Source of the DNA: a virus
IMG/VR virus record: IMGVR_UViG_3300017739_000004
Location: 1 to 64,000 of that record
Direction: 5' to 3' (one strand)
Length of the DNA stretch: 64,000 nt
Shown here: positions 1 through 64,000 of the stretch, one piece after another
How positions within the stretch are numbered: position 1 is the first letter of the stretch
Layout of the letters: each line of letters begins with the position of its first letter
Notes under the pieces: model-generated
Database searches by the model: none
The model's input: the letters and a program-made list of their open reading frames with translations, nothing else
Told to the model about the DNA's origin: nothing
Made by a program: the position numbers and the translations under genes

Positions 1-1
1 A

Positions 2-547
2 GGATTTGATTACAGATCAAATTATTCAGATGCATTTGTCATAGGATGTAATGGTGCTTATAAAGAATCAATAGATGCATTAGTATGTACCGATGCTTAT
101 ATGCAACATCTGATTTATGAAACAGGATATTGTAAAGATCATTTATGCTTCTTTAGTGAATGGAATCCAATACCAGATTATGCAGTTGAAACAATAGCAG
201 CTTCTTTCAATAAACCAATTATACAAAATGAAAAAATTTATAGTACCAGTGCTCAGGTAGCAGGAAGTGATGATTATGTATATGTCACATGGGTACAAGA
301 AAATGACATGGTTCGTTCTATCAAAGAAAAGATAATGTCATCTGGTTCAAGAGCATTAGAATTAGCATGTAAGATGGACTTTGATGAAATTCTATTATTA
401 GGATTTGATGGAATGGGAGCACAAAATATTTACCAAAAAGATAAAGGGTATGAAAGATCAACACCTAGAGAAGAATGGGTGGAAGAACGTAGATTAATTA
501 TAGAGCAATATTCTCATATAAATATAATAGATTTACAAACTGGTTAA
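2..547 (+). CDS. 5'-truncated Maf/DUF115 (MptE-like, glycosyltransferase-like) protein
   Basis: Frame is open from base 2 (GFDYRSNYSDAFVIGCNGAY...LVCTD); motifs GCN..D and SSG.RAL.LA...DEILLLGFD. Confidence 0.5.
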   Translation, partial: GFDYRSNYSDAFVIGCNGAYKESIDALVCTDAYMQHLIYETGYCKDHLCFFSEWNPIPDYAVETIAASFNKPIIQNEKIYSTSAQVAGSDDYVYVTWVQENDMVRSIKEKIMSSGSRALELACKMDFDEILLLGFDGMGAQNIYQKDKGYERSTPREEWVEERRLIIEQYSHINIIDLQTG

Positions 548-548
548 T

Positions 549-624
549 GGGGCTGTAGCTCAGTTGGGAGAGCATCTGCTTTGCACGCAGGAGGTCGGAG
601 GTTCGACCCCTCTCAGCTCCACCA
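549..624 (+). tRNA. tRNA-Ala(TGC)
   Basis: GGGGCTG/CAGCTCC acceptor stem with G3:U70, anticodon loop TT-TGC-AC, GTTCGA T-loop, encoded CCA; TATAAATA late promoter at 517-524. Confidence 0.97.
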
Positions 625-636
625 AATGGAGAAAAA

Positions 637-1053
637 ATGTATAGATATAAAGTAGTAGTCACTAGAATCGTAGATGGAGATACAGTAGATGTTGACATCG
701 ATCTAGGTTTCGGTATGACTTATAAAAAGCAAAGAGTTAGAATGATGGGTATAGATACTCCTGAATCTAGGACTCGTGATTTAGAAGAAAAGTTTTATGG
801 TAAAGCAAGTAAAGCTAATTTAGTTAGAATATTAGATGGTAAAGATATAGAATTAGTATCACATGATAAAGGTAAGTTCGGAAGAATACTCGGTGAGTTA
901 TTTATTGGGTCATCTAAGTTTAGTGTTAACCAACAACAAATAGACGAGAATCATGCGGTACCATATTTTGGACAATCTAAAGACGACACAGAACAAGGTC
1001 ATCTTTGGAATAGAGCAGCACTAAATGAAAAAGGTATTATTTACGAAGGCTAA
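637..1053 (+). CDS. Thermonuclease (SNase-like)
   Basis: RIVDGDT, RMMGIDTPE and GKFGRILG motifs. Confidence 0.9.
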   Translation: MYRYKVVVTRIVDGDTVDVDIDLGFGMTYKKQRVRMMGIDTPESRTRDLEEKFYGKASKANLVRILDGKDIELVSHDKGKFGRILGELFIGSSKFSVNQQQIDENHAVPYFGQSKDDTEQGHLWNRAALNEKGIIYEG

Positions 1054-1061
1054 AAAAACAG

Positions 1062-1090
1062 TTTACATTTACTTAAAAATGTGTTATAAT
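1062..1090 (+). promoter_or_regulatory. sigma70-type promoter
   Basis: TTTACA-17bp-TATAAT with TGTG extended -10. Confidence 0.85.
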
Positions 1091-1112
1091 ATAAACTTAT
1101 TATGGAGAGATT

Positions 1113-1445
1113 ATGAAAGAATCATTGAGAGTACTACAAGAATGCGCAGAGCTTCAAGCTAAAAAATCACAAGATTATCAAAGTGACGAATCTACTGTCA
1201 CTCAAGCTATGCACTATCGTAGAGGTGTAGATACAATACACGATATTATTTTAGGCAAAGTTGTTCGTGCAACTTCTTTACTAGAATCTGGCAATGAACC
1301 TAACTTTGAATCACTAGAAGATACTTACAAAGATTTAATTAATTATTCGTCTTTTGCTGTATCTTATATTCGTGGTAAGATGGAAGGTCAAGACCCTAAC
1401 AGAAATATGTTCAACAAAAAGGTAAAGAATGTATCAAGTGAATAA
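1113..1445 (+). CDS. DUF1599/Nmad1-like nucleotide-modification-associated protein
   Basis: KK..DY N-terminus and ESLEDT..DLINY; overlaps the gp42-like gene. Confidence 0.7.
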   Translation: MKESLRVLQECAELQAKKSQDYQSDESTVTQAMHYRRGVDTIHDIILGKVVRATSLLESGNEPNFESLEDTYKDLINYSSFAVSYIRGKMEGQDPNRNMFNKKVKNVSSE

Positions 1446-2106
1446 TACTGCAGATATTGCAGAAGTATTTAAAAAACACCTAGCAGCAGAAAACTTTGTC
1501 ACAGATAAAACAGGTCAAAAGACTATAGAAATAATCGGTGCATCTTTTGTTGCTGATCAGCCAGCAATATTTGGTGAACCAAATGAAAGATATATTGAAC
1601 ATGAATTAATGTGGTATGATAGAAAGTCAACTAATGTTTATGATATATACGGTCATGAACAAGCACCAAAAGCTTGGTTATATTCTGCAAATAAACACGG
1701 TGAAATCAATTCTAATTATGGCCATCTAATTTATTCTGGTAAATACTTTAGACAATACGATAAAGTATTAAAAGAATTACTTACAAATCCAGACTCAAGA
1801 CGTGGCTCTATGATCTATCAAAGACCAAGTATATGGAAAGAATACAAAGAGAATGGCAAGAATGATTTTATTTGTACCAATGCTGTGACATATTATATTC
1901 GTGATAATATGCTTCATGCTACAGTTCAAATGCGAAGTAATGATGTAGTCTTTGGTTATAAGAATGATTATGCTTGGCAAAAAGTTGTTCAAGAAAGATT
2001 ATTAGAAGATTTATATTATAATGGTACACACATCGAATTAGGCCACATTTATTGGCAAGTTCAAAACTTACATGTATATGAGAGGCATTTTGATTTAGTA
2101 ATATGA
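1429..2106 (+). CDS. 42: dCMP hydroxymethylase (T4 gp42-like, thymidylate synthase fold)
   Basis: DFICTN catalytic Cys; MRSNDVVFGYKNDYAWQ closely matches T4 gp42 MRSNDVVFGFRNDYAWQ including the dCMP-specifying Asp; LHVYERHF. Confidence 0.9.
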   Translation: MYQVNNTADIAEVFKKHLAAENFVTDKTGQKTIEIIGASFVADQPAIFGEPNERYIEHELMWYDRKSTNVYDIYGHEQAPKAWLYSANKHGEINSNYGHLIYSGKYFRQYDKVLKELLTNPDSRRGSMIYQRPSIWKEYKENGKNDFICTNAVTYYIRDNMLHATVQMRSNDVVFGYKNDYAWQKVVQERLLEDLYYNGTHIELGHIYWQVQNLHVYERHFDLVI

Positions 2107-2264
2107 AGAAGATATGGACAACTTGGAAATACGCAGTAGGTAGTTTTTCAGATGAACAAACAGAAGAGTACGACAATATAGTTGCGATAGTGAGAACTTT
2201 CATTGTTGGAATTAATATTATATGTGCATTCTTTATTATGGCAAATATAGTACACAATTGGTAA
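2103..2264 (+). CDS. Small membrane protein (53 aa, not in ORF track)
   Basis: MKKIWTTWKYAVGSFSDEQT...; ATGA overlap with the upstream stop; hydrophobic C-terminal half. Confidence 0.7.
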   Translation: MKKIWTTWKYAVGSFSDEQTEEYDNIVAIVRTFIVGINIICAFFIMANIVHNW

Positions 2265-2265
2265 T

Positions 2266-2517
2266 ATGAAAAAAAGAGAAGAGGCTTTAGTAATTACCAT
2301 GGAAGAATGTGGTGAATTAATACAAGCTTGTAGTAAAGTAATCAGAACAAAAGAAGATACAAAATATGTAAGAAATCTGCAAGATGAAATTGGAGATGTG
2401 TTAACTATGATAGAGATATTAAAGATGAGTGGTTTTGTCACAGATAAACAAATAGAAGATCGTATGAAACATAAAAAAGAAAAGTTAATGAAATGGAGTT
2501 TATTGTTTAATGGATAA
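2266..2517 (+). CDS. MazG-like NTP pyrophosphohydrolase
   Basis: EECGEL...DEIGDV acidic motifs. Confidence 0.8.
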   Translation: MKKREEALVITMEECGELIQACSKVIRTKEDTKYVRNLQDEIGDVLTMIEILKMSGFVTDKQIEDRMKHKKEKLMKWSLLFNG

Positions 2518-2944
2518 ATGGGATAAAAGATGGTTAGATATTGCAGGGCTAGTAAGTTCTTGGTCTAAAGACCCAAGTACTAAAATTGCTGCTATAGCTG
2601 TAAAAGATAAAAGATTAGTTGCCACAGGGTATAATGGTTTTCCACGAGATATTGAAGATACAGACGAAAGATGGAATAACCGTGAAGAAAAGTATAAGTA
2701 TGTAGTACATGCAGAAATGAATTGTATCTATAATGCGAATTATCATAACCAATCACTGAAAGGTGCGACAATGTATATTGTTGGTTTACCGGTTTGCCAT
2801 GAATGTGCAAAGGGTATTATTCAGGCAGGAGTTTCAAGAGTAGTTGCAACATTTGATGGTGTTCCAATGAAATGGTCAAAAAGTAATGAGATAACAGAAA
2901 AAATGTTTAAGGAAGCAGGAGTGACATATGACAAAGTTCGATAA
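2510..2944 (+). CDS. cd: dCMP deaminase
   Basis: SKDPST, TGYNG, HAEMN and PVCHEC zinc motifs. Confidence 0.92.
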   Translation: MDKWDKRWLDIAGLVSSWSKDPSTKIAAIAVKDKRLVATGYNGFPRDIEDTDERWNNREEKYKYVVHAEMNCIYNANYHNQSLKGATMYIVGLPVCHECAKGIIQAGVSRVVATFDGVPMKWSKSNEITEKMFKEAGVTYDKVR

Positions 2945-3221
2945 AAAAGAATTAGAAAATAGTAAAAGAATATTTAAATCAGCTACACCTAAATACGATG
3001 TTAGCTGGTATATAAAATGGGTTGCATCATGCTTTGTATTAGCAGCTATGTCAATGAGAGGAATAGAAGGCTTCCAAATTTATGATTTGATTTTATCTTT
3101 ATGTGGTATTGCTGGTTGGCTAATCGTATCAGTATTGTGGAGAGATAGAGCACTTATTGTGTTGAATGGAGTAGGCTTAATATTTTTATTAAGAAATTTA
3201 TTTGTATACTTGACAACATAG
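2928..3221 (+). CDS. Small multi-TM membrane protein
   Basis: Three hydrophobic segments, WRDRALIVLN. Confidence 0.6.
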   Translation: MTKFDKKELENSKRIFKSATPKYDVSWYIKWVASCFVLAAMSMRGIEGFQIYDLILSLCGIAGWLIVSVLWRDRALIVLNGVGLIFLLRNLFVYLTT

Positions 3222-3238
3222 ATTTAATGTGTTATAAT
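3210..3238 (+). promoter_or_regulatory. sigma70-type promoter (near-leaderless transcript)
   Basis: TTGACA-17bp-TATAAT; ATG at 3246. Confidence 0.85.
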
Positions 3239-3245
3239 ATACGTT

Positions 3246-4616
3246 ATGATTGGTAAAAAAATTGCAATAGTTTTTGGCAAGGGTCTAGACGGCTGTGGTG
3301 TCGAAAAGTTTGGTTATGAATGGCAAAGATATGATCCAGAAAATATCGATGTCTTTGCATTAAAAGAAAGAGCCTTCAATCGTGGAGGTACTCACATATC
3401 TGATTATGTAGAATTCAAACCAGACGAGATGTCTACAATCGCAGAAAGATTAAACAATGATTATGATATTGTTATAATCAATTCATATCCGAGTCCGATG
3501 CACAATCAAAAAACCGTCACAAGTTTTTATCGTGATCTAATATTAAAAATAGAAAAACCAATTCTAGTAAGTATGATGCATGAGATTATACAATCTAACT
3601 ATGATCGTATTCCATTACAAGTTGCGATCTCAAATGCAGCAGATGTAGTATTTAATTTTTCTACACATACAAATTATGCAAAAGACATGGCAAGAATTCT
3701 TACTAATAAAAAATTAGGTGAGAGAATTGCTAGAATGAAATTACCATTGACACTAGATGATTTTCAGAAGTGGAGAATTACACACGATCAAAAGAAAAGA
3801 AGATGTATCTATGCAGGCCGTTGGTCATCTATGAAACAACCTAATGTGATAATAGAACTATGGGAAAGAGATAAAGACTTTCACTATGCATTACATGGTA
3901 TAGAAAAATCTATTGGTGCTAAGTTTGATGTTATTGACCCTTGTGATTATTTTAGAAAGTATACAGGTACATATAACTATGAATCAGAAAGATGCGAATG
4001 CTTTGGAGAGTTTGATTATAACCAAGGTATGACATTAATATCAGAATCTATGTTTGGTTATAGTGGATTTCATTTACCAAAGATGCCACATAATTATGGC
4101 GATAGATTTGAATATGCACAGATGGAAATAATTGCATGTGGTACAGTTCCGATATTTGATAAACATTATAGTGAACATAACAAAGCAATTGATGGTAGTT
4201 TATTTGCAGAACACGATATTGCAATATGGAATGACCGCAATAATTTAGACAAAACAATAGAAAAGATACATGAGGTTGCAGACGACCATACAACATACTA
4301 TCAATATAACGAAGATGGTTTAGAATTTTTACACCAAGAAGCTGAATCAAGTGTGGTTATACCTCACATGATAAGACATATCTGTATTATGGGTAAACAA
4401 GAAGATAAGTGGAATACACAGGACTTATTAAGAGAAGTTTATAAGACTGAAGAAGTATATGACGAGTTTAATTATTTACTAGATAATAAGATCACAGCTC
4501 TCGGTGTAAAAGAAATTGATAATGGTGATCTAAGTTATTTTGAAAAGAAGGCAAGATTAATACATAAGAACGTGAGTGAATTAAATACGCAATCATTGGA
4601 GGATTTTTTTGGATAG
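3246..4616 (+). CDS. agt: DNA alpha-glycosyltransferase (T4 Agt-like, GT-B)
   Basis: GKGLDGCGVEKF resembles T4 ARGLEGCGVTKF; IINSYP resembles IINSVP; FEYAQMEIIACGTVPIF resembles LEYTHLELGACGTIPVF. Confidence 0.85.
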   Translation: MIGKKIAIVFGKGLDGCGVEKFGYEWQRYDPENIDVFALKERAFNRGGTHISDYVEFKPDEMSTIAERLNNDYDIVIINSYPSPMHNQKTVTSFYRDLILKIEKPILVSMMHEIIQSNYDRIPLQVAISNAADVVFNFSTHTNYAKDMARILTNKKLGERIARMKLPLTLDDFQKWRITHDQKKRRCIYAGRWSSMKQPNVIIELWERDKDFHYALHGIEKSIGAKFDVIDPCDYFRKYTGTYNYESERCECFGEFDYNQGMTLISESMFGYSGFHLPKMPHNYGDRFEYAQMEIIACGTVPIFDKHYSEHNKAIDGSLFAEHDIAIWNDRNNLDKTIEKIHEVADDHTTYYQYNEDGLEFLHQEAESSVVIPHMIRHICIMGKQEDKWNTQDLLREVYKTEEVYDEFNYLLDNKITALGVKEIDNGDLSYFEKKARLIHKNVSELNTQSLEDFFG

Positions 4617-4965
4617 TATAGTAATCGATATAGACGATACAATCTTATTTACAAATCATCAATACAAAGATGCTAAACGTAAATATGGTGAAGCAAAACC
4701 AAATGATATAGTAATCAAAGGTATAAGAAAGCTTCATGCAAAAGGTTATAAGATTATATTACATACAGCCAGACGAATGTTAACCTTTGATGGTGATATT
4801 GAAAAGATTATAGCTGATGTCGGAGACATAACTACATCATGGTTAGAAAGACATGAGGTGCCCTACGATGAACTCGTTTGGGGTAAACCATATAGTTCAA
4901 CCTATTATGTCGACGATAAAGCAATGAATTTACAAGAGTTTAAAGAATGGACAAATTCAATTTAA
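4609..4965 (+). CDS. HAD-family sugar-phosphate phosphatase (capsule-biosynthesis type)
   Basis: DIDDT, LHTAR and GKP..YYVDDKA motifs. Confidence 0.85.
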   Translation: MDSIVIDIDDTILFTNHQYKDAKRKYGEAKPNDIVIKGIRKLHAKGYKIILHTARRMLTFDGDIEKIIADVGDITTSWLERHEVPYDELVWGKPYSSTYYVDDKAMNLQEFKEWTNSI

Positions 4966-6434
4966 TAATACCAGCTGCAGGAGCAGCCACGAGACTAAGA
5001 CCTCTATCCTCGAGCACGTCGAAGGTAATGGTACGTGTGAATGGTAAACCTTGCCTTGACTATATCATAGAGGCAGTCAATGGATCCGTTGACGAAGTAG
5101 TTGTTGTGGATGGCCAATTCACTGATATTCGCGAATATTGTAAAGTGAAACATCCGAAGGTAAGGTTCGCCAACCAACCATCATTAGATGGTCCAAGAGA
5201 TGCAATTAAGATTGGAATGGAAGCTTTAGAAGATAGTGGAAAGCCAGTTGTTGTATGGCTTGGTGATGCAATTATCTTAGAAAAAGGTATGCCATTAGGT
5301 CATGACTTTTTATTAACTAAAAGAGTTGAAGATCAATCAGCATGGTGTATGTGGGATGGTCGAAACTATTATAATAAACCAAAACAACCAGTAGAAAATT
5401 CTAATGCTCTAGTTGGTTTATATTCTTTTAGTGATGGTGTTGCAGCTTTAAATGCTTTTAGTAATACAGATGGTTATGATATATCAGATGCTCTTATTGA
5501 ATATGTTATAGATAAAGATACAACGTTTGCAGAATATATCACAGAAAAATGGTACGATATTGGTGACCTTCCAACATATTATAAAACATGTGCAGCATTA
5601 TTAAACACAAAAGCTCGTGCATTTAATAATTTAAATTTTGATTCTGATTTAGGTACAATCAGAAAATTACCAGACTATCATGACAAACATTCATTAACAA
5701 CATTAAGAGAAGAAAAAGAATGGTATGAACATCTTACTCCAGAGCAATCTATGTTTACACCTAGAATATTACCACATCCTGTTGATTTAATTATGTCATA
5801 CGAAAGTGGCACTTTACTTAGTGATCTTATGTTATACGACAATATACCTAATAGTCATTGGGATTATATTATGGATAGAATCTTTAATATTAAATTAAAA
5901 TATTTTAACAATAGAGTAGAAGATAAAGACATTATAGACAGTTTTGATGAATTATCTAAAAAGATGTGGTGTGATAAAACAGAAGAAAGAGTATGTAATG
6001 AAATGTATGATAGCCATGTCGGTGCTAATCTAATAAAAAGAGCTGAATGGATTTATAAAAGAACATCGCCCATATCTGGAATGCATGGTGATTTACATTT
6101 TGCAAATATATTATATAATCAACAAACAGATCAATTTAAATTTTTAGACCCACGTGGTAATTATGGTGGTTGCATTGGAACAATAGGCGACGATATTTAT
6201 GACTGGGCCAAATTAGCACACGATTGTTATTGGGGTTATAACTCAATTGTTGCTGATGTACCACAAAATAAATATGTTAAAGATTTATTTACACGTAAAC
6301 TAGATGAATATAATTTAGATAAAGATTTAATATTGTATGGTGGATTAGTATTATTAGGTACTTGTATACCATTGCATTATGAAGATGCAGATAGACAAAA
6401 AAGAATGATGGAGATTATTAGAAATGAAATATAG
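4947..6434 (+). CDS. Sugar nucleotidyltransferase fused to APH/choline-kinase-like kinase
   Basis: N-terminal IIPAAGAATRL..K, LGD and WYDIG; C-terminal HGDLHFANIL and FLDPRG. Confidence 0.85.
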   Translation: MDKFNLIIPAAGAATRLRPLSSSTSKVMVRVNGKPCLDYIIEAVNGSVDEVVVVDGQFTDIREYCKVKHPKVRFANQPSLDGPRDAIKIGMEALEDSGKPVVVWLGDAIILEKGMPLGHDFLLTKRVEDQSAWCMWDGRNYYNKPKQPVENSNALVGLYSFSDGVAALNAFSNTDGYDISDALIEYVIDKDTTFAEYITEKWYDIGDLPTYYKTCAALLNTKARAFNNLNFDSDLGTIRKLPDYHDKHSLTTLREEKEWYEHLTPEQSMFTPRILPHPVDLIMSYESGTLLSDLMLYDNIPNSHWDYIMDRIFNIKLKYFNNRVEDKDIIDSFDELSKKMWCDKTEERVCNEMYDSHVGANLIKRAEWIYKRTSPISGMHGDLHFANILYNQQTDQFKFLDPRGNYGGCIGTIGDDIYDWAKLAHDCYWGYNSIVADVPQNKYVKDLFTRKLDEYNLDKDLILYGGLVLLGTCIPLHYEDADRQKRMMEIIRNEI

Positions 6435-7674
6435 TTCAATTATACCACTGATCGGTGGAGAGAGTATAGCGGTAATGAATAAGTTAAATGGACAAATGCC
6501 AGAGGAAGTTTTATCTTACACTGGCTTTGTAGATAACGATAGTCATTACATTAATTATTTAAGAGATAAAGGGTGGGAAGGTAAATACACTTTATTAGAT
6601 GAAAAGTCAAACCATAAACCAAAGAAAGTAGATATCGTAAATACAGTTTGTCCTTGTGCAGGTCTATCATCACTATCACAACATACAGTTCGTAATGAAG
6701 GCCACAATGACTGGATGTTTGAATCAGCACATTATGTTTTAGGTAAGATACAACCAAGAGTGTTTTGGGGTGAGAACGCACCAAGACTAGCAATGGAACC
6801 CGGTAAAGAGGTTGTAGCTAAATTAAGAGATATTGGTAAAGAGTATGGATATACGTTTAGCATCTATAAAACTAAATCTTTAGTACAAGGATATAGCCAA
6901 ATTAGAGATAGAACATTTTACTTCTTTTGGAAAGGAGATCAAACACCTTTACTAGATTATATACACAGACCACATGAACTAATTGAAGATACTATTTCAA
7001 ATGTTGTAAACAAAAAAGACGACCCTATGAGCGTTGTTCCTAATCAGAAAAAACCATCAGACGATCCAGTTTACAAATATTTTTTAAATAAAACTGGTAT
7101 GACTCATGCTGAGTTTGTTGCAGCATTACCTGGACCTAATATGAATTTATTTGATTATATGGATTATATTGGAGGAGAGACTAAATGTGTCGGACCAAAT
7201 ACAGGTAAAACATATGCTGGTTGGCTAGAGGTATTAGAACATTTAAAAGGTAATGATGATGAACATTCTGCTAGATGGGCAAAGAGTATAGAAAGAATGG
7301 TTGCTAAACAAAAAGCTGGTGGTAGCGTTATGAGAAAGAGTACCACATTTCCAAAGGGACATATCGGAGCATTTGTTGGCCACTATCCATCTATGTTAAC
7401 ACATCCAGTAGAAGATAGATATTTAACTTATAGAGAAATGTTATCTATAATGTATCTGCCAGAAGATTTTGAATTATTACATCCAAAGAAATTTCAAAAT
7501 CATATATGCCAAAATGTACCAGTCAAAACTGCTGAAGATATGATGGAACAAGTTATAAAGTTCTGTAATAATAGATTAGATTTAATTGATACTGATTATA
7601 TTTTACAAGATAATAAAAGAAAGTGCCATGAATATGCAGAAAACAGTTTACAATTGGACCAGTTTATGGTATAA
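6424..7674 (+). CDS. C5-cytosine DNA methyltransferase-like protein
   Basis: PCAGLS (motif IV), GENAP (VI), QIRDR (VIII), RYLTYRE and QNVPV (IX/X); motif I degenerate (PLIGG). Confidence 0.8.
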
Positions 7675-7694
7675 TAGTAGACATAATATAAATA
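7647..7694 (+). promoter_or_regulatory. sigma70 promoter plus T4 late promoter
   Basis: TTTACA 7647, TATAAT 7670, TATAAATA 7687. Confidence 0.8.
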
Positions 7695-7708
7695 TAATAG
7701 GAGTGATT

Positions 7709-7969
7709 ATGCCAAGTGTTGATTTAAGACCAAGAAAAAGACATCCAAAAGATAAACGTCCAGCAAGACCAATGCCTTTTGATGTCGGATTAAGAAAATT
7801 TAGAAAATCCTGTGAGAAAGCAGGTATTGTTCAAGAGGTACGTAAAAGAGAATTTTACGAGAAGCCTACAGCAAAAAGAAAACGAAAAAAAGCCGAAGCA
7901 AGAGCTAGACATCTTAAAGCTTTAAGAATGGAACAAGCTTCAGGTTTTGCAATGAGGAGAAGTAGATAA
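7709..7969 (+). CDS. rpsU: Ribosomal protein bS21
   Basis: [38 protein letters not shown]; AGGAG RBS before ATG 7709. Confidence 0.92.
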
Positions 7970-9021
7970 TGTCAATAATGGATAAATTGAAAAAGAATAG
8001 TAAAGTAAAAAGTACTGATATATTATCAGAATCTATATTATTCGGAGAGAAGGATATGATTCCTACAGATGTGCCTATGGTAAACGTTGCTTTATCAGGA
8101 GATATGGACGGAGGCTTGTCATCAGGTCTTACAGTATTGGCAGGGCCGTCTAAACATTTTAAGACAAGTTTTGCTTTACTTATGGGTTCAGCCTATATGA
8201 AGAAATATCCAGAAGCTGTTATGCTTTTCTATGATTCAGAATTTGGTTCTCCACAGAACTATTTTGAATCTTTTGGTATTGATACAGATAGGGTATTACA
8301 TACACCGATTCAAAACGTTGAGGAATTAAAATTTGACTTAGTTAGCCAATTAGAAAATATTGAAAGGGACGATAAAGTAATTATTGTAATCGATTCAATT
8401 GGTAACTTAGCATCTAAAAAAGAATTAGAAGATGCACTGAATGAAAAATCAGTTGCTGATATGACAAGAGCTAAAGCATTGAAGGGATTGTTCCGTATGG
8501 TCACTCCTTATCTCACTATGAGGAACGTCCCTTTACTTGCTGTCAACCACACCTATCAAGAAATAGGATTATTTCCTAAAGCAATTGTATCAGGTGGTAC
8601 AGGTATTTATTACTCAGCTGATAATATTTGGATTATTGGTAGGCGTCAACAGAAAAAAGGTACTGATGTCACAGGATATCACTTTATAGTTAATGTAGAG
8701 AAATCAAGGTTTGTAAAAGAGAAATCTAAAATACCAGTTGAAGTCACTTGGGAAGGCGGTATCGCATCCTATGGTGGAATACTAGATGTAGCTTTAGCCG
8801 GCGGCTATGTGACCAAACCAAATGTTGGTTGGTACGCAAGAGTTAACAAAGATACAGGTGAAATTGAAGATGGTAAAGTACGAGAAAAAGATACTAAGAC
8901 TAAAGAGTTTTGGGATCCAATCTTTGAAGAAACTGACTTTAAAGAATTTGTAAAATCTTATTATTCTATTGGTCATAAACCATTACTTGACATTGACTTA
9001 GACATAGTAATGGAGGAATAA
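7969..9021 (+). CDS. uvsX: UvsX RecA-like recombinase
   Basis: AGPSKHFKT Walker A, YDSEFG, IDSIGNLAS. Confidence 0.96.
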   Translation: MSIMDKLKKNSKVKSTDILSESILFGEKDMIPTDVPMVNVALSGDMDGGLSSGLTVLAGPSKHFKTSFALLMGSAYMKKYPEAVMLFYDSEFGSPQNYFESFGIDTDRVLHTPIQNVEELKFDLVSQLENIERDDKVIIVIDSIGNLASKKELEDALNEKSVADMTRAKALKGLFRMVTPYLTMRNVPLLAVNHTYQEIGLFPKAIVSGGTGIYYSADNIWIIGRRQQKKGTDVTGYHFIVNVEKSRFVKEKSKIPVEVTWEGGIASYGGILDVALAGGYVTKPNVGWYARVNKDTGEIEDGKVREKDTKTKEFWDPIFEETDFKEFVKSYYSIGHKPLLDIDLDIVMEE

Positions 9022-9097
9022 TGTTTAAAACAATTTATAAAGCCTTTCACAAATTTATGAAATCTGGAAGGATAAATAAAATTATTAAGATGATAAC

Positions 9098-9418
9098 ATG
9101 ATAACAGAATCTGATTATAAATTTGTAGAAAACCCATCACACCCACTTCATGGAGTGAGGTATACACAGGGTGCATATAAAGACGTGACTGTTATATATG
9201 GAACAGTGAAAATTAAAGAAAGTCCTGAGCTCGATATGGCGAGCTTAGGATTTACCTTTCAAATAATAGACCCTGCAGATTATACTGTAGACGAACTCCA
9301 AGAAAGTGAAGATTTTAAAAATTATATGGGTGCAGTATTACAACATATAATTGAAAATAATTTAGAGGATATGAAAATTGGAACAACTCCAGACACACAT
9401 ACTGAGCCATCTTCTTAA
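9098..9418 (+). CDS. Probable gp40-like head vertex assembly chaperone
   Basis: Position between uvsX and 41 as in T4; similar size. Confidence 0.45.
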   Translation: MITESDYKFVENPSHPLHGVRYTQGAYKDVTVIYGTVKIKESPELDMASLGFTFQIIDPADYTVDELQESEDFKNYMGAVLQHIIENNLEDMKIGTTPDTHTEPSS

Positions 9419-10760
9419 TAACGAAGAGTATTGCAGAAGAGTAATACCTTATATTAAGAACGAATATTTTGAAGGCTCACACAAAACAGTTTTTGATCTA
9501 ATCGTTTCTTTTGTTAGTAAGCATAATAAATTACCAACAGGAAAAGTATTAGAATTAGAACTCAGAAAAATCAATGCACACGAAGATGTATTAAATCAAG
9601 CCTCAGTATTAATTGGTGAGCTTAAAAATAAATCAGACGTAGACACAGAATATCTAATACAAGAATCAGAAAAGTGGTGTAAAGAAAGAGCAGTCTATAA
9701 TGCTATCATGGAATCTATACAGATTATTGATGGTAAAGATACAAAGAGAAGTGAAGGTGTTATACCTGAAATACTATCTGATGCTTTAGGCACATCTTTT
9801 GACCAAGAAATAGGTCATGATTACGTTGATAACTCGGAAGATAGATTTGATTTTTATAACACAAAAGAAGATCGTATACCATTTGATTTAGATTACTTTA
9901 ATAAAATTACAAAAGGTGGATTACCAAACAAGACTTTAAATATTGCTCTTGCCGGGACTGGCGTAGGTAAATCTTTGTTTATGTGTCATTGTGCTGCTTC
10001 AGTCCTGGAACAAGGCAAGAACGTATTATATATTACAATGGAAATGGCCGAAGAAAGAATCGCAGAAAGAATAGATGCGAACCTTATGAATCTTCCAATA
10101 GAAAGATTAGGGTCATTACCTAAAAATGTATTTAACGAAAAGATACAAAAGATTGCAAAAGCATCTATTGGTAAACTTATTATTAAAGAATACCCAACAG
10201 GTGCAGCTCACACAGGACATTTTAGAGCCTTATTAAACGAACTTAAATTAAAAAAGAATTTTAAACCAGACATTATATATGTTGATTATTTGAATATTTG
10301 TTCTTCCAGCCGTATGCGCGGGTTAGGTGGAAGTATAAATAGTTATTCGTATATCAAAGCAATCGCTGAAGAACTCAGAGGATTAGCTGTGGAATTCAAT
10401 GTTCCGATAGTGTCGGCAACACAGACGACGAGGTCTGGGTATAGTAATACTGACGTTGGCCTAGAAGATACATCTGAATCATTTGGTTTACCAGCAACTG
10501 CCGACTTGATGTTTGCTATTATTAGCACAGAAGAGTTAGAAGAATTAGGACAGTTATTAGTAAAACAATTGAAAAACCGATATAACGATCCTACGAAATA
10601 TCGCAGATTTGTGGTAGGAGTAGATCGGTCTCGTATGAAACTTTATGATGTTGAGGAGTCTGCACAATCAGATATTATGTCAGATATGGTGCCAGACAAG
10701 CCAATAAATAAGTTTGGTGAAAGAGAACAACCGGATTCTTTCACTGACTTTAAAGTATAA
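9378..10760 (+). CDS. 41: Replicative DNA helicase gp41
   Basis: AGTGVGKS, ITMEMAEE, VDYLN, SATQTTR, SESFGLPATAD; TTG start. Confidence 0.96.
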   Translation: MEQLQTHILSHLLNNEEYCRRVIPYIKNEYFEGSHKTVFDLIVSFVSKHNKLPTGKVLELELRKINAHEDVLNQASVLIGELKNKSDVDTEYLIQESEKWCKERAVYNAIMESIQIIDGKDTKRSEGVIPEILSDALGTSFDQEIGHDYVDNSEDRFDFYNTKEDRIPFDLDYFNKITKGGLPNKTLNIALAGTGVGKSLFMCHCAASVLEQGKNVLYITMEMAEERIAERIDANLMNLPIERLGSLPKNVFNEKIQKIAKASIGKLIIKEYPTGAAHTGHFRALLNELKLKKNFKPDIIYVDYLNICSSSRMRGLGGSINSYSYIKAIAEELRGLAVEFNVPIVSATQTTRSGYSNTDVGLEDTSESFGLPATADLMFAIISTEELEELGQLLVKQLKNRYNDPTKYRRFVVGVDRSRMKLYDVEESAQSDIMSDMVPDKPINKFGEREQPDSFTDFKV

Positions 10761-10775
10761 AAAGGGAGAAAACTT

Positions 10776-10958
10776 ATGGATATGATGAACGTAGTAAAAA
10801 ACTGGGTACTCGCAAGATGGGCCGAAAGGACAACTTGGGATGGCGGTGTAATCATCGCGGTTAGTTTGTCTTACTTACTCTTCGGAGGTTTAGTAGATGC
10901 ACTAGCATGGATAGCCTTAGCTTATGGTGTATACACACTAGTTAAAGCAGAACTATAA
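10776..10958 (+). CDS. Small membrane protein
   Basis: GGAG RBS, two hydrophobic segments. Confidence 0.6.
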   Translation: MDMMNVVKNWVLARWAERTTWDGGVIIAVSLSYLLFGGLVDALAWIALAYGVYTLVKAEL

Positions 10959-10965
10959 CATATCG

Positions 10966-10989
10966 GGGGAGCGTTCAGCTCCCCACTTT
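10966..10989 (+). terminator. Putative intrinsic terminator
   Basis: GGGGAGC-gttca-GCTCCCC hairpin followed by a short T run. Confidence 0.65.
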
Positions 10990-10991
10990 AA

Positions 10992-11047
10992 TTGTCACAC
11001 AATTGTCACATAAAACCGTTGACATTTTCCTTAAAACATGATACTAT
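10992..11047 (+). promoter_or_regulatory. Early promoter with upstream 11-bp direct repeats
   Basis: GTCACA at 10994 and 11005; TTGACA 11019; TG-n-TACTAT 11042. Confidence 0.85.
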
Positions 11048-11076
11048 AGACATATAAGATTAAATAAGGAGTAAAA

Positions 11077-11289
11077 ATGTCAAATATAATAAACGATCAA
11101 ATCCTCGAGCAGATAGCTGAAGAGGTCGCTGAAATGTCAGGAATGGCAGTAGTGAACGAAGTAATGGATAGACCAGAAGGTGCGCCTTCACCGGCATCCG
11201 ATTCATGGGACGAGTTTTTCGCATTCGCAGATATGGATAAACTAAGAAATGACTTAGTTATGAAAAGATTTGAGGAGATGTCAAGATGA
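11077..11289 (+). CDS. Hypothetical early protein
   Basis: TAAGGAG RBS directly after the early promoter. Confidence 0.75.
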   Translation: MSNIINDQILEQIAEEVAEMSGMAVVNEVMDRPEGAPSPASDSWDEFFAFADMDKLRNDLVMKRFEEMSR

Positions 11290-11483
11290 GTTGGAAGATA
11301 TTAGCAGAACAATCTATTGTCGACGGTAAGCAAAAGTTTACCGAAGATGATATTCGAAGCATGGTCGGTGCGCCAAGCTTAGCAGAAGAAAAGGCAGATC
11401 AAGAAAGAGCTGCCAGAAACGAATGTGTATGTGGTACTATTGATTGTAAGACCGAATACTCATGTATAACCTCGGGGTGGTAA
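11286..11483 (+). CDS. Hypothetical protein with Cys-rich C-terminus
   Basis: GAGGAG RBS; CVCGTIDC...C. Confidence 0.65.
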   Translation: MSWKILAEQSIVDGKQKFTEDDIRSMVGAPSLAEEKADQERAARNECVCGTIDCKTEYSCITSGW

Positions 11484-11484
11484 T

Positions 11485-11655
11485 ATGAAAGCAACGTTAA
11501 GTAAAGACGATTATAGAGAATTCAACGAAAGAGTTGGTAATCTATCAGATAAAGGTGTGGAAGTACCACACTTAGTCACTAAAATTAGTGATGACAAATT
11601 TGAAATTGAACTACTTGGCTCGCCTGATTTAGATGAACTAGATAGGCTTTCCTAG
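11485..11655 (+). CDS. Hypothetical protein (56 aa, not in ORF track)
   Basis: MKATLSKDDYREF...; fills the gap in an operon. Confidence 0.6.
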   Translation: MKATLSKDDYREFNERVGNLSDKGVEVPHLVTKISDDKFEIELLGSPDLDELDRLS

Positions 11656-11860
11656 TGGAAATTATAATTTATATCATAGTAATTATAGGGTGTGGCTATA
11701 CATCCTATAATCTAGGTATTAAAAAAGGTATTCGTCAAGGAGCAGAGAATGCAATTGATGTTTTACACGAACGAAAAATCATTCGATACGATCACAAAGG
11801 CGATATTCAGCCTTATAATAATTTAAAATAAATATTGACAAAATCTAAAGTCTCTGTTAT

Positions 11861-11868
11861 TATAAATA
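11861..11868 (+). promoter_or_regulatory. T4 late promoter
   Basis: TATAAATA upstream of the internal-protein gene array. Confidence 0.8.
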
Positions 11869-11895
11869 GAAATAGTAATATTAAATGGAGATACA

Positions 11896-12987
11896 ATGAA
11901 AAGGTTTAAATCTTTTATTTACGAAGCCAGCCTATCTGGCAAAACAACTAAATACAAAGATAACACGGGTGCGTGGTATCAGTATGTCGAGTTGAATCCA
12001 GAATTAAAAACATTAAAGCTAGAAAATGATTCATTTTTATTTGAATTAGATGGAACACCAACAAAAACCGTATTAAAGAAAGGTACTGAATTAGAAATTG
12101 TTGGAAGAGAAGTGAAAACACTGCTAGATTCATCAAGATCAAAATTAGCACATATGAAATATAAAGGTAAAGACTATAGAGTACCTACTAGCAAATTACT
12201 TAAACCTTCAGGTAAAGAGGTTGCACCAATTGAAGCAGACCTAACACAAAAAGAGAATCCAGGTGTATTTACAAACTTCAAGGCAGGGCATGGTCATGAA
12301 GGTCAATTCATTCAAAGATGGATTAATAGTTCTGGTACCCTTTGGGAATTTGAATATAAAGGTAAAGAATATCGTATAACAAATCTAAGTGCACCTACTA
12401 CAAAAACCGTTGGTAATCCAAAGACAGATGTAGTAGTTGAATTAGATAAAAAAATACCAGGCCTAGGTAATAAACTTTATTATAGTTTGAAAGATGCTAA
12501 TGCAACATACTTTGAAAACTGGATATTACCAAAAAGATTCTTTCAAATATTTGGTAGCTCATCTAAAAAGATTATAGAAAATGCTTATGAACAATTGAAT
12601 AAGAATAACAAGATAGGAAGGTCAGGTTATAAATCAGTATCAATTTGCCCTTTTGTTAAGAGTAAACCATATAACCATACTAAACTATCTAAGAGTCAAA
12701 ACATAGAAGTATTATCCGGTGCAAATAAGTTTGGTAAAACTGATGCAACTGCAAATTGCTTTTTTGCTGGTACAGTACCAGAAACTATTGCAGAGATTAT
12801 TGATGGTACTATATCAGTAAAAGATATGGCTGGAAAGATTAATGTCGGTTTAGATTTTAGAGGCTCAAACGATATTAAGAACTCATCAGTCTTTATTAAG
12901 AATGACGAAGGTGGCTGGGATATAAGAGAAAACTGGATTGGAAGAGGTGAACTAAAACTAGATAAAAGCATGGGACAAAGTAAGTGA
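11896..12987 (+). CDS. Putative PD-(D/E)XK nuclease with capsid-targeting-like N-terminus
   Basis: HE...PKTDVV...YSLKD pattern; starts MKRFKSFIYE. Confidence 0.5.
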   Translation: MKRFKSFIYEASLSGKTTKYKDNTGAWYQYVELNPELKTLKLENDSFLFELDGTPTKTVLKKGTELEIVGREVKTLLDSSRSKLAHMKYKGKDYRVPTSKLLKPSGKEVAPIEADLTQKENPGVFTNFKAGHGHEGQFIQRWINSSGTLWEFEYKGKEYRITNLSAPTTKTVGNPKTDVVVELDKKIPGLGNKLYYSLKDANATYFENWILPKRFFQIFGSSSKKIIENAYEQLNKNNKIGRSGYKSVSICPFVKSKPYNHTKLSKSQNIEVLSGANKFGKTDATANCFFAGTVPETIAEIIDGTISVKDMAGKINVGLDFRGSNDIKNSSVFIKNDEGGWDIRENWIGRGELKLDKSMGQSK

Positions 12988-13622
12988 TAAGATTTTCAAA
13001 CTATATATCCGAAGATGCGCATGAACTAATTTTCACGCCACAAGATGATCTGAAAGAACCAGATTATGATGATATAGAAATATTTAAAGATAATTGGGTT
13101 AAAATAAAATTACCAACACCACCACGAGAAGATCGTGAAATAAATGCTGTGATTGATGCAGCCAATACAGCCACAGATGAACAAAAAGCTGAGTATGAAA
13201 ATTGTGATAAAGATGCATCATATTATATTAAAAAAGTTTTAAGAGAAAATAGTTTAGAATATGATGAAGATGTTATTGAGTATATTGAAGAACAATGTGT
13301 ACCTATAGTGAGACACTATAAAAATTATTATAATAGACCAAGGCCGTATCAAGTTGCTGCAATTATGAATAAAGAATTGAAAAGATTTAAAACTGATACA
13401 GCAAAAACGCCATCATATCCATCAGGCCATACAGTTCAGCCAATGGTGGTGGCATTACATTATGCAAAAAAATATCCACAACAAAGAGAAGCACTTATTA
13501 AAGGAGCTAAGATATGTGGATATGGAAGAGTTATAGCCGGATTACATTACCCAGCTGATTACGATGCTGGATTAAAGTTAGCAAACGATTTAATGAAGTA
13601 TATAGATTATGAGAAGTTTTAG
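12984..13622 (+). CDS. PAP2/vanadium-haloperoxidase family phosphatase
   Basis: K..YNRPRP, PSYPSGH, RVIAGLHYPAD. Confidence 0.9.
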   Translation: MIRFSNYISEDAHELIFTPQDDLKEPDYDDIEIFKDNWVKIKLPTPPREDREINAVIDAANTATDEQKAEYENCDKDASYYIKKVLRENSLEYDEDVIEYIEEQCVPIVRHYKNYYNRPRPYQVAAIMNKELKRFKTDTAKTPSYPSGHTVQPMVVALHYAKKYPQQREALIKGAKICGYGRVIAGLHYPADYDAGLKLANDLMKYIDYEKF

Positions 13623-13968
13623 AAAATTCTGGCTAGAGGCTGATGCAAGAACACCTCGTAAAAAAGGTCAACACAAAGGCAGTTCAAGTCATAGTGACTT
13701 ATACACTGACGAAGACCCTAGAGGAACAATCCACGGATTAGGATTTAAAGATGCTGCAACAGCTAAAAAGGGAATTAGTATTATTAATAAAGCTGATAGA
13801 GAACATGCTCACAAAGTACAAGCAACTTTAGTGATGCAACAAAGAGCAAAAGAAGCTATTAAGAGAACTAAAGACCCAGAAAAGAAAGCAAACTTAACAG
13901 CCGCATATAAGATTTGGACAGACCATTTAGAAAAATTGAAAAAGAAAACTAAGGAAATGAATAAATGA
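13609..13968 (+). CDS. Basic hypothetical protein, probable virion internal protein
   Basis: MRSFRKFWLE; HSDLYTDEDP.GTI.GLGF. Confidence 0.6.
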   Translation: MRSFRKFWLEADARTPRKKGQHKGSSSHSDLYTDEDPRGTIHGLGFKDAATAKKGISIINKADREHAHKVQATLVMQQRAKEAIKRTKDPEKKANLTAAYKIWTDHLEKLKKKTKEMNK

Positions 13969-15197
13969 GATTTCAAAAATATATAACCGAAGCTAAAAAT
14001 ACTCACATGACACACATTGAGGATTTAGTTTTAGACGGTGGAGTTAAGGGAGCCCGCCAAGCAATCCTCGCGCTTAGATCAATGAGGGATATGTTGAGCG
14101 GTAATGTGAAAGCACCAATAGACATTACCACAAAGTGGGACGGGGCTCCCGCCTTATTTGTAGGAACTGATCCAAGTGATGGTCAGTTTTTTGTCGCAAA
14201 GAAAGGCATTTTTGCCAAAACACCAAAAGTGTATAAGAACCATGACGATATAGATGCAGATACTTCCGGCGATCTTAACAAAAAGCTTAAATTAGCATTT
14301 GACAAATTAAAAGACCTTGGCATCAAAGATGTAATACAGGGCGATTTTATGTTTGAAAAGAAAGATTTAAAAGATGTTAAAATCAACGGTGAAACACATA
14401 TTACATTTCATCCAAATACAATTGTTTATGCAGTACCTAAAACATCTAGTCTAGGTAAGAAAATTAATAAATCAGACCTAGGAATTGTTTGGCATACTAA
14501 GTATTCTGGTTCATCTTTTGAAAATATGACAGCAGAGTTTGGTGTTGATATAGTAAAAGATATTGGTAAATCATCAAAGGTATGGATGGTTGATGCGACT
14601 CTTCGTGATCTATCTGGTACTGCTACATTGACTGATGATGAAACAACTAAATTAAATGCAAATCTATCTGCTGCCGGTAAAACATTTAGAAAGATATCAT
14701 CTGGTGTATTAAAAGATATAGAAGATAATAAAGAACTTAATTTAATTTTGAATATCTATAATAACCTTAAAGTAAGAAAAGGCCAAAGAGTAGAAAATAC
14801 TAAGTCTCACGCAACTGGTTTAGTCATGTATGTTAAACAAAGATATGCAAAAGAGATTGATAAAAGGTCGTCAGATAAAGGAAAACAGAAACAAAAAGAT
14901 AATAGAGATGAATTATTGAAGTTTTTTAGTAAAGAAAACATAAAAAACCTAAAATTAATCTATGATTTGCAGAATTTTATCATCAATGGCAAATTAATTA
15001 TTATAAATAAACTAAACGAACTATCAAAAATTGATACATTCGTTAAAACAAAATCCGGGTTTAAAGTCACCGGTGTAGAAGGCTTTGTGGCTATAGACCG
15101 AACGGAAGGTGGTGCTGTTAAGTTAGTTGACAGAATGGAATTCTCAACTAATAATTTCAGCAAAGATATTATAAAAGGCTGGGATAACCCAGGCTAA
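13965..15197 (+). CDS. Conserved T4-like protein, possibly ligase/nucleotidyltransferase-like
   Basis: KNTHMTHIEDL, TKWDGAP, QGD, EGFV and VKLVDR resemble ligase motifs. Confidence 0.6.
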   Translation: MRFQKYITEAKNTHMTHIEDLVLDGGVKGARQAILALRSMRDMLSGNVKAPIDITTKWDGAPALFVGTDPSDGQFFVAKKGIFAKTPKVYKNHDDIDADTSGDLNKKLKLAFDKLKDLGIKDVIQGDFMFEKKDLKDVKINGETHITFHPNTIVYAVPKTSSLGKKINKSDLGIVWHTKYSGSSFENMTAEFGVDIVKDIGKSSKVWMVDATLRDLSGTATLTDDETTKLNANLSAAGKTFRKISSGVLKDIEDNKELNLILNIYNNLKVRKGQRVENTKSHATGLVMYVKQRYAKEIDKRSSDKGKQKQKDNRDELLKFFSKENIKNLKLIYDLQNFIINGKLIIINKLNELSKIDTFVKTKSGFKVTGVEGFVAIDRTEGGAVKLVDRMEFSTNNFSKDIIKGWDNPG

Positions 15198-15216
15198 TGG
15201 GAAACCGAGGATATAA

Positions 15217-16620
15217 ATGTCAATAAAATCATTTAGTGATTACGTAGTAGAATCGAGTAGAGAAACGACCTTTACTTTTGGAAGATATAATCCACCTACT
15301 ATTGGTCACGAAGTATTATTCAATAAAGTAAAAGATATTGCTCGTGGTGGCAAGTATCGTATATATGCTTCAAAAAGTGAGGATCCAAAAAAGAATCCTT
15401 TACCATATAAATCTAAAATTAAACTCTTACGAAAAATGTTTCCAAAACATGCTAGAAATATCGTAGACGACACAAAAGTGCGAAACGTTTTTGATGTTTT
15501 AACTAATATGTATGATGCAGGATTCCATAAAGTTAATTTAGTAGTTGGCTCAGATAGAGTAAGAGAATTTGATATATTATTAAATAAATATAATGGTATT
15601 AAAGGACGTCATGGATTCTATAAATTAAAAATCAATGTAATTAGTGCGGGAGAAAGAGACCCGGACTCAGATGGTGCCGAAGGCATGTCAGCCTCAAAAA
15701 TGAGAATGGCCGCTCAACAGAATGACTTAAATTTATTTAGTCAGGGATTACCAAAAGACTTTAAAAGGATTGAAGATTTATTTAATGCCGTACGAATGGG
15801 TATGGGATTAAAAGAAAGTAAATCATATAGGAAGCACATATCACTTCCTCCAGTTTCAGAAACTAGAGAAGAATATGTAGAAGGCAGTCTTTTTAAAGTT
15901 GGTGATCTTGTAAGAATAAAAGAAAATAGAGAGAAAGGTACAATAGTATATTGTGGTTCAAACTATGTAATGGTTGAATCAAATGATATAAGAAAAAGAT
16001 ATTGGCTTGATGCAATAGAAAATATTACTGAATACAATGAAGTTGGTACTACTAAAACATTAAGAAAATATTTAAAGATGACTCCATTTTCAGAAGTTAA
16101 GAAAGATCGTAAACCATCACAAGACCCAGATATAAAAGATAGAAAGGGTACACAACCAAAAGGTTATTATGGAAAAGATGCCGAAGGTAAAGGAATGGCT
16201 AAGTCCACTAAACAAGCAAGAGCAAGACACTTTGAAAAAGGTGCAAAGATGGACGACGATAATCCAGCAGCATATAAACCAGCACCAGGTGATGCTACTG
16301 CAAAGACAAAGAAATCAAGACACACAAAGAAATTCAAACAAATGTATGGAGAGATGGCCGAACATCTTACATTTGAAGATTTTACAATAAACGAACAAGA
16401 TGCCGATGCAGCTCTTAAAAAGAAAGCTGATAAAACAGGTATGCCTCTTGGTATATTAAAACAAGTATTTAAAAGAGGTGTTGCTGCTTGGCGAACAGGT
16501 CATAGACCAGGGACTAATGCTGTACAATGGGGATTAGCTAGAGTTAATTCTTTTGTCACTAAGTCTGCTGGCACATGGGGTAAGGCTGATAAAGATTTAG
16601 CCGCCAAGGTGAGGGGTTAA
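15217..16620 (+). CDS. Cytidylyltransferase/NMNAT-like protein with basic C-terminal domains
   Basis: FGRYNPPTIGH, VVGSDR, MSASKMR. Confidence 0.85.
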   Translation: MSIKSFSDYVVESSRETTFTFGRYNPPTIGHEVLFNKVKDIARGGKYRIYASKSEDPKKNPLPYKSKIKLLRKMFPKHARNIVDDTKVRNVFDVLTNMYDAGFHKVNLVVGSDRVREFDILLNKYNGIKGRHGFYKLKINVISAGERDPDSDGAEGMSASKMRMAAQQNDLNLFSQGLPKDFKRIEDLFNAVRMGMGLKESKSYRKHISLPPVSETREEYVEGSLFKVGDLVRIKENREKGTIVYCGSNYVMVESNDIRKRYWLDAIENITEYNEVGTTKTLRKYLKMTPFSEVKKDRKPSQDPDIKDRKGTQPKGYYGKDAEGKGMAKSTKQARARHFEKGAKMDDDNPAAYKPAPGDATAKTKKSRHTKKFKQMYGEMAEHLTFEDFTINEQDADAALKKKADKTGMPLGILKQVFKRGVAAWRTGHRPGTNAVQWGLARVNSFVTKSAGTWGKADKDLAAKVRG

Positions 16621-17186
16621 TGGCAGATTTTAAATTAACACCAGCTAGAGAAAAAGAACTAGAGAAGTTAGCTAAAGATTTGCCAGATAACGATTTTAAA
16701 AAAAGGTATGGTAAAGATTGGAAATCAGTCAAAATAGCCACAGCAATGAATATGCTGAAAAAGAAATACGGATTTAAAGAGGATAAAATGAAATTTAAAG
16801 ACATAAGAGAAAAATATAAAAGTAAGTTCCCTACTTCTCTTGTCGCTGCTGCAGTTAAGATAGCGTTAGACATGGGTGGTAATATGACTGGAGCTTATAA
16901 CAAGATCGAAAAGATGAAGCGTGGGTTAGGGGACGATCCTGCAGTAAAAGATGCTTTAAGATTAGCTAATGAAGAAAATGTAAAAGAAGATGCAGCTGAA
17001 ATATATGAGTTTGCAACTTCAATGACATACTTTGATAAGAAAGGAGCGACCAAAGCTGAAAAAATAGCAAAGGGTTTAAAGATTTATAAAAGTACTAAAG
17101 AAGTAGGTAAAGCACCAAACTTTGCATACACAGTACATGTTGATGGACCATTTGATAAAGTAGAAAAATGGAGTCAGCTAATATGA
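16620..17186 (+). CDS. Probable virion internal protein
   Basis: Lys-rich; in-frame internal start MKFKDIRE at 16788 with GAGGA RBS. Confidence 0.55.
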   Translation: MADFKLTPAREKELEKLAKDLPDNDFKKRYGKDWKSVKIATAMNMLKKKYGFKEDKMKFKDIREKYKSKFPTSLVAAAVKIALDMGGNMTGAYNKIEKMKRGLGDDPAVKDALRLANEENVKEDAAEIYEFATSMTYFDKKGATKAEKIAKGLKIYKSTKEVGKAPNFAYTVHVDGPFDKVEKWSQLI

Positions 17187-18265
17187 AAACATTTACAGAG
17201 ATAAGAAATTTACAAGAGGCTCCTTTAACATCGCGAGAATCAGTTAAAGAATCAGTTAATGAAGCATATTCAAAAAATTTAACCGATAAAGATGTAGATG
17301 CTCAATTCAAAAAATTCGGCAAAGGGGCAGAAGAATTTTTTGGACCTCTTGATAAGGCAAGAGCTGAAATGAAGCAAGACTATAGCCCAGCTAATTCAGC
17401 AAGACCAAAGGTATGGACAGCTTTAACTTACCCTGTTAGAGATGGAGATTATTACTTTGCATTTATATCAAATAACGAAAAGAAAAATATTAAATTTAAT
17501 GACCAGATGAACGATCTTCTTAAAGATGCATTGAAAGAAATTAATCGACAAAATAAGGCTATCAGAGCAGTTGAAGCACGTGAACTTTTATGGGATAAAG
17601 CAAGTGAAGCTGTTAAAAAACTACCAAGGGATTTAGGAGCAGGTGATACAATGACTAGAGAAGAAATCTGGATGTCAATTGGTCATATGCTTGGAATGAA
17701 TGAGTCTATAAAAGAAATGCAAGGTGCAATGCAAACCAAAGCTGGAATTAAAGTAGGCAGAAGAGCAAAGGCACCTAAGTATGAGTCTAAAGTAAAAGAA
17801 ACTAAAGAAAGTAAATTCAGATCATTTAGAGATGGTTTAAAAGATTTAGCTGAAGCAGCTGGTTTTGAATTTGTTGATATGGATAAAAAGAGTAGAGATA
17901 CTGTTGTTGCGTTAGCTAAGAAATTTAAGTTAAAAGTAAAAGAAAGAAAAAAAGGTTCACTCAGTAATATCGATGTTGAAGGTTCTAATGCAAATGTTGC
18001 TAAATTTATGGAGAAACTTCCACAAGATGCTTTAGAAGGTGTTAATGAAGGTATGGCTTTAACTATGAGACAAATAATGTCAAAGTATGGAAGAGAGTTA
18101 AAGAAAGCTCAAAGAACAGGTAATCTTGAATTATCTCAAAGAGCAGAAGATGATTTATATATGTGGGCATTAGACAATGGTGAAGTTAATACTGATGACC
18201 CAGACGAATTTATTGAATGGTTAGATCAGAACCTAGATGACATTGTTGCAGGGAGGATAAAATAA
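17183..18265 (+). CDS. Probable virion internal polyprotein
   Basis: MKTFTEIRNLQE; repeated (I/L/V)xE junctions. Confidence 0.55.
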   Translation: MKTFTEIRNLQEAPLTSRESVKESVNEAYSKNLTDKDVDAQFKKFGKGAEEFFGPLDKARAEMKQDYSPANSARPKVWTALTYPVRDGDYYFAFISNNEKKNIKFNDQMNDLLKDALKEINRQNKAIRAVEARELLWDKASEAVKKLPRDLGAGDTMTREEIWMSIGHMLGMNESIKEMQGAMQTKAGIKVGRRAKAPKYESKVKETKESKFRSFRDGLKDLAEAAGFEFVDMDKKSRDTVVALAKKFKLKVKERKKGSLSNIDVEGSNANVAKFMEKLPQDALEGVNEGMALTMRQIMSKYGRELKKAQRTGNLELSQRAEDDLYMWALDNGEVNTDDPDEFIEWLDQNLDDIVAGRIK

Positions 18266-19011
18266 TGAAATCATTTAAAGGATATGTACAAGAAAATTTT
18301 AAAGAGTTGGTAAAAATTAGTTGTGCTGTTGACCCAAAGAATTCAGCAAAATTTGAAGGACTATTAAAGAAAGAAAACTTTGGTTATAACGGACCAATGG
18401 ACCAATCAAGATATGATAGATTAGGTTTAGATGAATTTATTATAGTAGGACCAAATACTCCTGTAATGAAATGGGTGTCTAAAAATAAATCTATGATAAT
18501 CAAGTTAGCTAAATTACCAATGCCTAAAATAACATTTGCATCAGTAGATGTAAATCAACATGGTGGAGATTTATTACAAGAAAAGTTTTTACAAGATTTA
18601 TTAACACCAAATGAATTCAAACGTGAGCTTGAACAAGAAATAGAAGATGCAGGCTATTCACCTAAAGTAATTAAAAAGATTACAAAAAAAGGAAAAGGCT
18701 ATGAAGTCAGAGTTGCATCTTATATAGGGTCATTGAGAGATATATTTACAAACATGGGCGCAAGTAAAATTAATTTTAAAAAAGGCGGAGGCGTTAATAT
18801 AATTATGGTTGAAGCAATAGATCACCCAGCTTATATCAATGTTATTCTTCAAGATTTTGCTAAGCATATGAAAAGAATTAAACCTCATGCTAAAAAAGCA
18901 GGTACTAAATTAACTGTTCAAGGTAAAGATGTTAGAGTTGATGGTCTTGCCACAGCTATTAAAAAGATGTTTGATTTTATGACATCAGATGGGAAGGGTT
19001 TTTATGAGTAA
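18265..19011 (+). CDS. Probable virion internal protein
   Basis: MKSFKGYVQE. Confidence 0.55.
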   Translation: MKSFKGYVQENFKELVKISCAVDPKNSAKFEGLLKKENFGYNGPMDQSRYDRLGLDEFIIVGPNTPVMKWVSKNKSMIIKLAKLPMPKITFASVDVNQHGGDLLQEKFLQDLLTPNEFKRELEQEIEDAGYSPKVIKKITKKGKGYEVRVASYIGSLRDIFTNMGASKINFKKGGGVNIIMVEAIDHPAYINVILQDFAKHMKRIKPHAKKAGTKLTVQGKDVRVDGLATAIKKMFDFMTSDGKGFYE

Positions 19012-19447
19012 AGATTACAGAACAATTGGTCAGTTATTAGGAGATAATTTAAAATCATTAAATGAAGTCAGATATACTAATATCTACAATAGAATTAAAG
19101 GTGTTAAAGGACTTAAAAGAAAAGACCTAGATATGATTAGTGCTATTGATCCAGACATATTAAAGAATGTTGTAAACTCATTAGACTTCCTGAAAGACGA
19201 CGTAGAATTAGAAGAAGGCAAACTTGCAGATGAAATGATTAGACGACACTTTGCAAATGTTTGGGCTATGAGTGCAAAAGAACCTAAGATACTAGATATG
19301 TTTCATAAATCAGTAAATACATCTAATTTTAATGTTAAGAAAAAAGCTTATCAAAAAATGCCAATTGGACCATTTATTCGTGATGAATTAGGTGGAGGTT
19401 ATTTGGATCCAAAAATAATTAAAAAGCTTAATTTAAAATCGTCATGA
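19004..19447 (+). CDS. Hypothetical protein
   Basis: Coupled ORF in the late array. Confidence 0.55.
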   Translation: MSKDYRTIGQLLGDNLKSLNEVRYTNIYNRIKGVKGLKRKDLDMISAIDPDILKNVVNSLDFLKDDVELEEGKLADEMIRRHFANVWAMSAKEPKILDMFHKSVNTSNFNVKKKAYQKMPIGPFIRDELGGGYLDPKIIKKLNLKSS

Positions 19448-19638
19448 TAGGATTTAAAGTATTTGTTGAAGATGTATATAGCAAATACGCAGAACTTTTA
19501 GCAAAGAAATCAGCTATTGTACAATTAGTCAGTAGAGGTGAACAATCTGGAAAAGGTATGAATAAAAAAGCTGTAGTAAAAGCAATGACTAAAGTTGATA
19601 AAGAGATCGCAGAAATAGAAAAGAAAATAAAGCTATGA
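19444..19638 (+). CDS. Probable virion internal protein
   Basis: MIGFKVFVE. Confidence 0.5.
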   Translation: MIGFKVFVEDVYSKYAELLAKKSAIVQLVSRGEQSGKGMNKKAVVKAMTKVDKEIAEIEKKIKL

Positions 19639-19910
19639 AAACATTTAAAGAATTTAGAAAAGAAGTAAAAGAGAGATCAGCTCTTGTAGCTAATCAAACT
19701 GATATTATAGATGTTGTTTTAAAAGACTTACATGCTTTATTGCTCAAAGAAATGGGTAAAGGAAAAACTGAGTTGATGAATAATGTTGCTAGATTAGTTG
19801 GATTAAAAGTCACACAAAAAGGTCAACAAAAGAATAAAGCTTTTTTATATGATCTTGAAAAAGGATTTAGAAAATCAAATCCAAGAGGCTCATCACGAGG
19901 TCAAAGATGA
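19635..19910 (+). CDS. Probable virion internal protein
   Basis: MKTFKEF start, as in T4 IPI. Confidence 0.6.
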   Translation: MKTFKEFRKEVKERSALVANQTDIIDVVLKDLHALLLKEMGKGKTELMNNVARLVGLKVTQKGQQKNKAFLYDLEKGFRKSNPRGSSRGQR

Positions 19911-20476
19911 TTACATTTAAAGAATTTGTAAACGAAAAGAGTGCAGGCTTATGGGCTAATATCCATAAGAAAAGAAAGTCAGGTAAGAGAATGAGAAAGC
20001 CTGGAGAGAAAGGTGCACCAACAGCACAAGACTTTAAGAATGCATCTAAAGAGAGTTTTACACACATGAATGTAAAAAGTAAAGCAAGACCTGGATTTAA
20101 AATAGATGGACCAAAGGGTGTACATAAATTATCACCAAGTGTAAAAAGAGAAATAGATAAAATATTAAAAGGTCAAGAAGATAGAAAAAAAGCTTATAAC
20201 TATTATACAAGAATGGGTCAATTACCACCTAAAGGTACTCTAAAAAAAGTTATAGCAAATGAAGGTAAAGGTAGTAAGCCTGAACCATTTGAAGCTGGAT
20301 TTAAAAGAAGAGTTGTAAAAACAACTAAACCAGAACATAAAGAACAAGGTTATAACTGGAGAATCAAGGGTAAGAAGAAAGATAACTTGACAATTAAGTT
20401 ATATAAGAATAAACCAAACTTTAAAGAGTTTGTAAAACAAATGAAAAGGGTAGCAGGGCATGAATTCGGAGGCTAA
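19907..20476 (+). CDS. Probable virion internal protein
   Basis: MITFKEFVNE; GLWANIHKKRK..MRKPG.KGAPT basic module. Confidence 0.6.
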   Translation: MITFKEFVNEKSAGLWANIHKKRKSGKRMRKPGEKGAPTAQDFKNASKESFTHMNVKSKARPGFKIDGPKGVHKLSPSVKREIDKILKGQEDRKKAYNYYTRMGQLPPKGTLKKVIANEGKGSKPEPFEAGFKRRVVKTTKPEHKEQGYNWRIKGKKKDNLTIKLYKNKPNFKEFVKQMKRVAGHEFGG

Positions 20477-20858
20477 AACATTTTCTGAATGGAAAGAAAG
20501 ATATGCTCTGTACGAGAATAAGTATGTACCACTTGAACAACCAATGGTTCAGCTCACAGAAGCGGAATATGACGGAAGAAAAGTAGAGCTTGATAAACCA
20601 AGTCGTAGTTCAGGTAAAAAGAAATATGTTGTATATGTAAAGAATCCAAAAACTGAAAAGGTTATGAAAATAGAGTTCGGTGATGAAAAAGGTGGATTGT
20701 CAGCTAATGTCAATGATAGAGAAGCTGCAAGAAACTTTGCAAGTAGACACAATTGTGATACTAAAATGGATAAAACCAAAGCAGGTTATTGGGCGTGTAG
20801 ATTACCATGGTATGCAAAAGAATTAGGAATGAAAGGTGGCGGTAGATACTTTTGGTAA
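20460..20858 (+). CDS. Conserved basic phage protein
   Basis: KKYVVYV..FGD..F.SRHNC..AGYWAC motif. Confidence 0.65.
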   Translation: MNSEAKTFSEWKERYALYENKYVPLEQPMVQLTEAEYDGRKVELDKPSRSSGKKKYVVYVKNPKTEKVMKIEFGDEKGGLSANVNDREAARNFASRHNCDTKMDKTKAGYWACRLPWYAKELGMKGGGRYFW

Positions 20859-21135
20859 ATTAAATTTTCCATTTATGGAAGAGTATGAATGTAAAGATGG
20901 AGTCTGTCGTACTTTTGATCCAGAACGTGATGATGCAGAATATGTTTGGCATCGCGATAAAGAAAATAGAGAAGTCGAAGTACTAGAAGGTGAAGGTTGG
21001 CAATTTCAATACGAAGGTTGTCTTCCATATTTATTAGAAGAAGGCATGATATTCGATATACCAAAAGGAGAATATCACAGATTAATAAGAGGCATATCGC
21101 CATTAAAGTGCAGGATAATTAAGAAGCATGGATAG
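20836..21135 (+). CDS. Cupin-like protein
   Basis: WHRD..R.VEV...IPKGEYHRL. Confidence 0.6.
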   Translation: MAVDTFGKLNFPFMEEYECKDGVCRTFDPERDDAEYVWHRDKENREVEVLEGEGWQFQYEGCLPYLLEEGMIFDIPKGEYHRLIRGISPLKCRIIKKHG

Positions 21136-21451
21136 CGAACAAAGACAAGTTTATACAATACAGTCACAAAGACTTGACCGAATTGAAGAAAAGTTAGATC
21201 AAATGGGTGAAGCAATAGTGATGCTCGCGAGAGCAGAAGAAAAGATAGCTACTCTGACAAGTTTTAGTAAACAACAATCAGAGCAGATACAAAATCTTAT
21301 AAATAGATTAGACAGAGTTGATAATATGGTAAGTAGTAATACTAACACTGTCGCATTAATTAACAAAGTTTTTTGGTTGATTATAGTTGGTTTAGTATCA
21401 GCATTCACCTGGGAAATGGTAGTACATAGTGGTTTAATTAACGGAGGATAA
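21128..21451 (+). CDS. Coiled-coil protein with C-terminal TM segment
   Basis: RLDRIEEKLD heptads; FWLIIVGLVSAF. Confidence 0.6.
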   Translation: MDSEQRQVYTIQSQRLDRIEEKLDQMGEAIVMLARAEEKIATLTSFSKQQSEQIQNLINRLDRVDNMVSSNTNTVALINKVFWLIIVGLVSAFTWEMVVHSGLINGG

Positions 21452-21455
21452 CGAA

Positions 21456-22094
21456 ATGAAACTCACTGATAAAGAAGGACTAGAAATTGCAGCCGCCGTT
21501 AAAGACGTGTTGGAAGGAAAAGTCAAGAAAGAAGATAAGAAAAAAGTGCAAGAGGTTGAAGAACCTAGAGCTGCTGGCGAAAAAGAGTTCAAGAAAAAAC
21601 ATATCGTCAAGAAATCAGGAGAAAGACCTGATGGTACGGTAATGAAAGAGGGAAAGCTTAAAGCCGGTAGAGGTAAGGCAACAATAGACGTAGACCATAC
21701 CGGCGAAGGAATACCAGCTGCGCAAAGAAAATTTAAGATCAAATTTAAAAGAAACAGATTTGGTGGAACAGATATTTCTGGAGAAAAGAAAGATATTCTA
21801 GCATATTTACAATCAAAAGATTACGATATGGAATCAGACGATATTGAAGAATTTTTTCCAGAACTTTTAGAAGGTGCTAAACCTAAAGCTGAAGATGTCG
21901 ACGAAGAAGAACTCGAAGATGATAAAGAAGAAGCTGATGAGCAATCTGAAAAGCAAAAGAAATATCAAGCATTCTTTAATAAAGCACTTAAGAAGTTTGG
22001 AGTAAAATCACCAGCTGAATTAGAAGGACCTAAGAAAAAAGAATTTTTTGATTACGTCGATAAAAACTATGAAGGCGACAACGAGGCAGACTAA
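21456..22094 (+). CDS. Highly charged probable prohead core/internal protein
   Basis: YQAFFNKALKKFGVKSPAEL..KKEFFDYVD; GGAG RBS. Confidence 0.55.
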   Translation: MKLTDKEGLEIAAAVKDVLEGKVKKEDKKKVQEVEEPRAAGEKEFKKKHIVKKSGERPDGTVMKEGKLKAGRGKATIDVDHTGEGIPAAQRKFKIKFKRNRFGGTDISGEKKDILAYLQSKDYDMESDDIEEFFPELLEGAKPKAEDVDEEELEDDKEEADEQSEKQKKYQAFFNKALKKFGVKSPAELEGPKKKEFFDYVDKNYEGDNEAD

Positions 22095-22591
22095 TGGATT
22101 TCTTTAAAGCAAGAGAATCATTTTTAACTGAAGGCAAAGTTTCAATTGCAAAGCTTAGTGCTGGAATGACAGTGAATGTTATTCACTCTGGTCGCTCAGC
22201 TAAAAACTTTGGTGTTAAAGATGAAAACGTATATGGTGGAAAAGTAAAAGTATTAGGAATAGGTATTATACCTTTCAAGAAACTAGCTAAGCCAAATATG
22301 GTTCTTGCAAAAGATTTAAATGAGCTTAAAAAGAAATATGAAAAAGTATTTAAAAGCGAAGAAATCCAATATGGGTCTTTTTTTAATGCAAGGCATAGAT
22401 TAAAAGCTGCTTTTTCTAAAATTACAGAAGATGATAAAAGAGTTAAGCCTGGCTTTGGTGCTTATATATGGCAAGTAATAGAAGGCGATAATAAAGGTAA
22501 ATATGATTATTGTTATATAGGTAATGATAACAATGATAATTGGGAAGTTAGATTTTTAAACAAATCAACCGAGTTTGTATTAGAAACATAA
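22094..22591 (+). CDS. Hypothetical protein
   Basis: Coupled ORF; N-terminus ends in FLTE. Confidence 0.55.
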   Translation: MDFFKARESFLTEGKVSIAKLSAGMTVNVIHSGRSAKNFGVKDENVYGGKVKVLGIGIIPFKKLAKPNMVLAKDLNELKKKYEKVFKSEEIQYGSFFNARHRLKAAFSKITEDDKRVKPGFGAYIWQVIEGDNKGKYDYCYIGNDNNDNWEVRFLNKSTEFVLET

Positions 22592-22620
22592 TATACTCAA
22601 AGGAGTATATATAATATAGT

Positions 22621-22989
22621 ATGGATAATTTTGATGTATTGACGCATAAGAATTTTAAATTGTATGCGGCTAAAATGTATAATAATCCTGAGTGTTTAGA
22701 TGTTAATGAATTTACACAAGACGTTAACAGATTTAAATATCTTAAAAGATTATTAAAGCGATATGAGTTAACTGGTGATCTCCAGGAAAGACTTATATTA
22801 AATCATTTAATAGTATTATATAATGTATTTGGAATTGAGGCTTGTAATAAGATGATGTGGTACAAGATCAATGATGAACATTGGCATTATCTCAAACCAT
22901 TCTTAGTTTATCTTAATTACCTTCCTGAATCTGAAAAAGTAGAAGTCGCAATGGATCCATATATTGTAGAGGTATTAAGAGAATTATAA
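22621..22989 (+). CDS. Conserved T4-like hypothetical protein
   Basis: YNNPEC..EF..D..RFKYLKRL..RLILNH. Confidence 0.7.
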   Translation: MDNFDVLTHKNFKLYAAKMYNNPECLDVNEFTQDVNRFKYLKRLLKRYELTGDLQERLILNHLIVLYNVFGIEACNKMMWYKINDEHWHYLKPFLVYLNYLPESEKVEVAMDPYIVEVLREL

Positions 22990-23571
22990 ATGGGAATATT
23001 AAGTAGAGCAGCCGACCTGGCATATGCAATTAGATTTTTAAAATTGTTTGTCACACCATTTAATAAAACTAAAGCCTTTGAGCTCGGCATTATAGACGAG
23101 AAAGGTAAAAACTTAATTAAGGTTCGTGAGTTTGGAAACGCAGATCAAAGAGGTGCATATACTGTTTTTCATAGATTAGTTTTTAATCTTAAAAAATTAC
23201 TAGAAAAAATACCAGGCGGCCGATCAAAGCTAGCATCTTATGCAGCGGCTTTATATTTAATTAAAGAAAAAGATCAATTAAGCGACGAAACAGTAAATTA
23301 TATACTAGACAATATAGAAAAAAATTTAGAATTAGATGAATCAAGAGAGTATCTATCAGATTTTGAAGAATTAAATCCTGGCAGATATTATCTCAAAGAA
23401 ACATTAGCTCATTACGAAACAGGTGAAGAGCTATTTCAAAAAGGTGATATTATCGTAAATGAAGATTTACAAATACCAGTTGGAGATGTACGTGGTATAA
23501 ATATATTTACGGCAATACACGAAAAAACAAAACAAAAAGTGTATTTTACACATAGTAATATAGAACGATAA
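22990..23571 (+). CDS. Conserved T4-like hypothetical protein
   Basis: RFLKLFVTPF.KTKAFELGIIDEKG, FHRLVFNLK. Confidence 0.7.
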   Translation: MGILSRAADLAYAIRFLKLFVTPFNKTKAFELGIIDEKGKNLIKVREFGNADQRGAYTVFHRLVFNLKKLLEKIPGGRSKLASYAAALYLIKEKDQLSDETVNYILDNIEKNLELDESREYLSDFEELNPGRYYLKETLAHYETGEELFQKGDIIVNEDLQIPVGDVRGINIFTAIHEKTKQKVYFTHSNIER

Positions 23572-23804
23572 TGGCGACAAAATATACAAAATCATTCAAC
23601 GAATACTTAAAACAATGGGAAGATGCTGCAGCAAATTCAGTTGCTGGTGGAGGTGTAGCAATGCCTTCAGATGCAATGGGCAAAAAAGCGTTATTAAGAA
23701 GAAAGAAAAAAGTTTATGATGGCCGAACTAAAGAGGGTAAAAAGTTTGTAGAAAGAATCCTCGCTAGGAGAGCAGCTCGTGAAGCATCTAAAAAAATTAC
23801 TTGA
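23571..23804 (+). CDS. Small basic virion-type protein
   Basis: KSFNEY..WEDAAANS, YDGRTK; TATAAATA at 23496. Confidence 0.6.
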   Translation: MATKYTKSFNEYLKQWEDAAANSVAGGGVAMPSDAMGKKALLRRKKKVYDGRTKEGKKFVERILARRAAREASKKIT

Positions 23805-24006
23805 TTGGTTTATAAATTTATTTCAAGATAGATACGAAATCCTTGTGTCTATCGATGCAAAGTATGGTAATAGTGATGACCAGAAATTTATAGCCAATAA
23901 GATTATAATACAAAAAGAAAAACACCTTAAGTTTAGAACTGAAGAAGATCAGATCATAGAATTTAGAACTTCATCTGGACTTAATTATATTATTAAGGAA
24001 TTATAA
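23779..24006 (+). CDS. Hypothetical protein
   Basis: GTG start with AGGAG RBS. Confidence 0.55.
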   Translation: MKHLKKLLDWFINLFQDRYEILVSIDAKYGNSDDQKFIANKIIIQKEKHLKFRTEEDQIIEFRTSSGLNYIIKEL

Positions 24007-24383
24007 TGCAACAATTATTAATAGGTATAATACTTATTTTAGGATTAGGTGGATGGTGGTTATATAATGAGAACCAAACACTGACTGAAAATAATATTAA
24101 ACTAGAATCTGCTGTTCAAGAGCAGCAAGAAACTATAGCTCAAATTCAAGAGCAATACGAAAAACAAGGCAAATCATTAATGCAAATGAGCAGAAAGAAT
24201 GCTGAGATAGAAGCTGAGAAAGCAGAGTATCTAGCAATATTTGCCAGACATAATTTAGATAACTTAGCTTTAAGAAAACCTGGCCTTATGGAAAACAGAT
24301 TTAATGCAGCAAGTGAACAAGTGATGGAGGGATTAGAAGATGATACAGAAGTTCTTTACAATCTTAATACTACTGACAATTAG
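24006..24383 (+). CDS. i-spanin (Rz/PseT.3-like)
   Basis: N-terminal TM plus coiled coil, KPGL; overlaps a lipoprotein gene. Confidence 0.8.
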   Translation: MQQLLIGIILILGLGGWWLYNENQTLTENNIKLESAVQEQQETIAQIQEQYEKQGKSLMQMSRKNAEIEAEKAEYLAIFARHNLDNLALRKPGLMENRFNAASEQVMEGLEDDTEVLYNLNTTDN

Positions 24384-24852
24384 TGGTTGTTCTTTATTAG
24401 GAACAAAACAAATAGAGGTTGTATCTAAACCTGTGCAAATAGATATTATGCAACCAGATTTACCAAGACCTGTAGAATTGACAGCTCCTACTTGGTATGT
24501 TGTATCAGAAGCTAAGATAGCAAATCCATGTAAAAAGGTAGATGATAAAAGACCAAAGGTATGTGATTTAGGAGATAGAGAAAATCCAGATTGGCCTGAA
24601 GGCTATACTTATTTAGATAGATTTCTTGATGATATGAAAGAACAAAACAATGGAGAGATTGTTTTTGTAGCCACCTCAGTTGGTGACTATAAAGTAATGG
24701 CTGAAGATATGCAAGAACTCAAAAGATATATTAAACAATTAGGTGAAGTCGTAATTTATTATAGAAATGTGACTATGCCTGATGGTCAACAAGGCCAAGG
24801 CGTTGGTATTAAAATCGACGAACCTGAAGCATTAGAAAATGTGAGAGGATAA
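24340..24852 (+). CDS. o-spanin lipoprotein (Rz1/PseT.2-like)
   Basis: Lipobox ISGC, Pro-rich segment, follows the i-spanin. Confidence 0.78.
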   Translation: MIQKFFTILILLTISGCSLLGTKQIEVVSKPVQIDIMQPDLPRPVELTAPTWYVVSEAKIANPCKKVDDKRPKVCDLGDRENPDWPEGYTYLDRFLDDMKEQNNGEIVFVATSVGDYKVMAEDMQELKRYIKQLGEVVIYYRNVTMPDGQQGQGVGIKIDEPEALENVRG

Positions 24853-25142
24853 TGGTAGGCCTAATTATAAACCTAATCAGATTTATTATATCTGCAATTT
24901 TAAAAGTCTATCAACCTAAATGGTTGCTTCGCTTTGATAAATGGTGCGAAGATAAAATTGGTATAGACTTAATAAAACAAGAAGAAAAATGGTTTGAGAA
25001 ACATCCCTTATTATTAAAAAGAATTCAACTACTAGAACAAGACACACACCCTCCAGTCGCTCAAGGCGGCGCAACAGAATTAAAAGACCTCATACAAAGT
25101 CTTGAAAATCGTGTAGTAAAAATAGAAAAAAAAATTAAATAA
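24852..25142 (+). CDS. Hypothetical protein
   Basis: GAGG RBS, coupled ORF. Confidence 0.55.
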   Translation: MVGLIINLIRFIISAILKVYQPKWLLRFDKWCEDKIGIDLIKQEEKWFEKHPLLLKRIQLLEQDTHPPVAQGGATELKDLIQSLENRVVKIEKKIK

Positions 25143-25145
25143 ACG

Positions 25146-25174
25146 TTTACAAATTGCAAAATTTGTGTTATAAT
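25146..25174 (+). promoter_or_regulatory. sigma70-type promoter
   Basis: TTTACA-17bp-TATAAT with TGTG. Confidence 0.85.
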
Positions 25175-25185
25175 ATATACTAATT

Positions 25186-27447
25186 ATGAATGATAAAAGT
25201 ATTATGTCAATTAATGTCACGAAGCGAGATGGTTCACTACAACCATTTGATTTAGATAAAGTTCATAAAGTTTTGGAATGGGCAGTCGCCGATATTAGTG
25301 GTGTGTCAATGTCTGAAATAGAACTAAAAGCGAATATACAATTATTCGATAAAATTAATGCTTATGATATACATGAGTTATTAATCAAATCTGCAGCTGA
25401 GCTCATATCAGAAACCACACCTAATTATCAATTTGTAGCAGCAAGACTCATTTCATATAAACTTCGTAAAGAAGTCTATGGTGATTATCAACCTTGCTCT
25501 CTTAGAGAACTTATTACAGATAATATTGCAAGAGGCGTGTATGATGATGAAATATTACAAAAATATACTATAGAAGAATTAGTAGATTTAGATAATTATA
25601 TTAAACATGAAAGAGACGATACTTTTACATATGCAGGAATGGAGCAATTTCGTGGAAAGTATTTAGTTCAAGATAGAAGAACTAAAAAACATTATGAAAC
25701 TCCACAAATGCTTTATATGATGATCAGTGCAACTTTGTTTGCTGATTATGGTGATAATAGAATGAAATTTGTAAAGGAGTATTATGATGCGATTTCTCAA
25801 TTTTATATTTCGTTGCCTACACCGATTATGGCAGGAGTTAGAACTCCTACGAGACAATTTAGTTCATGTGTCCTTATTGAATCCGACGATTCCCTGGATT
25901 CTATTAATGCTACTGCTACTAGTATTGTTAAGTATATAAGTAAAAAAGCCGGTATTGGTATAGGTGCAGGAAAGATTAGAGCTCTCGGAGCTAAAATAGC
26001 AGATGGCTCTGTTGTACATACAGGGCTTATACCATTTTTAAAATATTTTCAGTCAGCCGTTAAATCCTGTTCCCAGGGAGGTGTAAGAGGTGGAGCAGCT
26101 ACTGTGTATTTACCAGTATGGCATTATGAATTTGAAGATTTAGTGGTATTAAAAAATAATAAAGGCACAGATGAAACAAGAGTTCGTCACATGGATTATG
26201 CCTTTCAATTTAATAGATTGATGTATGAAAGATTATTAGAAGGTGGTCATATCACTTTCTTCGATCCTAAAGATGTACCAGAATTATATGATGCATTCTT
26301 TAGTGACCAAGATTTGTTCAAAGAGCTATATGAAATAGCTGAACGAAAAACTTCAATTAGAAAGAAAAGCTTACCAGCATTAGAAGTCTTTTCCAGATTT
26401 TTAACTGAAAGAAAAGATACGGGTCGTATTTATTTAATGAATGTCGATCATGCAAATGAGCATAGTTCTTTTGAAGAAAAGGTAGCACCAATACACATGA
26501 GTAATTTATGTTGTGAAATTGATTTACCAACCAAACCTTTAAATGCTTATGACGATCATACAGGTGAAATATCACTTTGTACTTTATCAGCAATTAATTG
26601 GGGTTTAATAAATGACCCTAAAGAATTTGCAAAGTATTGTGATCTATGTGTTCGTGGTTTAGATGAGTTAATGGATTATCAACAATATCCAATAGCTGCA
26701 GCAGAATCAAGCACTAAGAGTCGTAGGCCTTTAGGTGTTGGTATAATTAATTTAGCATATTTCTTAGCTAAGAGAGGTTTGAAATATGATGAATCAGCAT
26801 ATGAAACAGTAGATGAATATGCAGAGGCATGGTCTTATTATCTAATTAAAGCTTCAGCTGATCTGGCAAAAGAAAAAGGTAAAATACCTTTGAATAATCA
26901 TACAAAATATGCCAGTGGAAAGTTGCCAATTGATACATATAAGAGAGCGATAGATAATTTAATAGAGCATAAAGAGCGTCTTCCATGGGAAGATTTGCGA
27001 GAGCAACTCAGAGAAACTGGAATTCGGAATTCAACTCTAATGGCATTAATGCCTGCTGAAACAAGCGCTCAGATTAGTAATAGTACTAATGGAATAGAAC
27101 CACCAAGAGCATTGGTGAGTTATAAACAAAGTAAAGACGGAGTCATGGCTCAAGTCGTACCCGGCATTTACAATTTAAAAAATAAGTACGATTTACTCTG
27201 GGAGCAAAAATCACCAGCAGGTTATTTAGGAATATGTGGTATATTGCAAAAATATGTTGACCAAGGAATATCAGTCAATACTTCATATAATCCAGAACAT
27301 TATGAAGATAATAAAATTCCAATGTCTGTTATGATACAAGACCTGGTCACAAGTTATAAGTACGGTTTAAAACAATTATATTACTTCAATACATACGATG
27401 GTGCTGGAGAAATGATAGATGAAGATTGCGAGACATGTAAGATATGA
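25186..27447 (+). CDS. nrdA: Ribonucleotide reductase class Ia alpha subunit
   Basis: ATP cone VTKRDG, PTPIM, FSSC, SNLCCEI, C-terminal CETC. Confidence 0.97.
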   Translation: MNDKSIMSINVTKRDGSLQPFDLDKVHKVLEWAVADISGVSMSEIELKANIQLFDKINAYDIHELLIKSAAELISETTPNYQFVAARLISYKLRKEVYGDYQPCSLRELITDNIARGVYDDEILQKYTIEELVDLDNYIKHERDDTFTYAGMEQFRGKYLVQDRRTKKHYETPQMLYMMISATLFADYGDNRMKFVKEYYDAISQFYISLPTPIMAGVRTPTRQFSSCVLIESDDSLDSINATATSIVKYISKKAGIGIGAGKIRALGAKIADGSVVHTGLIPFLKYFQSAVKSCSQGGVRGGAATVYLPVWHYEFEDLVVLKNNKGTDETRVRHMDYAFQFNRLMYERLLEGGHITFFDPKDVPELYDAFFSDQDLFKELYEIAERKTSIRKKSLPALEVFSRFLTERKDTGRIYLMNVDHANEHSSFEEKVAPIHMSNLCCEIDLPTKPLNAYDDHTGEISLCTLSAINWGLINDPKEFAKYCDLCVRGLDELMDYQQYPIAAAESSTKSRRPLGVGIINLAYFLAKRGLKYDESAYETVDEYAEAWSYYLIKASADLAKEKGKIPLNNHTKYASGKLPIDTYKRAIDNLIEHKERLPWEDLREQLRETGIRNSTLMALMPAETSAQISNSTNGIEPPRALVSYKQSKDGVMAQVVPGIYNLKNKYDLLWEQKSPAGYLGICGILQKYVDQGISVNTSYNPEHYEDNKIPMSVMIQDLVTSYKYGLKQLYYFNTYDGAGEMIDEDCETCKI

Positions 27448-28490
27448 GTATATTAAAGAAAAATAAAAAATCACATTTAGTAAAGAATATGTTTTTTGAC
27501 GAGGGTGTTGACGTCGCAAGATACGATCAAGTTAAATACCCACAGATAGATAAGATTACTGAAAAACAATTAGGCTTCTTTTGGAGACCAGAAGAAGTAG
27601 ATGTATCTAAAGATAAAAAAGATTTCGGTGAACTTACAGAACATGAACGACATATATTTACTTCAAATTTAAAAAGGCAAATCTTGTTAGATAGTGTACA
27701 AGGTCGTGCACCCAATTTAGCATTCTTGCCTCATGCTTCATTACCTGAAGTAGAAAACTGGATAGAGACATGGTCATTTTTTGAAACAATACATTCAAGA
27801 TCATATACACATATAATCAGAAATGTATATCCAGACCCTTCAATAGTATTTGATAATATGTTAAATGTAAAAGAGATTTTAGATTGTGGTAAAGATATTG
27901 CAAAATATTATGATGATCTGATTGCGAAACCAAATAAAAAGAATTTATGGTTATGTATGCAATCAGCAAATGCCCTAGAGGGAGTCAGATTTTATGTCTC
28001 TTTCGCCTGCAGTTGGGCATTTGCTGAGCTTAAAAAGATGGAAGGTAATGCGAAGATAATAAAATTTATTGCAAGAGATGAAAATACACACCTGGCAAGT
28101 ACAACTACTATATTAAAATTATTAAGAAAAGAACCAGGGTATGCAAAAATAGCAAAAGAAACAGAACAAGAATGTGTTGACCTTTTTGTGAAGGTCATAG
28201 AACAAGAAAAACAATGGGCTGAATATTTATTCAGAAATGGATCCATGATTGGATTAAATGAATCTATCTTAAAAGATTATGTCGAATGGATAGGTGCAAA
28301 AAGAATGCGAGCTGTCGGATTACCATGCCCATTTAATGTTCCACAAATGAATCCATTACCATGGACTGAGAAATGGATTTCAGGTGGAAATGTACAGGTA
28401 GCCCCACAAGAGACAGAGATTAGTTCTTATGTGGTTGGTGGTGTTAAACAAGACGTTGATGATTCAACATTAAAAGGATTAAGTTTATAA
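27444..28490 (+). CDS. nrdB: Ribonucleotide reductase class Ia beta subunit
   Basis: FFWRPEE, ETIHSRSY, LEGVRFY, RDENTH, VAPQETE. Confidence 0.97.
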   Translation: MSILKKNKKSHLVKNMFFDEGVDVARYDQVKYPQIDKITEKQLGFFWRPEEVDVSKDKKDFGELTEHERHIFTSNLKRQILLDSVQGRAPNLAFLPHASLPEVENWIETWSFFETIHSRSYTHIIRNVYPDPSIVFDNMLNVKEILDCGKDIAKYYDDLIAKPNKKNLWLCMQSANALEGVRFYVSFACSWAFAELKKMEGNAKIIKFIARDENTHLASTTTILKLLRKEPGYAKIAKETEQECVDLFVKVIEQEKQWAEYLFRNGSMIGLNESILKDYVEWIGAKRMRAVGLPCPFNVPQMNPLPWTEKWISGGNVQVAPQETEISSYVVGGVKQDVDDSTLKGLSL

Positions 28491-28939
28491 TGGGTAATGA
28501 AAGTTTTTATTTAGTAATAGGTATAGTTGGCTTTATGTTTGGCTTAGTAAGTTATACACATAGCAATTTAGAATATACAGGGTACGAAAGAGTACAAAAT
28601 TGTACTGGTGAATGTTATGAAAAGTATGTAGCAGAAAATGGTACACCTGCAGAAATCGAAAGAAAGAAACAAGCAGCTGCAGCAGACGATCCATTTAGTT
28701 CTATTAAAGGACTATGGGCTGGATGTGCTGCATGTCATGGACAATCAGGTCAAGGTATGGGAATATTTCCTAAACTTGCAGGCCAAGATGCAGATACAAT
28801 CATAGAAAAATTAACTATATACAAGAACAGAGGTGAAGTTGGTAATATGAGTTCTACTATGTGGGCACAAGCCGGACAATTATCGGAGCAAGAGATAGAA
28901 ACCCTGGGTAATTTTATTCAGGAAACTATGAATGAATAG
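28490..28939 (+). CDS. Membrane-anchored class I cytochrome c (c553/c4-like)
   Basis: N-terminal TM; CAACHG heme motif, FPKLAGQ, distal Met before LSEQEI. Confidence 0.9.
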   Translation: MGNESFYLVIGIVGFMFGLVSYTHSNLEYTGYERVQNCTGECYEKYVAENGTPAEIERKKQAAAADDPFSSIKGLWAGCAACHGQSGQGMGIFPKLAGQDADTIIEKLTIYKNRGEVGNMSSTMWAQAGQLSEQEIETLGNFIQETMNE

Positions 28940-29390
28940 GTTTAAAGCACCTCCAAACATAGCAACATTTTTATTAAGAATACCTTTATCAGCTATGTTT
29001 TTACAACAGGGATTGAGTAAATTACCTGTTGATGGTGCAATAGCAGAAGCTTGGGGATTACCATTTATAGTATGGTGGTTTGTCACATGGGGTGAGATAG
29101 GTGCAGCAATTGGTTTAATAGCTGGTGGTATATTAGGTTTAATACCATGGAATGCTAGACATTTCTTTCTAGCTAGATTAGGAAGAACCTATCCAAACTT
29201 TAGATGGTTAACAGAAGAAGCCGGTGATCTTATCACAAGATTTAGTGGTATAACAATGACTTGTATTGCAACTGGTGTAATATGGATTTTAAGTCCAGCA
29301 AGTTTATGGGATGTAATATATAATGATTACTTACATGTTAGTTTATATGTAGGTGGTTTATATTTTGCTTTAAGAGGTAATGTAAGATGA
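28932..29390 (+). CDS. DoxX-family membrane protein
   Basis: LLRIPL..FLQQGLSK, V..GE..A.IGL, TR; about four TMs. Confidence 0.75.
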   Translation: MNRFKAPPNIATFLLRIPLSAMFLQQGLSKLPVDGAIAEAWGLPFIVWWFVTWGEIGAAIGLIAGGILGLIPWNARHFFLARLGRTYPNFRWLTEEAGDLITRFSGITMTCIATGVIWILSPASLWDVIYNDYLHVSLYVGGLYFALRGNVR

Positions 29391-29626
29391 TTATAGAAAT
29401 ATTTGGAAAAGATTTTTGTCCTTATTGCGATAAAGCAGTAAGAATTGCTCAACAATTTATACAAGAGAGTGAGCATAAATACGAATATAAAAAATTAGAA
29501 AGAGATTTTACAAGGGAAGAATTATTTGAACAATTTCCAGGAGCTAGAACTTTTCCACAAATAAGAATTGATGGTAATATTATTGGTGGATGTACAGACT
29601 TCGAAGCTTGGGTACTGAATAGATGA
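29387..29626 (+). CDS. nrdC: Glutaredoxin
   Basis: CPYC, TFPQI, IGG. Confidence 0.9.
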   Translation: MIIEIFGKDFCPYCDKAVRIAQQFIQESEHKYEYKKLERDFTREELFEQFPGARTFPQIRIDGNIIGGCTDFEAWVLNR

Positions 29627-29754
29627 AACTAGAATGTGAATATTGTTTTAATAGTTTTGTCATAAGACCAGACAATAAAGAAACTCGTATCAATTTCTGT
29701 CCACACTGTGGTGAACCGATAGAAGATGATGACGAGTTGGATTTCCATGAATGA
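29623..29754 (+). CDS. Small zinc-ribbon protein (not in ORF track)
   Basis: CEYC...FCPHCG. Confidence 0.75.
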   Translation: MKLECEYCFNSFVIRPDNKETRINFCPHCGEPIEDDDELDFHE

Positions 29755-30175
29755 TTGGCTTTACGAAGGTAAGGTATTTAATCCACCAGATGATTTCACA
29801 TCCGAAGATTATTATGGATTTGTCTATTGCATTACGCACTTGGGAACCGGGACTAAATATATTGGAAAGAAGTTTTTCTGGTCCAAGAAAACTTTACCTA
29901 TCACAAAGAAAAGAAAAAGACGAAAAAGATTATTAGTAGAATCAGATTGGAGAGATTACTTTGGTTCTAATACACATTTAAAAGAAGAAGTTGTAACAGC
30001 TGGTAAAGATTTTTTTCATAGAGAGATAATTCATTTATGTAAAACAAAAGGTGAATGTGCATATATGGAAGCTAAAGAGCAATTTGATAGAGATGTTTTA
30101 TTATCAGATGATTATTATAATGGTATTATCAATTGTCGTATTGGTGCTCAATCAGTAAAAAACTTAAAAAAATAG
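29747..30175 (+). CDS. GIY-YIG family endonuclease
   Basis: GFVYCIT..KYIGKK, YFGS, YYN. Confidence 0.8.
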   Translation: MNDWLYEGKVFNPPDDFTSEDYYGFVYCITHLGTGTKYIGKKFFWSKKTLPITKKRKRRKRLLVESDWRDYFGSNTHLKEEVVTAGKDFFHREIIHLCKTKGECAYMEAKEQFDRDVLLSDDYYNGIINCRIGAQSVKNLKK

Positions 30176-30204
30176 TTTACATTTACATAAAACTGTGTTA
30201 TAAT
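30176..30204 (+). promoter_or_regulatory. sigma70-type promoter
   Basis: TTTACA-17bp-TATAAT with TGTG. Confidence 0.85.
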
Positions 30205-30215
30205 ATATCTTATAT

Positions 30216-30578
30216 ATGGGCAAAATAATTAAATTTCCTACTGGTGAAGAAATCGATCCTAAAGATTTAGGTATTGAAAGAACAGAATACGATATAATAA
30301 AAGACACTTCAGATGAATGTATCAGTGCATCACAAGAACTTCTGTCAATAATAGAAGAATTTATTACGACAGGTCAAGTATCAGAATATCCAGAATTTTT
30401 AAACATGAATTTTAGAGAAGAGGCTTTTCACGAGTCAAGGGATATATTTGTAATTGTCAATATGATAAACGCAATGTTGCAAAGGTATATGGGTATACCT
30501 CATGCATTGCATAAAGAATTAGATCGTAATTATGTAAAAATAAAACTGATGGGTAAATTACCATCAGAGGAAGAGTGA
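30216..30578 (+). CDS. Hypothetical protein
   Basis: MGKIIKFP start typical of phage proteins. Confidence 0.6.
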   Translation: MGKIIKFPTGEEIDPKDLGIERTEYDIIKDTSDECISASQELLSIIEEFITTGQVSEYPEFLNMNFREEAFHESRDIFVIVNMINAMLQRYMGIPHALHKELDRNYVKIKLMGKLPSEEE

Positions 30579-30674
30579 TATGGGAAAACTAAGGCAATGG
30601 TTTAGAATGTGGTTAGATAGACAAATAGAGCAATCATTACAAAGACAAGCCAATAAATTACACGGTAAGAAGAA

Positions 30675-31529
30675 ATGATATTATTAGATTATAGTCAAAT
30701 AGCTTTATCAAATATTATTGTACAAAGATTAAATGATGAATCTATGATACGTCACATGATACTGAACAGTATTAGAATGTATAATAAAAAATATAGAGAT
30801 CAATATGGCCAAATGGTTATTTGTGCAGATGGTATGAATACATGGAGAAAAGATTATTATCCATTGTATAAAGCACATAGAAGAAAAAACAGAGAAGAGT
30901 CAGATCAGGATTGGAATGAAATATTTAGAATTTTACATCTTGTTCGTGATGAAATTAAAGAGAACTTGCCTTATAAAGTATTACACATGGACGGTGTAGA
31001 GGCAGATGATATTATTGGAAGTCTTGTTATGTTTACACAAGAGTTTGGTAATGATGAACCAATAATGATTGTATCTAGTGATAAAGACTTTATACAATTA
31101 CAAAAATTTAATAATGTCAAACAATATAGTCCAATACAAAAAAAGATGGTGACTGATGATAACCCTCGAACCTATGCATTTAATCATATAATGAGAGGTG
31201 ATGGTGGTGATGGTATACCAAATGTTTTATCCGCTGATGACACTTTTGTCACAGATAAAACTCAAACACCATTAAGACAAACTAAGATTAATGAGTGGTT
31301 AGAAAACTCAGACAATCTAAAAGAAATTATGGACGAAAATACTTTTAGGAATTATCAAAGAAATAAGAAATTAATTGATTTAACAGAAATTCCAGAAGAG
31401 ATACAGGAATCCATTATAAATAAATATGTAGAACAACCAATCGCTATGCGTATGAAAGTTCTTAATTATTTAATTAAAAAAAGATGTAATCAGTTGATCG
31501 AAGTCGTGGAGGAATTTTATAATGGCTAA
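30675..31529 (+). CDS. rnh: RNase H / 5'-3' exonuclease
   Basis: WRKDYYPLYK, EADDIIG, SSDKDF, GDGGDGIPN. Confidence 0.93.
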   Translation: MILLDYSQIALSNIIVQRLNDESMIRHMILNSIRMYNKKYRDQYGQMVICADGMNTWRKDYYPLYKAHRRKNREESDQDWNEIFRILHLVRDEIKENLPYKVLHMDGVEADDIIGSLVMFTQEFGNDEPIMIVSSDKDFIQLQKFNNVKQYSPIQKKMVTDDNPRTYAFNHIMRGDGGDGIPNVLSADDTFVTDKTQTPLRQTKINEWLENSDNLKEIMDENTFRNYQRNKKLIDLTEIPEEIQESIINKYVEQPIAMRMKVLNYLIKKRCNQLIEVVEEFYNG

Positions 31530-31956
31530 ACCAACAATACCAGAAATATTTGAGAAGGCATCAAGCCTTACAGCTCGAAAAGATAAGATAGCATATATTC
31601 AAGAAGCTGCTGGAAAATATCCAGCTTTTCGTGATGTCTTGCGAATTAATTATGACCAAGATGTTGTATGTCTATTACCAGAAGGTGAACCACCTTATAA
31701 AAAAGATGATGCACCACATGGTCATGAGTATCAAATATTACACAAAGGTTATCGTATGTTTCAATATTTTTTCAAAGGTGGAAAAGGCAGTATGCTTCAA
31801 CCAATGAGAAGGGAAAGTATGTTTGTAAATTTATTAGAAACTTTACATGCAGAAGAAGCAGAATTATTAGTTTTGGCAAAAGATAGAAAACTAAAGTATA
31901 AAGGAATAACTAAAAAGTTAGTCCAAGATGCTTTACCAGGTTTAATTCAAAAATAA
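31522..31956 (+). CDS. Conserved T4-like hypothetical protein
   Basis: LPEGEPPY, RRESMF..LLE.LH..EAE; TATAAATA at 31415. Confidence 0.7.
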   Translation: MAKPTIPEIFEKASSLTARKDKIAYIQEAAGKYPAFRDVLRINYDQDVVCLLPEGEPPYKKDDAPHGHEYQILHKGYRMFQYFFKGGKGSMLQPMRRESMFVNLLETLHAEEAELLVLAKDRKLKYKGITKKLVQDALPGLIQK

Positions 31957-32011
31957 CAGGGAGGAATCTATAGTCGAACCTATATTATCGGGGTCAGTGC
32001 ACTGGCCCCAT

Positions 32012-32040
32012 TTGACATTTAATAACTAGTGTGTTATAAT
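32012..32040 (+). promoter_or_regulatory. sigma70-type promoter (leaderless transcript)
   Basis: TTGACA-17bp-TATAAT; ATG at 32048. Confidence 0.85.
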
Positions 32041-32047
32041 ATACAGT

Positions 32048-32596
32048 ATGAATATTTTTATTTTAGATAATGACCCAGTGATCGCAGCTCAAATGCAATG
32101 TGATAAACACGTAGTCAAAATGATAGTAGAATCGGGACAAATGCTTTCAACAGTACATAGAATGCTTGATGGTAAAATGGAACGAAGACTATCTAAGTCT
32201 GGAAAAGTAAGAGTACAATATTGGAAGCTAGATGATGATAGAGAGAATGTGTTATATAAAGCATGTCATTTTAATCACCCAAGCACTGTATGGACTAGAG
32301 AATCAATGTATAATTATAGATGGCACTATAAACATTTTATAGCTTTGTGTGATGAGTACACATATAGGTATGGTAAAATACATGCCACAGATAAAAAACT
32401 AAGAGAACCTTTAAGTAAATTACCTAATAATATACCAGTAAAAAAGATGACACAATTTAAATTAGCGATGGCATCAAATCCAGAATGTATATTCGAGGAT
32501 CCAATAAAATCCTATCGTGCATTTTATAAAACCAAAGAAGCAAGATTTAGTATGGTATGGACAAAAAGAGAAACACCTAATTGGTTTAGAGTATAA
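32048..32596 (+). CDS. Pyrimidine-dimer DNA glycosylase (DenV-like family)
   Basis: MNIFILD, DKHVVKMIVE..QMLST, NHPSTVW, EYTYRYGK.H. Confidence 0.75.
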   Translation: MNIFILDNDPVIAAQMQCDKHVVKMIVESGQMLSTVHRMLDGKMERRLSKSGKVRVQYWKLDDDRENVLYKACHFNHPSTVWTRESMYNYRWHYKHFIALCDEYTYRYGKIHATDKKLREPLSKLPNNIPVKKMTQFKLAMASNPECIFEDPIKSYRAFYKTKEARFSMVWTKRETPNWFRV

Positions 32597-32604
32597 ATAT
32601 TACA

Positions 32605-32856
32605 ATGATATACGAATTTAAAAATACAAAAACAGATGAAGTATTTGAATTGGTTATGCCATTAGCTGAATTAGATGATTATTTAAAAAACAATCCACAT
32701 ATAAAAAGGCATCATTCATCTGCACCTACCATATCGTATAGTGGTGAAGCAAGTAAAGGTGTATTAAACAGAGCAGGTGATGGTTGGAAAGAAGTTCAAG
32801 ATCGTATTAAAAGCGGATTACCACCAAAAGACAAACACAGGATAAAAACAAAATGA
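32605..32856 (+). CDS. FmdB-like small protein
   Basis: YEFKN..T.EVFE..M; TATAAATA at 32592. Confidence 0.6.
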   Translation: MIYEFKNTKTDEVFELVMPLAELDDYLKNNPHIKRHHSSAPTISYSGEASKGVLNRAGDGWKEVQDRIKSGLPPKDKHRIKTK

Positions 32857-33122
32857 AAAGAAAAGTTTTAGATAGCTGGAAAAGACCGATTGAAATAGAA
32901 GTTGAAGATAATACACCTGATCGTATACCTCAACAACTAAATTTTAATTTTGGACCAAGAGAGGCAACACCAGAAGAATTTGAAGAGTGGAGAAAAAGCG
33001 AATTGGATTGGTGGGGTGATCGACAATTTAAGTTTATTGTTTTAGCTGTAATAGTACAATTCAGCGCACTAGCATTTATGTTTACAACATTCATGGTAAT
33101 TGATATGGGATTAGGTAAATGA
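32853..33122 (+). CDS. Hypothetical membrane protein
   Basis: C-terminal TM segment. Confidence 0.55.
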   Translation: MKRKVLDSWKRPIEIEVEDNTPDRIPQQLNFNFGPREATPEEFEEWRKSELDWWGDRQFKFIVLAVIVQFSALAFMFTTFMVIDMGLGK

Positions 33123-33793
33123 ATTTTTTACATGAAACAATAGAACTGGATTATGCTGATCTAAAAACAGAAACAAAAGAATCAGGCAGAACTTATTTGG
33201 ATCCAGATGGTCATACATATCCATCTATAACTACAGTGTTATCGATATTATCTAGGGATGCGATTATTGCATGGAGAAATAGAGTTGGTGAAGAAGAAGC
33301 AAATCGTGTTAGTAGAATAGCTTCACAAAGAGGAACAAAGGTACATAACGTTATAGAAAAATATATTGCTAATAATCCAGATTATTTAGATGGTGTAATG
33401 CCACACAATATACAAACATTTAAAGATATACAAAGACATATAGACGAAAATTTAAATAAGGTTTACTCAATAGAAGCACCATTATATTCAAAACATTTAG
33501 GTGTTGCTGGAAGAGTTGATTGCGTAGGTCAATGGAATGGTAAAGATTCTATTATAGACTGGAAAACATCGCGTAAAGAAAAGAAAAAAAAGTGGATTTC
33601 TAATTACTTTATGCAGGCTGCAGCTTATGCAATCATGTGGGAAGAAAGAACGGGTAATCCTATTAAACAATTAGTAGTTGCCATAGCTGGTGACGAAGGT
33701 GCTCAAATCTTCATAGAAGATAGAGATAATTGGACTGATGACTTGATTAAAACAATCAATGATTATAAACGAGAAAAACTTTTTGGGAGATAA
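33119..33793 (+). CDS. PD-(D/E)XK (RecB/Cas4-like) exonuclease
   Basis: PSITTVL, RGT.VH, AGRVD, IIDWKTS, QAAAYA. Confidence 0.9.
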   Translation: MNFLHETIELDYADLKTETKESGRTYLDPDGHTYPSITTVLSILSRDAIIAWRNRVGEEEANRVSRIASQRGTKVHNVIEKYIANNPDYLDGVMPHNIQTFKDIQRHIDENLNKVYSIEAPLYSKHLGVAGRVDCVGQWNGKDSIIDWKTSRKEKKKKWISNYFMQAAAYAIMWEERTGNPIKQLVVAIAGDEGAQIFIEDRDNWTDDLIKTINDYKREKLFGR

Positions 33794-33794
33794 T

Positions 33795-33995
33795 ATGAAT
33801 TATTTACTAGAAGCTTTAATCAAAAAATTAGAAGGTGAAATAGAAGTTCACAAAGCTAATGTTATGGTATATGTAAAAAATCCTGCAGGTATTGGTGAAC
33901 ATTCTGATGTAGTCGAATCTATTGAAAAAGAAATAGAAAAGGTTGCAGATGCTGAAGATAAGATTGAAGCAATAATGAAACACTTTAAATACTAA
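33795..33995 (+). CDS. Small conserved hypothetical protein
   Basis: NPAGIGEH.D motif; GGAG RBS. Confidence 0.7.
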   Translation: MNYLLEALIKKLEGEIEVHKANVMVYVKNPAGIGEHSDVVESIEKEIEKVADAEDKIEAIMKHFKY

Positions 33996-34046
33996 AACTT
34001 ATAAATAGCTATTTACAATATCACAATTTTGTGTTATAATATACCT

Positions 34047-34652
34047 ATGGAAAGTTTTAAACAATACATATATGAAGGCAATAAAGGATTGACTATATTC
34101 GATATAGACGATACAATGTTTAAAACAAAAGCTAAAGTATTAGTAAGAAATAAAAATACTGACAAGGTGAAAGAATTATCACCTCAAGAGTATAATAACT
34201 ATAAGTTGCAGAAAGATGAAGAATGGGATTATCGCGAGTTTAAATCTGCAAAAGTTTTCTTCAAAACGGCAACACCAATAGCACGTATGGTTGAAAAGGC
34301 TAAAGCAATTATTAAGAACGCTACGGCCAAAGGTTCAAAGGTTATCATTGTGACTGCAAGAGCTGATATGGATAATAGAGATTTATTCATTAAGACTTTT
34401 GAAGCTCATGGTATACCTATGAAAAATGTATATGTTGAAAGAGCTGGAAATATGTCAAATAAATCTAGTGCAGCTGCGAAACAAGTAATATTTAAAAAAT
34501 ACTTAGAGACCGGCGAATATGCAAGAGTAAGATTATTTGATGACCACATGGAAAATCTAAATGCATTATTAGAATTAAAAAGAGATTATCCAAATGTAGA
34601 TTTTCAAGCTTATCAAGCAGATATGAAAGGAAGTGTAAAAAGAATTAAGTGA
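34047..34652 (+). CDS. HAD-family phosphatase
   Basis: FDIDDT, VTAR, FDD; starts MESFKQYIYE; promoters at 34000 (late) and 34012-34040 (sigma70). Confidence 0.8.
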   Translation: MESFKQYIYEGNKGLTIFDIDDTMFKTKAKVLVRNKNTDKVKELSPQEYNNYKLQKDEEWDYREFKSAKVFFKTATPIARMVEKAKAIIKNATAKGSKVIIVTARADMDNRDLFIKTFEAHGIPMKNVYVERAGNMSNKSSAAAKQVIFKKYLETGEYARVRLFDDHMENLNALLELKRDYPNVDFQAYQADMKGSVKRIK

Positions 34653-34733
34653 TTTATAATAGAATGAGAAGTGCAGCCTATGGTGAAGGTCAAAGATATT
34701 TTCGCTGGTGGCTCTTTAAAACAGGGAGAATGA

Positions 34734-34928
34734 ATGCCAATTAAATTAAGTAAAAGTATAACAAGAATAGATCGTGCCACAAAGAAGGTGACGACAGAAC
34801 ACGACTATATGCATACTCATAGTACACCTGATCTTATTGAAAAATATAATAATCACATGACAAGAAAGAAAGACAAAAGAAAAATTAAGAATGAATTAGT
34901 AAAACGCGGAGGAGTGGTTTTTGGCTAA
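34734..34928 (+). CDS. Small basic hypothetical protein
   Basis: GGAG RBS; C-terminal NELVKRG. Confidence 0.6.
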   Translation: MPIKLSKSITRIDRATKKVTTEHDYMHTHSTPDLIEKYNNHMTRKKDKRKIKNELVKRGGVVFG

Positions 34929-35057
34929 ACCTACTGGTGCATATTCAACACACCATGTTGGAATCAAAAAGGGTACTAGCCAAGGACGTAGACCGGACAC
35001 TTCTACGATGAATAAAAACAAACGCCGGTCGTACAAAAAATATCGAGGTCAAGGAAA

Positions 35058-35441
35058 ATGAAAAAATTATTATTTTGGGTGATTGATTGCTGGAGAGTTG
35101 TTATGGATATGAGGTATAATCCTTTAAGACATATTAAAGACCCATCAATTCAAATGTACTTTTATTTAGCACTCTTTATGATGTGGAGTGGATATTTTGC
35201 AGTTCTTGCATGGACTTATTTAGGGTGGGTTGATTATAGTATTACATATTCTGTTGTAATTCACTTAGCTGTATTAATTCCTTTATTTATTACAAATGCT
35301 ATATTTGCAGAAGCAGAAAAAAATGGTTCTAAGTGGTATACAAGTTTTAGAACACAACAAGATATAGAGGCTATGAATAAAAGATTATCACAACCTAATT
35401 ACGAAAAAAGAGTTAAGTGGGATATAGATAGAGAAGCTTAA
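35058..35441 (+). CDS. Membrane protein
   Basis: MD.RYNPL..I; two TMs. Confidence 0.65.
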   Translation: MKKLLFWVIDCWRVVMDMRYNPLRHIKDPSIQMYFYLALFMMWSGYFAVLAWTYLGWVDYSITYSVVIHLAVLIPLFITNAIFAEAEKNGSKWYTSFRTQQDIEAMNKRLSQPNYEKRVKWDIDREA

Positions 35442-35737
35442 TGTATAGTGCTAGAGAAAAAAGACTTATTCAACAAAGAGTAATCTCTACGGTTTTAGGT
35501 ATAAGTTTATTGATAGGTACAATATATATTTTTATTGCTTATCAGCCAAGTTTATTTAATGGGTAAAGGAAGTAAGCGAAGGCCTACTATTATAACAGAT
35601 CAGCAATTCCAAGATAATTGGGATTCTATTTTTACTCGTAAAAAAACTCCTAAGCACGGTGCAACAAAAATTCATAAAGACAAGACCAAACTAAAGCCTA
35701 GAGATTATAAATATAAGAATAAGATAGAGGAATAACC

Positions 35738-36004
35738 ATGAGTATAGATTTAGATAAATTTGATTTTGGATTTACGGCTGTAGATGAAGATGAATTGGAA
35801 GTCGTACAGAAACAAAGTCAAAAATTAGAATCAACTTCAGGCAAAGCAGAAGAGCTAGAAGATAAATTAAATAAATTATATAATTCTATATTACCATTAT
35901 TAAGTAATTTAAAAGCAAATCCAGAAAAAGATTATATTTACTGGCCTAAGAGAACAGAAAAAGTAGAAGCATTCGAAGATTTAATTGCGGAGATAGTTAA
36001 GTAA
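35738..36004 (+). CDS. Conserved T4-like hypothetical protein
   Basis: FDFGFTAVDE, PLLSNL..NPEKDYIYWP.R; TATAAATA at 35706. Confidence 0.7.
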   Translation: MSIDLDKFDFGFTAVDEDELEVVQKQSQKLESTSGKAEELEDKLNKLYNSILPLLSNLKANPEKDYIYWPKRTEKVEAFEDLIAEIVK

Positions 36005-36999
36005 TGGGTGTCAAAGGTAGTGGAGAATTAAGATTTCCAGATCACGAGAACGAAAGTACTGGTCAAGATATAACAGAAGAATTTGGACCAGATGGTTCAT
36101 CTAATACAAACATAAGTTTAAAATCTTTTTATAAAGGTGGTAGTAGAGTACCAAATATAACTGAAAATAGTAATGTACCTACATCAGGTGAAATATCATT
36201 AAAAGATTTTTATAATGCAGCTGATTTAAGTTTTGATGGTAATTCATCTGGAACAACAGGTAATTTCAGCTTTGCGGCCGCTGATTTAATTCCAGCAGGT
36301 AATGGACATCCTAATTTTGATATGAATTCATCAGGTACGGCTGGTATAAGTAATACATGGGAAATGCAAAATAGAACAACACAGGCTAATCCACCTCCAG
36401 CCTTTCCATCAAGTAATTCTGCAGCCCTTTCAACTGCAACTATTCATATTGGAAACGATCAAACGAATAAAAGAATTCTATTACTATTATTAAAAGATGG
36501 TTCACACGCTGTTCAAGCTGGTGGATTAAATGGTACTAACGCATCATATAGAGTATTACCTTATGTTGGTTTAGAAAATGCTACATGGACAGCTAAAATA
36601 GAATATAATTCTAATGGTGGGGGATATGATAGTACTAATAGTACAATAGGAACATATAATGGTGCAACTAATAGTATATTAACTTATAGTACATCTTCAG
36701 CATTTCATACACTACCAACTGCAGATACATTTCTTAGTGTGCCATCATTTACTGGAATGGCAGCTGATGGAGAAAGCATAATTTCAGATGGAAGTTCAAG
36801 ACAATTTACTTGGGCTGCGAAGGTAGCTGGTAATCTCAGTAGTACTGCATCTAACACAGGTTCTGGTACAGTTTCAGGTGGACTTTCAACGACAGGATGT
36901 AGAATTACTATAAAAGCTGTATCAGGTAGTGATACATTTCAAACTGTATCTGATTATTGGGAAATAGGTTTATCAACTCAAAAAGGTGGATTAGAATAA
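36004..36999 (+). CDS. Ser/Gly/Thr-rich virion fibre or decoration protein
   Basis: ISL..FY repeats, PTSGEISL, low-complexity beta-rich body. Confidence 0.6.
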   Translation: MGVKGSGELRFPDHENESTGQDITEEFGPDGSSNTNISLKSFYKGGSRVPNITENSNVPTSGEISLKDFYNAADLSFDGNSSGTTGNFSFAAADLIPAGNGHPNFDMNSSGTAGISNTWEMQNRTTQANPPPAFPSSNSAALSTATIHIGNDQTNKRILLLLLKDGSHAVQAGGLNGTNASYRVLPYVGLENATWTAKIEYNSNGGGYDSTNSTIGTYNGATNSILTYSTSSAFHTLPTADTFLSVPSFTGMAADGESIISDGSSRQFTWAAKVAGNLSSTASNTGSGTVSGGLSTTGCRITIKAVSGSDTFQTVSDYWEIGLSTQKGGLE

Positions 37000-38228
37000 T
37001 GGCAGTTCCTAGTTCAGGTACATTAACAATGTTAAAAATCTTTTCAGAAAAAAATGAAAACGATTATGATGCAAATAATGCTGATGGAGAAAGTTCATTT
37101 AGTTTAACCGGGTTAAGTAGTAATTCTACGAATGATAGTTCAGGTGGTAATATTAATCTCAATAGTGATGGAAGCCCAGGTCCTGATGGAAACACTCCTC
37201 ACTCAATGAGTGAGTTTTATAATTATGACCAAGACTTTATATATTGGGGAACTAACATTGGTGTAGGACAAGCATGGGGTAATCAAACCGGTACAAATGC
37301 TTCTACTGCATTAGCTGGTTGTACCATAGGTTTTGCTTTTCAACCTGCAAATAATAGAGTTAGATATAGAACAAGTAATTTTAGTAATTCAGTAGCTACT
37401 AGTTATTCTTTTAGTAATATAACTTATAATACAACAACTGATCCAGACCAATGTGAATTCCAAATAACATTTTCAGGAACAAGTTTTGGTTCAGGTTCAA
37501 CATCATTACCAGTAGGTCTTACTAGTGGAACTTTCCAACAAATGGCTAAACAAAGTAGCTCAAGTGATACAGGGTCATTTACAGATAACACATGGTCAGT
37601 GACCAAAACTAGTGGTAGTGGTAGCAGGTCTTATAGTACTAATGGTGGCACTAACCCTTCATGGAGTGTACGAGCAAAAAATTCTAGTGGAACTGTTCTT
37701 GCAACAAGTCTTTCATCAAATAATAATCAGATTAGTCTAACTGCTACTAGAAGTAGTGGTGGTGGATTCCCAGGATTTCCAGGTCCGGGTGACTTTTGTA
37801 TACATGAAGATATGTTAGTCAATACAGAATTAGGCCCAATGCATATCAAAGAAGTTGTAGATAGAGACCCAAAACTATGGGCATACAATTGGGATAAAAA
37901 ACAAAAAGAATTAGTAGATCAAGTTAAAGTTTTATTAGTAGAACATGATAATTTATATATTATTAATAATGAATTTAAGATAACAGAAGATCATATTATG
38001 TATGGTGAGAATAATGAAACATATTCTATAATACCAGAACTTGCTTTGAAAAATTATGGTAAACACTCACAAGAATTAAAGGTTGGTGATAAACTAAGTA
38101 CTTTAAGCGGTGATAAATATATAGTGAATACCATAGAAAGATATGATGGTATGCATTTAACTTATACTATTAGTACACAATATAATAATTTTTATGCTAA
38201 TGATATATTAGTTGACTCGGAGATATAA
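36999..38228 (+). CDS. Fibre-like protein with C-terminal Hint domain
   Basis: MAVPSSG/PHSMSEFY N-terminus; CIHEDMLV, ITEDH, LKVGD, NFYANDILV. Confidence 0.75.
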   Translation: MAVPSSGTLTMLKIFSEKNENDYDANNADGESSFSLTGLSSNSTNDSSGGNINLNSDGSPGPDGNTPHSMSEFYNYDQDFIYWGTNIGVGQAWGNQTGTNASTALAGCTIGFAFQPANNRVRYRTSNFSNSVATSYSFSNITYNTTTDPDQCEFQITFSGTSFGSGSTSLPVGLTSGTFQQMAKQSSSSDTGSFTDNTWSVTKTSGSGSRSYSTNGGTNPSWSVRAKNSSGTVLATSLSSNNNQISLTATRSSGGGFPGFPGPGDFCIHEDMLVNTELGPMHIKEVVDRDPKLWAYNWDKKQKELVDQVKVLLVEHDNLYIINNEFKITEDHIMYGENNETYSIIPELALKNYGKHSQELKVGDKLSTLSGDKYIVNTIERYDGMHLTYTISTQYNNFYANDILVDSEI

Positions 38229-38399
38229 TGAAATCTTATATAGTCACATGTACTTATACATCAGATGGTGGTGGAACAGCAAAACAATATATGATTGGAG
38301 AAGATTATGAAGAAGGTACAACAGAATATGAAAACGAATTAGCCCGTCTGACTGCAGAAGCGCAGGTGGGTTATGATAATTATGATAACGGAGTATAAT

Positions 38400-38840
38400 A
38401 TGAATATAGAACAATTAAAAGAAACACTGAAAATTGATGAAGGAGTAGTTTATGAAATATATAGTGACCACCTTGGTTATCCTACATTCGGTATTGGTCA
38501 TCTTGTCCTTGAAGGAGATGAAGAACATGGGAAGTCGTTGGGCACTCCTGTATCCGAGGCACGAGTTGATGATTGCTTTGAAAAAGATGTAGAATATGTT
38601 TTAAATGATTGCAAAATCTTACACGAAGATTTTGATAATTATCCAGAAGAAGTCAAGCAAATAATTGCTAATATGATGTTCAATATGGGAAGAACAAGAT
38701 TAACTAAATTTAGAAAACACAATGCAGCATTACAAAAAGGTGATTGGAAAACTGCAGCTATCGAAGGACGAGACTCAAGATGGTACAAACAAGTGACAAA
38801 CAGAGCCGAGAGGCTGATGAAAAGACTAGAGGAAGTGTGA
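38400..38840 (+). CDS. e: T4-type lysozyme (GH24) endolysin
   Basis: DEG..Y.DHLGYPTFGIGH, NMMFNMG, DSRWYKQV..RA. Confidence 0.9.
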   Translation: MNIEQLKETLKIDEGVVYEIYSDHLGYPTFGIGHLVLEGDEEHGKSLGTPVSEARVDDCFEKDVEYVLNDCKILHEDFDNYPEEVKQIIANMMFNMGRTRLTKFRKHNAALQKGDWKTAAIEGRDSRWYKQVTNRAERLMKRLEEV

Positions 38841-38966
38841 GACCATTTCCTATAGGAGCTTTTGTTGAATCAGATCAAGAACAATCTGTAAAAGGTTGGT
38901 ATTGGTGTTCTGATAAAAGAGCTCATTTTAGATATACTGATTGGCATAAACCAATGAGTGATTTTT

Positions 38967-38974
38967 TATAAATA
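38967..38974 (+). promoter_or_regulatory. T4 late promoter
   Basis: TATAAATA upstream of the operon containing iscU/iscA. Confidence 0.75.
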
Positions 38975-38995
38975 TAATATATACATGGAGGAATT

Positions 38996-39193
38996 ATGTT
39001 TACGTGGTTAAAAAATTTATTAGGTGTAGGAGAAGCATCTGGCAAAAGAGCTAGAAATGCGAAAGGCAGATTTGTTGCTGATAATCCAGATACACCTGAT
39101 GTGAACGAAGCGTATGTTGATGGTAAAACACCAACTCGTAAGAAAAAACCTGCCGCTAAAAAAAGAGGCAGACCAAGAAAGAATAGGAAATAA
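38996..39193 (+). CDS. Small basic protein with AT-hook-like motif
   Basis: RARNAKGRFVAD.P.TP.VNEA; KRGRPRK. Confidence 0.65.
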   Translation: MFTWLKNLLGVGEASGKRARNAKGRFVADNPDTPDVNEAYVDGKTPTRKKKPAAKKRGRPRKNRK

Positions 39194-39195
39194 AA

Positions 39196-39462
39196 ATGGC
39201 AAGCACATTAAAATTATTAGGGTCGGAAGCGGCTTTAAGTACAACTGCTAGTAATGTCGGAAGAGCTAAACTTGTAAGAGTATTAAATACAGATACAACT
39301 GCTAGATTAGTGACTGTAAAAAGTGGTTCTAATACTATAGGTACTATAACACTTGCACCATCTGAAGTACAAAATATTATGAAATTACCAGCTGAAACTT
39401 TAGAAGTAGCAACGGCAGCAAGTACAAAGGTAAAAGCAGTAAGTATAGCATATACTAATTAA
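39196..39462 (+). CDS. Small beta-rich virion-type protein
   Basis: Coupled late ORF. Confidence 0.55.
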   Translation: MASTLKLLGSEAALSTTASNVGRAKLVRVLNTDTTARLVTVKSGSNTIGTITLAPSEVQNIMKLPAETLEVATAASTKVKAVSIAYTN

Positions 39463-39956
39463 TGGCATATTCAAAAGAGGTCACCGAGAGATTTTATGGG
39501 GTCTTAAATAATCCTCAGAGTTTTTCTGTGGGAAGATTCGACCCCAAAGCGCCTAATGTCGCTACAGGAATGACCGGTGCTCCAGCTTGTGGAGATGTCA
39601 TGAAGCTACAATTAAAGCTGAACGAAAAAGAAGAAATAATCGATGTTAAATTTAAAACATATGGTTGTGGTTCAGCTATAGCATCATCTACAATGTTTGT
39701 AGAAATGCTGAAAGGTAAAACTGTAGAAGAAGCTAAAAAGATTAAAGATCGTGATATAGCAGAAGCTTTAGATTTACCACCAATCAAATTGCATTGTTCT
39801 GTTTTAGCAGAAGATTCTATTAAGAAAGCAATAGAAGATTGGGAAAGCAAAAAACATAGGCAGCATAATTATCAAACTTATCCAACAACAGAGCATGACG
39901 AATCAGATGATTTAGAAGCTGCCAAGAGAGTTGATAATGTCGGAAACACTGATTGA
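39462..39956 (+). CDS. iscU: Fe-S cluster scaffold IscU
   Basis: GAPACGDVM, KTYGCGSAIASS, LPPIKLHCS. Confidence 0.95.
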   Translation: MAYSKEVTERFYGVLNNPQSFSVGRFDPKAPNVATGMTGAPACGDVMKLQLKLNEKEEIIDVKFKTYGCGSAIASSTMFVEMLKGKTVEEAKKIKDRDIAEALDLPPIKLHCSVLAEDSIKKAIEDWESKKHRQHNYQTYPTTEHDESDDLEAAKRVDNVGNTD

Positions 39957-40317
39957 ATTAACTGATGAAGCAATTAAAAAACTTCTTCAAAAAAAAGACC
40001 AAGAACGATTTAATTATATACGGCTTGGGATCACAGGTGGAGGTTGCGCTGGTTTTGAGTATATCTTTGATTCTGTTGTTAATAAGTCTGTTGACGACAT
40101 AGTATTAGACTTTGGTAAATTACAATTCGTAGTCGATAAAGTTTCCATACCATATCTATCTGGTATGACTTTAGACTTTGAAAAACAAGGACTAAATGAA
40201 GTCTTTGTATTCAGAAATCCAAAAGAAACATCAGCCTGTGGTTGTGGTGTTTCTATCAATTTTGATCTACAAAAAGTAGAAGAAGATAATTCCAAGATAT
40301 TTGCGATCGAAGTATAA
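39937..40317 (+). CDS. iscA: A-type Fe-S carrier (IscA/HesB)
   Basis: GGGCAGFEY, NP....CGCG.S. Confidence 0.92.
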   Translation: MSETLIELTDEAIKKLLQKKDQERFNYIRLGITGGGCAGFEYIFDSVVNKSVDDIVLDFGKLQFVVDKVSIPYLSGMTLDFEKQGLNEVFVFRNPKETSACGCGVSINFDLQKVEEDNSKIFAIEV

Positions 40318-40322
40318 TTTAT

Positions 40323-40330
40323 TATAAATA
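40323..40330 (+). promoter_or_regulatory. T4 late promoter of the curli/cyclase operon
   Basis: TATAAATA. Confidence 0.75.
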
Positions 40331-40354
40331 GATTATATAATAATTAATAATATT

Positions 40355-40651
40355 ATGGAAGACATATTTACTTTAATATCAGACGTGGGATTGCCAATCG
40401 CAGGAGCTTTGGTCATGGGTGTCTTTATATTCATAATTATAAAACAAATAATGATGGGTATAGTAGATAATATCAGAACTCTTACTATGTTTTGCGAATC
40501 TTTAGAGAATCGTGCTAGAACTATGAGTAATGAAATGATTAAAATAGATATGTTAGTTAGCAGTGCATTAGAGTTAAGACCAGATATCGATAGAGTAGCA
40601 AGAGCTGAAAATTTTATTGAAGATGGTAAACTTGATGTGAGGAGAGATTAA
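40355..40651 (+). CDS. Single-TM coiled-coil protein (YvrJ-like N-terminus)
   Basis: ISDVGLPIA followed by a TM segment. Confidence 0.55.
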   Translation: MEDIFTLISDVGLPIAGALVMGVFIFIIIKQIMMGIVDNIRTLTMFCESLENRARTMSNEMIKIDMLVSSALELRPDIDRVARAENFIEDGKLDVRRD

Positions 40652-40947
40652 TGGATGTACAAATCACAGAAGCTGATTTTACTATTGTTTCTCTAATCAC
40701 TGACTATGGCTTTCCAACTGTAATGGTAGTTGGGTTAGGATATTTTGTCTATTTCGTATGGCAATTTATTAATAATAATATCGAGCCAGAAATAGAAAAG
40801 ATGCATTTCCAATTAATAAAAGTGATTGACCAAATGAGAATGTTGGACCAAGATTTAATTAGGCTTCAACAAAAAGTAGATGTAGTTTTAGAATATAAAG
40901 AGAATGAAAAAAAGAAACGAGGAGAATTGGGAAAAGATGAAAAGTAA
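40651..40947 (+). CDS. Single-TM coiled-coil protein, paralog-like of the preceding gene
   Basis: ITDYGFPTV followed by a TM segment. Confidence 0.55.
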   Translation: MDVQITEADFTIVSLITDYGFPTVMVVGLGYFVYFVWQFINNNIEPEIEKMHFQLIKVIDQMRMLDQDLIRLQQKVDVVLEYKENEKKKRGELGKDEK

Positions 40948-41443
40948 TTTAGAAGTTGCTGGATTAATTGCTATATTTGGTTTATCTTTGTATGGCGTAT
41001 CACCTGCAATGTCTGCAGATGAAATTGTACATAAGTTCAAAAATCCATCATTTAGTGGAGTTGGTACAGGCGCACATTATCTTACAATAGAAAACCAGGA
41101 ACATTCCAGAAAAAAAGCGATCGAAGATGCACTTGAAGCTGCAAAGAATGCTGCTGAAAGAGAGGCAGAGAATTCAACTCTTGCAAAATTTATTAGAAAC
41201 CTAGAGAGTAGAATATATGCTCAATTTGCTAAACAATTAGTTGAGTCAATGTTCTCTAATGATAACCCTGCGGGGTTTGGTTCTTTTATTTTAGAAGGTA
41301 ATATAATCACATGGGAAGTTGTCACAGATGAATCAGGTGCAGAGTTTATTAGATTGACAGTTGTAAGTGAAGATGGAACAGAAACAGTAATTGAAATACC
41401 TGTAGGTACAGGAAACTTTGGACAAGACCCAGATAATGGTTAG
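40937..41443 (+). CDS. csgF: Curli assembly protein CsgF-like
   Basis: Signal peptide; KFKNPSFSG; F..NLESRIYAQ; C-terminal TVIEIP. Confidence 0.8.
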   Translation: MKSNLEVAGLIAIFGLSLYGVSPAMSADEIVHKFKNPSFSGVGTGAHYLTIENQEHSRKKAIEDALEAAKNAAEREAENSTLAKFIRNLESRIYAQFAKQLVESMFSNDNPAGFGSFILEGNIITWEVVTDESGAEFIRLTVVSEDGTETVIEIPVGTGNFGQDPDNG

Positions 41444-42368
41444 AGTACTTTTAGCATCATTAATAATTTTAAGTGGTTGTGCTTCGATACCGAAGTGGTC
41501 GGACGATCCACAAGATTGTAAGATACCAAAGATTGTTGATGTAGTCACGGCTGTACAAAAAGTTTTTGAAAGAAAATACATTTGTGTAGATATGCCAGAG
41601 GTTGTTAACTTACCTGCTTATATACAATTATTAGAATTACCACCACCAACAATTGAAAAACCAGTTGTTGCAGTATATAGTTTTTTAGATAAAACGGGTC
41701 AAAGAAAAGCAAGAGAAGGTATAGCAGATTTCTCAACAGCTACGACTCAAGGTGGAGTAGAATTATTAGTAGACGCTCTAAAGACAGCCGGAGGTGGCAC
41801 ATGGTTTAGAGTTGTTGAAAGACAAGGCGTAGATCATCTAGTTAGAGAAAGACAGATTATCAGAAGCGCTAGACAAGAGTTTGCAGGTGATAATGGCCCG
41901 CAACCTTTAAACCCTTTATTATTCGCAGGAATGATTATAGAGGGTGGAATAATTGGTTATGATACTAACATAATGACGGGAGGTCGGGGCGCACGAACTC
42001 TCGGTATTGGTTATGCGAAACAATATCGTAAAGATGTTGTGACTGTTTCGGTTAGAGCTGTTTCAGTTCTGACTGGTGAAGTATTATTAAACGTCCAAGC
42101 TCGTAAGACTATTTTATCTTATGGGTCAGGTGGTGATATCTTTCGTTTTATAGAGGAAGGTACTCAACTAGTAGAATATGAGGACGGTGTGGGAAATAAT
42201 GAGTCGGTGACATATGCAACACGAGCAGCAATTGAAGCTGCGGTGTTGGAATTAATTTACCAAGGCCACGATCGTGGTTATTGGAATATAAGTGATGGGC
42301 ATCGCCATCCACATCTTAATGATGGGGTAAACGATAAACATCAATTAGAGGAGTACGAAAATGAATAA
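41436..42368 (+). CDS. csgG: Curli secretion channel CsgG lipoprotein
   Basis: Lipobox LSGC; VAVYSFLDKTGQRK, FSTATTQG, WFRVVERQG, LVRERQIIR, EGGIIGYD. Confidence 0.93.
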   Translation: MVRVLLASLIILSGCASIPKWSDDPQDCKIPKIVDVVTAVQKVFERKYICVDMPEVVNLPAYIQLLELPPPTIEKPVVAVYSFLDKTGQRKAREGIADFSTATTQGGVELLVDALKTAGGGTWFRVVERQGVDHLVRERQIIRSARQEFAGDNGPQPLNPLLFAGMIIEGGIIGYDTNIMTGGRGARTLGIGYAKQYRKDVVTVSVRAVSVLTGEVLLNVQARKTILSYGSGGDIFRFIEEGTQLVEYEDGVGNNESVTYATRAAIEAAVLELIYQGHDRGYWNISDGHRHPHLNDGVNDKHQLEEYENE

Positions 42369-43098
42369 ACTTTTAAGTATAGCATTGCTATTGTCGACTA
42401 CTTTTGTTTTCGCACAAGCCACTGATGATAACGAAATTAAGATCACACAATCTGGTGATACCTTAAAATTATATGTAGACCAAATCGGTTTTGGAAACAA
42501 AATCGGCGGTGATGACGCTTCAGGCGGTTCACTATCTGCTATGACTATTACAGGTAGTTCACTAGAGTTTGATTTAGATTTTACTGGTAATCAAAACGTT
42601 TTATTTGGACCAGTCGAAGCTGATAGTTCTTACTATAAGCTCGATTTTACTGGTGATTCAAACAAAATAGATTGGAATATTGGTTATATCGGAAGTGCTG
42701 ATGATTCAAACATTAACTTTGATGTGACAGGTGATTCTAACGAATTTGACCTAGATCAAGGTTATGTTGCTAGTGCAGAAAGATTAGATGCTGATTTAAT
42801 TTTAATTGGTAGTTCAAATATATTTGACATAGACTGGGAAAGTGATGATAACGTTTGGGACTTTGATATTACAGGAGATTCAAACAATATTAACACATTA
42901 CAAAATGACGGCGAACACAATCTTGAGTTCACTTTAGTAGGTGATTCAGCTGACGTCGACATTAATCAAATATCTGGTACATGTGCAAGTGGAGCAGGAA
43001 CAAGTTGTGTTTCACCAAATGCAAATATTGTATTAGATGTGACTTCAGACAATGCAATCATTCAACTTAATCAACAAGATTCGTCTAACGATTCTTAA
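42361..43098 (+). CDS. Secreted curlin-like beta-solenoid protein
   Basis: Signal peptide; repeats such as QIGFGN, TGDSN (three copies), IGSSN. Confidence 0.7.
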   Translation: MNKLLSIALLLSTTFVFAQATDDNEIKITQSGDTLKLYVDQIGFGNKIGGDDASGGSLSAMTITGSSLEFDLDFTGNQNVLFGPVEADSSYYKLDFTGDSNKIDWNIGYIGSADDSNINFDVTGDSNEFDLDQGYVASAERLDADLILIGSSNIFDIDWESDDNVWDFDITGDSNNINTLQNDGEHNLEFTLVGDSADVDINQISGTCASGAGTSCVSPNANIVLDVTSDNAIIQLNQQDSSNDS

Positions 43099-44161
43099 TT
43101 TATTACTCATTAGTGGGTTTGCTTTTTCTAGCGAACCCATTGGTGGTATTAAAGAATCTATTGGCTATGGTGGAATTACAAGAGATGATGAAACTTATAA
43201 CCATGATGTCGGATTAGAAATTCAACTTAACGATCAAGCTGAAACAGCAAATGGTCGTATGCTTATAGAGTTCTTAGACGATGCAGAACTCCAACTCAAA
43301 GAACATTCAAGGGTTTTAATAGATACGGTTTATTACGATCCAAACCCAAACCTATCAAAAATGACTATGCGTATGGTCAGTGGAACAGCAAGATTTGCAT
43401 CAGGTTCTAAGGGTTTAATTAATAAAGCAAACATAGAAATATCAACACCAACCGCTACAATTGCTGTAAGGGGCACGGACTTCACCACAACAATAGATGA
43501 AATTGGACGAAGCCTTGTTATCTTATTACCTGACGATAAGGGAGAACCTTCAGGTGTTATTGAAGTCACCAGTTTAGGTGGAACAGTTGTATTAGATGAA
43601 GCTTATGCAGCCACAATGGTGTCATCTTATGATTTACCACCAACAACAGAAACCGTAATTCAAGGTATAACACCTGCACTGATTGATAATATGTTTATTG
43701 TGAATCCACCAGAGGAGGTGAAAGAGGCAGTAGAAGAACAATTAGCCGATGAACAAAACGAAGATCAAGGAATATTAGATATAGATTTATTAGACTTTAC
43801 TGAATTAGAAGAAGATGAACTAGAAGAAGATGACTTAGGTGAGTTTAATGAATTAGATATTGATGAATTAGATGTAGAGTTTTTAATAGATGTTTTAGAC
43901 ATTGTAGATTCTGGTGATCTATTTGATACATTAGGTGAGTTTGATATTCAAGGCGCAACAAGAGGATTTAATGATGAATCACAATATAATGTCTTTTTAA
44001 GAAATGGTGATTTAGTATTTTATAGAAATGTAAATGGTGTAATAGAATTACAATTCGAAGCTGGAGGTAGCTTTACCTTAGACACAGATACTCCAACATG
44101 GTCAGGTATAATTACTGGTAATGATGGAGAAGATATAATAGTAAGGATTAGACAGTTATAA
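43052..44161 (+). CDS. FecR-domain periplasmic protein with acidic linker
   Basis: Hydrophobic N-terminus; F.DDAEL.L..HS, TPTATIAVRGTDF. Confidence 0.85.
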   Translation: MQSFNLINKIRLTILNLLLISGFAFSSEPIGGIKESIGYGGITRDDETYNHDVGLEIQLNDQAETANGRMLIEFLDDAELQLKEHSRVLIDTVYYDPNPNLSKMTMRMVSGTARFASGSKGLINKANIEISTPTATIAVRGTDFTTTIDEIGRSLVILLPDDKGEPSGVIEVTSLGGTVVLDEAYAATMVSSYDLPPTTETVIQGITPALIDNMFIVNPPEEVKEAVEEQLADEQNEDQGILDIDLLDFTELEEDELEEDDLGEFNELDIDELDVEFLIDVLDIVDSGDLFDTLGEFDIQGATRGFNDESQYNVFLRNGDLVFYRNVNGVIELQFEAGGSFTLDTDTPTWSGIITGNDGEDIIVRIRQL

Positions 44162-44169
44162 ATAAAACT

Positions 44170-44847
44170 ATGAATAAGAACTTCCATTACAATTTCGTAC
44201 CACTATTAACAACTATGTTTATGTTTCTTGCATTTGATTTAGTTGCTGGTCCTACAGACGATAATCATATTCACGTCGAACAAGTAGCTGATGGTGATAA
44301 TATAGAATTAAATATATCTCAAATAGGTTTTGCAAATAGCATAGAATTTTCATTTGCGCATTCAGGTAATGTATTTAATCTTCAACAAAATGGTAATGGT
44401 AATAGCATATCATGGGTGTCATATTGGGGCTCAGGTAAATCATGGGGTGGAGATGTTGATGGTTCTAATAACACAGAAAATATAATTCAGTATGATGGTG
44501 CAACTTATGGTAGACATATATGGGGTGATGAAAATATTGTAGATGTTTATCAACATGGAAATCATACACACAATTTAGACATTCACGTTGATGATGTCGA
44601 ACATGACTCATGGCAAGATGGTGCTGGGTCGCATTATAGTCATGTATATTATTATGGTAATTCAGATGGTTCAATAACTAATCTTAAACAAGAAGGTACA
44701 GGAAATCATAATGCACAAGTAGTTTTATATGGAAATTATTTAACAACACTTAATGTTTTACAACAAGGGTCAAATAATCAGTCATATAATTTAACACAAA
44801 ATTGTCAAACAGTAGGTGGATGCACAGTTAACGTCACACAAGATTAA
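44170..44847 (+). CDS. Secreted His-rich curlin-like protein
   Basis: Signal peptide; QxGxxN repeats (QIGFAN, QNGNGN, QEGTGN, QQGSNN); TATAAATA at 44157. Confidence 0.75.
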   Translation: MNKNFHYNFVPLLTTMFMFLAFDLVAGPTDDNHIHVEQVADGDNIELNISQIGFANSIEFSFAHSGNVFNLQQNGNGNSISWVSYWGSGKSWGGDVDGSNNTENIIQYDGATYGRHIWGDENIVDVYQHGNHTHNLDIHVDDVEHDSWQDGAGSHYSHVYYYGNSDGSITNLKQEGTGNHNAQVVLYGNYLTTLNVLQQGSNNQSYNLTQNCQTVGGCTVNVTQD

Positions 44848-46685
44848 TGAAATATATTACTTCGGTATGGTCTACATTATTACTCGTATCAGCTCTGATA
44901 TTAATAAGAGTTTATGATCCAGCAATAGTCGAGCAAGTCAGGCTCAATACATTCGATCAATACATCAAAACACTTCCAAAAGAAAAATCAAATGATATAG
45001 TACTTGTTAATATCGGTGAGAAATCACTTGGTAAGATTGGTCAATTTCCATGGCCTAGACAAGAATACGCACAAATGATTTCTGACCTAAGAAATATTAA
45101 TGCTGGCTATATTGGATTTACTATAATGTTTCCAGAACCAGATAGATTTGGTGGTGACGATATATTTGCTCAATACATACAAGACAATGGGATTATCTTA
45201 TCACAAGACGCAGATAACAATGGAAGGGCCGACAGTGCACCGTATGTAGGGCATGCACTATTTGGTACATCAGACCCTTTAGATTTTATATACAAATATA
45301 ATGGTATAGTTGCTAATATTAAGAATTTAGAACAAGAGGCATGGGGTATAGGATTAATAAATGCATCACCTGAAGTAGATAATATCACTAGAAGAATACC
45401 ACTTATGACAAATGTAAAAGATGAAATCTATCCATCTTTTGCTTTAGAATTAACTAGATTAAATATGGATCAGTTATCTTATACTATAAAATCAAATGAA
45501 GCAGGTATAGAAAGTGTAGTAGTTAGACCTTTTGAAATACCTACAGATAGTGATGGTTCAATATGGTTAAAATGGAATACAGAATTTGAAGAAATAGAAT
45601 ACGAAAGGCTAATGCCAGGGTATGATAATTTAGAAGGTAAGACTGTTATAGTCGGTGTATCAGCCAGTGGATTAGGTGCTCAGATTCCTACTCCTGGTGG
45701 TTTGATGAATCCAAACCAGCTTCAAGCCGCAGCTCTTCAAACAATTCTGTCAGACAATCCGATTTCTCGTCCTCTATGGGCTGATTCAATAGAAATTCTT
45801 GTAAGTGGAATTCTGGCTCTGTTGTTAATTCTGTTGATATATCGCGCACCGATTTGGGCTTCAGGACTCGGCTTCGTTGTTCTTTGTGTTGGACAAGCCG
45901 GATTGACTTTTTATATCTGGAATAAATTTTATATACTCCTCGATCTTAGTTATTCACTAATATTATATATAATATCTTTTGCTTCAACGAGTTTTAATAA
46001 CTTCTATAAACAATTTGCTCTTAGACAACAGATAAAGAAACAATTTGAAACATATTTGGATCCAAGACAAGTGGCTCTATTACAAAAAGACCCAAGCAGA
46101 TTAAAGCTTGGTGGTGAAAGAAAAGAAATGACTTTCTTGTTTATGGATATAGTAGGATTTACTCCTATATCAGAACATTATAAAAATAATAATGACCCAG
46201 AAGGGTTAGTAGAAATTATAAATAATTATTTAAACCGTATGACCAATATTATCTTAGACAATGGTGGTACTATTGACAAATATATGGGTGATTGTATAAT
46301 GGCCTTTTGGAATGCTCCATTAGACTGTGAAGATCATGCATACCTAGCTACTAAAACAGCTATGGAAATTGAGAGAGCAGCAGATGAACTTATTAAAGAA
46401 CTTGAAGATAAAGGCTTACCACGTATTGATGTTGGTATTGGTATTAATTCCGGGACTTGCATCGTCGGAAACATGGGATCCGAAACTAGATTTGACTATT
46501 CCGTCATTGGAGATGCCGTCAACTTGGCAGCTAGACTCGAAGGCCAAACACGCAATTACGATGGGGTTCGAGTGTTGTTGGGCGAACAAACATATAAAAG
46601 CTGTTCATCTGGAGAATTCACTGAAGTCGATAGAATCAAAGTTAAAGGTAAATCCGAACAGGTTAGAATATATACCCCAATTTGA
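44847..46685 (+). CDS. CHASE2-domain class III adenylate cyclase
   Basis: GQFPWPR and FPEPDR (CHASE2), three TMs, FMDIVGFT, IDKYMGD, VGNMGS, DYSVIGDAVNLAARLE, VKGK. Confidence 0.94.
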   Translation: MKYITSVWSTLLLVSALILIRVYDPAIVEQVRLNTFDQYIKTLPKEKSNDIVLVNIGEKSLGKIGQFPWPRQEYAQMISDLRNINAGYIGFTIMFPEPDRFGGDDIFAQYIQDNGIILSQDADNNGRADSAPYVGHALFGTSDPLDFIYKYNGIVANIKNLEQEAWGIGLINASPEVDNITRRIPLMTNVKDEIYPSFALELTRLNMDQLSYTIKSNEAGIESVVVRPFEIPTDSDGSIWLKWNTEFEEIEYERLMPGYDNLEGKTVIVGVSASGLGAQIPTPGGLMNPNQLQAAALQTILSDNPISRPLWADSIEILVSGILALLLILLIYRAPIWASGLGFVVLCVGQAGLTFYIWNKFYILLDLSYSLILYIISFASTSFNNFYKQFALRQQIKKQFETYLDPRQVALLQKDPSRLKLGGERKEMTFLFMDIVGFTPISEHYKNNNDPEGLVEIINNYLNRMTNIILDNGGTIDKYMGDCIMAFWNAPLDCEDHAYLATKTAMEIERAADELIKELEDKGLPRIDVGIGINSGTCIVGNMGSETRFDYSVIGDAVNLAARLEGQTRNYDGVRVLLGEQTYKSCSSGEFTEVDRIKVKGKSEQVRIYTPI

Positions 46686-47016
46686 TTTCATAGAACCAGC
46701 ACATTGGACATCATACGCAGTATCTTTTGCATTACAATATGCCGATATTCATTATACTAATAAAGCTTTACAATATCAATGTGTACGTGAGCTTAATCCT
46801 TTAGTTGGTAAAAGACCATCATGGAATCATTTAGTAGCTCACAAGGTAATTACATTGTGGCCTGTGTATCACCCAGACTTTAATAAGTATCCAATCACTG
46901 ATAAAGACTTAAATCAAGTTAATGTGTTTATGGCCATTGTTGTATTACATAATAAAAGAGTGCTTGAAAAAGTGCAAAGACACCCAGATATCTGTCCTAA
47001 GATTTCTACTATTTAA
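46429..47016 (+). CDS. Hypothetical protein overlapping the cyclase 3' end (start uncertain)
   Basis: Signal-like MLVLVLIPGLASS; AD..YT...ELNP motif. Confidence 0.5.
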   Translation: MLVLVLIPGLASSETWDPKLDLTIPSLEMPSTWQLDSKAKHAITMGFECCWANKHIKAVHLENSLKSIESKLKVNPNRLEYIPQFDFIEPAHWTSYAVSFALQYADIHYTNKALQYQCVRELNPLVGKRPSWNHLVAHKVITLWPVYHPDFNKYPITDKDLNQVNVFMAIVVLHNKRVLEKVQRHPDICPKISTI

Positions 47017-47028
47017 GTTATATTACAC

Positions 47029-47113
47029 TGTGTGACAGTTGTGTGACAACTGTGTAACAATTGTGTGAATTCTTTAAAAAACCGTTTACAAACCTATCAA
47101 ACTATAGTATAAT
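47029..47113 (+). promoter_or_regulatory. Early promoter with four 11-bp repeats in reverse orientation
   Basis: TGTGAC 47031 and 47042, TGTAAC 47053, TGTGAA 47064; TTTACA 47085, TATAAT 47108. Confidence 0.85.
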
Positions 47114-47141
47114 GGTACTATAATTTAGATAAGGAGAAAAA

Positions 47142-47438
47142 ATGAGTTATAACATAATATTAAAATCCGTCGACGGATTTCAAAGCGTAGATAAAGAAGC
47201 AGTAGTTGCTTTTGTAAAAGATAAATTAAGCTATAGTGTAGACCCAGTAGCTAGATCAGAAAACAAGTTCTGGTTAAATGGAAAATGGGAAGGCGGTAAA
47301 TTTTACGCATTCCTAGAAGGTCAAAGATACTATCAGTTAGTTATCAATAGATTTGATTTTGGAATCAAAGCTGGTGGAGATTTTAATTCTTGGAATGTAG
47401 CAGGCATTCTTAGAGAAGAAATTAAGGAGGCGTTATAA
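47142..47438 (+). CDS. Hypothetical early protein
   Basis: TAAGGAG RBS. Confidence 0.75.
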   Translation: MSYNIILKSVDGFQSVDKEAVVAFVKDKLSYSVDPVARSENKFWLNGKWEGGKFYAFLEGQRYYQLVINRFDFGIKAGGDFNSWNVAGILREEIKEAL

Positions 47439-47674
47439 TGCAAGTAGTTATAAAAGGAAACCCAATATATAATGGCGTGGTACGTGATGGCGCCATTATA
47501 GAAATACCGGTACCAGCAGAATTGCATGTTCTGGCTTTAGCAAAAGGTCCAGATTCAGGCGATGCATGGGACCTATTGTGTAGAAAGTTACCATCCTATG
47601 GTTTTATGAACCCTATTGGTAAAATGCACATAAGCCATCTAGTGATAGATGGAGTGGAAAAAAGGTTCCACTAA
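47438..47674 (+). CDS. Hypothetical early protein
   Basis: AAGGAGG RBS, coupled ORF. Confidence 0.7.
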   Translation: MQVVIKGNPIYNGVVRDGAIIEIPVPAELHVLALAKGPDSGDAWDLLCRKLPSYGFMNPIGKMHISHLVIDGVEKRFH

Positions 47675-47689
47675 AAATAAACAGGAATC

Positions 47690-47960
47690 GAGGAAGAGCT
47701 GTAGATGGTTGGTTGTTGTGAAGCTCTACGAGATAACCTTAGTAATGATTGGTTTAAAATCAATTAAGACGTGAAATATGGTGTTGAGATCATTACAAAA
47801 AAAGGTTAACAAAGAAGTGACAGAAATTTTGGATAAGCAATTGGGATGTCATGGTAAACGAGATTCTTTATGGTCGTTAGCTATCGACCTAGATAAAATT
47901 CAGGTAAGGCCTGACTTAGAAGGACACGCTGTCGAACTTGGGGTAACACCCAAGCCATTG
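47690..47960 (+). ncRNA. Candidate structured non-coding RNA
   Basis: At least six non-overlapping complementary stems in an intergenic segment. Confidence 0.4.
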
Positions 47961-47978
47961 AAACACCGCAAAAACTTA

Positions 47979-48054
47979 TGTGACCAGCCAGTCACAAATT
48001 GTCACACAATTGTCACACAAAACAGTTGACATTTACAGAAAAGCGTGATACTAT
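47979..48054 (+). promoter_or_regulatory. Early promoter with GTCACA repeats and a palindrome
   Basis: TGTGAC-N6-GTCACA; GTCACA at 47991, 48001, 48012; TTGACA 48026; TG-n-TACTAT 48049. Confidence 0.85.
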
Positions 48055-48087
48055 AGACATATAAATTAATAATGATAAGGAGTAAAT

Positions 48088-48234
48088 ATGAGTGATTATT
48101 ATAATAACGACGATATTGTTAGCAGCGTCGATCAATCAAAAGCTGACATCATAAGTAGACTAGACGAAATTGAATCAAGAATTGAAAAGATTTTTGAAAT
48201 CGTTGAAAATATGGAGGCTAATTTAAATGGATAG
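48088..48234 (+). CDS. Small acidic coiled-coil early protein (not in ORF track)
   Basis: TAAGGAGT RBS; MSDYYNNDDIV... Confidence 0.75.
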   Translation: MSDYYNNDDIVSSVDQSKADIISRLDEIESRIEKIFEIVENMEANLNG

Positions 48235-48673
48235 AATAAAATTTGAAAATGTCTCCGAGGACATCTCTTACGCAATAGGCTCTTCTCTTAGAGGCTATAT
48301 TAATGAAGTAACTACAAACCAATTGATTGCAATGTTTGGTGAGCCAAGCAGAGTACCTTCTGGTGATGGTAAAGTCCAACTTGAATGGATTATTAAAACT
48401 AAAGTTATTGAAGAAGATGGCAACGAAATAGATAGTTGCTTTACACTTTACGATTGGAAAGGTTCAGCACCTTCCGATGATAATGCCGAATGGAAAATCA
48501 ATGTTGGTGGTAGATCACAACAAGATTATTGGAATGTATTTGATGCATTTGATATTGCTAACGAAACAGATTTCTTATATGCTTACGATGGTGATGGCAA
48601 ACTATGTCAATCCAAAGAAGGTTTTAGTCTACATCTATTACAGATGTGTAAAGAGGAGGCAGCAAATGGATAG
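48227..48673 (+). CDS. Hypothetical early protein
   Basis: FGEP..GDGKV..EW..FTLYDWK..W.IN.GG; GGAGG RBS. Confidence 0.75.
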   Translation: MDRIKFENVSEDISYAIGSSLRGYINEVTTNQLIAMFGEPSRVPSGDGKVQLEWIIKTKVIEEDGNEIDSCFTLYDWKGSAPSDDNAEWKINVGGRSQQDYWNVFDAFDIANETDFLYAYDGDGKLCQSKEGFSLHLLQMCKEEAANG

Positions 48674-48965
48674 AACAGATTCTTATGTCATGACTGCTTA
48701 TACTGACTCTGCTGGTGATATGTTAGAAATTGAGACAGTCAGAAATACAATAAAGTCAATAAACAAACAAAATGCAAGAGCTGAAAGGTATCATAATAAC
48801 CATCCGATGAGTGATGATATTGTATCTATGCCTAGATATCGTGTTTCATTAAAAGGTAGGTATGGAAGAAATAATCCAAACTATTGTTCATGGAGAGGTA
48901 ATAATGGTAGTGTTCCCTTAGAACATGCAGAAAGAGTGGATGTATATATCCATAGGAGTAATTAA
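48666..48965 (+). CDS. Hypothetical early protein
   Basis: GAGGAGG RBS; YRVSLKGR.G.NNP. Confidence 0.7.
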   Translation: MDRTDSYVMTAYTDSAGDMLEIETVRNTIKSINKQNARAERYHNNHPMSDDIVSMPRYRVSLKGRYGRNNPNYCSWRGNNGSVPLEHAERVDVYIHRSN

Positions 48966-49019
48966 AAATGGTAATGAACTTTGAACACATTGCAACTCGA
49001 ATACCTTTAAATGTAAGAG

Positions 49020-49048
49020 TTGACATGATAAGCTTTATATGTTATAAT
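49020..49048 (+). promoter_or_regulatory. sigma70-type promoter
   Basis: TTGACA-17bp-TATAAT. Confidence 0.8.
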
Positions 49049-49133
49049 ATAGGTTTAAAAAACAAAGCAATTAATAGAGTAATGAAATTTTATGATATTG
49101 ATGAAAATGAATATTTTTACGAAGGAGTGATTT

Positions 49134-49421
49134 ATGGGTAAAGCATTTGATGAAATTAGAGCTCAGTTATTAGCTGAGAAAGAAAAATACGAAGCAGAAA
49201 AAGAATTTAAAGAAACTGTGAGAAGAGTTTATAGTAGACCAAAAGACTATAATAAATTATCTGGTTCTGTGAAAAAAGCAAAACATCTAGCACCTGGTGG
49301 TTTAGATTTACATAAAGACGAGAACAGACATTATTCAAAAGAGAATACAGAAAAATGGTTAGGTTCAACATCTTATATGGAAACATATCAGTCAATGAAG
49401 GAGCAAGACTCATGGGATTAG
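49134..49421 (+). CDS. Hypothetical protein
   Basis: AAGGAG RBS. Confidence 0.7.
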   Translation: MGKAFDEIRAQLLAEKEKYEAEKEFKETVRRVYSRPKDYNKLSGSVKKAKHLAPGGLDLHKDENRHYSKENTEKWLGSTSYMETYQSMKEQDSWD

Positions 49422-49515
49422 GTGCAAGTTTATATGAGGTGTTTCTAGTAATTATAGGAACAGGTTTTTGTACAGCAACTTATGTGGTTGTTGACTATTT
49501 TGTAAATGGTGGTAA

Positions 49516-49722
49516 ATGAGATTATTAGTAGAAAATTATGGTAATGTAAGAGTATTTAAAGATCGCTCTTTAGTAGGATTACCTCGTTATATTATAGAAT
49601 CTATGGATCCCGATTTTGGTTTTAGACATACTAAAGTTTTATCTGGTGTATGGTATAAAAAAGAAAAAGTGTTAGAGATAGCATTGGATATGGCTCAAGA
49701 ATTAGATGGCAGAGAAAAGTAA
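49516..49722 (+). CDS. Hypothetical protein
   Basis: ORF in the early cluster. Confidence 0.55.
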   Translation: MRLLVENYGNVRVFKDRSLVGLPRYIIESMDPDFGFRHTKVLSGVWYKKEKVLEIALDMAQELDGREK

Positions 49723-49841
49723 AGATATAGTTGGTAGTTTACAAAAACAAGCTTGGAGAAGAGCAACACAATTGCCTAAGCCAAATTCAGGTACACCACA
49801 TGATTGGGAAGATTACGAAAAAATGAAAGAGGATAAAAATA

Positions 49842-50135
49842 ATGAGCGAACATAAAGACGCTGTAATAAAACAAGCTAAACTATTATTAGCTGAACAATG
49901 GGCAAATGGAATTACGAATGTCCATGTGTTTGATACTACTAAAGTTCAGATGTGGTACGAGAATATTAATACAGAAAAAGACGGTCGTGTCACAGATATA
50001 ACTTACAACGATGGACGTATTGAAAGATCACAAAATGGAAAAGTGATTAGAACTTTTGGTGAGAAACAATTATGTGGCAATGACTTAATTAATCAATGGG
50101 AGAGATTTGGACCAACAGTTGACATCTCAATTTAA
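49842..50135 (+). CDS. Hypothetical protein
   Basis: GAGG RBS. Confidence 0.65.
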   Translation: MSEHKDAVIKQAKLLLAEQWANGITNVHVFDTTKVQMWYENINTEKDGRVTDITYNDGRIERSQNGKVIRTFGEKQLCGNDLINQWERFGPTVDISI

Positions 50136-50147
50136 CTGTGTTATAAT
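50119..50147 (+). promoter_or_regulatory. sigma70-type promoter
   Basis: TTGACA-17bp-TATAAT with TGTG. Confidence 0.85.
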
Positions 50148-50155
50148 ATAATATT

Positions 50156-50512
50156 ATGGGAATGACTAATTTTTATCAAGGTTCACTGAGGTATTCACCT
50201 TGTGGCCGAAAAAGAAAAAATCACATGGCTAATCCAGTCAAGAAAAAACCAATTCATTTTAAAAAGATGAAAGTTGAAAAGTCAACATTAGATATAATGC
50301 GTAAAGAACAAGCAAAGCAATATAAATCATTAATGGAAGAAGCTATCAAAGATGGTACATGGTTAGATCAGGCAGGTAATACAGCTAAAAAAGAGAATCC
50401 AGTTTATACTGGCACATTAGTAAAAGGTATTGCCACAATGCATAAATCAAATGCTGTTCCAGTTATTAATCAGCAAGAAGCAGAAGATATTGCTAAAATG
50501 AGGAGAGGTTAA
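50156..50512 (+). CDS. Conserved T4-like hypothetical protein
   Basis: YTGTLVKGIATMHKSNAVPV...IAKMRR. Confidence 0.75.
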   Translation: MGMTNFYQGSLRYSPCGRKRKNHMANPVKKKPIHFKKMKVEKSTLDIMRKEQAKQYKSLMEEAIKDGTWLDQAGNTAKKENPVYTGTLVKGIATMHKSNAVPVINQQEAEDIAKMRRG

Positions 50513-50681
50513 TGAAAGAGTTTTGGAAACAGTTTTTTGGTTTTTGGAACAATATTTTCAATTGGTCGTTTAGAGTTTTAATATTATTAATTATTTGTTA
50601 TTTTATATTACATTTAATTAATGGTGGTAATATATGAAAGAGTATCGTCGTGACGACGGTTAAATATCAAATAGGAGTATT

Positions 50682-50888
50682 ATGATAACAGAACAAGGAA
50701 GTAAAAAAGAAATCTCTACGTTTATGAGAGGACCATTGAAGTCAGATTTATTTGAATCAAATGGAGTTTATGGATGTGATTATTACCGAGACGGAGTTTT
50801 GGTTTTAACAGAAATGTATGAAGGTAAAAGCAGACACTATGCACAAGCAGCTGCAGAGAATTACGTAGATGGAATTAAACAAGTTTAG
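50682..50888 (+). CDS. Hypothetical protein
   Basis: AGGAG RBS; KSRHYAQAAAENYV. Confidence 0.7.
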   Translation: MITEQGSKKEISTFMRGPLKSDLFESNGVYGCDYYRDGVLVLTEMYEGKSRHYAQAAAENYVDGIKQV

Positions 50889-50890
50889 AA

Positions 50891-50935
50891 GGTTGACCGG
50901 AGTTTCCAACTCCTTATCATTAGCTTCGGTTAACC
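50891..50935 (+). ncRNA. Hairpin displaying an anti-RBS loop (candidate sRNA or terminator)
   Basis: 12-bp stem with two G:U pairs; loop ACTCCTTATCATTA complementary to 48070-48083. Confidence 0.5.
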
Positions 50936-50948
50936 AATTTTTATATAT

Positions 50949-52091
50949 ATGAGTATGGCAAGAAAAAAGAAAAGAGGACCAACCTTAGAAGATAAGTATT
51001 TAGGACCAGAACCTAATTATGGACCACACAATAACGTTGGTGAAGGCGAAGAAAGACTTAAAGAATATCACAGAGGTGCATCTTGGTTTTATTATTACGA
51101 GAATAGAAAGAAAGCACACAATGCAATATTACACTATGCAAAGCACGATTTAAAATTAACGAATAAAGAACTAGTTAATTTAAATAAAAATCCTGTATGG
51201 AAAATTAATCAAAAAAATTATAAACCAATTGCAATGTATCAAGCAGGCTGGGTTGGAGCTCCTTTAGATTTAGAAGCAGTTAATCAAAGATTACGTGATC
51301 TAGTGAAAAAAGGTGAGAAGATCAAACTACAAAAATTAAAAGAGAGTCCACCAAAGCCTGTCATTACACCACAAGAAAGAACAAGAAAAAAAGTTATAGA
51401 AACAATTTATATGGACTGGGACTCTACAATAGTAGAAGGTTGGTTTGATGAAGATTATACACAAAAGTTTTCTGCCTATAATAGATTTAGAGGTTATGGA
51501 TTAAAAAGTAATTCAATTAATATATTTAAAGCTTTATTAGAACAAGAGTATAATAATATACAAGAGGCTTATAATAGAACTTGCGAGCAATGTGTAGAAG
51601 CCTATTCACATATTACAAAAGGTAATAAAAGAAAAATATTAAAACAATTTGAAGATGTATTTGCTGATTTAGAAAAATTAAGAACATCATTTAAATCAGC
51701 TCGTAAACCAAGAGCACATAAACCAAAAACATCAGACAAACAAGTTGAAAGATTACAATACATGGAAGAAAGTATTGATGATAAACTTGTTTCAATTAAT
51801 CCTGTACTCATACCAAGAAGTCATAAGCTTTTTGTTTATAATACAAAACAAAGAAGATTATTTGAATACAAGACTGAATCAGCTCATGGATTTGAAGTGA
51901 GTGGTACAACAATTAAAAATTTTGATGACGAAAGTAGAGTTGCACTTTTACGCAAACCAGAAGAGATATTACCACAAATTTTAAATAAAACAGAAAAACA
52001 AATTGAAAAGGTTTGGAGTAATATCACAACAAAAATAAATAAACCTACAGGCAGAATCAACTCAGACTGTATTTTATTAAGGGTAATATGA
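50949..52091 (+). CDS. Conserved T4-like hypothetical protein upstream of gene 33
   Basis: EAYSH, LVSINP, VSGTTIKNFD, LRKP, GRIN..ILL. Confidence 0.75.
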   Translation: MSMARKKKRGPTLEDKYLGPEPNYGPHNNVGEGEERLKEYHRGASWFYYYENRKKAHNAILHYAKHDLKLTNKELVNLNKNPVWKINQKNYKPIAMYQAGWVGAPLDLEAVNQRLRDLVKKGEKIKLQKLKESPPKPVITPQERTRKKVIETIYMDWDSTIVEGWFDEDYTQKFSAYNRFRGYGLKSNSINIFKALLEQEYNNIQEAYNRTCEQCVEAYSHITKGNKRKILKQFEDVFADLEKLRTSFKSARKPRAHKPKTSDKQVERLQYMEESIDDKLVSINPVLIPRSHKLFVYNTKQRRLFEYKTESAHGFEVSGTTIKNFDDESRVALLRKPEEILPQILNKTEKQIEKVWSNITTKINKPTGRINSDCILLRVI

Positions 52092-52330
52092 CAGAAATAA
52101 TTGAAGAAAAAATAATGACTAAAAAAAGATTTTCACTTGCAGTTGAGAGTTTAGTATCTAGTCATAAAATGAATTATATAGATGCAGCTGCGCATGTAGT
52201 TCAAGAAAGAGGATTAGATTACAGGTCTATGAAAAGACTTATGACAGATTCTCTAAAAGCAAAAATAGAAGCAGAAGCTAAAAGCTTAAATTTATTAAGA
52301 GTAAAAAAAACTAATAAATTACCAGTATGA
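52088..52330 (+). CDS. 33: Late transcription coactivator gp33
   Basis: FS..VE..V..MNYIDA..LKAKIEAEA..LNLL; synteny 33-59-32. Confidence 0.88.
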   Translation: MTEIIEEKIMTKKRFSLAVESLVSSHKMNYIDAAAHVVQERGLDYRSMKRLMTDSLKAKIEAEAKSLNLLRVKKTNKLPV

Positions 52331-52496
52331 CAATCTGGAACAATACTAAAGATTGGGAAAAGACTTCCAATGAATGGGTTGCAACCATGCACAAATCAAG
52401 ACTTAAAAAAGAAAAAAAAGCTATGTGTAATCACGATGATTTTGGCTGGTGTGAGAATTGTTTAACAACTGAAGATGGTGAGAAATTAGAACCAGT

Positions 52497-53090
52497 ATGA
52501 AAGACCCTTTTGATTCTTACAAATTATATAATTCGTTAAAATTACATTTTGAAACTGATAATTATGATGCGATTAAATATAATTTTAAAACTTCAGTTAA
52601 ACCTACTTCTTTCTTTAAAAGAAAAGATAAATATTTTTTTGCAAAGTTAGCAAATACATACGATGATCTCTTAGATTTCTATGTTGCTAATTTCAAAAAT
52701 GATGTTAAGTATGTCGGTGATATGCTTAACGAACATGGCGAACGATATTATCGTGAGCATAAAAAGGTATGTGAAAGTTTAACATATACTTTTGAAAATG
52801 ATATAAATAAATTATACGAAAGTAATTCTGATTTTAATGCTTTATTAGAAGCAAAAGATAATGAACATCCTTTCGTAATAACTTATTGGCTTCAAGATGA
52901 AATACACTTAGAAACTGTAGTAATCTTGGATGCAATAACCGGGTTTATAAATCGTGAGAATAAAAAGATTTCTGAAACAATTATTTGGCCAGATATCTTT
53001 AGAAAGATTACGAAATATAAACCTTTCGTAAAGTTCGATAAAACTAAATGTGTAAATATTTTGAAAAAGACCTTTACAAAGACACAGTAA
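52497..53090 (+). CDS. 59: Helicase loader gp59
   Basis: LKLHF..YD..KY, F.KRKDKYFF.KL, ETVVILD. Confidence 0.9.
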   Translation: MKDPFDSYKLYNSLKLHFETDNYDAIKYNFKTSVKPTSFFKRKDKYFFAKLANTYDDLLDFYVANFKNDVKYVGDMLNEHGERYYREHKKVCESLTYTFENDINKLYESNSDFNALLEAKDNEHPFVITYWLQDEIHLETVVILDAITGFINRENKKISETIIWPDIFRKITKYKPFVKFDKTKCVNILKKTFTKTQ

Positions 53091-53101
53091 TGTGTTATAA
53101 T
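53073..53101 (+). promoter_or_regulatory. sigma70-type promoter of gene 32
   Basis: TTTACA-17bp-TATAAT. Confidence 0.85.
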
Positions 53102-53158
53102 ATAAGTATATTTTGTTATGTATAAAGTGGATAATTCAGTAATATATGGAGAAATAAA

Positions 53159-54064
53159 ATGTCGTTAGATAATTTAAAGAGTATGCGAGGCTCATCAATA
53201 GATAAACTCGTTAAGGCAGCAGAAGCTGTATCCACAAGTAAACCAGAAACTACTTCTTATGAAGATACTAGATTCTGGAAACCTACTAGAGATAAAGCAG
53301 GAAACGGATATGCCGTGATTAGATTCTTACCTGCCAAAGAAGGCGAAGACCTTCCTTGGGTGAGATATTGGGACCATGGCTTTAAGGGACCTACTGGACT
53401 ATGGTATATAGAAAACTCATTAACCTCTATTGGTCAACAAGACCCAGTATCAGAAGCTAATTCTGTTTTATGGAATACAGGTAGAGACGAGGATAAAGCT
53501 TTAGCTAGAGAAAGAAAGAGAAGATTACATTACGTAAGTAATATTCTTGTTATTTCTGATCCAGATAATCCACAAAATGAAGGGAAAGTTTTCCTTTATA
53601 AGTTTGGTAAGAAAATATTTGATAAGATCATGGATGTTATGCAACCACAATTTGCAGATGAAACACCTATTAACCCTTATGATTTTTGGGAAGGTGCCGA
53701 TTTTAAAATTAAGATCAGAAAGGTCGAAGGTTGGGTAAACTATGATAAATCAGAATTCAGTAAAGCATCTGCTTTATTTGAAAGTGATGAAGCAAGATTG
53801 CAAGAGACATACGATCAATTGCATGCCTTATCAGAATTTACTGATGCCGCAAACTATAAATCTTATGATGAACTTAAGGCTAAGTTTAATAGAGTACTAG
53901 GAATTGATGCGGGTGTAGCAATGGATGCACCAGTTATGGAATCTGCAGAACCAGCTTCTCAACCAGCAGTTGATAATTCACCTGTAATTGATACACCAAC
54001 AGACGATGGTGGATCGGAAGAAGAAGATACACTTAGTTATTTTGCTAAATTAGCGAATGAATAG
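53159..54064 (+). CDS. 32: ssDNA-binding protein gp32
   Basis: DKAGNGYAVIRFLP, WYIENSLT, KFGKKIFDKI, NYDKSEF, acidic tail. Confidence 0.96.
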   Translation: MSLDNLKSMRGSSIDKLVKAAEAVSTSKPETTSYEDTRFWKPTRDKAGNGYAVIRFLPAKEGEDLPWVRYWDHGFKGPTGLWYIENSLTSIGQQDPVSEANSVLWNTGRDEDKALARERKRRLHYVSNILVISDPDNPQNEGKVFLYKFGKKIFDKIMDVMQPQFADETPINPYDFWEGADFKIKIRKVEGWVNYDKSEFSKASALFESDEARLQETYDQLHALSEFTDAANYKSYDELKAKFNRVLGIDAGVAMDAPVMESAEPASQPAVDNSPVIDTPTDDGGSEEEDTLSYFAKLANE

Positions 54065-54115
54065 TAGTCTCGTAAGAGGCCAGGCTTCGTAGCTATAGAT
54101 ACGGGAGTCGAAAGC

Positions 54116-54139
54116 AGGGACCTTCGGGTCCCTTTTTTT
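54116..54139 (+). terminator. Intrinsic terminator between convergent genes
   Basis: AGGGACC-TTCG-GGTCCCT followed by a T run. Confidence 0.92.
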
Positions 54140-56219
54140 AATCTGATGAAACAGCTGAATTAGATGTTTGTTGACCTTCTGGATTAATACCGACTGATGC
54201 AATTGTTGGACCGACACTTGTATTAGCATTAGAAATATTATTAATTACAACATTTCCTGTTGCACCACCATTACCTAATGCAAATAACTCTGGTCCACTA
54301 TTAATTGTAGGTAAAATTAAATTATTAGATTCATCATTGACTCTTTCCATAGAATCGGCAAGTTCATTAAACACTATAGCAAGATTTTGTAAAGGTGCTA
54401 TTCTATCTACACCATCACCTAATACATTATCAAAAAGTAATCCTTCATTAACAATTGTTTCACCACTTAATAATCTTACACCATCTGAAAATTTGGCTAG
54501 ACTTTCTACTGCATCATCTGATATTTTAAAATCTTTATCAAGATCAAGTCTACTAAAAACTGCAAAGGCTCTTCCAAGTTCTTCCATACCTTCTGCACCA
54601 GCTTTAAGTTCAGGTCCTTTATCAGCAACTTCCATTGCTATATCTAATGGTGATTTTTTAGAACCTGTAAAAAATTCTAAAACACTTGAACCAAAATTAG
54701 ATAGTGCACTACTAAAAGCTTCAGAACCAAAATATGAAATTCCATTACCGACTTTGCGTAGAGCATAGTTAAGATCGTCTGAATCTTGTTTAATATCTCT
54801 TCCCTCACCAATTGATAATAAGGTAGTCACTTTACTTTTAATATCTTCAGCAAAATTACCTTCTTTAGACATAAAGTTTGCTAAACCAGAACCAACTCCT
54901 GCAACAGCTGTACCTATTCCAAATACAGCCAAACCAGCTCCAATACCTGACATTGCTAAAAAGAATTTTCCACTTTCACCAATAAAAGTATCGCCATCGG
55001 CTTCGACCGCATCTTTTATAGATAACAATATTAAAACATTATCTTTAATTTGTTGTGCAAATAATTCTCCAGTTCCTGTAAATCTTGCAACACCTTCGGC
55101 AACTCCTGAGCCAGCACCTGCAACTGCAGCACCTGCACCAAATATAGCTAAGCCAGTTCCAATACCACTCATGGCTAAGAAAAACGCTCCACTATCAAAT
55201 AACATATCAATATTACCACCTAATGAATCTTTAATTGATAATAATATTAGTACATTATCTTTTATACTTTGGGCAAACTGAGTATCTGAACTAAATTTAT
55301 TAATACCTTCTGCAGCTCCTACTCCTGCTGAACCAACAGTTGCTCCAGCTCCAAAGACTGCAAGACCTGCAGCTAATCCTGTCATAGCTGCGGGGAAGAA
55401 GGCACTATCTATTAAGAACTCAAGATTACCACCTGCATCATCTGCAATAGATAATAATGTCAATACATTTTGTTTTATACTCTCACTATCTAAACCTATA
55501 AATTTATCAGCTGCGCCCGCGGCCGCGGAACCAACTCCAAATACACCAAGACCGATTCCTAAACCAGCTAATACTGCTGTCAGAACTCCACCTTCTGCAT
55601 AGAATGAAAGTAATGAACCTTCGCCATCAGCTGATGGTACTATAGCCATAATCTCTTGTATATTATTTGCAACTTTAGCTCCATCTACGCCTTGAAATTC
55701 TTTCATTGCTTTTGCAGATGCAAATAATGCTATACCTAAACCTGCTGCAGCTATACCTGCTCCAGCTAAAGCTCCACCAAGTTTACCAATCATTGACCCA
55801 CGGCTTTTAGCTTCTGTAGCTTGTACTTTACTTGCTTTACTTGTTTCTTCAGCTACCTTAGAATCTTTTTCTAGTAATTTTAATTTTTCTTGATCGTCTT
55901 GTTCTTTTTGAAATTGATTTTCAGCTTGATCTTGTTTTTGTGATTTAAATATATTAGCTATAGAATTTAATATATCTGTTTGAGGTGCAGATTGTTCTGC
56001 AAAACCTTTTAAGGCTACTTGTTGTTCTAATATTGCGGTTTGAGTATTTTCTTTTGCAGGCTTTTCTTTACCAAATATATTTTTACTAGAAAAAACATCT
56101 GTTAAATCTTTTAAAGCTTTTTTACGATTTTTATTTGGATCATCGTCACCGCCACCGCCGCCACTACCTCCGGCACCAGCACCAGTTTGTCCAAACAATT
56201 GGTTAAAATCTTCTGCCAT
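54138..56219 (-). CDS. Tape measure/baseplate hub protein (gp29-like)
   Basis: Coiled coil plus roughly 80-aa Gly/Ala hydrophobic repeats (IK.NVL.LLSI); downstream of the gp26/gp51-like genes. Confidence 0.65.
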   Translation of the reverse strand: MAEDFNQLFGQTGAGAGGSGGGGGDDDPNKNRKKALKDLTDVFSSKNIFGKEKPAKENTQTAILEQQVALKGFAEQSAPQTDILNSIANIFKSQKQDQAENQFQKEQDDQEKLKLLEKDSKVAEETSKASKVQATEAKSRGSMIGKLGGALAGAGIAAAGLGIALFASAKAMKEFQGVDGAKVANNIQEIMAIVPSADGEGSLLSFYAEGGVLTAVLAGLGIGLGVFGVGSAAAGAADKFIGLDSESIKQNVLTLLSIADDAGGNLEFLIDSAFFPAAMTGLAAGLAVFGAGATVGSAGVGAAEGINKFSSDTQFAQSIKDNVLILLSIKDSLGGNIDMLFDSGAFFLAMSGIGTGLAIFGAGAAVAGAGSGVAEGVARFTGTGELFAQQIKDNVLILLSIKDAVEADGDTFIGESGKFFLAMSGIGAGLAVFGIGTAVAGVGSGLANFMSKEGNFAEDIKSKVTTLLSIGEGRDIKQDSDDLNYALRKVGNGISYFGSEAFSSALSNFGSSVLEFFTGSKKSPLDIAMEVADKGPELKAGAEGMEELGRAFAVFSRLDLDKDFKISDDAVESLAKFSDGVRLLSGETIVNEGLLFDNVLGDGVDRIAPLQNLAIVFNELADSMERVNDESNNLILPTINSGPELFALGNGGATGNVVINNISNANTSVGPTIASVGINPEGQQTSNSAVSSD

Positions 56220-56228
56220 TTATTTTAC

Positions 56229-56603
56229 CTATTTGCCACCAAATGCTTTTCCAGCCTCGCTTATACCAAATGCACCTAATGTCACTACGACAAATGATGT
56301 ATAAATTGTATCACTAATTACTAAATCAACTCCTTGGAAAGCTGTGATTAAATCACATATTCCAAATACTGTCATTAAAGTAAAAGAGATAAAACCAATA
56401 ATTGATTTTTCATTGACATCATTATCATCTAAAAATAAATCCATAAATTTACGTTTAGGTGGTGCTAATTGTTTACGAGCTGCTTCAGCTTCAGCTTTCA
56501 TTTCTTTAATAGTATCTTCGGACTGATCGAGTTTATCGATCAAAGCCATATACTTATCTAAGTCTATTTCTACTTCATTTCTGCTATTATCTTGTTCAGT
56601 CAT
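56229..56603 (-). CDS. Coiled-coil plus two-TM membrane protein
   Basis: DDNDVNEKSIIGF and two TMs. Confidence 0.65.
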   Translation of the reverse strand: MTEQDNSRNEVEIDLDKYMALIDKLDQSEDTIKEMKAEAEAARKQLAPPKRKFMDLFLDDNDVNEKSIIGFISFTLMTVFGICDLITAFQGVDLVISDTIYTSFVVVTLGAFGISEAGKAFGGK

Positions 56604-56604
56604 T

Positions 56605-56736
56605 CTATCTTCCTTGTTGTCTTATTCTTTCATTTTCCTGTTCTATATGAGCCCTGAGCATCGCAGTATATACCTCCCTCTCCCATGGCATCATATCATT
56701 TAGTTCTTCCAAACTATAGTTATGATGTTGCATCAT
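56605..56736 (-). CDS. gp51-like baseplate assembly peptide, probably expressed by frameshift (not in ORF track)
   Basis: MMQHHNYSLEELNDMMPWEREVY. Confidence 0.75.
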   Translation of the reverse strand: MMQHHNYSLEELNDMMPWEREVYTAMLRAHIEQENERIRQQGR

Positions 56737-56783
56737 CGCAAAGTTTGACTGATAATGGTTTACCAGCGTATCATGCGAGAGGC

Positions 56784-57491
56784 CTACGTAAAAAAACTTT
56801 GAAGCCCTTTTAACCCTATTGTATTTTCATGCTGACAATTAGTGCAACAAAATGTGTCTTCGTAAGACATTGCTGGTACGTTTGTAAAAAAATCTTGAAT
56901 CATTTTAAATTGTTCTGATCCAAATGATTCTACAAAGTCTACCAAATCTTCTTTTGTTTCTTCGTCTGCATTATATACGTTGTCGTCATCAAATATAGTA
57001 TCGACACTTGCAACTACTAAATCCATTAAACCTTGAACGGTATCTAGTTTGTTTAAATCAATATTTTCTAAACTATCCATTGTTGGATATCTTAAAGTCA
57101 TTCCAATCTTTTTTTGTTGATCTAACATAAAAGTTTTTTCTACATCAAGATTGCTAACTTTAATATCATCAATATTAATTTCAATGTCATTCATAGTTTC
57201 ACATTCTTCACATTTCATTCCGATTTTTATTTTCTCACCTACAGATTTAGCTCGTAGATTTAAAAATAAAAACTCTATATCAAAAGATGTTAATTTACCA
57301 ACATCTTTAATATCGCAACAACTCATAATTAAATTTCTTACTGCTTGTTGGATTTGCATAGCATCCTTAGATTCTAATGCTACTAACAAGACTTTTTCTT
57401 CCCTTACTAAGTAAGGTCTCATACTAATTTTTTCTCCAGTTGATGGTAATTCAACCATATACTGAGGAACACTCAATTTTGGTAAAGCCAT
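56784..57491 (-). CDS. 26: Baseplate hub assembly protein (gp26-like)
   Basis: MALPK..P.Y..LPSTG, RPYLVREEK, FLNLRAKSVGE, two CxxC, GLQSFF. Confidence 0.8.
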   Translation of the reverse strand: MALPKLSVPQYMVELPSTGEKISMRPYLVREEKVLLVALESKDAMQIQQAVRNLIMSCCDIKDVGKLTSFDIEFLFLNLRAKSVGEKIKIGMKCEECETMNDIEINIDDIKVSNLDVEKTFMLDQQKKIGMTLRYPTMDSLENIDLNKLDTVQGLMDLVVASVDTIFDDDNVYNADEETKEDLVDFVESFGSEQFKMIQDFFTNVPAMSYEDTFCCTNCQHENTIGLKGLQSFFT

Positions 57492-57516
57492 TATTTTCTT
57501 CTCCTATATAATAATA

Positions 57517-58164
57517 TTATCCAATTAGAGATTTAGGAAAACCCGCTCCGATAGCTGATACACTACTAGCAATGGTATCTTCCGGTACATATCTATCATA
57601 AGACATTGTCACCTCTATTTTGCTTTCTCCATTTGGTGCTTGCGTTAATTGCATAGCGCCAATTCCAACTGGGAAAGCATCAATTAATTTCACGCCATAA
57701 ACCACATCATTTTCTTGGTTCAGTTGTTGTATCACAACATCACAAGTATAATCATTTTTATAACCTAAGGCATAACCTTCAGAACTTACAATCATTTGCG
57801 CCCAGTCATCAAACATTCTTTTTATATAAAAATCGTTTGTGACTAAAAAGCTAAATGATACATCAGCATCTGTATAACCTTGCACTCTCTTTTCAGGATA
57901 TCGTGCAGTGTAATCAAATTGTTTTGTTTGAATTGCTTTAGATGGCAATGATGTAGACTCACATAATAATGATAGTGTTCTTGGATCACTTAATAATTGA
58001 TTTTTATTAAAAGTGCCTCTTACTAAACTACCAAGTATTGCATCAATGTCTATATTAATTAAAGCTTGAGATGGTGGTGTAAAGAGTACATTAAATCTAT
58101 TAGTACGACCTATGCCACCTCTATTATTAATTTCTGCTTTTAAATCGTCTATTGAGCCTGCCAT
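57517..58164 (-). CDS. Tail tube-fold baseplate protein (gp54-like)
   Basis: R.NRF, CESTSLP, FDDW, LIDAFP. Confidence 0.7.
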   Translation of the reverse strand: MAGSIDDLKAEINNRGGIGRTNRFNVLFTPPSQALINIDIDAILGSLVRGTFNKNQLLSDPRTLSLLCESTSLPSKAIQTKQFDYTARYPEKRVQGYTDADVSFSFLVTNDFYIKRMFDDWAQMIVSSEGYALGYKNDYTCDVVIQQLNQENDVVYGVKLIDAFPVGIGAMQLTQAPNGESKIEVTMSYDRYVPEDTIASSVSAIGAGFPKSLIG

Positions 58165-58165
58165 T

Positions 58166-58765
58166 TTATGTTGCCTGTTTCTTACTTAACATTTGACTAT
58201 CTCTAAAGACTTTTGATAGAGATGCCTTTTCAAATTGTTCGGTTGGCAAGAATATTGCAATTTCCCAATCTGTCATTGGTACTCTTCTAATTGTTGATTT
58301 GATATGTGAAGTTAAATATCTTTTATAACATGGTGCAAATTCACGAAACTTTACTACACCTTTTAAAAGATCATATTTAAGACCATTTAACCTAGCATTT
58401 TCATTTGGTTCTTCTGGTCCAAATTCCATTAACTTGTCTAAAAAGGCTGCCCTTACATCTGGTCTAAGATAATGCAAATTAAGTGCATCAAATCCATCTT
58501 TATTAACTCCCATTAAAATGCCTAATGGAAATCTATCATAATATGGTAATACATTTTTTAATTTTGGATCGTATGCATACATTACCATATCACCAATTCT
58601 TGGTTTAGTACTAGTAAAAAGCGCAGGGTCTTTTAAGACTTTATTTCTCGTCACATTTAGATTACGAACATTTTTCATAAACCACTTTTGAGCTTCTTTA
58701 GACCTAGGATTTACTCTAGCTCTATAAGCTGACGACGAAATCTTATCAAATAAACTATCTGCCAT
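58166..58765 (-). CDS. 2: DNA end protector gp2
   Basis: YDPK.K..LPYYDRFPL, LNLHYL, AIFLPTEQF; minus-strand late promoter at 58771-58778. Confidence 0.9.
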   Translation of the reverse strand: MADSLFDKISSSAYRARVNPRSKEAQKWFMKNVRNLNVTRNKVLKDPALFTSTKPRIGDMVMYAYDPKLKNVLPYYDRFPLGILMGVNKDGFDALNLHYLRPDVRAAFLDKLMEFGPEEPNENARLNGLKYDLLKGVVKFREFAPCYKRYLTSHIKSTIRRVPMTDWEIAIFLPTEQFEKASLSKVFRDSQMLSKKQAT

Positions 58766-58783
58766 ATCTTTATTTATAACAGT

Positions 58784-59224
58784 TTACAGTACTTTTATAC
58801 CTAGATTCTTTAAAGTTTCTTCTGTCCAGACTTGAAATTGCCAACCATTATGTTTTGCAAACTTATCTGCAGCATTCCATTTATCTTGATTTCTTGAAAA
58901 GGTAAGTGCTTCATTGATATATCTTTTAGTTTTTCTTGATTTCTTTTTAGGTGGCATAGTTTGATTCTTTGGTTTGATTTCCACCAAAAAGATTTTTTTG
59001 TTTTCCATTTCTATTAATAAGTCTACAAAATACCTATGTATTTTATTATCAATAGAACATTTATAAGGAACAACAACTCCTTCACTATTCCATAACTTAA
59101 CTTTGGGGTTATTCTCGCACCATCTAAAGGCATTTCTTTCCCATAATGATCTGAATACCACATCGCGTGTATTGCCAGCATACTTTTCTGGCTTTTTAAT
59201 TGTGTATTTACCCTTGTAACTCAT
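58784..59224 (-). CDS. 4: Head completion nuclease gp4
   Basis: YKGKY, RSLWE, WNSE, HRYFVD, VEIKP, N.DKW.AA; minus-strand late promoter at 59250-59257. Confidence 0.92.
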   Translation of the reverse strand: MSYKGKYTIKKPEKYAGNTRDVVFRSLWERNAFRWCENNPKVKLWNSEGVVVPYKCSIDNKIHRYFVDLLIEMENKKIFLVEIKPKNQTMPPKKKSRKTKRYINEALTFSRNQDKWNAADKFAKHNGWQFQVWTEETLKNLGIKVL

Positions 59225-59273
59225 ATAAATAACTCTATATACTTTTATTTATTTATATTTATAAGGAATACAT

Positions 59274-60239
59274 ATGTCAGAAAATACCAATAAAGATGCA
59301 GGTTCTCAAGCATTAGAACCAACAGAAGTATTGTATTATCCATCAAGATTAGAAAGTGATTTGTCTAAAGGTACGTCAATGTTAAAATTTACAATTGTAG
59401 AAAGACGTCATAGAGAAATAATGAAGCATATTTATTTACCATCTCCAAATTCATTTAATTTAAATGATGGTGCTAGTTATGATTCATTGGATAAAGGTGA
59501 TATACAACAAGCTTTTGGTGGAGCCGCTAGTCTGCTTGGCCAAGCAATCAGAGGTGACCAAGCTAGAGGTGGAGGTGCAGCTGGTGCTGAAAGTTTTACT
59601 GCTGATTTAGCTGTTACGGGTTTATTGTTTGGTGGTGGCATACCTATTATTGGTGGATCAATGAATGAAATAGCTTTTCAAGCAGGTGCTGCTGCAAATA
59701 AACAAGAAAGAACCAGATTTACAGGTAATGCTATTCGTACATTCAGTTTCCAAATAGAACTTTCACCAGAAAGTAGTGATGAAAATAAAAAAATAGTTAA
59801 AATATTAGATACATTTAGAAGGTATCTTTATGCTGCTAAAGGTACTAATGTATTGGCATTAGATTATCCACCAGAATTTTTAGTAGAATTTTATAATGGT
59901 AAAAAAATAAACACTAACTTTCCAGTATTTGCTCCAGCATATTTAGAATCTATACAAACTACTTATAATCCAAATACTTTTGCATTACACACAGATGGTG
60001 GTGCAGAAACTTATACACTAAATTTGACATTTAAAGAAAGTAGAAAATTAATTAGAGAAGAAATAGATACATTAAAAGCAAATCAAGAATCAAATACAAG
60101 ACATCAAGAACTTTATAAAAATCAATATTTAACAGCTGATCAAGTTAGCCAATTAGAAAGAGGTGTACGTACATTAGAAAATGAGAAAATAGAAGAGTTA
60201 AAAGAAGCATACTTAGATGAACAAGGAACAGGATATTAG
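59274..60239 (+). CDS. 48: Baseplate tail tube cap gp48-like
   Basis: IYLP.P, RTFSF...P.S.DE, YPPEF, LTFKE; TATAAATA at 59224. Confidence 0.75.
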   Translation: MSENTNKDAGSQALEPTEVLYYPSRLESDLSKGTSMLKFTIVERRHREIMKHIYLPSPNSFNLNDGASYDSLDKGDIQQAFGGAASLLGQAIRGDQARGGGAAGAESFTADLAVTGLLFGGGIPIIGGSMNEIAFQAGAAANKQERTRFTGNAIRTFSFQIELSPESSDENKKIVKILDTFRRYLYAAKGTNVLALDYPPEFLVEFYNGKKINTNFPVFAPAYLESIQTTYNPNTFALHTDGGAETYTLNLTFKESRKLIREEIDTLKANQESNTRHQELYKNQYLTADQVSQLERGVRTLENEKIEELKEAYLDEQGTGY

Positions 60240-60241
60240 AT

Positions 60242-61165
60242 ATGTTTTTTAATAGATTTCCAAATACTAAATATGACTTTGATGGTCAAGGTAAATTTCA
60301 AAATATAAAAAATATTTTTAGAAGTGTAAGAGCTCTTCCAGAATTTTTAGATACATTTACATCATACAAATTATATGATGTCTTAAATGGTGAAAGACCA
60401 GATATTGTATCTTCCAGATTATATGGAACACCACAATTTTATTGGACATTTTTTGTAGTAAATGATTTCTTACATGATGGTTATAGAGCATGGCCAATGT
60501 CTCAACAAGATTTAGTACAATATTTTGAAACACAATATGAAGGTTTTGTTATAACAACTGATCCAGAAATTGTTCCTGATGCTGATGGGTTAGATACATT
60601 TAAAAATTCTATAGCTGGTCAATTTGATTTAGGAGAAATATTACATGGAGGTACCTCTGGTGCAAAAGGTACTTTAACTAAAAAAGATGTAGACATGAAT
60701 CAATTAGTTATTCAAGATGTGACACTAGGTACTGCTGGTAAACATCCAATTAGTGGTGCAGATGACTCTTCAATTACTGGTGGTCAATTTATTGCTAACG
60801 AAGCTATAATACAAAACTCAAATACTGAACAAGTAGAAAGCCATATTGTTTACAAATATATTGATGCACCATATCAATATTATGCAACAGCAGATTCAGC
60901 AAATCAAAGATCAGTGACTAACAGAACATTTATAAATTCAAGTGAAAAAGAACAAATAGCAATTGATCCTAACAATTCAGAAGCTAATAGTGATGGACAA
61001 GTTTTTAGAACTACAAATAATACAGTAGATGAAAACTTTATTTCATTTAAAACATATCGTGAATATGAAACAGAGCTGAATGATGCTAGATCACAAATTA
61101 GATATGTAGACCCTAATTATATTGGAGAGTTTGTAGAAAGGTTTACAGAATTATTAAACGAGTAA
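60242..61165 (+). CDS. 53: Baseplate wedge gp53-like
   Basis: FNRFP..Y, GERPDIVS..LYG...YW, WP, YE..LND.. Confidence 0.85.
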   Translation: MFFNRFPNTKYDFDGQGKFQNIKNIFRSVRALPEFLDTFTSYKLYDVLNGERPDIVSSRLYGTPQFYWTFFVVNDFLHDGYRAWPMSQQDLVQYFETQYEGFVITTDPEIVPDADGLDTFKNSIAGQFDLGEILHGGTSGAKGTLTKKDVDMNQLVIQDVTLGTAGKHPISGADDSSITGGQFIANEAIIQNSNTEQVESHIVYKYIDAPYQYYATADSANQRSVTNRTFINSSEKEQIAIDPNNSEANSDGQVFRTTNNTVDENFISFKTYREYETELNDARSQIRYVDPNYIGEFVERFTELLNE

Positions 61166-61169
61166 TATT

Positions 61170-62579
61170 ATGACAATTGGTTCAGGCAGTGAAAGCAATG
61201 AAAACCAAGTTTTTTCACCAAAAAATTATCTATTAAGAACAGTCAAACTATTAAGACAAGGATTGGGTGGTCAAGATATTGGCGCTAAAGCTATTGACAT
61301 CACACAAAAAATATTATCTATTGATATTGTAGAAAGTATTTATAAATCTGGCATACAAGTAGATTTACAAATTAAAGATGATGTACAACTTTTTAGTAGT
61401 ATGCGCTTAAATGGTGCTGAAAAGATCGCATTGATTATTTCAAGAGCACAAGATACACCTGACGAAACTATCAAGCTTTTATTATCTATTATTAATATTG
61501 ATACATTTTCAGATGTTAATCCTGGAATGAAATCATATAAATTAAGATGTGCATTTGATTATACTATAGTAAATCAATCAAAAATTATATCCGACGAATT
61601 CACTGATATTTCAAAAAAGATAAGTGACATAGCAAAAACAGATTTAGGTATATCTGAAAAGCTTTTAGATATTAGTGAATCATCACAATCTGCAAAAGGC
61701 ATCATACCTAGAATGAAGCCATTAGCTGCTATTAATTGGTTAACAAGAAATATTGCTGATGCAGGCACACCATACTATTTTTATCAAACTTCTTCTGGTA
61801 CAGTACATTTAAAATCATATAAACAAATGTTAAGAGATATACACGAAGAAGATAATCTTTATACAAATAATGTTAATTTTAATTTATTTGATAAACAAGA
61901 TAAGATGGCTGATTCAACAGAATTGTCCTTTGCACAAGAAAAATTTAATATAATTAGTATTAATTCTAATTTAAATATATCACCATTTAAAGGTGTAGCT
62001 GATGGTACATATAGATCAAACAAATTAAGCTATGATATTTATAAAAAAGAATTTAAATCATCAGTTAAATTCGAAGCTAATGAATTACAAAATCATTTAA
62101 ATAAATTTGCTGCAATTCCAAAAGATTATTTTGAGAATAAAGGTGAGACAGGAAAAAATTATTATATTAATTTAAATAGTGGTGCATTTGATGGTAATGC
62201 TACTAATTATCATAATGTAGTAGATGATATTATACAAGAAAAAGAAGCTTATCATACAAGACTTGAAACAATAACACAAGAATTTGTTATACCTGGAGAT
62301 TTTAATATAGAGGCTGGAAAAGTTATAAGAATATTATTATTAGATAACGCATTTGAAGAAAAGGTGCACGAAGATGATACAGGAGATGCTATTGATAGAC
62401 AAAACTCCGGTCTGTATTTAATTACTTCTATAGTACATACATTTAGAAATCAAGAATTTGTTTCAAGATTAGTATGCAAAAAAGATACACATATAGATGA
62501 CCAGAATCAGCCAATAGATTATTTTGCATCGACTGACCCTGGCAGAACAATTGATTTAATAGGAAATAATAATGGATAG
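61170..62579 (+). CDS. Baseplate hub protein (gp27-like)
   Basis: ESIY, IIPRMKP, YYFYQ, IPGD...AG, SGLYLITSIVH; lies between gene 53 and the spike gene. Confidence 0.65.
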   Translation: MTIGSGSESNENQVFSPKNYLLRTVKLLRQGLGGQDIGAKAIDITQKILSIDIVESIYKSGIQVDLQIKDDVQLFSSMRLNGAEKIALIISRAQDTPDETIKLLLSIINIDTFSDVNPGMKSYKLRCAFDYTIVNQSKIISDEFTDISKKISDIAKTDLGISEKLLDISESSQSAKGIIPRMKPLAAINWLTRNIADAGTPYYFYQTSSGTVHLKSYKQMLRDIHEEDNLYTNNVNFNLFDKQDKMADSTELSFAQEKFNIISINSNLNISPFKGVADGTYRSNKLSYDIYKKEFKSSVKFEANELQNHLNKFAAIPKDYFENKGETGKNYYINLNSGAFDGNATNYHNVVDDIIQEKEAYHTRLETITQEFVIPGDFNIEAGKVIRILLLDNAFEEKVHEDDTGDAIDRQNSGLYLITSIVHTFRNQEFVSRLVCKKDTHIDDQNQPIDYFASTDPGRTIDLIGNNNG

Positions 62580-63012
62580 ACGAGATGATAATTTTAGAAA
62601 TGGTATGTTCAGTTGGTTTACTGGCGAAGTATTAAAGATACATGCGGATGGTACTAATAGAGTAAAAGTATTTCCTCATGGGTATTATGATGAAAAATTT
62701 AATAGTGAAGAAGAAGCAGATAAATTACCATGGGCAACAGTCATGATGCCATGTACCACAGCTGGTACTAATACAAGCCATCAAAATCATAGCCTAGAAG
62801 TTGGTTCTCATGTTGTTGGTTTTTTTAGAGATGGCCCAAGTGCACAAGACCCAATTATTATGGGAACAATACATGGTAAAGATAAACCAACGTTAGCAAG
62901 TCCTGATGTAAAACAGCAAAGATTCCAGGGTGGACAAAATATAATTTTTGATAATAAATCTGGAACAATCACATTGGCTGGTTCTTCAGTTGGTAAAGTA
63001 ATAATATTATAA
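62572..63012 (+). CDS. Short gp5-like baseplate spike (OB-fold)
   Basis: WFTGEV, RVKV, LPWATV, GSHVVGFFRDG..AQDPIIMG. Confidence 0.8.
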   Translation: MDRRDDNFRNGMFSWFTGEVLKIHADGTNRVKVFPHGYYDEKFNSEEEADKLPWATVMMPCTTAGTNTSHQNHSLEVGSHVVGFFRDGPSAQDPIIMGTIHGKDKPTLASPDVKQQRFQGGQNIIFDNKSGTITLAGSSVGKVIIL

Positions 63013-64000
63013 TGACTCAATTAACAGCAACAGTTCCACCAATGGAGTGTCCCGATACACAGTTGCCAACCCCAGCTAATCTAGCAAATCTTTTTGGTAA
63101 TCTGATTACACAAGCCGAGAGAGGTGCGTTATCTGAAATTGCAGAAATACAAGAAGAAGCTCAAAAATTAAAAGAAAAAATAGAAAAGATACGAGAAGAT
63201 ATACTAAGTCCTTACGATCCTAAATTCAAAAGATTAGAAATACCTGAAAAAGAATATGAGATAATGATTACTAGATTAGTCAATGAATATAGTACTTATG
63301 TTCAGGCGAAGATGTTAGAGATTATTGCTGATCTTACAACAATAGAAATTAATGTCACTATATTAGGAGTAGAAGTAGATGCAATCAAATTTGCAATAGA
63401 CAGACCATATCGAGCAGAAATACTTGGACAAATAGATGTTGATAGTATGTATGATTTATTACCACCTGAATATCAAAGCTTTAAAGATAAATTTGATAGT
63501 GCAGATTTAAAAGGTAAAAAAATAAATGACTTTATTGAAACTAAAATAAAAGAATTTTTACAAGGTAATATTATTCAAGGATTAAAAGATTTAGAATTGA
63601 GTTTTACATTACCAACTGATCCAAGAGCTGCTATTCAATTAAAAATTCAAGAAATTAAAGATGATGCAAAGAAAGATATGAACGAAAAGATAGAAGATTT
63701 AAAAACAATTACAATTGGTGGTTATACATTAGAACAAATATTAGGTGGAGAGTTTGATGATAATGTAGAGATAACTGAATTTACTTTTGATAGACTAATT
63801 GATAAACTATTAGTTTTTGCACAAGACTATTGGAGTTATTTAGTAAAAGAAATGCTATCAAAAATAACAGATGCAATCAAAGATATACCTGGATTAGATA
63901 AGATAATAGAATTTTTAACATTTACATTCTGTGATTTCTTAACACTTATAGGATTTCCAAAGACAATTGACTTATCTGCATTCAATGGTATTACAGTAGT
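63012..64000 (+). CDS. 3'-truncated hypothetical structural protein
   Basis: MTQLTATVPPMECPDTQLPTPANL...; appears open to the window end. Confidence 0.65.
   Translation, partial: MTQLTATVPPMECPDTQLPTPANLANLFGNLITQAERGALSEIAEIQEEAQKLKEKIEKIREDILSPYDPKFKRLEIPEKEYEIMITRLVNEYSTYVQAKMLEIIADLTTIEINVTILGVEVDAIKFAIDRPYRAEILGQIDVDSMYDLLPPEYQSFKDKFDSADLKGKKINDFIETKIKEFLQGNIIQGLKDLELSFTLPTDPRAAIQLKIQEIKDDAKKDMNEKIEDLKTITIGGYTLEQILGGEFDDNVEITEFTFDRLIDKLLVFAQDYWSYLVKEMLSKITDAIKDIPGLDKIIEFLTFTFCDFLTLIGFPKTIDLSAFNGITV

Follow-up and report, generated by a model that had tools for sequence, protein, structure and literature searches.

Introduction

Restriction-site avoidance is already a well-known phenomenon. 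Two type II systems, Tsp45I (GTSAC) and MaeIII (GTNAC), recognize five-base GT-N-AC palindromes, and we know of no characterized enzyme that cuts GTWAC. GTWAC has been reported as a methylated motif without a REBASE match in marine metagenome-assembled genomes, prokaryotic or viral (PMC8919816), which implies that a GTWAC-recognizing methylase exists in the sea. In non-temperate dsDNA phages, avoidance takes the form of silent near-elimination of palindromes, with several words affected and the pattern differing between related phages (PMC6286503). The same survey described coliphages that carry a hydroxymethylase and show no site avoidance (Rusinov et al. 2018; PMC6286503).

Here we analyze the distribution of GTWAC (GTAAC/GTTAC) in an uncultured marine T4-like phage. 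The window is the whole stretch of DNA under study, 64,000 nt in length, and belongs to a contig of 102,948 bp that represents ~61% of the phage genome, with roughly 39% unassembled. Relatives were compared as loci (L numbers) and IMGVR contigs placed on a UvsX tree. Like the phages in the survey, this phage is lytic, has silently lost nearly all copies of a palindrome, and belongs to a group of relatives in which several words are affected in differing patterns. Unlike the surveyed hydroxymethylase coliphages, it shows avoidance. Its modification genes resemble those of T4 hydroxymethylcytosine (hmC) glucosylation in comprising a dCMP deaminase, an Agt-like transferase, and a gp42-type hydroxymethylase in which both the catalytic Cys and the Asp that specifies cytosine are retained. 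The system here, known from genes alone, differs from that of T4 in its additional sugar-nucleotide cassette and C5-methylase-like gene, and in the strong site avoidance that accompanies it.

Results

GTWAC is the most depleted 5-mer

As shown in Table 1, only eight GTWAC sites exist in the window. The loss continues beyond it through the rest of the contig, which contains 17 sites versus 154-163 expected (z = -16 to -17.5). For the window, base composition predicts 125 sites, 100 dinucleotide-preserving shuffles gave 94.4 +/- 10.1, and Markov models of first, second, and maximal order gave 95, 93, and 70, respectively. Synonymous codon shuffles placed the expectation at 71-75 (z = -10.5). GTWAC ranked lowest of all 5-mers under both the Markov and codon-shuffle nulls, with a count 0.11 times that expected from synonymous shuffles; silent recoding has removed roughly nine copies out of every ten. 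The count of GTAC was normal, while GTSAC was over-represented 1.8-fold (161 versus 88 expected) as compensation for the loss of GTWAC. TCACA was also enriched genome-wide. A first-pass annotation made from the window's letters had proposed avoidance of GTWAC throughout, which is borne out by an observed/expected ratio of 0.08-0.11 after correction, far from a ratio near 1. The seven sites it listed are real, although it overlooked an eighth at 59216, and it rightly pointed to a cluster in the early region, with four of the eight falling in 47.05-48.31 kb.

Sites were lost through many kinds of silent change

Depletion extended to all three reading frames, both strands, and non-coding repeats. 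Valine is encoded by GTW in 77% of codons overall, yet where Thr follows the figure is only 9 of 132 (for the window alone, 3 of 52), as the first-pass annotation had claimed; its nine examples are all GTCAC or GTGAC, with the sole correction that 42721 should read 42724. Codons for Tyr and Asn following xGT ended in C in 1-3% of cases versus 16-19% elsewhere, and TTA, which makes up 61% of all Leu codons, encodes only 3 of 21 leucines in a G-Leu-C context. At positions where relatives have GTWAC, this phage mostly has GTCAC or GTGAC, ATWAC, or GTWAT, and the main route of loss was central W to S rather than C to T. Since all frames and non-coding sequence are affected and the replacement is any available synonymous change, and since depletion is patchy among near kin and accompanies the purging of other palindromes, these results support DNA-level selection against a short palindrome, resembling restriction-site avoidance.

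Half of the remaining sites have an explanation

Four of the eight window sites can be accounted for: one lies in a recombination patch, one in a mobile homing-endonuclease gene, one in an operator-like repeat, and one in non-coding sequence that is conserved (Table 1). Apart from 8402, which lies in the patch, the first 29 kb contain no site. Identity to the non-purged relative IMGVR_UViG_3300020388_000022 is 96-99% across the patch and 74-88% in its flanks. Near the 3' edge of the patch this phage has GTCAC at 8668 (in a stretch of 96-97% identity) and 8743 (91%) where the relative has GTTAC. Judging from these identities, 8402 is a recent import by recombination with a non-purged relative. 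Units of the operator-like array read GTGACA, GTGACA, GTAACA (the site), and GTGAAT, whereas the equivalent place in relatives, ahead of an early promoter, has 3-4 GTWACA units spaced 11 bp apart. Site 47943 occupies the loop of a hairpin, CTTGGG-GTAACA-CCCAAG, and is conserved both in L228 and in L229, a contig with no other relationship to this phage; Rfam contained no family matching the ~297-nt element around it.

Table 1. Features of the 64,000-nt window relevant to GTWAC avoidance.
Feature	Coordinates	Strand	Basis or comparison
GTAAC/GTTAC depletion, whole window	1..64000	no strand	8 sites versus 71-125 expected
gp42-type dCMP hydroxymethylase	1429..2106	+	T4 enzyme 1b49, E 2e-69
Agt-like transferase, HAD phosphatase, nucleotidyltransferase fusion, and C5-methylase-like gene	3246..7674	+	
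Recombination patch in uvsX, bearing site 8402	8000..8700	+	Identity to relative
GTAAC within uvsX	8402..8406	+	Same site and context in non-purged L170
Restriction-enzyme-like ORF 11896	11896..12987	+	SH3-like N-domain and MspI/HinP1I-like PD..SxK domain
SegE-type GIY-YIG homing-endonuclease gene (mobile), bearing site 29993 (GTAAC)	29726..30175	+	PF19835, E 2e-37
Operator-like array of 11-bp repeats ahead of early promoter, bearing site 47054	47029..47070	+	Comparison with relatives
GTTAC in small early ORF (frame 3, Lys-Leu-Pro), without explanation	47587..47591	+	
Conserved non-coding element, ~297 nt, bearing site 47943	47683..47979	+	Conservation
Second array, inverted: three TGTCAC units (GTGACA form), none GTWAC	47990..48019	+	
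GTAAC, without explanation	48308..48312	+	GTGAC in relative L228
GTAAC at end of minus-strand baseplate-module gene, without explanation	59216..59220	+	
GTTAC (Val-Thr) in baseplate tail tube cap gene (59274-60239), without explanation	59613..59617	+	PHROG 230 match

Depletion is patchy among close relatives

The relative that shares the uvsX patch has a UvsX 97% identical to that of this phage and the same DNA-modification cassette at 79-93% identity, yet contains 31 GTWAC versus 34.6 expected. Purged relatives include L104 (0 observed versus 22 expected), L186 (2 versus 32), and L169 (6 versus 21). Every purged locus belongs to one UvsX subclade, and at least six state changes are needed on the UvsX tree. 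Other palindromes are purged within the clade in varying combinations, namely GATC, AGATCT/TGATCA, AGCT/TGCA, and CCSGG. In this phage genome AGATCY is absent (0 versus 82 expected) and TGATCA is purged as well. The cultured relative Melnitz has 4 GATC versus 136 expected and has also purged TGATCA, with no hydroxymethylase gene annotated in the 41 kb examined.

Avoidance coexists with DNA-modification genes

The three purged genomes that cover the modification region all carry the hydroxymethylase and sugar-nucleotide cassette, and none of the 31 cassette-less loci is purged (Fisher p = 0.009, which ignores shared ancestry and locus sampling). However, the cassette also occurs in non-purged loci, including five relatives of which one is very close. 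From this gene content, the phage DNA probably carries sugar-modified hmC. As the phage has a true gp42-type hydroxymethylase and an Agt-like transferase, the earlier suggestion of a site unprotected by hmC describes the case fairly. Having a gp42 homologue and yet purging GTWAC, AGATCY, and TGATCA, the phage seems to break the coliphage rule.

Candidate genes in the window coexist with normal counts

The first-pass annotation had nominated three ORFs as having possible GTWAC specificity, and none withstood comparison with relatives or inspection. A close relative whose GTWAC count is normal encodes homologues of both ORF 6424 (C5-methylase-like, 82% identity) and ORF 11896 (72%). ORF 11896 resembles restriction enzymes (PADLOC E 6e-8; MspI and HinP1I at Z about 6), but carriers of its homologues with 72% identity, L180 and L181, have 27 versus 26.6 and 21 versus 24.7 expected sites, and L188-L195 are also normal. 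We rejected both ORFs as the GTWAC determinant. The third, ORF 29726, is the SegE-type homing endonuclease and itself contains GTAAC. Pfam or PADLOC scans of 64 of ~125 ORFs returned no further restriction-enzyme-like genes, and no Tsp45I-family (PF06300) gene matched in the contig or in the records of five purged relatives, all of which are fragments.

Bacterial carriers of the Tsp45I family purge their own GT-N-AC site: a Rhodospirillaceae metagenome-assembled genome with such a gene has 0 GTSAC versus 72 expected. All 18 of 18 family members sampled were associated with GTSAC loss or none, never with GTWAC loss. This phage differs in avoiding W rather than S at the center, with GTSAC enriched instead of avoided.

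Host leads

The best host lead is SAR86, whose IscU protein shares 68-70% identity with that of the phage. Among 106 SAR86-order species there was no depletion of GTWAC, GATC, or AGATCY (pooled 2161 versus 2122 expected). Related pelagimyophages infect SAR11, whose members reportedly seldom carry restriction systems (PMC7029224).

Discussion

The depletion is probably the result of selection against a GTWAC-specific endonuclease that is met in infected cells and is not blocked by hmC-sugar DNA. Its source may be type II-like restriction activity of some host strains, their mobile elements, or rival phages. Every GTWAC site would raise the risk of cleavage, and silent changes that destroy sites would spread (GTW-ACN to GTS-ACN, xGT-WAC to xGT-WAT, and replacement of TTA by another Leu codon), while recombination with relatives free of the pressure would keep restoring sites. 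The incomplete purge and the recent import fit such a per-site, dose-like cost. That carriers of the Tsp45I family purge GTSAC indicates that GTNAC-type enzymes leave footprints of this kind. Because the phage purges the word despite its probable sugar-modified hmC, the enzyme would have to tolerate modified C, here at the outer position of the site. Several points weigh against this reading. No GTWAC-cutting enzyme turned up in our analysis, the SAR86-order genomes have no footprint of the word, and restriction systems are seemingly scarce in SAR11. Hydroxymethylase carriage reportedly abolishes avoidance in coliphages, so a cutter that ignores the modification has to be assumed. With ~61% of the genome assembled, the cutter may also be borne by the phage. 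The depletion, its silent DNA-level character, its patchy distribution on the tree, the re-imported site, and the constrained exceptions are all observed; what we infer is a nuclease as the agent, its origin outside the phage, and its tolerance of modification. A more speculative proposal is that nucleases of rival phages or mobile elements cutting sugar-modified hmC, rather than host chromosomes, drive the purge in restriction-poor streamlined marine bacteria, with the mosaic of purged words (GTWAC, GATC, AGATCY, and TGATCA) recording the competitors met by each lineage; we regard this as rather unlikely.

We considered whether the phage instead avoids its own unguarded GTWAC nuclease, deployed on host or rival DNA and encoded in the unassembled ~39% or in unrecognized ORFs. 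The seemingly restriction-poor candidate host clades, the restriction-enzyme-like ORF 11896, and the complete absence of AGATCY would all suit such self-avoidance, but an unguarded cutter should not allow 17 sites to persist, one of them recently re-imported. Immunity of the phage's hmC DNA would in any case be anticipated, homologues of ORF 11896 occur in relatives with normal GTWAC, no Tsp45I-family gene matched in the contig or in the fragmentary records of five purged relatives, and the 64 of ~125 ORFs scanned included no other restriction-enzyme-like gene. Self-avoidance is hence unlikely. More improbable still is a liability confined to hypermodified phages, in which the GTWAC context resists sugar-coating of hmC or a type IV-like nuclease reads modified C there. 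T-even glucosyltransferases do leave some hmC unmodified depending on neighbouring sequence, and both the association of purge with cassette, with its caveats of ancestry and sampling, and the confinement of purged loci to a single subclade point the same way. Against this, the five unpurged relatives have the cassette, and Melnitz purged GATC and TGATCA with no hydroxymethylase annotated in the 41 kb examined.

Two further readings have very little in their favor. The earlier idea that GTWAC is a regulator's target, with stray sites avoided on behalf of a protein that binds operator-like GTWACA repeats at early promoters, draws on the arrays of relatives and on the single unit left here at 47054. 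It is very improbable, as L173 and L174 have intact GTWACA arrays and normal genome-wide counts, and the arrays in this phage have changed over to GTGACA even though its genome is enriched in GTSAC and TCACA, the opposite of decoy avoidance. We give the least credence to a translational codon-pair effect or to neutral mutational bias such as deamination at methylated C. Although a C5-methylase-like gene is present, the predominant change was not C to T, the loss spans frames, strands, and non-coding repeats, and near kin that share its genes and codon usage are undepleted.

The finding points to a common marine GTWAC-cutting activity without a described enzyme, apparently blind to cytosine hypermodification. 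It also indicates that hydroxymethylase genes do not always make site avoidance needless. Purged and non-purged near-relatives, together with a freshly re-imported site, offer a natural experiment for the speed of recoding under restriction.

GTWAC is depleted throughout the contig

The source of the contig is an uncultured marine T4-like myovirus. The contig is 102,948 bp long with 33% GC, the window being its first 64 kb, and CheckV places it at ~61% of the genome. Genes were recognized for UvsX, a gp41-type helicase, RNase H, gp32, gp59, and a class I ribonucleotide reductase, as well as for baseplate proteins, neck proteins, and TerL. A CsgF-CsgG-curlin-FecR-cyclase block is common to this phage, Pelagibacter phage HTVC008M, and OM43 phage Melnitz. 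The nearest deposited genome is Phage C48C1, with 67% TerL identity, and relatives number in the hundreds in marine viromes.

The window-wide avoidance of GTWAC (GTAAC/GTTAC) proposed by the first-pass annotation was confirmed, with 8 sites observed against 71-125 expected. These lie at 8402, 29993, 47054, 47587, 47943, 48308, 59216, and 59613; the seven sites originally listed are all real, and 59216 had been overlooked. Base composition predicted 125 sites in the window, dinucleotide-preserving shuffles 94.4 ± 10.1, first-, second-, and third-order Markov models 95, 93, and 70, and permuting synonymous codons within genes or genome-wide gave 71-75 (z = -10.5). The whole contig has 17 sites versus 154-163 expected (z = -16 to -17.5). 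In the codon-shuffled comparison of observed and expected 5-mers that the first-pass annotation had suggested, GTWAC had a ratio of 0.11 and ranked as the most depleted of the 512 strand-merged 5-mers. GTSAC (GTCAC/GTGAC) was the second most enriched word (161 vs 88 expected), and GTAC occurred at normal frequency in the phage genome.

Selection acts at the level of DNA

Although 77% of Val codons are GTA or GTT, the two account for only 9 of 132 Val codons preceding Thr. This bears out the codon pattern described in the first-pass annotation, whose example positions all proved correct, with 42721 lying at 42724. Tyr and Asn codons following a codon that ends in GT were C-ending in 1-3% of cases versus 16-19% elsewhere, and in G-Leu-C contexts TTA encoded 3 of 21 Leu versus 61% overall. 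Both strands and each of the three reading frames showed the effect, as did non-coding repeats. Positions with GTWAC in relatives mostly read GTCAC or GTGAC here, followed by ATWAC and GTWAT. These replacements match the silent options available in each frame and not a C-to-T spectrum, and the loss of GTWAC reads as selection rather than an effect of mutation or translation. Mutational bias is thereby contradicted. The alternative that the phage avoids decoy sites for a regulator is contradicted by relatives that keep GTWACA arrays and have normal genome-wide counts.

The purged state is scattered among close relatives

We compared 80 TerL-anchored and 80 UvsX-anchored loci of relatives (L-numbers, which below also denote other contigs). 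The observed/expected ratio of GTWAC was ~1 in most, and a minority were strongly purged, including L104 (0 vs 22 expected), L043 (8 vs 39), L045 (4 vs 29), and L072 (8 vs 37). On the UvsX tree, all purged loci fell within one well-supported subclade of 40 members, inside which the purged state changes at least 6 times, a figure that recombination may inflate. The nearest relative by UvsX (97% identity), IMGVR_UViG_3300020388_000022 (loci L008, L170, and L181), is not purged, having 31 GTWAC versus 34.6 expected. Identity to the phage is 79-93% across the Agt-like, HAD, nucleotidyltransferase, and C5-methylase-like genes of this relative. L169 and L168 are purged (ratios 0.28 and 0.16), and their gp42 and Agt are 96% and 94-95% identical to the phage's. 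A gene-family enrichment test of purged loci, which is confounded by shared ancestry and locus sampling, highlighted only antisense artefacts, the Agt-like/HAD/nucleotidyltransferase/C5-methylase-like cassette, and a 165-aa ORF (22094).

Features of the window discussed in the text
Feature	Coordinates	Strand	Details
C5-cytosine-methylase-like gene (ORF 6424)	6424-7674	+	PF00145 match at E 1e-13, scoring well under the NCBIfam cut-off
GTAAC site	8402		Sole site in the first 29 kb; in uvsX recombination patch
Restriction-enzyme-like ORF (ORF 11896)	11896-12987	+	363 aa; PADLOC type II REase_II model, E 6e-8
GTWAC site	29993		Inside a mobile element, a homing-endonuclease gene of SegE type
IscU/NifU gene	39462-39956	+	68-70% identical to SAR86 single-cell genomes; ≤63% to other bacteria found
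Operator-like array	47029-47070		11-bp-period repeats before an early promoter; one unit is site 47054
Non-coding element	47683-47979		297 nt; hairpin CTTGGG-GTAACA-CCCAAG with site 47943 in the loop
Second operator-like array	47990-48019		Opposite orientation; 11-bp repeats before an early promoter

Remaining sites

The location of four of the eight window sites accounts for their survival: a recombination patch, a mobile gene, an operator-like array, and a conserved non-coding element (see table). The patch of ~700 bp within uvsX (8000-8700) is 96-99% identical to the non-purged IMGVR_UViG_3300020388_000022, while its flanks are 74-88% identical and purged L169 is just 79% identical over the patch. 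The non-purged relative carries the same GTAAC in identical context at the equivalent of 8402. Near the 3' edge of the patch, the phage has GTCAC at 8668, in a stretch of 96-97% identity, and at 8743 (91%), where the relative has GTTAC at both. Together, these observations argue that sites were re-imported by recombination and then removed.

The equivalent of the array containing 47054 has 3-4 GTWACA units in relatives, even in the purged L182, L185, and L196. In the phage, two further units of the first array and all three of the second, inverted array read GTGACA or TGTCAC (5 of 7 units are GTGACA), and the arrays look as if they had been recoded under GTWAC pressure. The 297-nt element is 93.6% identical in the otherwise unrelated contig IMGVR_UViG_3300030430_004287, with site 47943 conserved, and no Rfam match was found across 46.9-48.5 kb. 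The other four window sites are 47587, in a small early ORF; 48308, which reads GTGAC in relative L228; 59216, at the end of a minus-strand baseplate-module gene; and 59613, in a gene matching the baseplate tail tube cap (PHROG 230). Outside the window, the 100-102.5 kb bin was an outlier under uniform depletion (P = 6e-4), with five GTWAC at 100-102.3 kb in the TerL region, three of them common to relatives L003 and L004. Recent import would be expected to raise identity to non-purged relatives here, and it is raised, but to distant relatives too. A "thymine shield" of T/A-flanked remaining sites was not supported, as TGTWACA accounts for just 4 of the 17.

Other words are purged in differing combinations

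The clade purges several palindromes in differing combinations. GATC is nearly missing in ten loci (L028, L039, L043, L045, L053, L095, L100, L104, L107, and L110). AGATCT and TGATCA are depleted in the phage and in its nearest kin, the latter not GTWAC-purged. Under synonymous shuffles, AGATCC/GGATCT/AGATCT numbered 0 in the whole contig versus 82 expected; TGATCA numbered 7 versus 40, three of them in the window (1554, 25721, and 60137), and AGATCA was enriched (124 vs 72). Phage C48C1 has no CCSGG (19.7 expected). L175 (IMGVR_UViG_3300038618_000026), a distant phage whose shared genes are limited to those for HAD, nucleotidyltransferase, and IscU, has AGCT 0 versus 41.5, TGCA 37 versus 126, and GTWAC 11 versus 34. 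The cultured OM43 phage Melnitz (L227, MZ577097.1 31168-72034) has GATC 4 versus 136 expected and normal GTWAC; in the same stretch, GGWCC was 0 versus 29 and CGCG 0 versus 16, a purge not mentioned in the parts consulted of the paper describing Melnitz. Such a mix of short palindromes purged in varied sets has the appearance of restriction avoidance (PMC6286503).

Candidate genes in the phage

ORF 1429 encodes a genuine dCMP hydroxymethylase, which matches T4 gp42 at E 2e-69 and keeps the catalytic Cys and the cytosine-specifying Asp. The phage DNA probably contains hmC carrying a sugar, since the hydroxymethylase is accompanied by a deaminase, an Agt-like transferase, and sugar-nucleotide genes. 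Coliphages with a hydroxymethylase were reported to avoid only 2.4% of host sites, and related phages without it 55.8% (Rusinov et al., PMC6286503); therefore, finding a purge and a hydroxymethylase together is unusual. The C5-methylase-like gene is retained beside the hmC-sugar genes in many relatives.

Genes had been put forward as candidates for GTWAC specificity, among them ORFs 6424 and 11896. ORF 6424 is found in purged and non-purged relatives alike, and together with the Agt/HAD/nucleotidyltransferase cassette it was ruled out as a sufficient determinant because a close relative with the entire cassette has normal GTWAC. ORF 11896 has a conserved PKTD...SLK motif, and its predicted structure (pLDDT 82) consists of an SH3-like N-domain and a C-domain with PD..SxK resembling MspI/HinP1I (Z ~6). 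As a GTWAC cutter it fails, because 72%-identical homologues occur in genomes with normal GTWAC. No methylase was found adjoining it, and CCGG and GCGC were not avoided. Its carriers tend to be without TGATCA in a weak contrast (0.36 vs 0.58 in non-carriers), and its link to any purged word is weak. Pfam/PADLOC scans of 64 of ~125 ORFs found no further restriction-enzyme-like gene.

Search for the enzyme and host

In marine metagenome-assembled genomes (MAGs), GTWAC has been listed as a methylated motif with no matching REBASE methylase (PMC8919816). The Tsp45I family was rejected as a source, being absent from the phage contig and from five purged records. It was carried by 1 of 401 Alphaproteobacteria, and the 18 loci sampled showed GTSAC loss or none, with GTWAC loss in none; in the bacterial carriers sampled, the association is with complete GTSAC loss. 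A methylase and Tsp45I-family pair occurs in Rhodospirillaceae MAG MC1 (G136, L203-L209, NQOV01000002.1), a 36% GC alphaproteobacterium in which 120 kb had GTSAC 0 versus 72 expected, GCGC 4 versus 170, CGCG 3 versus 140, and CCGG 15 versus 135.

The similarity of IscU to SAR86, whose GC (30-39%) fits the phage, is a lead, not proof, that SAR86 may be the host or gene donor. Sampling 20 kb from each of 106 SAR86-order species revealed no GTWAC depletion (pooled 2161 vs 2122 expected, minimum 0.48) and no GATC or AGATCY purge. Host searches with TerL and cytochrome c matched only phage contigs probably mis-binned in MAGs. The closest cytochrome c homologues (77% and 56%) are on L410 (111 kb, Rhodobacterales MAG) and L411 (121 kb, Sphingobacteriales MAG), both probably such phage contigs.

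Origin of the avoidance

The reading we favor, with moderate confidence, is that the phage avoids a GTWAC-specific nuclease tolerating its cytosine modification. That the phage itself encodes an unguarded GTWAC nuclease would leave room for the gene in the missing 39% of the genome, as the contig covers ~61%, but 17 sites remain, one of them re-imported, and we regard this origin as unlikely. A cause linked to the modification itself seems improbable: the sugar cassette is present in all three purged genomes covering the region, but five cassette-bearing relatives are not purged.

Returning to a nuclease that tolerates modified cytosine, for SAR11, which the related pelagimyophages infect, restriction systems have been described as rare (PMC7029224). 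Given this rarity and the lack of a footprint in SAR86, the nuclease, if host-borne, is not core to these clades. Possible carriers are genomic islands confined to certain strains, mobile elements, or rival phages. What the present case adds is a close purged/non-purged pair, a recombination patch, seemingly recoded operator arrays, and a probable hmC context.

Follow-up and report, generated by a model that had tools for sequence, protein, structure and literature searches.

The window, a stretch of 64,000 nucleotides (positions 1 to 64,000 of IMG/VR record IMGVR_UViG_3300017739_000004), comes from an uncultured, marine, T4-like phage whose record is ~61% complete, and it carries what we read as a cytosine hypermodification system of two operons, placed in the T4-like genome where T4 itself has genes 42 and beta-gt. 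Open reading frames and profile matches placed all of the genes named in a first-pass annotation of this DNA on the + strand, at or near where it had put them, and added three cluster genes that were not on its list (the DUF6552 gene, the 53-aa ORF and the C5-methyltransferase-like gene). The features are as follows.

637..1053, + strand, staphylococcal-nuclease-like endonuclease at the cluster head (PF00565, E 2.7e-10; phrog_452, E 2.5e-34)
1062..1090, + strand, sigma-70-type promoter-like site before the nucleotide-pool genes (TTTACA-17-TATAAT with TG, 11/12 matches)
1113..1445, + strand, Nmad1/DUF1599 all-alpha pyrophosphohydrolase-like protein (PF07659, E 6.7e-7; phrog_1485, E 1.3e-11)
1429..2106, + strand, gp42-type dCMP hydroxymethylase, a thymidylate-synthase homolog (PF00303, E 9e-17; PDB 1b5e, T4 gp42, E 2.2e-69)
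2103..2264, + strand, 53-aa ORF (open frame only)
2266..2517, + strand, MazG-like NTP pyrophosphohydrolase (PF03819, E 5e-5; phrog_4856, E 2.7e-18)
2510..2944, + strand, dCMP deaminase (PF00383, E 5.6e-18; phrog_174, E 1e-44)
2928..3221, + strand, DUF6552 protein (PF20189, E 4e-18)
3210..3238, + strand, perfect sigma-70 consensus promoter-like site before the transferase/sugar operon (TTGACA-17-TATAAT with TG, 12/12 matches)
3246..4616, + strand, AGT-family (T4 alpha-glucosyltransferase) DNA glycosyltransferase (PF11440, 57 bits, cut-off 25 bits; phrog_2888, E 7e-73; PDB 1y6f, E 6.6e-25)
4609..4965, + strand, small HAD phosphatase, AfhF-like (DIDDT, i.e. DxDxT, motif at residues 7-11; PDB 1xpj, E 9e-19; 9iqw, E 7.5e-5)
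4947..6434, + strand, fusion of an N-terminal sugar-1-phosphate nucleotidyltransferase and a C-terminal APH-fold sugar kinase, AfhE-like (PF00483, E 9e-16)
6424..7674, + strand, divergent C5-cytosine-methyltransferase-like protein (PF00145, E 1e-13)

The first operon holds the nucleotide-pool genes. The endonuclease gene at the cluster head is a kept neighbour, which many relatives also have immediately ahead of Nmad1, and the promoter-like site behind it, a consensus match only, occupies the gap ahead of the start codon at 1113. The Nmad1/DUF1599 gene adjoins the hydroxymethylase gene in relatives too, and its product is a candidate sanitiser of the dCTP/dNTP pool; the MazG-like protein may act as a dCTPase, as gp56 does in T4. 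Many relatives have a DUF6552 gene between deaminase and transferase, and a search with the 53-aa ORF returned no family match. The thymidylate-synthase homolog is strongly supported by its alignment as a true T4 gp42-type dCMP hydroxymethylase that makes 5-hydroxymethyl-dCMP, because it is 53% identical to T4 gp42, compared with 28% to the RB69 5-hydroxy-dCMP synthase gp48, and has Asp at the residue that tells the two enzymes apart, which is Asn in every 5-hydroxy-dCMP synthase tested (PMC13326640). Cys149 is retained, Asp stands at the equivalents of ThyA 143, 169 and 177, and the dCMP-specifying Asp claimed by the first-pass annotation is indeed present, in the motif MRSNDVVFGYKNDY, identical to that of T4 gp42. 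The homologs in related loci agree, with 56/56 reading MRSND...ND.

In the second operon, the end of the promoter-like site, again a consensus match only, lies 8 nt upstream of the ATG at 3246. Because start and stop codons overlap throughout the AGT-like, HAD, fusion and C5-methyltransferase-like genes, and because the 12/12 site lies at 3210-3238, we take these genes to be one operon; the overlap of the HAD gene with the AGT-like gene, already pointed out in the earlier annotation, measures 8 nt. The AGT-like protein, matched by phrog_2888 over residues 3-384, shares 31.8% identity with Bacillus phage G gp313 and ~27% with T4 Agt, and is predicted to place a sugar on hmC in DNA.

The HAD protein (30% identical to RB69 gp51, and 43% to the HAD proteins of both Enterococcus phage 9183 and XG4) is predicted to strip a non-anomeric phosphate from a sugar bisphosphate. 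In a profile search the fusion matched phrog_4098, the RB69 gp52:53 family, over residues 6-436 (E 4.9e-25), its best PHROG match being not this family but phrog_24015; it falls into a distant clade separate from the RB69 fusion, with weak pairwise similarity to RB69 AfhE (33-35% over 60-70 residues), and a protein of Enterococcus phage 9183 bridges it to the Mosigvirus AfhE homologs. In an AF2 model (pLDDT 89.5), the N-domain matched RmlA, UGPase, MurU and LicC structures (Z 20-23.5) and the C-domain methylthioribose kinase (Z 16.2) and APH(2'') (Z 16.0), modelled folds that fit a nucleotidyltransferase-kinase assignment; the kinase motifs HGDLHFAN and DPRG are found in the fusion as well. 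On sequence comparison, the HAD is distantly homologous to AfhF and the fusion to AfhE, a pair for which Lee et al. 2026 (PMC13326640) report UDP-arabinose synthesis in RB69/HY126-type phages via kinase, phosphatase and pyrophosphorylase reactions.

The arrangement is not due to chance, since 83 non-duplicate IMG/VR loci show this gene block again. The HAD gene lies at most 150 nt from the fusion in 78/79 loci, and in 83 loci the pair adjoins a DNA-type glycosyltransferase and an enzyme that makes the cytosine handle. This linkage spans three transferase families (AGT-like, BGT-like "GT-X" and TAGT) and two handle systems (hydroxymethylase or TET), and the HAD and fusion were retained through 7 or more exchanges of transferase type or handle type; the pair is the stable core of the module. 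As in T6, an AGT is paired with a TAGT in close relatives of the window, isolate XG4 has the gene order TS-HAD-fusion-GT-GT-C5MT, and the module is carried by phages of Bacillus, Enterococcus and Pseudoalteromonas. An arabinose-5-phosphate isomerase was found neither in the window's record, the records of 5 relatives and the 83 loci, nor in the complete isolate genomes with the module (XG4, 9183, DLP6, phage G), in a search that recovered the RB69 enzyme as a control; sugar-tailoring enzymes (isomerase, epimerase, dehydratase) turned up in none of the 83 loci.

The C5-methyltransferase-like gene, which overlaps the fusion gene, belongs to the same conserved block. It occurs in 66/83 related loci, in every case adjoining the sugar genes, as it also does in isolate XG4, and in 0/9 TET-type loci. 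Its product retains Cys78, ENA and QxRxR, with motif I reading PLIGG in all homologs. The gene is linked to the sugar module and, judging by the overlap, co-transcribed with it; it counts against the completeness of the pathway proposed below.

We consider that the cluster probably yields glycosylated hmC by way of a phage-produced NDP-sugar, probably one other than glucose (probability roughly 60%). The gp42-type enzyme, with strong support, would convert dCMP to 5-hydroxymethyl-dCMP, and the MazG/Nmad1-type pyrophosphohydrolases and dCMP deaminase would shape the nucleotide pool, so that the phage polymerase builds hmC DNA. Judged by homology to AfhE/AfhF and by the linked genes, the kinase domain at the C-terminus of the fusion would phosphorylate a host sugar phosphate at the anomeric carbon, the HAD phosphatase would take off the other phosphate, and the N-terminal nucleotidyltransferase would turn the resulting sugar-1-phosphate into an NDP-sugar. 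The AGT-family transferase may then attach this sugar to DNA, at the hydroxymethyl group of the hmC residues, and the decorated DNA would be protected from host nucleases. Which sugar is moved, on which nucleotide carrier and to which acceptor are inferences for this sub-type as a whole. The sugar is more likely non-glucose and taken straight from a common sugar phosphate, because the module has no isomerase and a kinase and phosphatase are needless for glucose-1-phosphate; the simplest analogy would be a pentofuranose, for example ribose, or arabinose made by the host. The main inference of the first-pass annotation, hmC carrying a probably non-glucose sugar from a phage-made nucleotide sugar, is thereby the best-supported reading after testing, given the gp42-type hydroxymethylase, the homology of the HAD and fusion to characterised AfhF/AfhE, and the linkage in 83 loci.

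An ordinary glucosyl-hmC is unlikely; in that reading the HAD and fusion would provide a host-independent UDP-glucose route (glucose-6-phosphate to glucose-1,6-bisphosphate, glucose-1-phosphate and UDP-glucose) that would let glucosylation continue in hosts with little UDP-glucose or galU/pgm loss. In its favour, the transferase is a member of the T4 alpha-glucosyltransferase family, T4 Agt and T6 TAGT use UDP-glucose, T6 TAGT adds a second glucose (PMC13390438), and close relatives carry a TAGT like that of T6, so the product could be plain glucosyl- or gentiobiosyl-hmC. The top structural matches of the N-domain are glucose-1-phosphate thymidylyl-/uridylyltransferases, and the lack of isomerase, epimerase and dehydratase in the 83 loci also fits glucose. 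Glucose-1-phosphate and UDP-glucose are, however, standard metabolites in hosts as diverse as Bacillus, Enterococcus and Pseudoalteromonas, and in hosts with glucose-1-phosphate the kinase and phosphatase would be redundant, one uridylyltransferase being sufficient. The sole characterised relative makes UDP-arabinofuranose, the identity to T4 Agt is low (see above), and the closest isolate AGT-like homologs, those of phage G, are themselves tied to kinase, HAD and nucleotidyltransferase genes. The window otherwise resembles the T-even system (T4 gp42, gp56, gp1, cd, Agt/Bgt; T2/T6 Agt and TAGT) in its gp42-type hydroxymethylase, dCMP deaminase, MazG-type pyrophosphohydrolases and AGT-family transferase, but T-even phages rely on host UDP-glucose, have zero sugar-activation genes and lack the C5-methyltransferase-like partner. 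Homologs of a gp1-type dNMP kinase and a gp56-type dCTPase were not detected by tblastn, which is weak evidence against the main reading, as the record is 61% complete.

That the NDP-sugar serves virion-protein or host-surface glycosylation, with the proximity of the hmC genes incidental, is quite improbable: cellular homologs of the HAD and fusion do have a Wza-like exporter, an epimerase and WavE as neighbours in polysaccharide loci, and PDB 9iqw is titled 'capsule biosynthesis protein', yet in the 83 viral loci the pair always adjoins a DNA-type transferase and a hydroxymethylase or TET, lies inside a replication/nucleotide module, tracks its partners through the swaps, and in the window forms one operon with the AGT-like gene, which the HAD gene overlaps. 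Direct membership in the published pathway to arabinosyl-5-hydroxycytosine, known from RB69, DLP3, HY126, Bas46/47, LC53 and Thanatos (Lee et al. 2026 NAR, PMC13326640; also Mahler et al. 2025 and He et al., both cited in PMC13326640), is very improbable. Both systems have a thymidylate-synthase homolog that creates the handle on the mononucleotide, homologous small HAD and nucleotidyltransferase-kinase proteins for the NDP-sugar, GT-B transferases acting on DNA, and a T4-like slot with DNA polymerase/primase genes on one side and uvsX/gene 41 on the other, and the RB69 family profile matches the fusion. The window, in contrast, points to hmC (Asp at ThyA-169) where RB69-type phages have 5-hydroxycytosine (Asn), its thymidylate-synthase homolog sides with gp42 over gp48, its transferase is AGT-family and not of RB69 type, its fusion is in the distant clade, a C5-methyltransferase-like partner is present, and searches found neither the isomerase nor homologs of RB69 gp46:47, U32-like gp50 and thymidylate-kinase-like gp45. 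A LicC/LicA-like fusion that makes a CDP-alcohol such as CDP-choline and no nucleotide sugar is scarcely credible: LicC is the top PDB sequence match of the N-domain (1jyk, E 8e-8) and there is a weak Pfam choline kinase match (E 0.004), but RB69 gp52:53 was reported with the same resemblances and its family makes UDP-arabinose, the linked transferases are glycosyltransferases and not LicD-type phosphotransferases, and a choline route has no use for a HAD phosphatase.

The cluster thus appears to be an hmC-based cousin of the RB69 arabinose system. A phage-made NDP-sugar for DNA has a close published precedent in the RB69/DLP3/HY126 pathway, so the concept is not new and novelty is limited to the hmC-based, isomerase-free, AGT-linked form. 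In Bacillus phage G (gp306-gp319), whose host is Gram-positive, two AGT-like genes are nearer to the window's transferase (31-32%) than any other isolate homolog and enclose gp311 (a kinase-domain homolog), gp310 (a HAD) and gp309 (a nucleotidyltransferase), adjoined by a deaminase, a thymidylate kinase and a thymidylate-synthase homolog with the hydroxymethylase signature. Kinase and nucleotidyltransferase are separate genes there and fused in the window, the HAD is larger and of a different type, and the stretch examined lacks the C5-methyltransferase-like gene; the sugar specificity of gp306 needs testing (Thomas et al. 2018). In phage TET/C5-MT/glycosyltransferase clusters, phage transferases, TAGT-type included, likewise glycosylate hmC in DNA (Burke et al. 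2021, PMC8256090). Host UDP-Glc or UDP-GlcNAc was shown to be the donor in those clusters, which are described without a kinase/HAD/nucleotidyltransferase module (PMC8256090); the window, unlike them, is without TET and would have its hmC made before replication. Nine relatives of the window's fusion occur in TET and TAGT clusters.

Taken from a source record of 102,948 bp (estimated completeness 61%), of which it makes up the first 64 kb, the window has a G+C content of about 32%. On the strength of its replication genes the phage can be placed, by sequence, with T4-like phages of marine origin; the gp41 helicase it encodes is 60–63% identical to cyanomyovirus and Methylophilales phage helicases, and UvsX and ribosomal protein S21 genes lie near the modification cluster. 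From 637 to 10760 every gene is on the + strand and the genes are tightly packed, and a megablast of the region against isolate phages gave zero matches at the DNA level. The gene order was assigned from Pfam and PHROG scans as follows.

Gene order of the modification cluster (Pfam/PHROG assignments, except for the 53-aa ORF)
637-1053, + strand, SNase-like nuclease
1113-1445, + strand, Nmad1/DUF1599
1429-2106, + strand, thymidylate-synthase (TS) homolog
2103-2264, + strand, 53-aa ORF
2266-2517, + strand, MazG
2510-2944, + strand, dCMP deaminase
2928-3221, + strand, DUF6552
3246-4616, + strand, AGT-family glycosyltransferase
4609-4965, + strand, small HAD phosphatase
4947-6434, + strand, nucleotidyltransferase-kinase fusion
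6424-7674, + strand, C5-cytosine-methyltransferase-like protein
after 7674, S21, UvsX and gp41

At the end of the block, the four genes encoding the AGT-like transferase, the HAD, the fusion and the C5-methyltransferase-like protein overlap one another by 8 to 19 nt. The coordinates and the Pfam and PHROG scans bore out every gene named in the first-pass annotation, and its interpretation, that the phage makes its own nucleotide sugar and decorates hmC with something other than glucose, is supported by the hydroxymethylase signature, by the homology of the HAD and the fusion, and by their linkage to a DNA glycosyltransferase and an enzyme that makes the cytosine handle (the group carrying the sugar).

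The identity of the base matters because RB69 and DLP3 were recently shown to use 5-hydroxycytosine as the handle, making arabinosyl-5-hydroxycytosine and not arabosyl-hmC as formerly believed (Lee et al. 2026 NAR, PMC13326640). The TS homologs of these phages hydroxylate dCMP, every enzyme tested carries an Asn where E. coli ThyA has Asp169, and, by a rule from the same paper, an acidic side chain in place of ThyA Leu143 admits water (PMC13326640). The TS homolog of the window is 53% identical to T4 gp42 (PDB 1b5e) over 207 residues (E 2.2e-69) and 28% identical to RB69 gp48, and it scores 61.5 bits against PF00303. In alignment, its motif MRSNDVVFGYKNDY matches MRSNDVVFGFRNDY of T4, the equivalent stretch of RB69 gp48 being MRSQNC, and the Asn at the ThyA Asp169 position that marks 5-hydroxy-dCMP synthases is absent from the window protein (MRSND vs MRSQN in RB69 gp48). 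Its catalytic Cys149, in NDFICTN, aligns with T4 Cys148, the Asp at the ThyA Leu143 position lies in NDFIC (aligned with SDFMC of T4), and the dCMP-specifying Asp, in YKNDY, aligns with T4 Asp179 at the ThyA Asn177 position. Since Asp is found at ThyA-169 and ThyA-177, the ThyA-143 position is acidic and the catalytic Cys is kept, the product of 1429-2106 is by sequence a hydroxymethylase, which would make the handle 5hmC; the earlier identification of a gp42-like hydroxymethylase with the dCMP-specifying Asp thus holds. The MRSND signature is present in all TS homologs of related loci (56/56). An apparent Asn-type enzyme (RSTN) in three relatives was rejected, alignment placing this regular-expression match upstream of the genuine MRSND motif. 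No second thymidylate synthase or ThyX was found in the 103-kb record.

The transferase at 3246-4616 scores 57.4 bits against PF11440 (curated cut-off 25), matches phrog_2888 at E 7e-73, and matches PDB 1y6f at E 6.6e-25 across two stretches, 4-147 and 263-371. It can be assigned on these matches to the T4 DNA alpha-glucosyltransferase family (Pfam AGT), with predicted transfer to hmC-DNA. Close relatives (L005, L007, L022, L015 and others) encode a second, TAGT-like glycosyltransferase of 267-281 aa between MazG and the AGT-like gene, and because of it they probably make a disaccharide; in L007 an N6/N4 DNA methylase lies in the same stretch. The window, compared over 2266-3246, has no TAGT-like gene, and its MazG is instead upstream of the deaminase.

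The HAD and the fusion form the putative sugar-activation pair. The small HAD carries a DxDxT motif (DIDDT), matches the small HAD structure 1xpj (E 9e-19) and 9iqw (E 7.5e-5), and shares 30% identity with RB69 gp51 (E 4e-10) and 43% with its counterparts in Enterococcus phage 9183 and in Pseudoalteromonas phage XG4. The entry 9iqw is presumably the structure of HY126 AfhF, because its PDB code falls in the same run as those of two entries named 'thymidylate synthase', similar in length to RB69 gp48, that the search with the TS homolog retrieved. The 495-aa fusion has an N-terminal nucleotidyltransferase signature, with PF00483 and PF12804 matching residues 7-113, and a kinase domain with HGDxxxxN (HGDLHFAN) and DPRG motifs. 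Direct pairwise similarity to RB69 gp52:53 is weak; the fusion matches phrog_4098 over almost its entire length (residues 6-436, E 4.9e-25), and this family contains both RB69 halves (E 1e-118 and 1e-169). A protein of Enterococcus phage 9183 links the groups, matching the window fusion at E 7e-30 and, at about 1e-15, Mosigvirus proteins that carry a UDP-arabinose biosynthesis annotation. An AlphaFold2 model of the fusion (pLDDT 89.5) comprises two domains: residues 1-225 resemble RmlA (Z 23.5) and MurU (Z 20.8), with UDP-glucose pyrophosphorylases, GlmU and LicC within Z 20-23.5, and residues 213-495 resemble 5-methylthioribose kinase (Z 16.2) and the aminoglycoside phosphotransferase APH(2'') (Z 16.0), which are effectively tied. 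Sequence and model together predict an AfhE-like architecture, a sugar-1-phosphate nucleotidyltransferase followed by an APH-fold kinase; no solved AfhE structure was retrieved by sequence search or Foldseek. According to the work of He et al. as described in PMC13326640, AfhE puts a phosphate on C1 of arabinose-5-phosphate, AfhF strips the 5-phosphate, and the N-domain of AfhE then yields UDP-arabinofuranose. The HAD and fusion of the window agree with this three-step scheme.

Two scans of IMG/VR recovered 83 non-duplicate loci with fusion relatives at 46-83% identity, and these loci were annotated by blastp. In 78 of 79 loci no more than 150 nt separate the HAD from the fusion, and wherever a locus is untruncated the pair adjoins a DNA-type glycosyltransferase and a cytosine-handle maker. 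The commonest configuration (43 loci) combines a hydroxymethylase with a 410-430-aa GT-B enzyme, here called GT-X, which also adjoins the module of two isolates, XG4 and 9183; 25 loci, those of the window type among them, combine a hydroxymethylase with an AGT-like enzyme, with or without a T6-style TAGT; and in nine a TET dioxygenase is joined to a TAGT. In a FastTree phylogeny of the fusion proteins the AGT-linked group is nested within the GT-X-linked one, and the configuration switches at least seven times (midpoint root, direction tentative). Because these switches occur around it, the pair is the stable core of the system, and the transferase and handle maker are exchangeable; that the pair stays constant while its partners are swapped is also strong circumstantial evidence that the pair makes the donor used in DNA glycosylation. 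The cluster of the relatives sits between DNA polymerase/primase and uvsX/gene 41, the same slot that is occupied in T4 by genes 42 and beta-gt and in RB69 by the arabinose cluster. In the TET-type loci (L051, L052, L056, L057, L061, L065 and L071-L073) a TET/JBP dioxygenase and the TAGT replace the hydroxymethylase beside the pair, a combination not described in the paper on phage TET clusters (Burke et al. 2021, PMC8256090). Within the 103-kb record of the window, tblastn with the TET protein of locus L011 and with the other transferases gave no match.

The gene at 6424-7674 encodes a 416-aa protein in which the catalytic Cys, ENA (in place of ENV) and QxRxR are kept. All of its homologs, including that of XG4 (32% identity), have PL(I/V)GG as motif I and QNVP as motif X. 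The gene occurs in 66 of the 83 loci, invariably beside the sugar genes, and in none of the nine TET-type loci; hydroxymethylase-type loci that lack it mostly stop at or right after the sugar genes. It is thus part of the conserved block, and its role is puzzling because hmC DNA offers nothing for an ordinary C5 methyltransferase to act on. The protein, whose cofactor motif is altered, may perform a further step on the modified cytosine.

Among cultured phages, Bacillus phage G (NC_023719, 221806-237125; locus L021) encodes two AGT-like proteins, the closest isolate homologs of the window transferase (31-32%), whose genes flank a kinase-domain gene (gp311), a HAD (gp310) and a nucleotidyltransferase (gp309), next to a TS homolog with the hydroxymethylase signature (gp319), a deaminase and a thymidylate kinase. 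Phage G follows the same logic in split genes and is an independent case of the module linked to DNA glycosylation genes; the sugar specificity of its AGT-like enzymes was flagged as untested by Thomas et al. 2018. In XG4 the gene order is TS-HAD-fusion-GT-GT-C5MT. The fusion was found in four Enterococcus phage records, with 9183, TJE4 and Planchet among the matches listed. Cytosine is glycosylated in the Enterococcus phages VPE25 and VFW, with a sugar never chemically identified (Duerkop et al. 2016, PMC4999554), and since the listed carriers are other phages, the VPE25 and VFW findings are probably not informative here.

As to which sugar is activated, RB69 and DLP3 differ from the window in having an arabinose-5-phosphate isomerase inside the cluster. 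A search for SIS domains found no match in the window's record (61% complete), in the records of five relatives, or in XG4, 9183, DLP6 and phage G, whose genomes are complete, whereas the RB69 positive control matched, and blastp with RB69 gp55 found no isomerase across the 83 loci. The host could supply the sugar instead of a linked isomerase. Two of the hosts of XG4, 9183, DLP6 and phage G are Gram-positive, and Gram-positive hosts are not known to have a Kdo pathway that would supply arabinose-5-phosphate. Unknown ORFs of the relatives were considered as sugar-tailoring enzymes, and none of those tested was one; they were instead primase, MazG-like, methyltransferase-like, clamp or clamp-loader proteins, or had no assignment. 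As neither an isomerase nor another sugar-tailoring enzyme was found, the substrate is probably a common host sugar phosphate.

Glucose itself is the main rival, given the transferase family, that of the T4 alpha-glucosyltransferase, and the T6-like pairing of AGT and TAGT in close relatives. Glucose-1-phosphate, however, is made by every host and needs neither kinase nor phosphatase, and the module is retained in phages whose hosts have ample UDP-glucose; we favour a non-glucose sugar over glucose by roughly two to one. The simplest analogy to AfhE would be a pentofuranose, be it ribose drawn from ribose-5-phosphate or arabinose supplied by the host, and the methylthioribose kinase tie in the structural model may weakly hint in the same direction. 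The most far-reaching interpretation compatible with the data, to which we give a probability of about one in three (0.35), is that the base is hmC bearing a non-glucose sugar, at its simplest a pentofuranose drawn from ribose-5-phosphate or host arabinose-5-phosphate through an isomerase-free route of the AfhE/AfhF type, with the C5-methyltransferase-like partner adding a further step, in marine T4-like phages as well as XG4, 9183 and phage G.

A phage-made NDP-sugar for DNA has already been published for 5-hydroxycytosine (PMC13326640, where Mahler et al. 2025 is cited for the same precedent), and the RB69 arabinose system, in which no hmC is involved, was solved only in 2025-2026 (PMC13326640). 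Our literature search found no paper on a form of the system that is built on hmC, lacks an isomerase and combines AGT-family or GT-X transferases with a methyltransferase-like partner. The present comparison shows the same sugar-activation pair joined to a true hmC pathway and forming, in many ocean viruses (83 IMG/VR loci, more than 260 protein clusters), a fixed core whose transferase and handle-maker partners change. Sugars on phage DNA determine its attack by restriction systems, CRISPR systems and DNA glycosylases, and each new sugar-base pair has yielded enzymes for epigenetic sequencing. If the sugar is not glucose, these viruses hold an abundant, chemically undescribed DNA base, and would in addition provide an isomerase-free route to an NDP-sugar and a puzzling methyltransferase-like enzyme operating alongside hmC. 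The idea is testable immediately, because three cultured phages, phage G among them, carry the module.

Pairs of the same kind also occur in cells: on contigs of Komagataeibacter (L100), Enterovirga (L104), Brevundimonas (L105) and Phenylobacterium (L108) a bacterial HAD lies directly upstream of a fusion, and the HADs of these alphaproteobacterial pairs are 36-40% identical to the phage HADs. Their neighbours (a Wza-like exporter, an epimerase, WavE and an FkbM methyltransferase) are those of polysaccharide loci, which suggests that the phage module was acquired from polysaccharide biosynthesis, with the cellular pairs as its likely origin; in the loci examined the neighbours do not name the sugar. 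A whole phage cluster was found on the 28,041-bp contig PBVB01000110.1 (L098), binned in the Flavobacteriaceae MAG RS438, and this binning hints weakly at Flavobacteriaceae as hosts of the lineage.

Three sigma-70-like promoter sites with an extended -10 were noted around the cluster.

Sigma-70-like promoter sites (extended -10)
1062-1090, + strand, 11/12 consensus match only, directly before Nmad1
3210-3238, + strand, 12/12 consensus match only, directly before the AGT-like gene
7647-7675, 11/12 consensus match, within the long S21 ORF call

The sites at 1062-1090 and 3210-3238 would be compatible with two early transcription units. The S21 ORF was called at 7586-7969 with a TTG start (127 aa) and is probably over-called, since the S21 proteins of relatives are only 86-88 aa; its true start is likely near 7709. 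Searches of the 103-kb record (61% complete) by tblastn with RB69 gp1, gp56, gp45, gp46/47 and gp50 gave no match. An SNase-like endonuclease (637-1053 in the window) stands first in the cluster, as it does in many relatives, and by analogy it might be a candidate counterpart of the T4 nucleases that break down host DNA containing cytosine.

Follow-up and report, generated by a model that had tools for sequence, protein, structure and literature searches.

A viral curli secretion region with a predicted FecR/CHASE2 cyclase pair in a marine T4-like phage

Layout of the cassette and its late-promoter motif

The window analyzed here is a 64,000-nucleotide stretch of viral DNA (positions 1 to 64,000 of IMG/VR record IMGVR_UViG_3300017739_000004) from a marine T4-like phage. 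The listing of open reading frames places eight plus-strand genes, overlapping or abutting, at positions 40355-46685, in the order TM1, TM2, CsgF, CsgG, Cur1, FecR-fold protein, Cur2, and CHASE2 class III adenylate cyclase. The original prediction had described a contiguous run of these eight genes, and all eight frames were found on the plus strand where it had placed them.

40323-40330, +, TATAAATA, T4-type late-promoter motif; exact, 32 nt 5' of TM1
40355-40651, +, TM1, 98 aa (phrog_18771, 2.6e-25)
40651-40947, +, TM2, TM1 paralog with a Lys/Glu-rich tail (phrog_18771, 1.6e-24; alignment with TM1)
40937-41443, +, CsgF homolog with signal peptide (PF10614, 1.2e-11; phrog_35372, 1.5e-36)
41436-42368, +, CsgG homolog, predicted outer-membrane lipoprotein pore (PF03783, 3.7e-49; lipobox LSGC)
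42361-43098, +, Cur1, predicted secreted acidic curlin-repeat protein (Curlin_rpt, sub-threshold at 3e-3)
43052-44161, +, predicted FecR-fold periplasmic protein, 369 aa (PF04773, 1.2e-9; AF2 model, pLDDT 73.6)
44157-44164, +, second TATAAATA; exact, overlapping the FecR stop codon, 5 nt short of the Cur2 ATG
44170-44847, +, Cur2, predicted secreted His-rich curlin-repeat beta-solenoid (Curlin_rpt in relatives; AF2 model)
44847-46685, +, CHASE2 receptor adenylate cyclase, class III (PF05226, 9.8e-44; Guanylate_cyc PF00211, 6.7e-21)
46687-47016, +, possible ninth gene, a frame of ~109 codons (conserved in relatives, directly 3' of the cyclase stop)

Adjacent genes overlap by 1-47 nt, or by ~8-11 nt with the starts supported by relatives, and one junction is an 8-nt gap. 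The listing starts csgF at 40904 and csgG at a TTG at 41418; relatives favor the ATG codons at 40937 and 41436, respectively. The possible ninth gene is matched at 30-50% identity in ~20 relatives directly 3' of their own cyclase stops, the identities being those of the portion past the cyclase stop. The window has no canonical start for it after the cyclase stop, and it matched no Pfam family.

Late promoters had been proposed at both 40323 and 44157, with late expression of the cassette as a single unit. Both copies of TATAAATA are exact. Of 92 distinct relatives, 59 have the motif no more than 100 nt before their first TM gene, compared with 0-9% at internal genes. In most relatives, then, the cassette is preceded by a T4-type late-promoter motif, which supports the first of the two proposed promoters. 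The copy at 44157 is lineage-specific, its position being kept in just 6 of 114 relatives; its spacing, TATAAATA-N5-ATG, is the commonest geometry at the cassette head among relatives. Across the window the motif is weakly enriched (22 observed versus 15 ± 4 expected), and the evidence for it as a late promoter is its position, not its window-wide abundance. A homolog of the annotated late-transcription coactivator of phage Melnitz is found at 52097-52300. Most likely, the cassette is one operon transcribed from a predicted T4-type late promoter. Metatranscriptome libraries contain pieces identical to the window over csgF, csgG, Cur1, FecR, and Cur2, which we take as weak support for expression because DNA carry-over is possible. 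Metatranscriptome expression of the viral curli region has been reported (PMC9599517).

Predicted products of the cassette

The phage CsgG matches the E. coli CsgG structures (4.5e-46), and differs from E. coli CsgG at the constriction, where Y51/N55/F56 align to R/D/F in the phage protein (Tyr to Arg and Asn to Asp). The mature N-terminus of CsgF contains ...EIVHKFKNPSFSG, a motif kept across relatives. Judged from their sequences, CsgF and the lipoprotein CsgG are capable of forming a channel across the outer membrane. No cassette ORF matched CsgE in the Pfam search, in agreement with the earlier statement that no csgE-like gene is present.

Cur1 has a repeat of ~23 residues with periodic invariant Q/G/N columns, and is strongly acidic (pI 4.05; 43 D+E versus 7 K+R). 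Cur2 contains 13 His in 225 aa and a C-terminal C..GGC pair. The window copy of Cur2 has no Curlin_rpt match in Pfam, but at the family level such matches were found for 17 of 29 Cur1 relatives and 13 of 27 Cur2 relatives (best 3.4e-9 in the latter), and HMMs of the phage Cur proteins match genuine curlin-repeat neighbors of bacterial csgG. The AF2 model of Cur2 (pLDDT 75.9) shows 7-8 strand-turn-strand units and, among generic beta-helix matches, resembles CsgA 8c50 (Z 15.2, 22% identity) and 8enq (Z 11.2, 25%). These two Sec-exported proteins with predicted curlin-repeat beta-solenoids are likely the substrates of the CsgGF channel. A C-terminal Cys pair is kept in both families; we know of none in E. 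coli CsgA. If oxidized in the periplasm, the pairs could impede passage through a narrow pore.

The FecR-fold protein consists of a signal peptide, a FecR-type domain (residues ~30-220), an acidic disordered linker (~219-292; 33 D+E, 1 K+R), and a small beta domain (~295-369). Its model superimposes on the PupR periplasmic signaling domain 6ovk (Z 15.9, rmsd 2.4 over 134 residues) and on 4m0n (Z 13.7), residues 58-213 being modeled with the fold of the periplasmic C-terminal signaling domain of the FecR/PupR anti-sigma regulators. Unlike those regulators, the phage protein has no cytoplasmic anti-sigma domain and its mature form has no membrane-spanning helix; the scanned cassette ORFs and near neighbors contain no ECF/FecI-type Sigma70 and no TonB-dependent transducer or receptor. 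We conclude that it is a predicted periplasmic protein that carries, in its model, the FecR/PupR signaling-domain fold.

The cyclase has an N-terminal TM segment, a periplasmic CHASE2 domain, hydrophobic segments at ~316-385, and a cytoplasmic catalytic domain that matches solved structures (6fht, 4e-34; CyaB 3r5g, 1e-32). Residues D434, D482, K478, R548, N559, and R563 are present, and are invariant or nearly so in relatives. The metal-binding Asp residues, the Lys, and the N..R pair were thus correctly read in the original prediction; the Asp of 'DYSV', which it had named as the second specificity residue, was rejected, since the alignment to 'DYTIIG' of CyaB 3r5g puts S552 there, a conserved equivalent of the class IIIb Thr. 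The protein is thus predicted to be an inner-membrane CHASE2 adenylate cyclase with an intact active site. The phage record yielded no cNMP-binding domain and no cAMP receptor.

TM1 begins with an acidic stretch, followed by a single TM helix and a helical tail of coiled-coil-like character; it and TM2 are paralogs, both in phrog_18771. The Pfam search assigned TM1 to no family, its atlas neighbors are exclusively viral, and, apart from one 553-aa repeat hit, members of its family are 74 to 209 aa long. The small TM proteins have been labeled 'histidine kinase' in the literature, a label that finds no support here: no match to histidine kinases was obtained, even at E<=10.

A published phage region and two bacterial modules

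On sequence grounds the cassette is not new: it is one more example of the viral type VIII secretion (curli) region already published for pelagiphages. This 'viral T8SS region', with FecR, cyclase, and curlin-like genes and without CsgE, was described by Wittmers et al. 2022 (PMC9599517), and it also figures in Zaragoza-Solas et al. 2020 (PMC7029224) and Buchholz et al. 2022 (PMC9004378). The account of known work in the original prediction, which cited csgF and csgG in phages, was incomplete. HTVC008M (KC465899) and Melnitz (MZ577097) have the identical annotated gene order. The genes and their order, with one or two small membrane proteins first, are common to the cassette and the published region, as are the absence of csgE and csgD and the site, the variable stretch of a T4-like marine phage that separates the replication module from the structural one; we found no structural differences. 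The cyclase and CsgG are 44% and 52% identical, respectively, to their HTVC008M counterparts.

Among IMG/VR loci anchored on the cyclase and having at least 5.2 kb upstream, csgF, csgG, and FecR occur in order in 34/34 and all seven partners in 32/34. Among those anchored on CsgG with enough downstream DNA, the cyclase is present in 36/36 and FecR in 50/50. The neighborhood survey that the original prediction had proposed as a possible refutation thus went in its favor, the cyclase and FecR accompanying csgFG in all sufficiently long contigs of related phages, and supports the cassette genes as one conserved unit. Wittmers et al. (PMC9599517) found viral curli regions sometimes without FecR or cyclase, the cyclase being rarer in Podoviridae; the pore and fiber part can thus be maintained where the cyclase is absent.

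In bacteria the two halves were found apart. The 20 nearest bacterial CsgG genes are set in ordinary curli operons: a CsgF HMM match adjoins CsgG in 13 of these loci and curlin-like ORFs lie nearby in 17, while FecR or cyclase is found in none. Around the 80 nearest bacterial CHASE2 cyclases, no genuine locus has CsgG or CsgF, whereas ~20 have a FecR-domain ORF near, several abutting, against a background of 1-6 FecR genes per genome (~0.02-0.03 per 20 kb). Four of these FecR-domain neighbors are fused to RTX repeats, and many of the cyclases adjoin HlyD/ABC genes. Bacteria repeatedly pair a FecR-domain protein with a CHASE2 cyclase. By its gene content, the cassette interleaves a curli operon (csgF-csgG-curlin) with a FecR/CHASE2 pair, which are separate in the bacteria examined. 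With the alphaproteobacterial-type curli operons it has in common the CsgG lipoprotein pore (~50% identical to the nearest bacterial CsgG, itself adjoining csgF and curlin genes), CsgF with a motif conserved at its mature N-terminus, and subunits built of curlin repeats. It differs from bacterial curli operons in having no CsgE, CsgC, or CsgD, in its highly divergent curlin-like proteins with C-terminal Cys pairs, and in its location in a lytic phage whose hosts are reported to be without curli genes (PMC9599517).

A possible route from the envelope to cAMP

The best explanation, and in our view a fairly probable one, is that this copy of the published region is a late operon that remodels the infected cell's envelope and couples a surface event to cAMP. 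The CsgGF channel would export the two curlin-like proteins, the FecR-fold protein would modulate the CHASE2 domain, by analogy with NsrA and CyaK in Sinorhizobium, and cAMP synthesis by the cyclase would respond to what happens at the cell surface or outer membrane. Since the genes alternate (curlin, FecR, curlin, cyclase), the trigger would probably involve the pore or the condition of the exported curlin-like proteins; it is this interleaved gene order that suggests coupling of pore and curlins to the FecR/cyclase pair. The cAMP would act on host proteins, as the phage record has no cNMP-binding domain. The uses suggested for such a circuit in the original prediction (superinfection sensing, lysis timing, or host aggregation) are speculative.

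Such a trans-envelope sensor is plausible and partly supported, by synteny and analogy. In Sinorhizobium meliloti, NsrA is needed for signaling by the CHASE2 cyclases CyaK/CyaD1/CyaD2, an outer-membrane partner being genetically required for signal-dependent cAMP synthesis (PMC7529298, PMC13001267), and a CyaD1 construct without CHASE2 gives constitutive cAMP (PMC5498481). In Campylobacterota, a CHASE2 cyclase is encoded in a cluster with an outer-membrane FecR protein (PMC9239204). As in these systems, in the phage the gene of a FecR-domain envelope protein adjoins that of a CHASE2 class III cyclase; the phage module is, however, joined to a curli secretion module, a combination seen at none of the 80 bacterial CHASE2 cyclase loci. 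Garnerone et al. 2018 are said to have found a FecR domain in NsrA itself. The analogy is partial, because NsrA has ~1,200 aa and an outer-membrane beta-barrel and the phage protein has 369 aa and no barrel.

Curli production could instead be the whole purpose, an exported surface amyloid aggregating cells ('sibling capture') or shielding the infected cell from other phages, with FecR and cyclase merely regulating export, as Wittmers et al. (PMC9599517) proposed, and sensing no external cue. The complete minimal set is present (CsgG, CsgF, and two signal-peptide curlin-repeat proteins), the nearest bacterial CsgG relatives belong to ordinary curli operons, and cyclase-less cassettes have been reported. 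We nevertheless consider this unlikely. Clumping was not observed with Melnitz (PMC9004378). The hosts have no CsgD-type regulators (PMC9599517) and the phage no cNMP-binding protein, so that a route from cAMP to curli-gene transcription is unclear in a late lytic operon. The bacterial FecR/CHASE2 pairs examined stand without curli genes, which argues that the pair is not a curli regulator by origin, and the periplasmic sensor domain of the cyclase implies extracytoplasmic input.

Still less probable is a module for lysis or envelope permeabilization, in which the CsgGF pore would time or assist lysis, an idea of Buchholz et al. 2022 (PMC9004378), possibly with TM1/TM2 acting like a holin and antiholin and the cyclase reporting envelope state. 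The late promoter, the holin-like outline of TM1/TM2 (small, one TM helix, highly charged tails), and a stand-alone phage lysozyme gene 1.5 kb upstream (38373-38840, PF00959), with a lysozyme gene within a few kb on either side of the cassette in many relatives, are consistent with it. However, CsgG sits in the outer membrane and so could not depolarize the inner membrane like a pinholin; TM1/TM2 matched no holin family (Pfam, PHROG, relaxed search); and the curlin-like, FecR, and cyclase genes play no part in known lysis systems. Moreover, the gene order, including the small 'HK' genes, is conserved in Podoviridae and Myoviridae, from which whole-module transfer was inferred (PMC9599517), and the small proteins are therefore unlikely to be each phage's generic holins.

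Import of nutrients or iron through an ungated CsgG pore admitting cofactors or siderophores, with FecR as an iron-citrate-type regulator, was raised in PMC9599517 and fits the missing CsgE gate, the ferric-citrate origin of the FecR name, and the IscU- and IscA-type Fe-S assembly genes directly upstream of the cassette (between Cur2 and cyclase in some relatives), but is highly improbable given a secreted FecR-fold protein with an N-terminal signal peptide and without a cytoplasmic anti-sigma domain, the absence of Sigma70 (FecI-type) and TonB-receptor domains from the cassette ORFs and near neighbors scanned, and bacterial relatives that pair with CHASE2 cyclases and with RTX or T1SS genes, not with genes for iron uptake.

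A late operon coupling a surface event to cAMP thus remains our preferred reading. To the account in PMC9599517 the present analysis adds that the sensor of the cyclase is recognized as CHASE2, that the 'HK' genes encode 98-aa proteins without a kinase domain, that a conserved late-promoter motif stands at the cassette head, and that FecR would be half of a FecR/CHASE2 signaling pair, not an iron regulator.

Gene content and conservation of the cassette

The curli-type cassette in the window is real and intact, and it has already been published. The source virus record is 102,948 bp long (CheckV completeness 61%), the window being its first 64 kb, and the DNA is AT-rich (~33% GC), with genes nearly all on the + strand as far as 54 kb. 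The closest named relatives are HTVC008M, a T4-like Pelagibacter phage, and Melnitz, a Methylophilales phage. The contiguous run of overlapping or abutting genes described in the original prediction was recovered as eight + strand ORFs spanning 40355-46685, with five domains confirmed by Pfam.

Genes of the cassette.
TM1: 40355-40651, + strand, ORF for a small single-TM protein
TM2: 40651-40947, + strand, ORF for a paralog of TM1
CsgF: 40904 or 40937 to 41443, + strand, Pfam match at 1.2e-11
CsgG: 41418 or 41436 to 42368, + strand, PF03783 at 3.7e-49
Cur1: 42361-43098, + strand, acidic protein with curlin-repeat homology at family level
FecR-domain protein: 43052-44161, + strand, PF04773 at 1.2e-9
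Cur2: 44170-44847, + strand, His-rich protein with curlin-repeat homology at family level
CHASE2 cyclase: 44847-46685, + strand, PF05226 at 9.8e-44 and a class III cyclase domain at 6.7e-21

All of the cassette genes other than Cur1 and Cur2 fall in PHROGs phage families of unknown function. The predicted absence of csgE was borne out, in that no csgE, csgC or csgD Pfam family was matched at E<=0.1 among the nine ORFs of 40355-47016. Immediately 3' of the cyclase stop lies a conserved frame of ~109 codons (46687-47016), which is 30-50% identical in about 20 relatives (viral contigs with a related cassette). The window offers it no ATG, GTG or TTG beyond the cyclase stop, and it may represent a ninth gene of the cassette that starts in an unusual way; conservation of the same frame upstream, inside the cyclase, probably just mirrors the conserved cyclase DNA.

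Directly upstream of the cassette, at 39462-40317, are Fe-S assembly genes of the IscU type (NifU_N, 1.4e-39) and the IscA type (Fe-S_biosyn, 7.9e-16); in some relatives (L004, L008, L014, L019 and L081) tblastn placed one or both of these between the Cur2-type gene and the cyclase. A stand-alone phage lysozyme gene (38373-38840, PF00959, 2.9e-8) is found 1.5 kb upstream of the cassette. Many relatives also carry a lysozyme gene within a few kb, on the upstream side in one clade and, in a second, ~4 kb downstream of the cyclase. A 423-aa protein is encoded at 36957-38228 and belongs to no Pfam or PHROG family.

The co-occurrence of the cyclase and FecR genes with csgFG, on which the original prediction depended, held throughout the viral loci compared. 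When IMG/VR loci were anchored on the cyclase (46-76% identity), csgF, csgG and FecR were present in the same order in all 34 with at least 5.2 kb of upstream DNA, and tblastn recovered all seven partners, ordered as in the window, in 32 of the 34. Anchoring on CsgG gave the cyclase in 36/36 loci with enough downstream DNA and FecR in 50/50 with 3 kb; both sets consist of the closest 80 relatives each and are not independent samples. The annotated gene order is also the same in HTVC008M (cyclase identity 44%) and in Melnitz (36%).

This arrangement matches the published viral type VIII secretion (T8SS) region. As in the window, csgF and csgG are adjacent in a pelagiphage-type genome, with one or two small 'HK' genes upstream and, downstream, a curlin-repeat gene, FecR, a second curlin-repeat gene and the cyclase. 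The full region has been described as 'HK', CsgF, CsgG, CsgA/B, FecR, a second CsgA/B and a cyclase, with CsgE absent (PMC9599517). The same study reported alphaproteobacterial affinities and an ocean-wide distribution of the viral curli genes, and noted that Podoviridae copies less often have the cyclase and the second curlin gene and that viral cassettes lacking the cyclase exist; it makes no mention of CHASE, NsrA, promoters or transmembrane topology. Two other reports discuss csgFG only, and their main texts do not refer to a cyclase, FecR or CHASE2 (PMC7029224, PMC9004378).

Probable late transcription of the cassette

The original prediction placed late promoters, identified by the T4-type motif TATAAATA, at 40323 and 44157. 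Across the window the motif is weakly enriched (22 seen against 15 +/- 4 expected), so that the count alone proves little. Its position in relatives is more informative: of 92 distinct relatives, 59 have a copy in the 100 nt preceding the first cassette gene, compared with 0-9% of relatives for the seven internal genes. In addition, a homologue of the Melnitz gene annotated as a late-transcription coactivator is encoded at 52097-52300 (E 2.7e-8, 35% identity); another window ORF, 32605-32856, was considered for this role and rejected. Together, the placement of the motif and the coactivator homologue make late transcription from a single promoter at the head of the cassette a well-supported inference. 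The 44157 motif, which overlaps the FecR stop codon, is found at that position in only 6 of 114 relatives and is at best a lineage-specific addition.

The commonest geometry ahead of the first cassette gene in relatives is TATAAATA-N5-ATG. Examples of this spacing are seen at 32592 and 44157 in the window and at position 5228 of L010 and 5392 of L013, both compared loci. It leaves no room for a leader or a Shine-Dalgarno sequence, which suggests that this phage group produces leaderless or near-leaderless late mRNAs.

Metatranscriptome libraries contained short contigs identical to the window over csgF, csgG, Cur1, FecR and Cur2. These RNA runs contain only 5-15% of the sampled words and are kept as contigs that carry no transcript ends, strand or level and in which gaps have no meaning; taken alone they are weak evidence of expression, but they are in agreement with the reported expression of the viral curli region (PMC9599517).

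Predicted properties of the encoded proteins

Bacterial curli secretion uses an outer-membrane lipoprotein channel of the CsgG type, and a channel of this type is present in the phage cassette. Over 228 residues the phage CsgG aligns with E. coli CsgG structures (4.5e-46), and its lipobox, LSGC, is kept in most relatives; the constriction residues, Y51/N55/F56 in E. coli, are R/D/F in the phage protein. CsgF has a signal peptide followed by a conserved mature N-terminus, ...FKNPSFSG, which resembles the stretch by which CsgF of E. coli is inserted into CsgG. CsgE, the periplasmic gate or adaptor of gammaproteobacterial curli, has no match in the cassette. Alphaproteobacterial curli operons likewise lack it (PMC9599517). 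Among the 120 matches listed in a search for CsgG homologues there were phage variants only; one cluster, P0059, is named 'Saprospirales bacterium' and may be a mislabelled phage sequence.

Cur1 is acidic (pI 4.05) and Cur2 is rich in histidine (13 His). Both have signal peptides, a conserved C-terminal Cys pair and invariant Q/G/N columns that recur about every 23 residues. The window copies score below the Pfam cut-off, and Curlin_rpt was matched by 17 of 29 Cur1 relatives and 13 of 27 Cur2 relatives. HMMs built from the phage Cur proteins also matched genes adjoining bacterial csgG, and all eight of these that were scanned are true curlin-repeat proteins (E 2.7e-9 down to 4e-83). The Cur2 model (pLDDT 75.9) is a beta-solenoid of stacked strand-turn-strand units. 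Two CsgA structures, 8c50 (Z 15.2, 22% identity) and 8enq (Z 11.2, 25% identity), show the highest sequence identities in its list of structural matches, amid many generic beta-helix proteins, and Foldseek returned no match for the model at E<=0.001. Since most of the matches are generic, the fold by itself does not prove a curlin identity; the repeat homology does. Judged by these repeats, the identity of Cur1 and Cur2 as curlin-repeat proteins holds at the family level, with secretion and amyloid formation putative.

In the cyclase, the residues D434, D482, K478, R548, N559 and R563 are kept when it is aligned to 3r5g, 6fht and 2w01, and they are conserved in 32 phage sequences. The catalytic set named in the original prediction is thus largely in place, with both metal-binding Asp residues, the Lys and the Asn/Arg pair, but the second specificity residue is S552 and not the Asp that had been named. 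In the alignment with CyaB (3r5g), S552 occupies the class IIIb Thr position, and it too is conserved in the 32 phage sequences. K478 still argues for ATP as the substrate, and the residues expected of a class III adenylate cyclase are all present, with enzyme activity putative. CHASE2 (PF05226, 9.8e-44) covers residues 16-328. Hydrophobic segments read from the sequence (5-22 and about 316-385) place an extracytoplasmic CHASE2 domain between an N-terminal TM segment and a later TM bundle.

The FecR-domain protein has 369 residues. In its model (pLDDT 73.6) a signal peptide is followed by the FecR fold, a disordered acidic linker (33 acidic residues to 1 basic) and, last, ~75 aa that form an all-beta domain. 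The FecR domain matches the signalling domain that PupR, an anti-sigma regulator, has in the periplasm (6ovk, Z 15.9; 4m0n, Z 13.7). The signal peptide looks cleavable and leads directly into the FecR fold, and the N-terminal cytoplasmic anti-sigma domain and TM helix of the FecIRA and PupIRB regulators are absent; the protein therefore has a FecR domain but is no anti-sigma factor of the FecR type. Pfam scans of the cassette and of near neighbours gave no Sigma70 or TonB-receptor domain. The RTX-adhesin anchoring domain 5ix9 was rejected as a match of the C-terminal domain, as a second aligner placed it over residues 27-122 (Z 7.0); the Foldseek match, lying inside the FecR-type domain, is treated here as a weak echo only. 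An atlas search with the C-terminal 80 residues gave no usable match.

TM1 and TM2 share one layout: the N-terminus is acidic, a single TM helix follows, and the tail is highly charged, helical and coiled-coil-like. Genes of this type have been called 'histidine kinase' (PMC9599517). We found no support for this label. Neither protein matched a Pfam kinase domain (HisKA/DHp, HATPase_c), or any Pfam family at E<=0.1, and a 38-member profile searched against the PDB returned no kinase at E<=10, only insignificant coiled-coil proteins. An exhaustive profile search gave 952 family clusters, and the best 150 of the 952 were small (74-209 aa), bar one 553-aa repeat hit. The atlas neighbours of TM1 are virus-only clusters. 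Small size, a membrane location and a charged C-terminal tail give an outline that fits holins, and a holin-like character is possible on this outline; no holin family was matched.

Bacterial counterparts and a possible sensing role

The two halves of the cassette have different surroundings in bacteria. We compared the phage CsgG with its 20 nearest bacterial counterparts (up to 51% identity) in a 400-genome sample of one phylum. These belong to ordinary curli operons, with a CsgF HMM match adjoining CsgG in 13 of the 20 and curlin-like ORFs nearby in 17; FecR or a cyclase was found within about 9 kb of none of them. The 80 closest bacterial CHASE2 cyclases (33-40% identity; marine Alphaproteobacteria, SAR86 and others) had no CsgG or CsgF nearby, save in two short phage-like fragments binned into MAGs. 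By gene content, with curli operons lacking FecR or cyclase and CHASE2 loci lacking CsgG or CsgF, the phage cassette is thus an interleaved merger of two modules that are separate in the bacteria examined. Two short MAG contigs, L163 ('Rhizobiaceae') and L173 ('Saprospiraceae'), carry genes at 40-55% identity to the window, a phage-type cyclase in both and a curlin-like gene as well in L173; each has the look of a piece of phage that was binned with a bacterial genome.

The pairing of FecR with CHASE2 pre-exists in bacteria. A FecR-domain ORF lies within 10 kb in about 20 of the 80 cyclase loci, in several cases abutting the cyclase, which is far above background (1-6 FecR genes per genome). 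The same arrangement, a FecR-domain envelope protein encoded beside a CHASE2 cyclase, is found in the NsrA/CyaK pair of Sinorhizobium meliloti, an example of signalling from the outer membrane to a CHASE2 cyclase, and in the window. NsrA-type partners have their own outer-membrane beta-barrel, whereas the model of the phage FecR protein has none. The sensor interpretation of the original prediction is, in our analysis, a reasonable refinement that draws support from the FecR/CHASE2 pairing in bacteria and from NsrA/CyaK as a precedent (PMC7529298, PMC13001267, PMC9239204, PMC5498481), with the coupling to the pore and the biological purpose hypothetical.

In one AT-rich, streamlined marine alphaproteobacterial genome (L233, 1500-14571), an ABC exporter and an HlyD membrane-fusion protein fused to a cNMP-binding domain surround the native CHASE2 cyclase, together with a small cNMP-binding protein and a 1,026-aa protein with a FecR domain and RTX repeats. 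This locus resembles one for type I secretion under cAMP control. It further holds genes for a DUF1538 protein and a P-II-like protein, and similar genes occur in two other compared loci (L212 and L224). Among the 11 FecR neighbours of bacterial CHASE2 cyclases examined, four have RTX repeats and one also a BapA-type prefix domain, and HlyD-type genes lie near 23 of the 56 larger loci. The RTX-fused neighbours and nearby HlyD genes indicate that in bacteria, too, a secretion channel and a secreted repeat protein often go with the FecR/CHASE2 pair.

This link motivates a more specific reading, which we consider unlikely: the FecR protein could be a tethered reporter spanning the outer membrane. 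Its FecR domain would be periplasmic and able to touch CHASE2, the 70-residue linker would lie in the CsgG channel, and the small C-terminal beta domain or curlin-like fibres would be at the surface, so that the cyclase would read channel occupancy or surface pulling or binding. If this were true, a FecR domain with a CHASE2 cyclase would be a general device by which cAMP is linked to a secretion channel or an adhesin at the surface, and phages would have moved it from a type I channel to a type VIII one.

As a further intact example of an already published module, the window is of modest value. The comparative detail added here is that FecR/CHASE2 is a pre-existing bacterial signalling pair, often with type I secretion-like genes nearby, that the 'histidine kinase' label fails and that the late promoter is conserved. 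Cultured phage-host systems with the cassette are available in HTVC008M with HTCC1062 and Melnitz with H5P1. Phages with the cassette infect SAR11 and OM43, which count among the ocean's most numerous bacteria, and viral curli genes were present at all 65 ocean stations examined (PMC9599517). A new pore and receptor cyclase in such streamlined hosts would imply surface sensing or signalling of some kind by infected cells, with possible effects on aggregation, superinfection or the timing of lysis in the ocean.

Follow-up and report, generated by a model that had tools for sequence, protein, structure and literature searches.

The small RNAs that enterobacteria derive from 3'-UTRs, such as CpxQ, SroC, and DapZ, share the 3' end and the terminator of an mRNA and pair with ribosome-binding sites (RBSs) in trans; their seed is usually single-stranded, lies upstream of the terminator hairpin, and is Hfq-dependent. 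Among phages, the c4 RNA of P1 and P7 has loops that pair with the ribosome-binding region of its target, with loop and target varying in step from one related phage to another. Pairing of this kind can also take place between the two ends of an mRNA. In Bacillus subtilis, 8-mers that resemble the anti-Shine-Dalgarno (anti-SD) sequence and lie far downstream in the mRNA pair with the RBS, block translation, and promote decay (PMC12697547), and the same pairing and block are found for the 3'-UTR of icaR in Staphylococcus aureus (PMC3868564). A survey of pelagimyophages (PMC7029224) makes no mention of a hairpin element such as the one presented here.

The locus in question belongs to an uncultured virus with a record of 102,948 bp, and its first 64 kb are the window, that is, the whole stretch of DNA that was analyzed. 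The virus is a marine T4-like phage and encodes gp33 (52088-52330), the helicase loader gp59 (52497-53090), and gp32 (53159-54064) in the window; in gp32 its closest cultured counterparts are C48C1 and Pelagibacter phage HTVC008M, each 55% identical. At the border between the early gene cluster and the gp33-gp59-gp32 module we find a conserved RNA hairpin (50891-50935, + strand), recognized by its fold, by a covariance model, and by covariation of its stem. The stop codon of the last gene of the early operon (50682-50888, + strand, 68 aa) is 2 nt away on the 5' side, and a 380-aa gene of unknown function (phrog_11903; 50955-52091, + strand, with a frame open from 50949) follows on the 3' side. 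In other clades the Shine-Dalgarno sequence of this 380-aa gene is complementary to the loop over 7-8 nt. In the clade of the window the gene has no Shine-Dalgarno sequence: positions 50936-50957 lack the strong one seen in clades B, D, E, and H, and no promoter is recognizable past the hairpin.

The core of the hairpin is formed by 50891-50902 pairing with 50924-50935. The minimum-energy fold lengthens this stem to 14 pairs (50891-50904/50922-50935), three of them G:U, around an open loop of 17 nt (50905-50921) with a predicted unpaired probability of at least 0.97. An initial sequence-only reading had described this stem, with all coordinates correct, and had noted that it favors the plus strand, which the energies bear out: the + strand folds at -19.9 kcal/mol (z -4.24, equaled by 0 of 200 shuffles) versus -12.3 kcal/mol (z -1.45) for the - strand, which has no comparable fold. 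Within the hairpin, the segment complementary to early leaders (50909-50922, + strand) consists of an extended anti-SD core and a clade-specific 3' extension. The same reading had proposed that an alternative hairpin at 50899-50913 hides this segment and makes the element switchable. The alternative helix exists, but the main fold is better by 4.5 kcal/mol than the best structure containing this helix, which is confined to the window's own clade, so we have dropped it as a conserved switch. A promoter-like TTGACC-16-TATCAT within the hairpin was likewise discarded, since it is made of clade-specific stem sequence and is unconserved. Searching 50600-51100 with the Rfam 15 covariance models gave nothing at E up to 10, the c4 antisense RNA (RF01695) included, and in the whole window only a tRNA reached the gathering score. 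The hairpin is an uncatalogued, structurally conserved RNA, absent from the catalogued families.

The early operon that ends at the hairpin is driven by a sigma70-type early promoter (48026-48054, + strand), which reads TTGACA(48026)-17-TACTAT(48054) with a TG. Some ten small genes make up the operon body (48088-50888, + strand), inside which there are two further sigma70 promoters, both perfect, at 49020-49048 and 50119-50147, and no strong terminator was found within 48088-50891. The main candidate target of the loop lies at the first cistron, in its leader and Shine-Dalgarno region (48070-48083, + strand); it is a perfect 14-nt complement, is located 5 nt before the ATG at 48088, and is predicted to be unstructured. 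Two further early leaders contain a 9-nt complement of the loop, one at 47128-47136 (+ strand; promoter 47085-47113, ATG 47142) and the other at 11064-11072 (+ strand; promoter 11019-11047, ATG 11077). The latter is 40 kb from the hairpin and could therefore be reached by the loop in trans only. The first reading had assigned the 14-nt match to the RBS of the first gene behind an early promoter and the two 9-nt matches to equivalent sites, and we can confirm that all three are first RBSs behind early promoters.

Several other features of this region are worth recording. Just upstream of the -35 element of the three leader-bearing promoters are arrays of TGTCACA-like repeats (10965-11015, 47029-47075, and 47985-48019), which may be operator sites; they are oppositely oriented at 47.0 versus 48.0 kb, and a GGGGAGC/GCTCCCC hairpin (10965-10985) precedes the array in the first case. 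A partial leader motif is found inside early-promoter spacers, as TGATAAG at 49020-49048 and as TGATAAGGA in a related locus (L025:3940-3970), where it would not be transcribed from the promoter in question. At 50119-50158, a perfect sigma70 promoter (TTGACA-17-TATAAT with TG) stands 8 nt before the ATG (50156) of a 118-aa gene without a Shine-Dalgarno sequence, and the mRNA of this gene is probably leaderless. The 118-aa protein is kept at 64-81% identity in every clade. Its C-terminal 45 residues turn up again in roughly 600 or more contigs of viral and metagenome origin. The 48-aa first gene (48088-48234) resembles an N-terminal coiled-coil extension that is fused elsewhere to the last gene, of the 68-aa family (L017:2738-3025 and the last genes of L009, L025, L033, and L036; pairwise E 9e-7 over 28 residues), which suggests that domains have been shuffled from one end of the operon to the other. 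The 68-aa protein, encoded 5' of the hairpin in every case, is modeled with a pLDDT of 90 as a four-stranded antiparallel sheet with a C-terminal helix; it has no PDB match at E 0.001, no Pfam or PHROG family, and no sign of RNA binding.

How much weight should be placed on a 14-nt match? The 14-mer at 50909-50922 has, as had been claimed for it, a single exact reverse-complement match in the window, at 48070-48083. The window contains 61 exact 14-nt inverted pairs, however, so this match alone is unremarkable and its significance comes from the relatives; similarly, as many matches at ≤2 mismatches were obtained in 14 of 100 shuffles. A duplex scan of the full genome, suggested in the sequence-only reading as a check, did recover 48070-48083, but in second place, the top rank going to a hit in a coding region. 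On the coding strand of the whole 103-kb record, the 9-nt leader motif occurs at 47128 and 48074 only and its 8-nt core also at 11064, and all three sites are early leaders. Two or three motif leaders are likewise present in several related loci. The genes behind them fall into at least four unrelated families across clades, and since the motif is kept where the first genes are unrelated, it belongs to the leader and not to the gene. The flanks of other RBSs in the same loci are unconstrained. The leaders, like the loop, are predicted to be single-stranded.

Related loci were gathered through the 380-aa neighbor (47 loci) and through the conserved 118-aa early protein, which added 80 from viral contigs and another 80 from metagenomes. 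A single hairpin in the same place is present in each of more than 60 related marine phage contigs. Our covariance model (R1) detected the hairpin once per locus and without exception on the gene strand, in a set of 41 loci and then in one of 26, and a single copy was also found in each of five records of 44-128 kb. Where the neighbor protein is 48-59% identical, the loop core is nearly unchanged and the stem sequences are wholly different yet paired, with compensatory changes in 9 of 11 stem pairs. Plain MAFFT alignment followed by RNAalifold misaligned the stems and left the consensus almost empty; stem covariation was scored on the covariance-model alignment. It amounted to 0.519 versus 0.264 shuffled in the first set and to 0.616 versus 0.263 in an independent second set; none of 500 shuffles reached the observed value in either, and slid controls gave 0.10-0.24. 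About one in eight stem cells is a G:U pair, many of which would be A-C mismatches on the other strand, and from this it follows that the folding strand is the + strand RNA. The leader motif follows the hairpin: in 109 loci of the hairpin clade the 9-nt motif is found 64 (+) and 84 (-) times, against 1 and 5 in 96 more distant, hairpin-free loci.

Some observations come from beyond these clades. In a more distant phage, whose 118-aa protein is 47% identical (L159:800-960), a small hairpin with the same loop core is present about 100 nt upstream of an early promoter with a matching leader motif, giving the order hairpin, promoter, leader. Cultured Pelagibacter phage HTVC008M has neither a match to the hairpin model nor a homologue of the 380-aa gene. 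In cultured Phage C48C1, the 13 kb examined contain no such loop and no complementary hairpin loop; a different repeated early leader, GAGTTGAGAGAG-rich, stands there behind two sigma70 promoters (L208:6100-6150 and 8830-8880). A DNA search of cultured phages with two 1-kb stretches returned no match. Four marine RNA-library runs, two of which may be DNA, yielded short, near-identical contigs of the early region at a depth of 2-9.

The partner of the loop was sought in the 4 kb upstream of the hairpin. In 19 of 20 loci whose upstream sequence reaches 2.6 kb or more, the loop has its longest complement at the first RBS behind a strong TTTACA/TTGACA-17-TATAAT promoter, with 10-15 nt of pairing across a distance of 2.6-3.1 kb (L016 is the exception), and new lineages have the same kind of leader partner 1.8-3.9 kb upstream. 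A base-pairing anti-SD regulator should offer accessible complementarity to the Shine-Dalgarno region of its target and should co-vary with it. Here the complementarity, predicted to be accessible, is 10-15 nt in all clades, and loop and leader do co-vary, L016 and L029 excepted. Three differing 3' extensions of the loop are each matched by their own leader, over 14 nt in the window, 15 nt in L011, and 14 nt in L074. In L057/L058, L140/L145, L075, L077, and L132, the upstream part is gone from both loop and leader, and new pairs are formed on the opposite side of the Shine-Dalgarno core, which in L075 extend to the start codon. Single changes are also matched: an extra loop A in L077 relative to L075 by an extra leader U, and an A-to-U change in the loop of L020 by U-to-A in its leader, while an A-to-G change in the loop of L071 keeps the pair as G:U.

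These pairings were evaluated by permutation with 17 clade representatives, near-duplicates being left out. Each loop was paired in turn with the best candidate site from every locus and scored, a symmetric procedure that treats cognate and non-cognate loci alike. Cognate pairs averaged 11.65 nt versus 10.45 +/- 0.25 when permuted (p about 2.5e-5), and duplex energy was -17.4 versus -16.0 kcal/mol (p about 6e-4); both p values are optimistic because the clades are related. It is important to remember that the core pairing is almost invariant, so that covariation can be read only from the flanks and from a limited set of events. Some non-cognate combinations of loop and leader score equal to cognate ones. 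In L016, L054, and L055 a changed first leader faces an unchanged loop, which finds its best partners in other leaders (10 and 9 nt); L029 has a variant loop that brings pairing down to 9 nt. Taken with the joint retention of loop and leader across very divergent relatives, the covarying flanking pairs uphold the original proposal that the loop is the antisense partner of early-gene RBSs. Covariation of loop and RBS in relatives was the check that the sequence-only reading had named for itself, and the outcome is in its favor. The flanking pairs speak against its companion, a decoy resembling the 16S anti-SD, because they fall outside the Shine-Dalgarno core.

The interpretation that we favor, with some confidence, is that the hairpin is an anti-leader RNA at the 3' end of the operon that occludes early RBSs and so limits early translation. 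Early transcripts would run on into the hairpin, whose G+C-rich stem would hold open a loop of 17-23 nt with an extended anti-SD sequence at its core. The loop would then pair over 10-15 nt with the unstructured leader and RBS of the first cistron behind sigma70-type early promoters. With the Shine-Dalgarno sequence covered in this way, 30S binding should be blocked and the mRNA exposed to decay; early translation would thus become limited once the hairpin-bearing RNA has been made. Such action might occur in cis, by 5'/3' pairing within one read-through transcript of 2-4 kb, in trans from accumulating 3' ends, or in both ways. We infer that loop and leader are present as RNA simultaneously and that their pairing represses. 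The distance of 2-4 kb between loop and leader far exceeds the few hundred nt tried experimentally in known cases, and this counts against an anti-leader role. More tentatively, and with the odds somewhat against it, the hairpin could be released or accumulate as a stable 3'-end RNA that acts in trans on all early leaders, serving as an RNA-only timer of early shut-off. Overall, the comparative sequence data suggest an RNA-based brake on early protein synthesis of a kind undescribed for the marine T4-like phage group.

Could the hairpin owe its conservation to something other than the leaders? It might be a terminator or a 3'-end stabilizer, with a loop conserved for another ligand such as a phage or host RNA-binding protein or a nuclease, and with a complementarity to leaders that merely reflects its likeness to the 16S anti-SD and the strength of the leaders as Shine-Dalgarno sites. 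The position directly after a stop codon, at the border of the early cluster and the gp33-gp59-gp32 module, is in keeping with this, and the loop core is one position off the canonical bacterial 16S 3' end. A run of five T (50938-50942, + strand) begins 2 nt past the stem and resembles the tail of an intrinsic terminator; a G+C-rich stem followed by a U run is a terminator feature that about half of the clades have (the window and clades A, B, E, F, and G), and on the anti-leader reading, too, the hairpin may terminate transcription. The U run is absent from clades C, D, and H and from L034, L057, and L074, however, and the loop, at 17-23 nt in all clades, is atypical of an intrinsic terminator, where 3-8 nt would be expected; it is because of this loop size that a consensus terminator scan omits the hairpin. 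Some read-through is also to be expected, as the downstream gene has no promoter or Shine-Dalgarno sequence of its own in the window clade. The complementarity exceeds the Shine-Dalgarno core on both sides with flanks that covary between clades, a pattern expected neither from a fixed 16S tail nor from a protein site, and the leader motif is all but missing where the hairpin is missing. We regard an explanation by terminator and ligand as unlikely.

Less likely still is a purely local role, in which the loop would act on the Shine-Dalgarno sequence of the next downstream gene in read-through transcripts. A precedent exists in T4, where genes e, soc, 49, and I-TevI yield protein only from transcripts of their own proximal promoter (PMC3014915), and clades B, D, E, and H together with L159 have a 7-9 nt complement of the loop either at the next gene or at a promoter with its leader 60-100 nt downstream. 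The window clade, however, keeps the loop without a downstream Shine-Dalgarno sequence, clade C has another gene between the hairpin and the 380-aa gene, and it is the upstream leaders, not the downstream site, that provide the longer, covarying matches. Finally, the same double-stranded motif occurs in opposite orientations around a variable gene cassette, as it would if loop and leader were an inverted repeat working as DNA, with a protein binding to each copy or with recombination or inversion taking place at the borders of the early cluster; the window's first gene is akin to the N-terminal portion of the gene that comes last in other clades, which hints at shuffling. We consider this highly improbable. 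One copy always sits in a hairpin loop above a covarying stem with G:U on one strand only, the loop change in L071 keeps pairing only as G:U, the segment is inverted in no contig examined, 10-15 bp is short for recombination, and several matching leaders occur per genome, one of them 40 kb off.

What, then, does an anti-leader hairpin contribute? The element is found in dozens of marine-metagenome contigs, and comparative sequence evidence names early-gene leaders as its partner. If confirmed, it would show how the early program is timed in abundant ocean phages, for which a SAR11 phage is among the closest cultured relatives by gp32, and it would extend anti-SD control, whether by 5'/3' pairing or by 3'-end-derived RNA, to multi-kilobase phage operons. 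Should shut-off in trans prove true, the hairpin would rank as the T4 superfamily's first base-pairing regulatory RNA and as a functional substitute for RegB. The naturally matched variants of loop and leader are ready-made compensatory controls.

The outcome proposed here is that of T4 RegB, namely selective inactivation of early mRNAs at GGAG ribosome-binding sites (PMC3014915), where the agent is a protein nuclease and not an RNA hairpin; a Pfam search for RegB and RegA in the 103-kb record, which is 61% complete, was empty, and control genomes were silent too. The PeSL cassettes of RB49 and phi1 are alike in bringing together a stem-loop, a sigma70 early promoter, and a Shine-Dalgarno sequence in plastic early regions of T4-type phages, and the order hairpin, promoter, leader in clade E and L159 resembles their arrangement. 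PeSLs number about 50 per genome, have GGGG...CCCC stems, and no conserved anti-leader loop has been described for them (PMC2839356), whereas our hairpin has one copy per record (five records, 44-128 kb) and, in the window clade, no adjacent promoter.

The c4 antisense RNA of phages P1 and P7 (RF01695; Citron and Schuster 1990 as cited in PMC2864571) is also a phage RNA that shares an operon with its target. It lies upstream of the target, is released by RNase P cleavage, and regulates an antirepressor in temperate phages. The hairpin described here has no sequence or structure match to RF01695 and belongs to lytic T4-like phages, where it closes an operon at the 3' end. It differs from the 3'-UTR-derived small RNAs in that the seed is the terminal hairpin loop itself. 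With icaR it would share the principle, a pyrimidine-rich anti-SD motif at the 3' end that pairs with the 5' Shine-Dalgarno region and blocks initiation. icaR is a monocistronic host gene with one target, for which cleavage by RNase III has been demonstrated (PMC3868564); the phage element belongs to a polycistronic operon of 2-4 kb and carries its motif in a conserved hairpin loop that matches several leaders.
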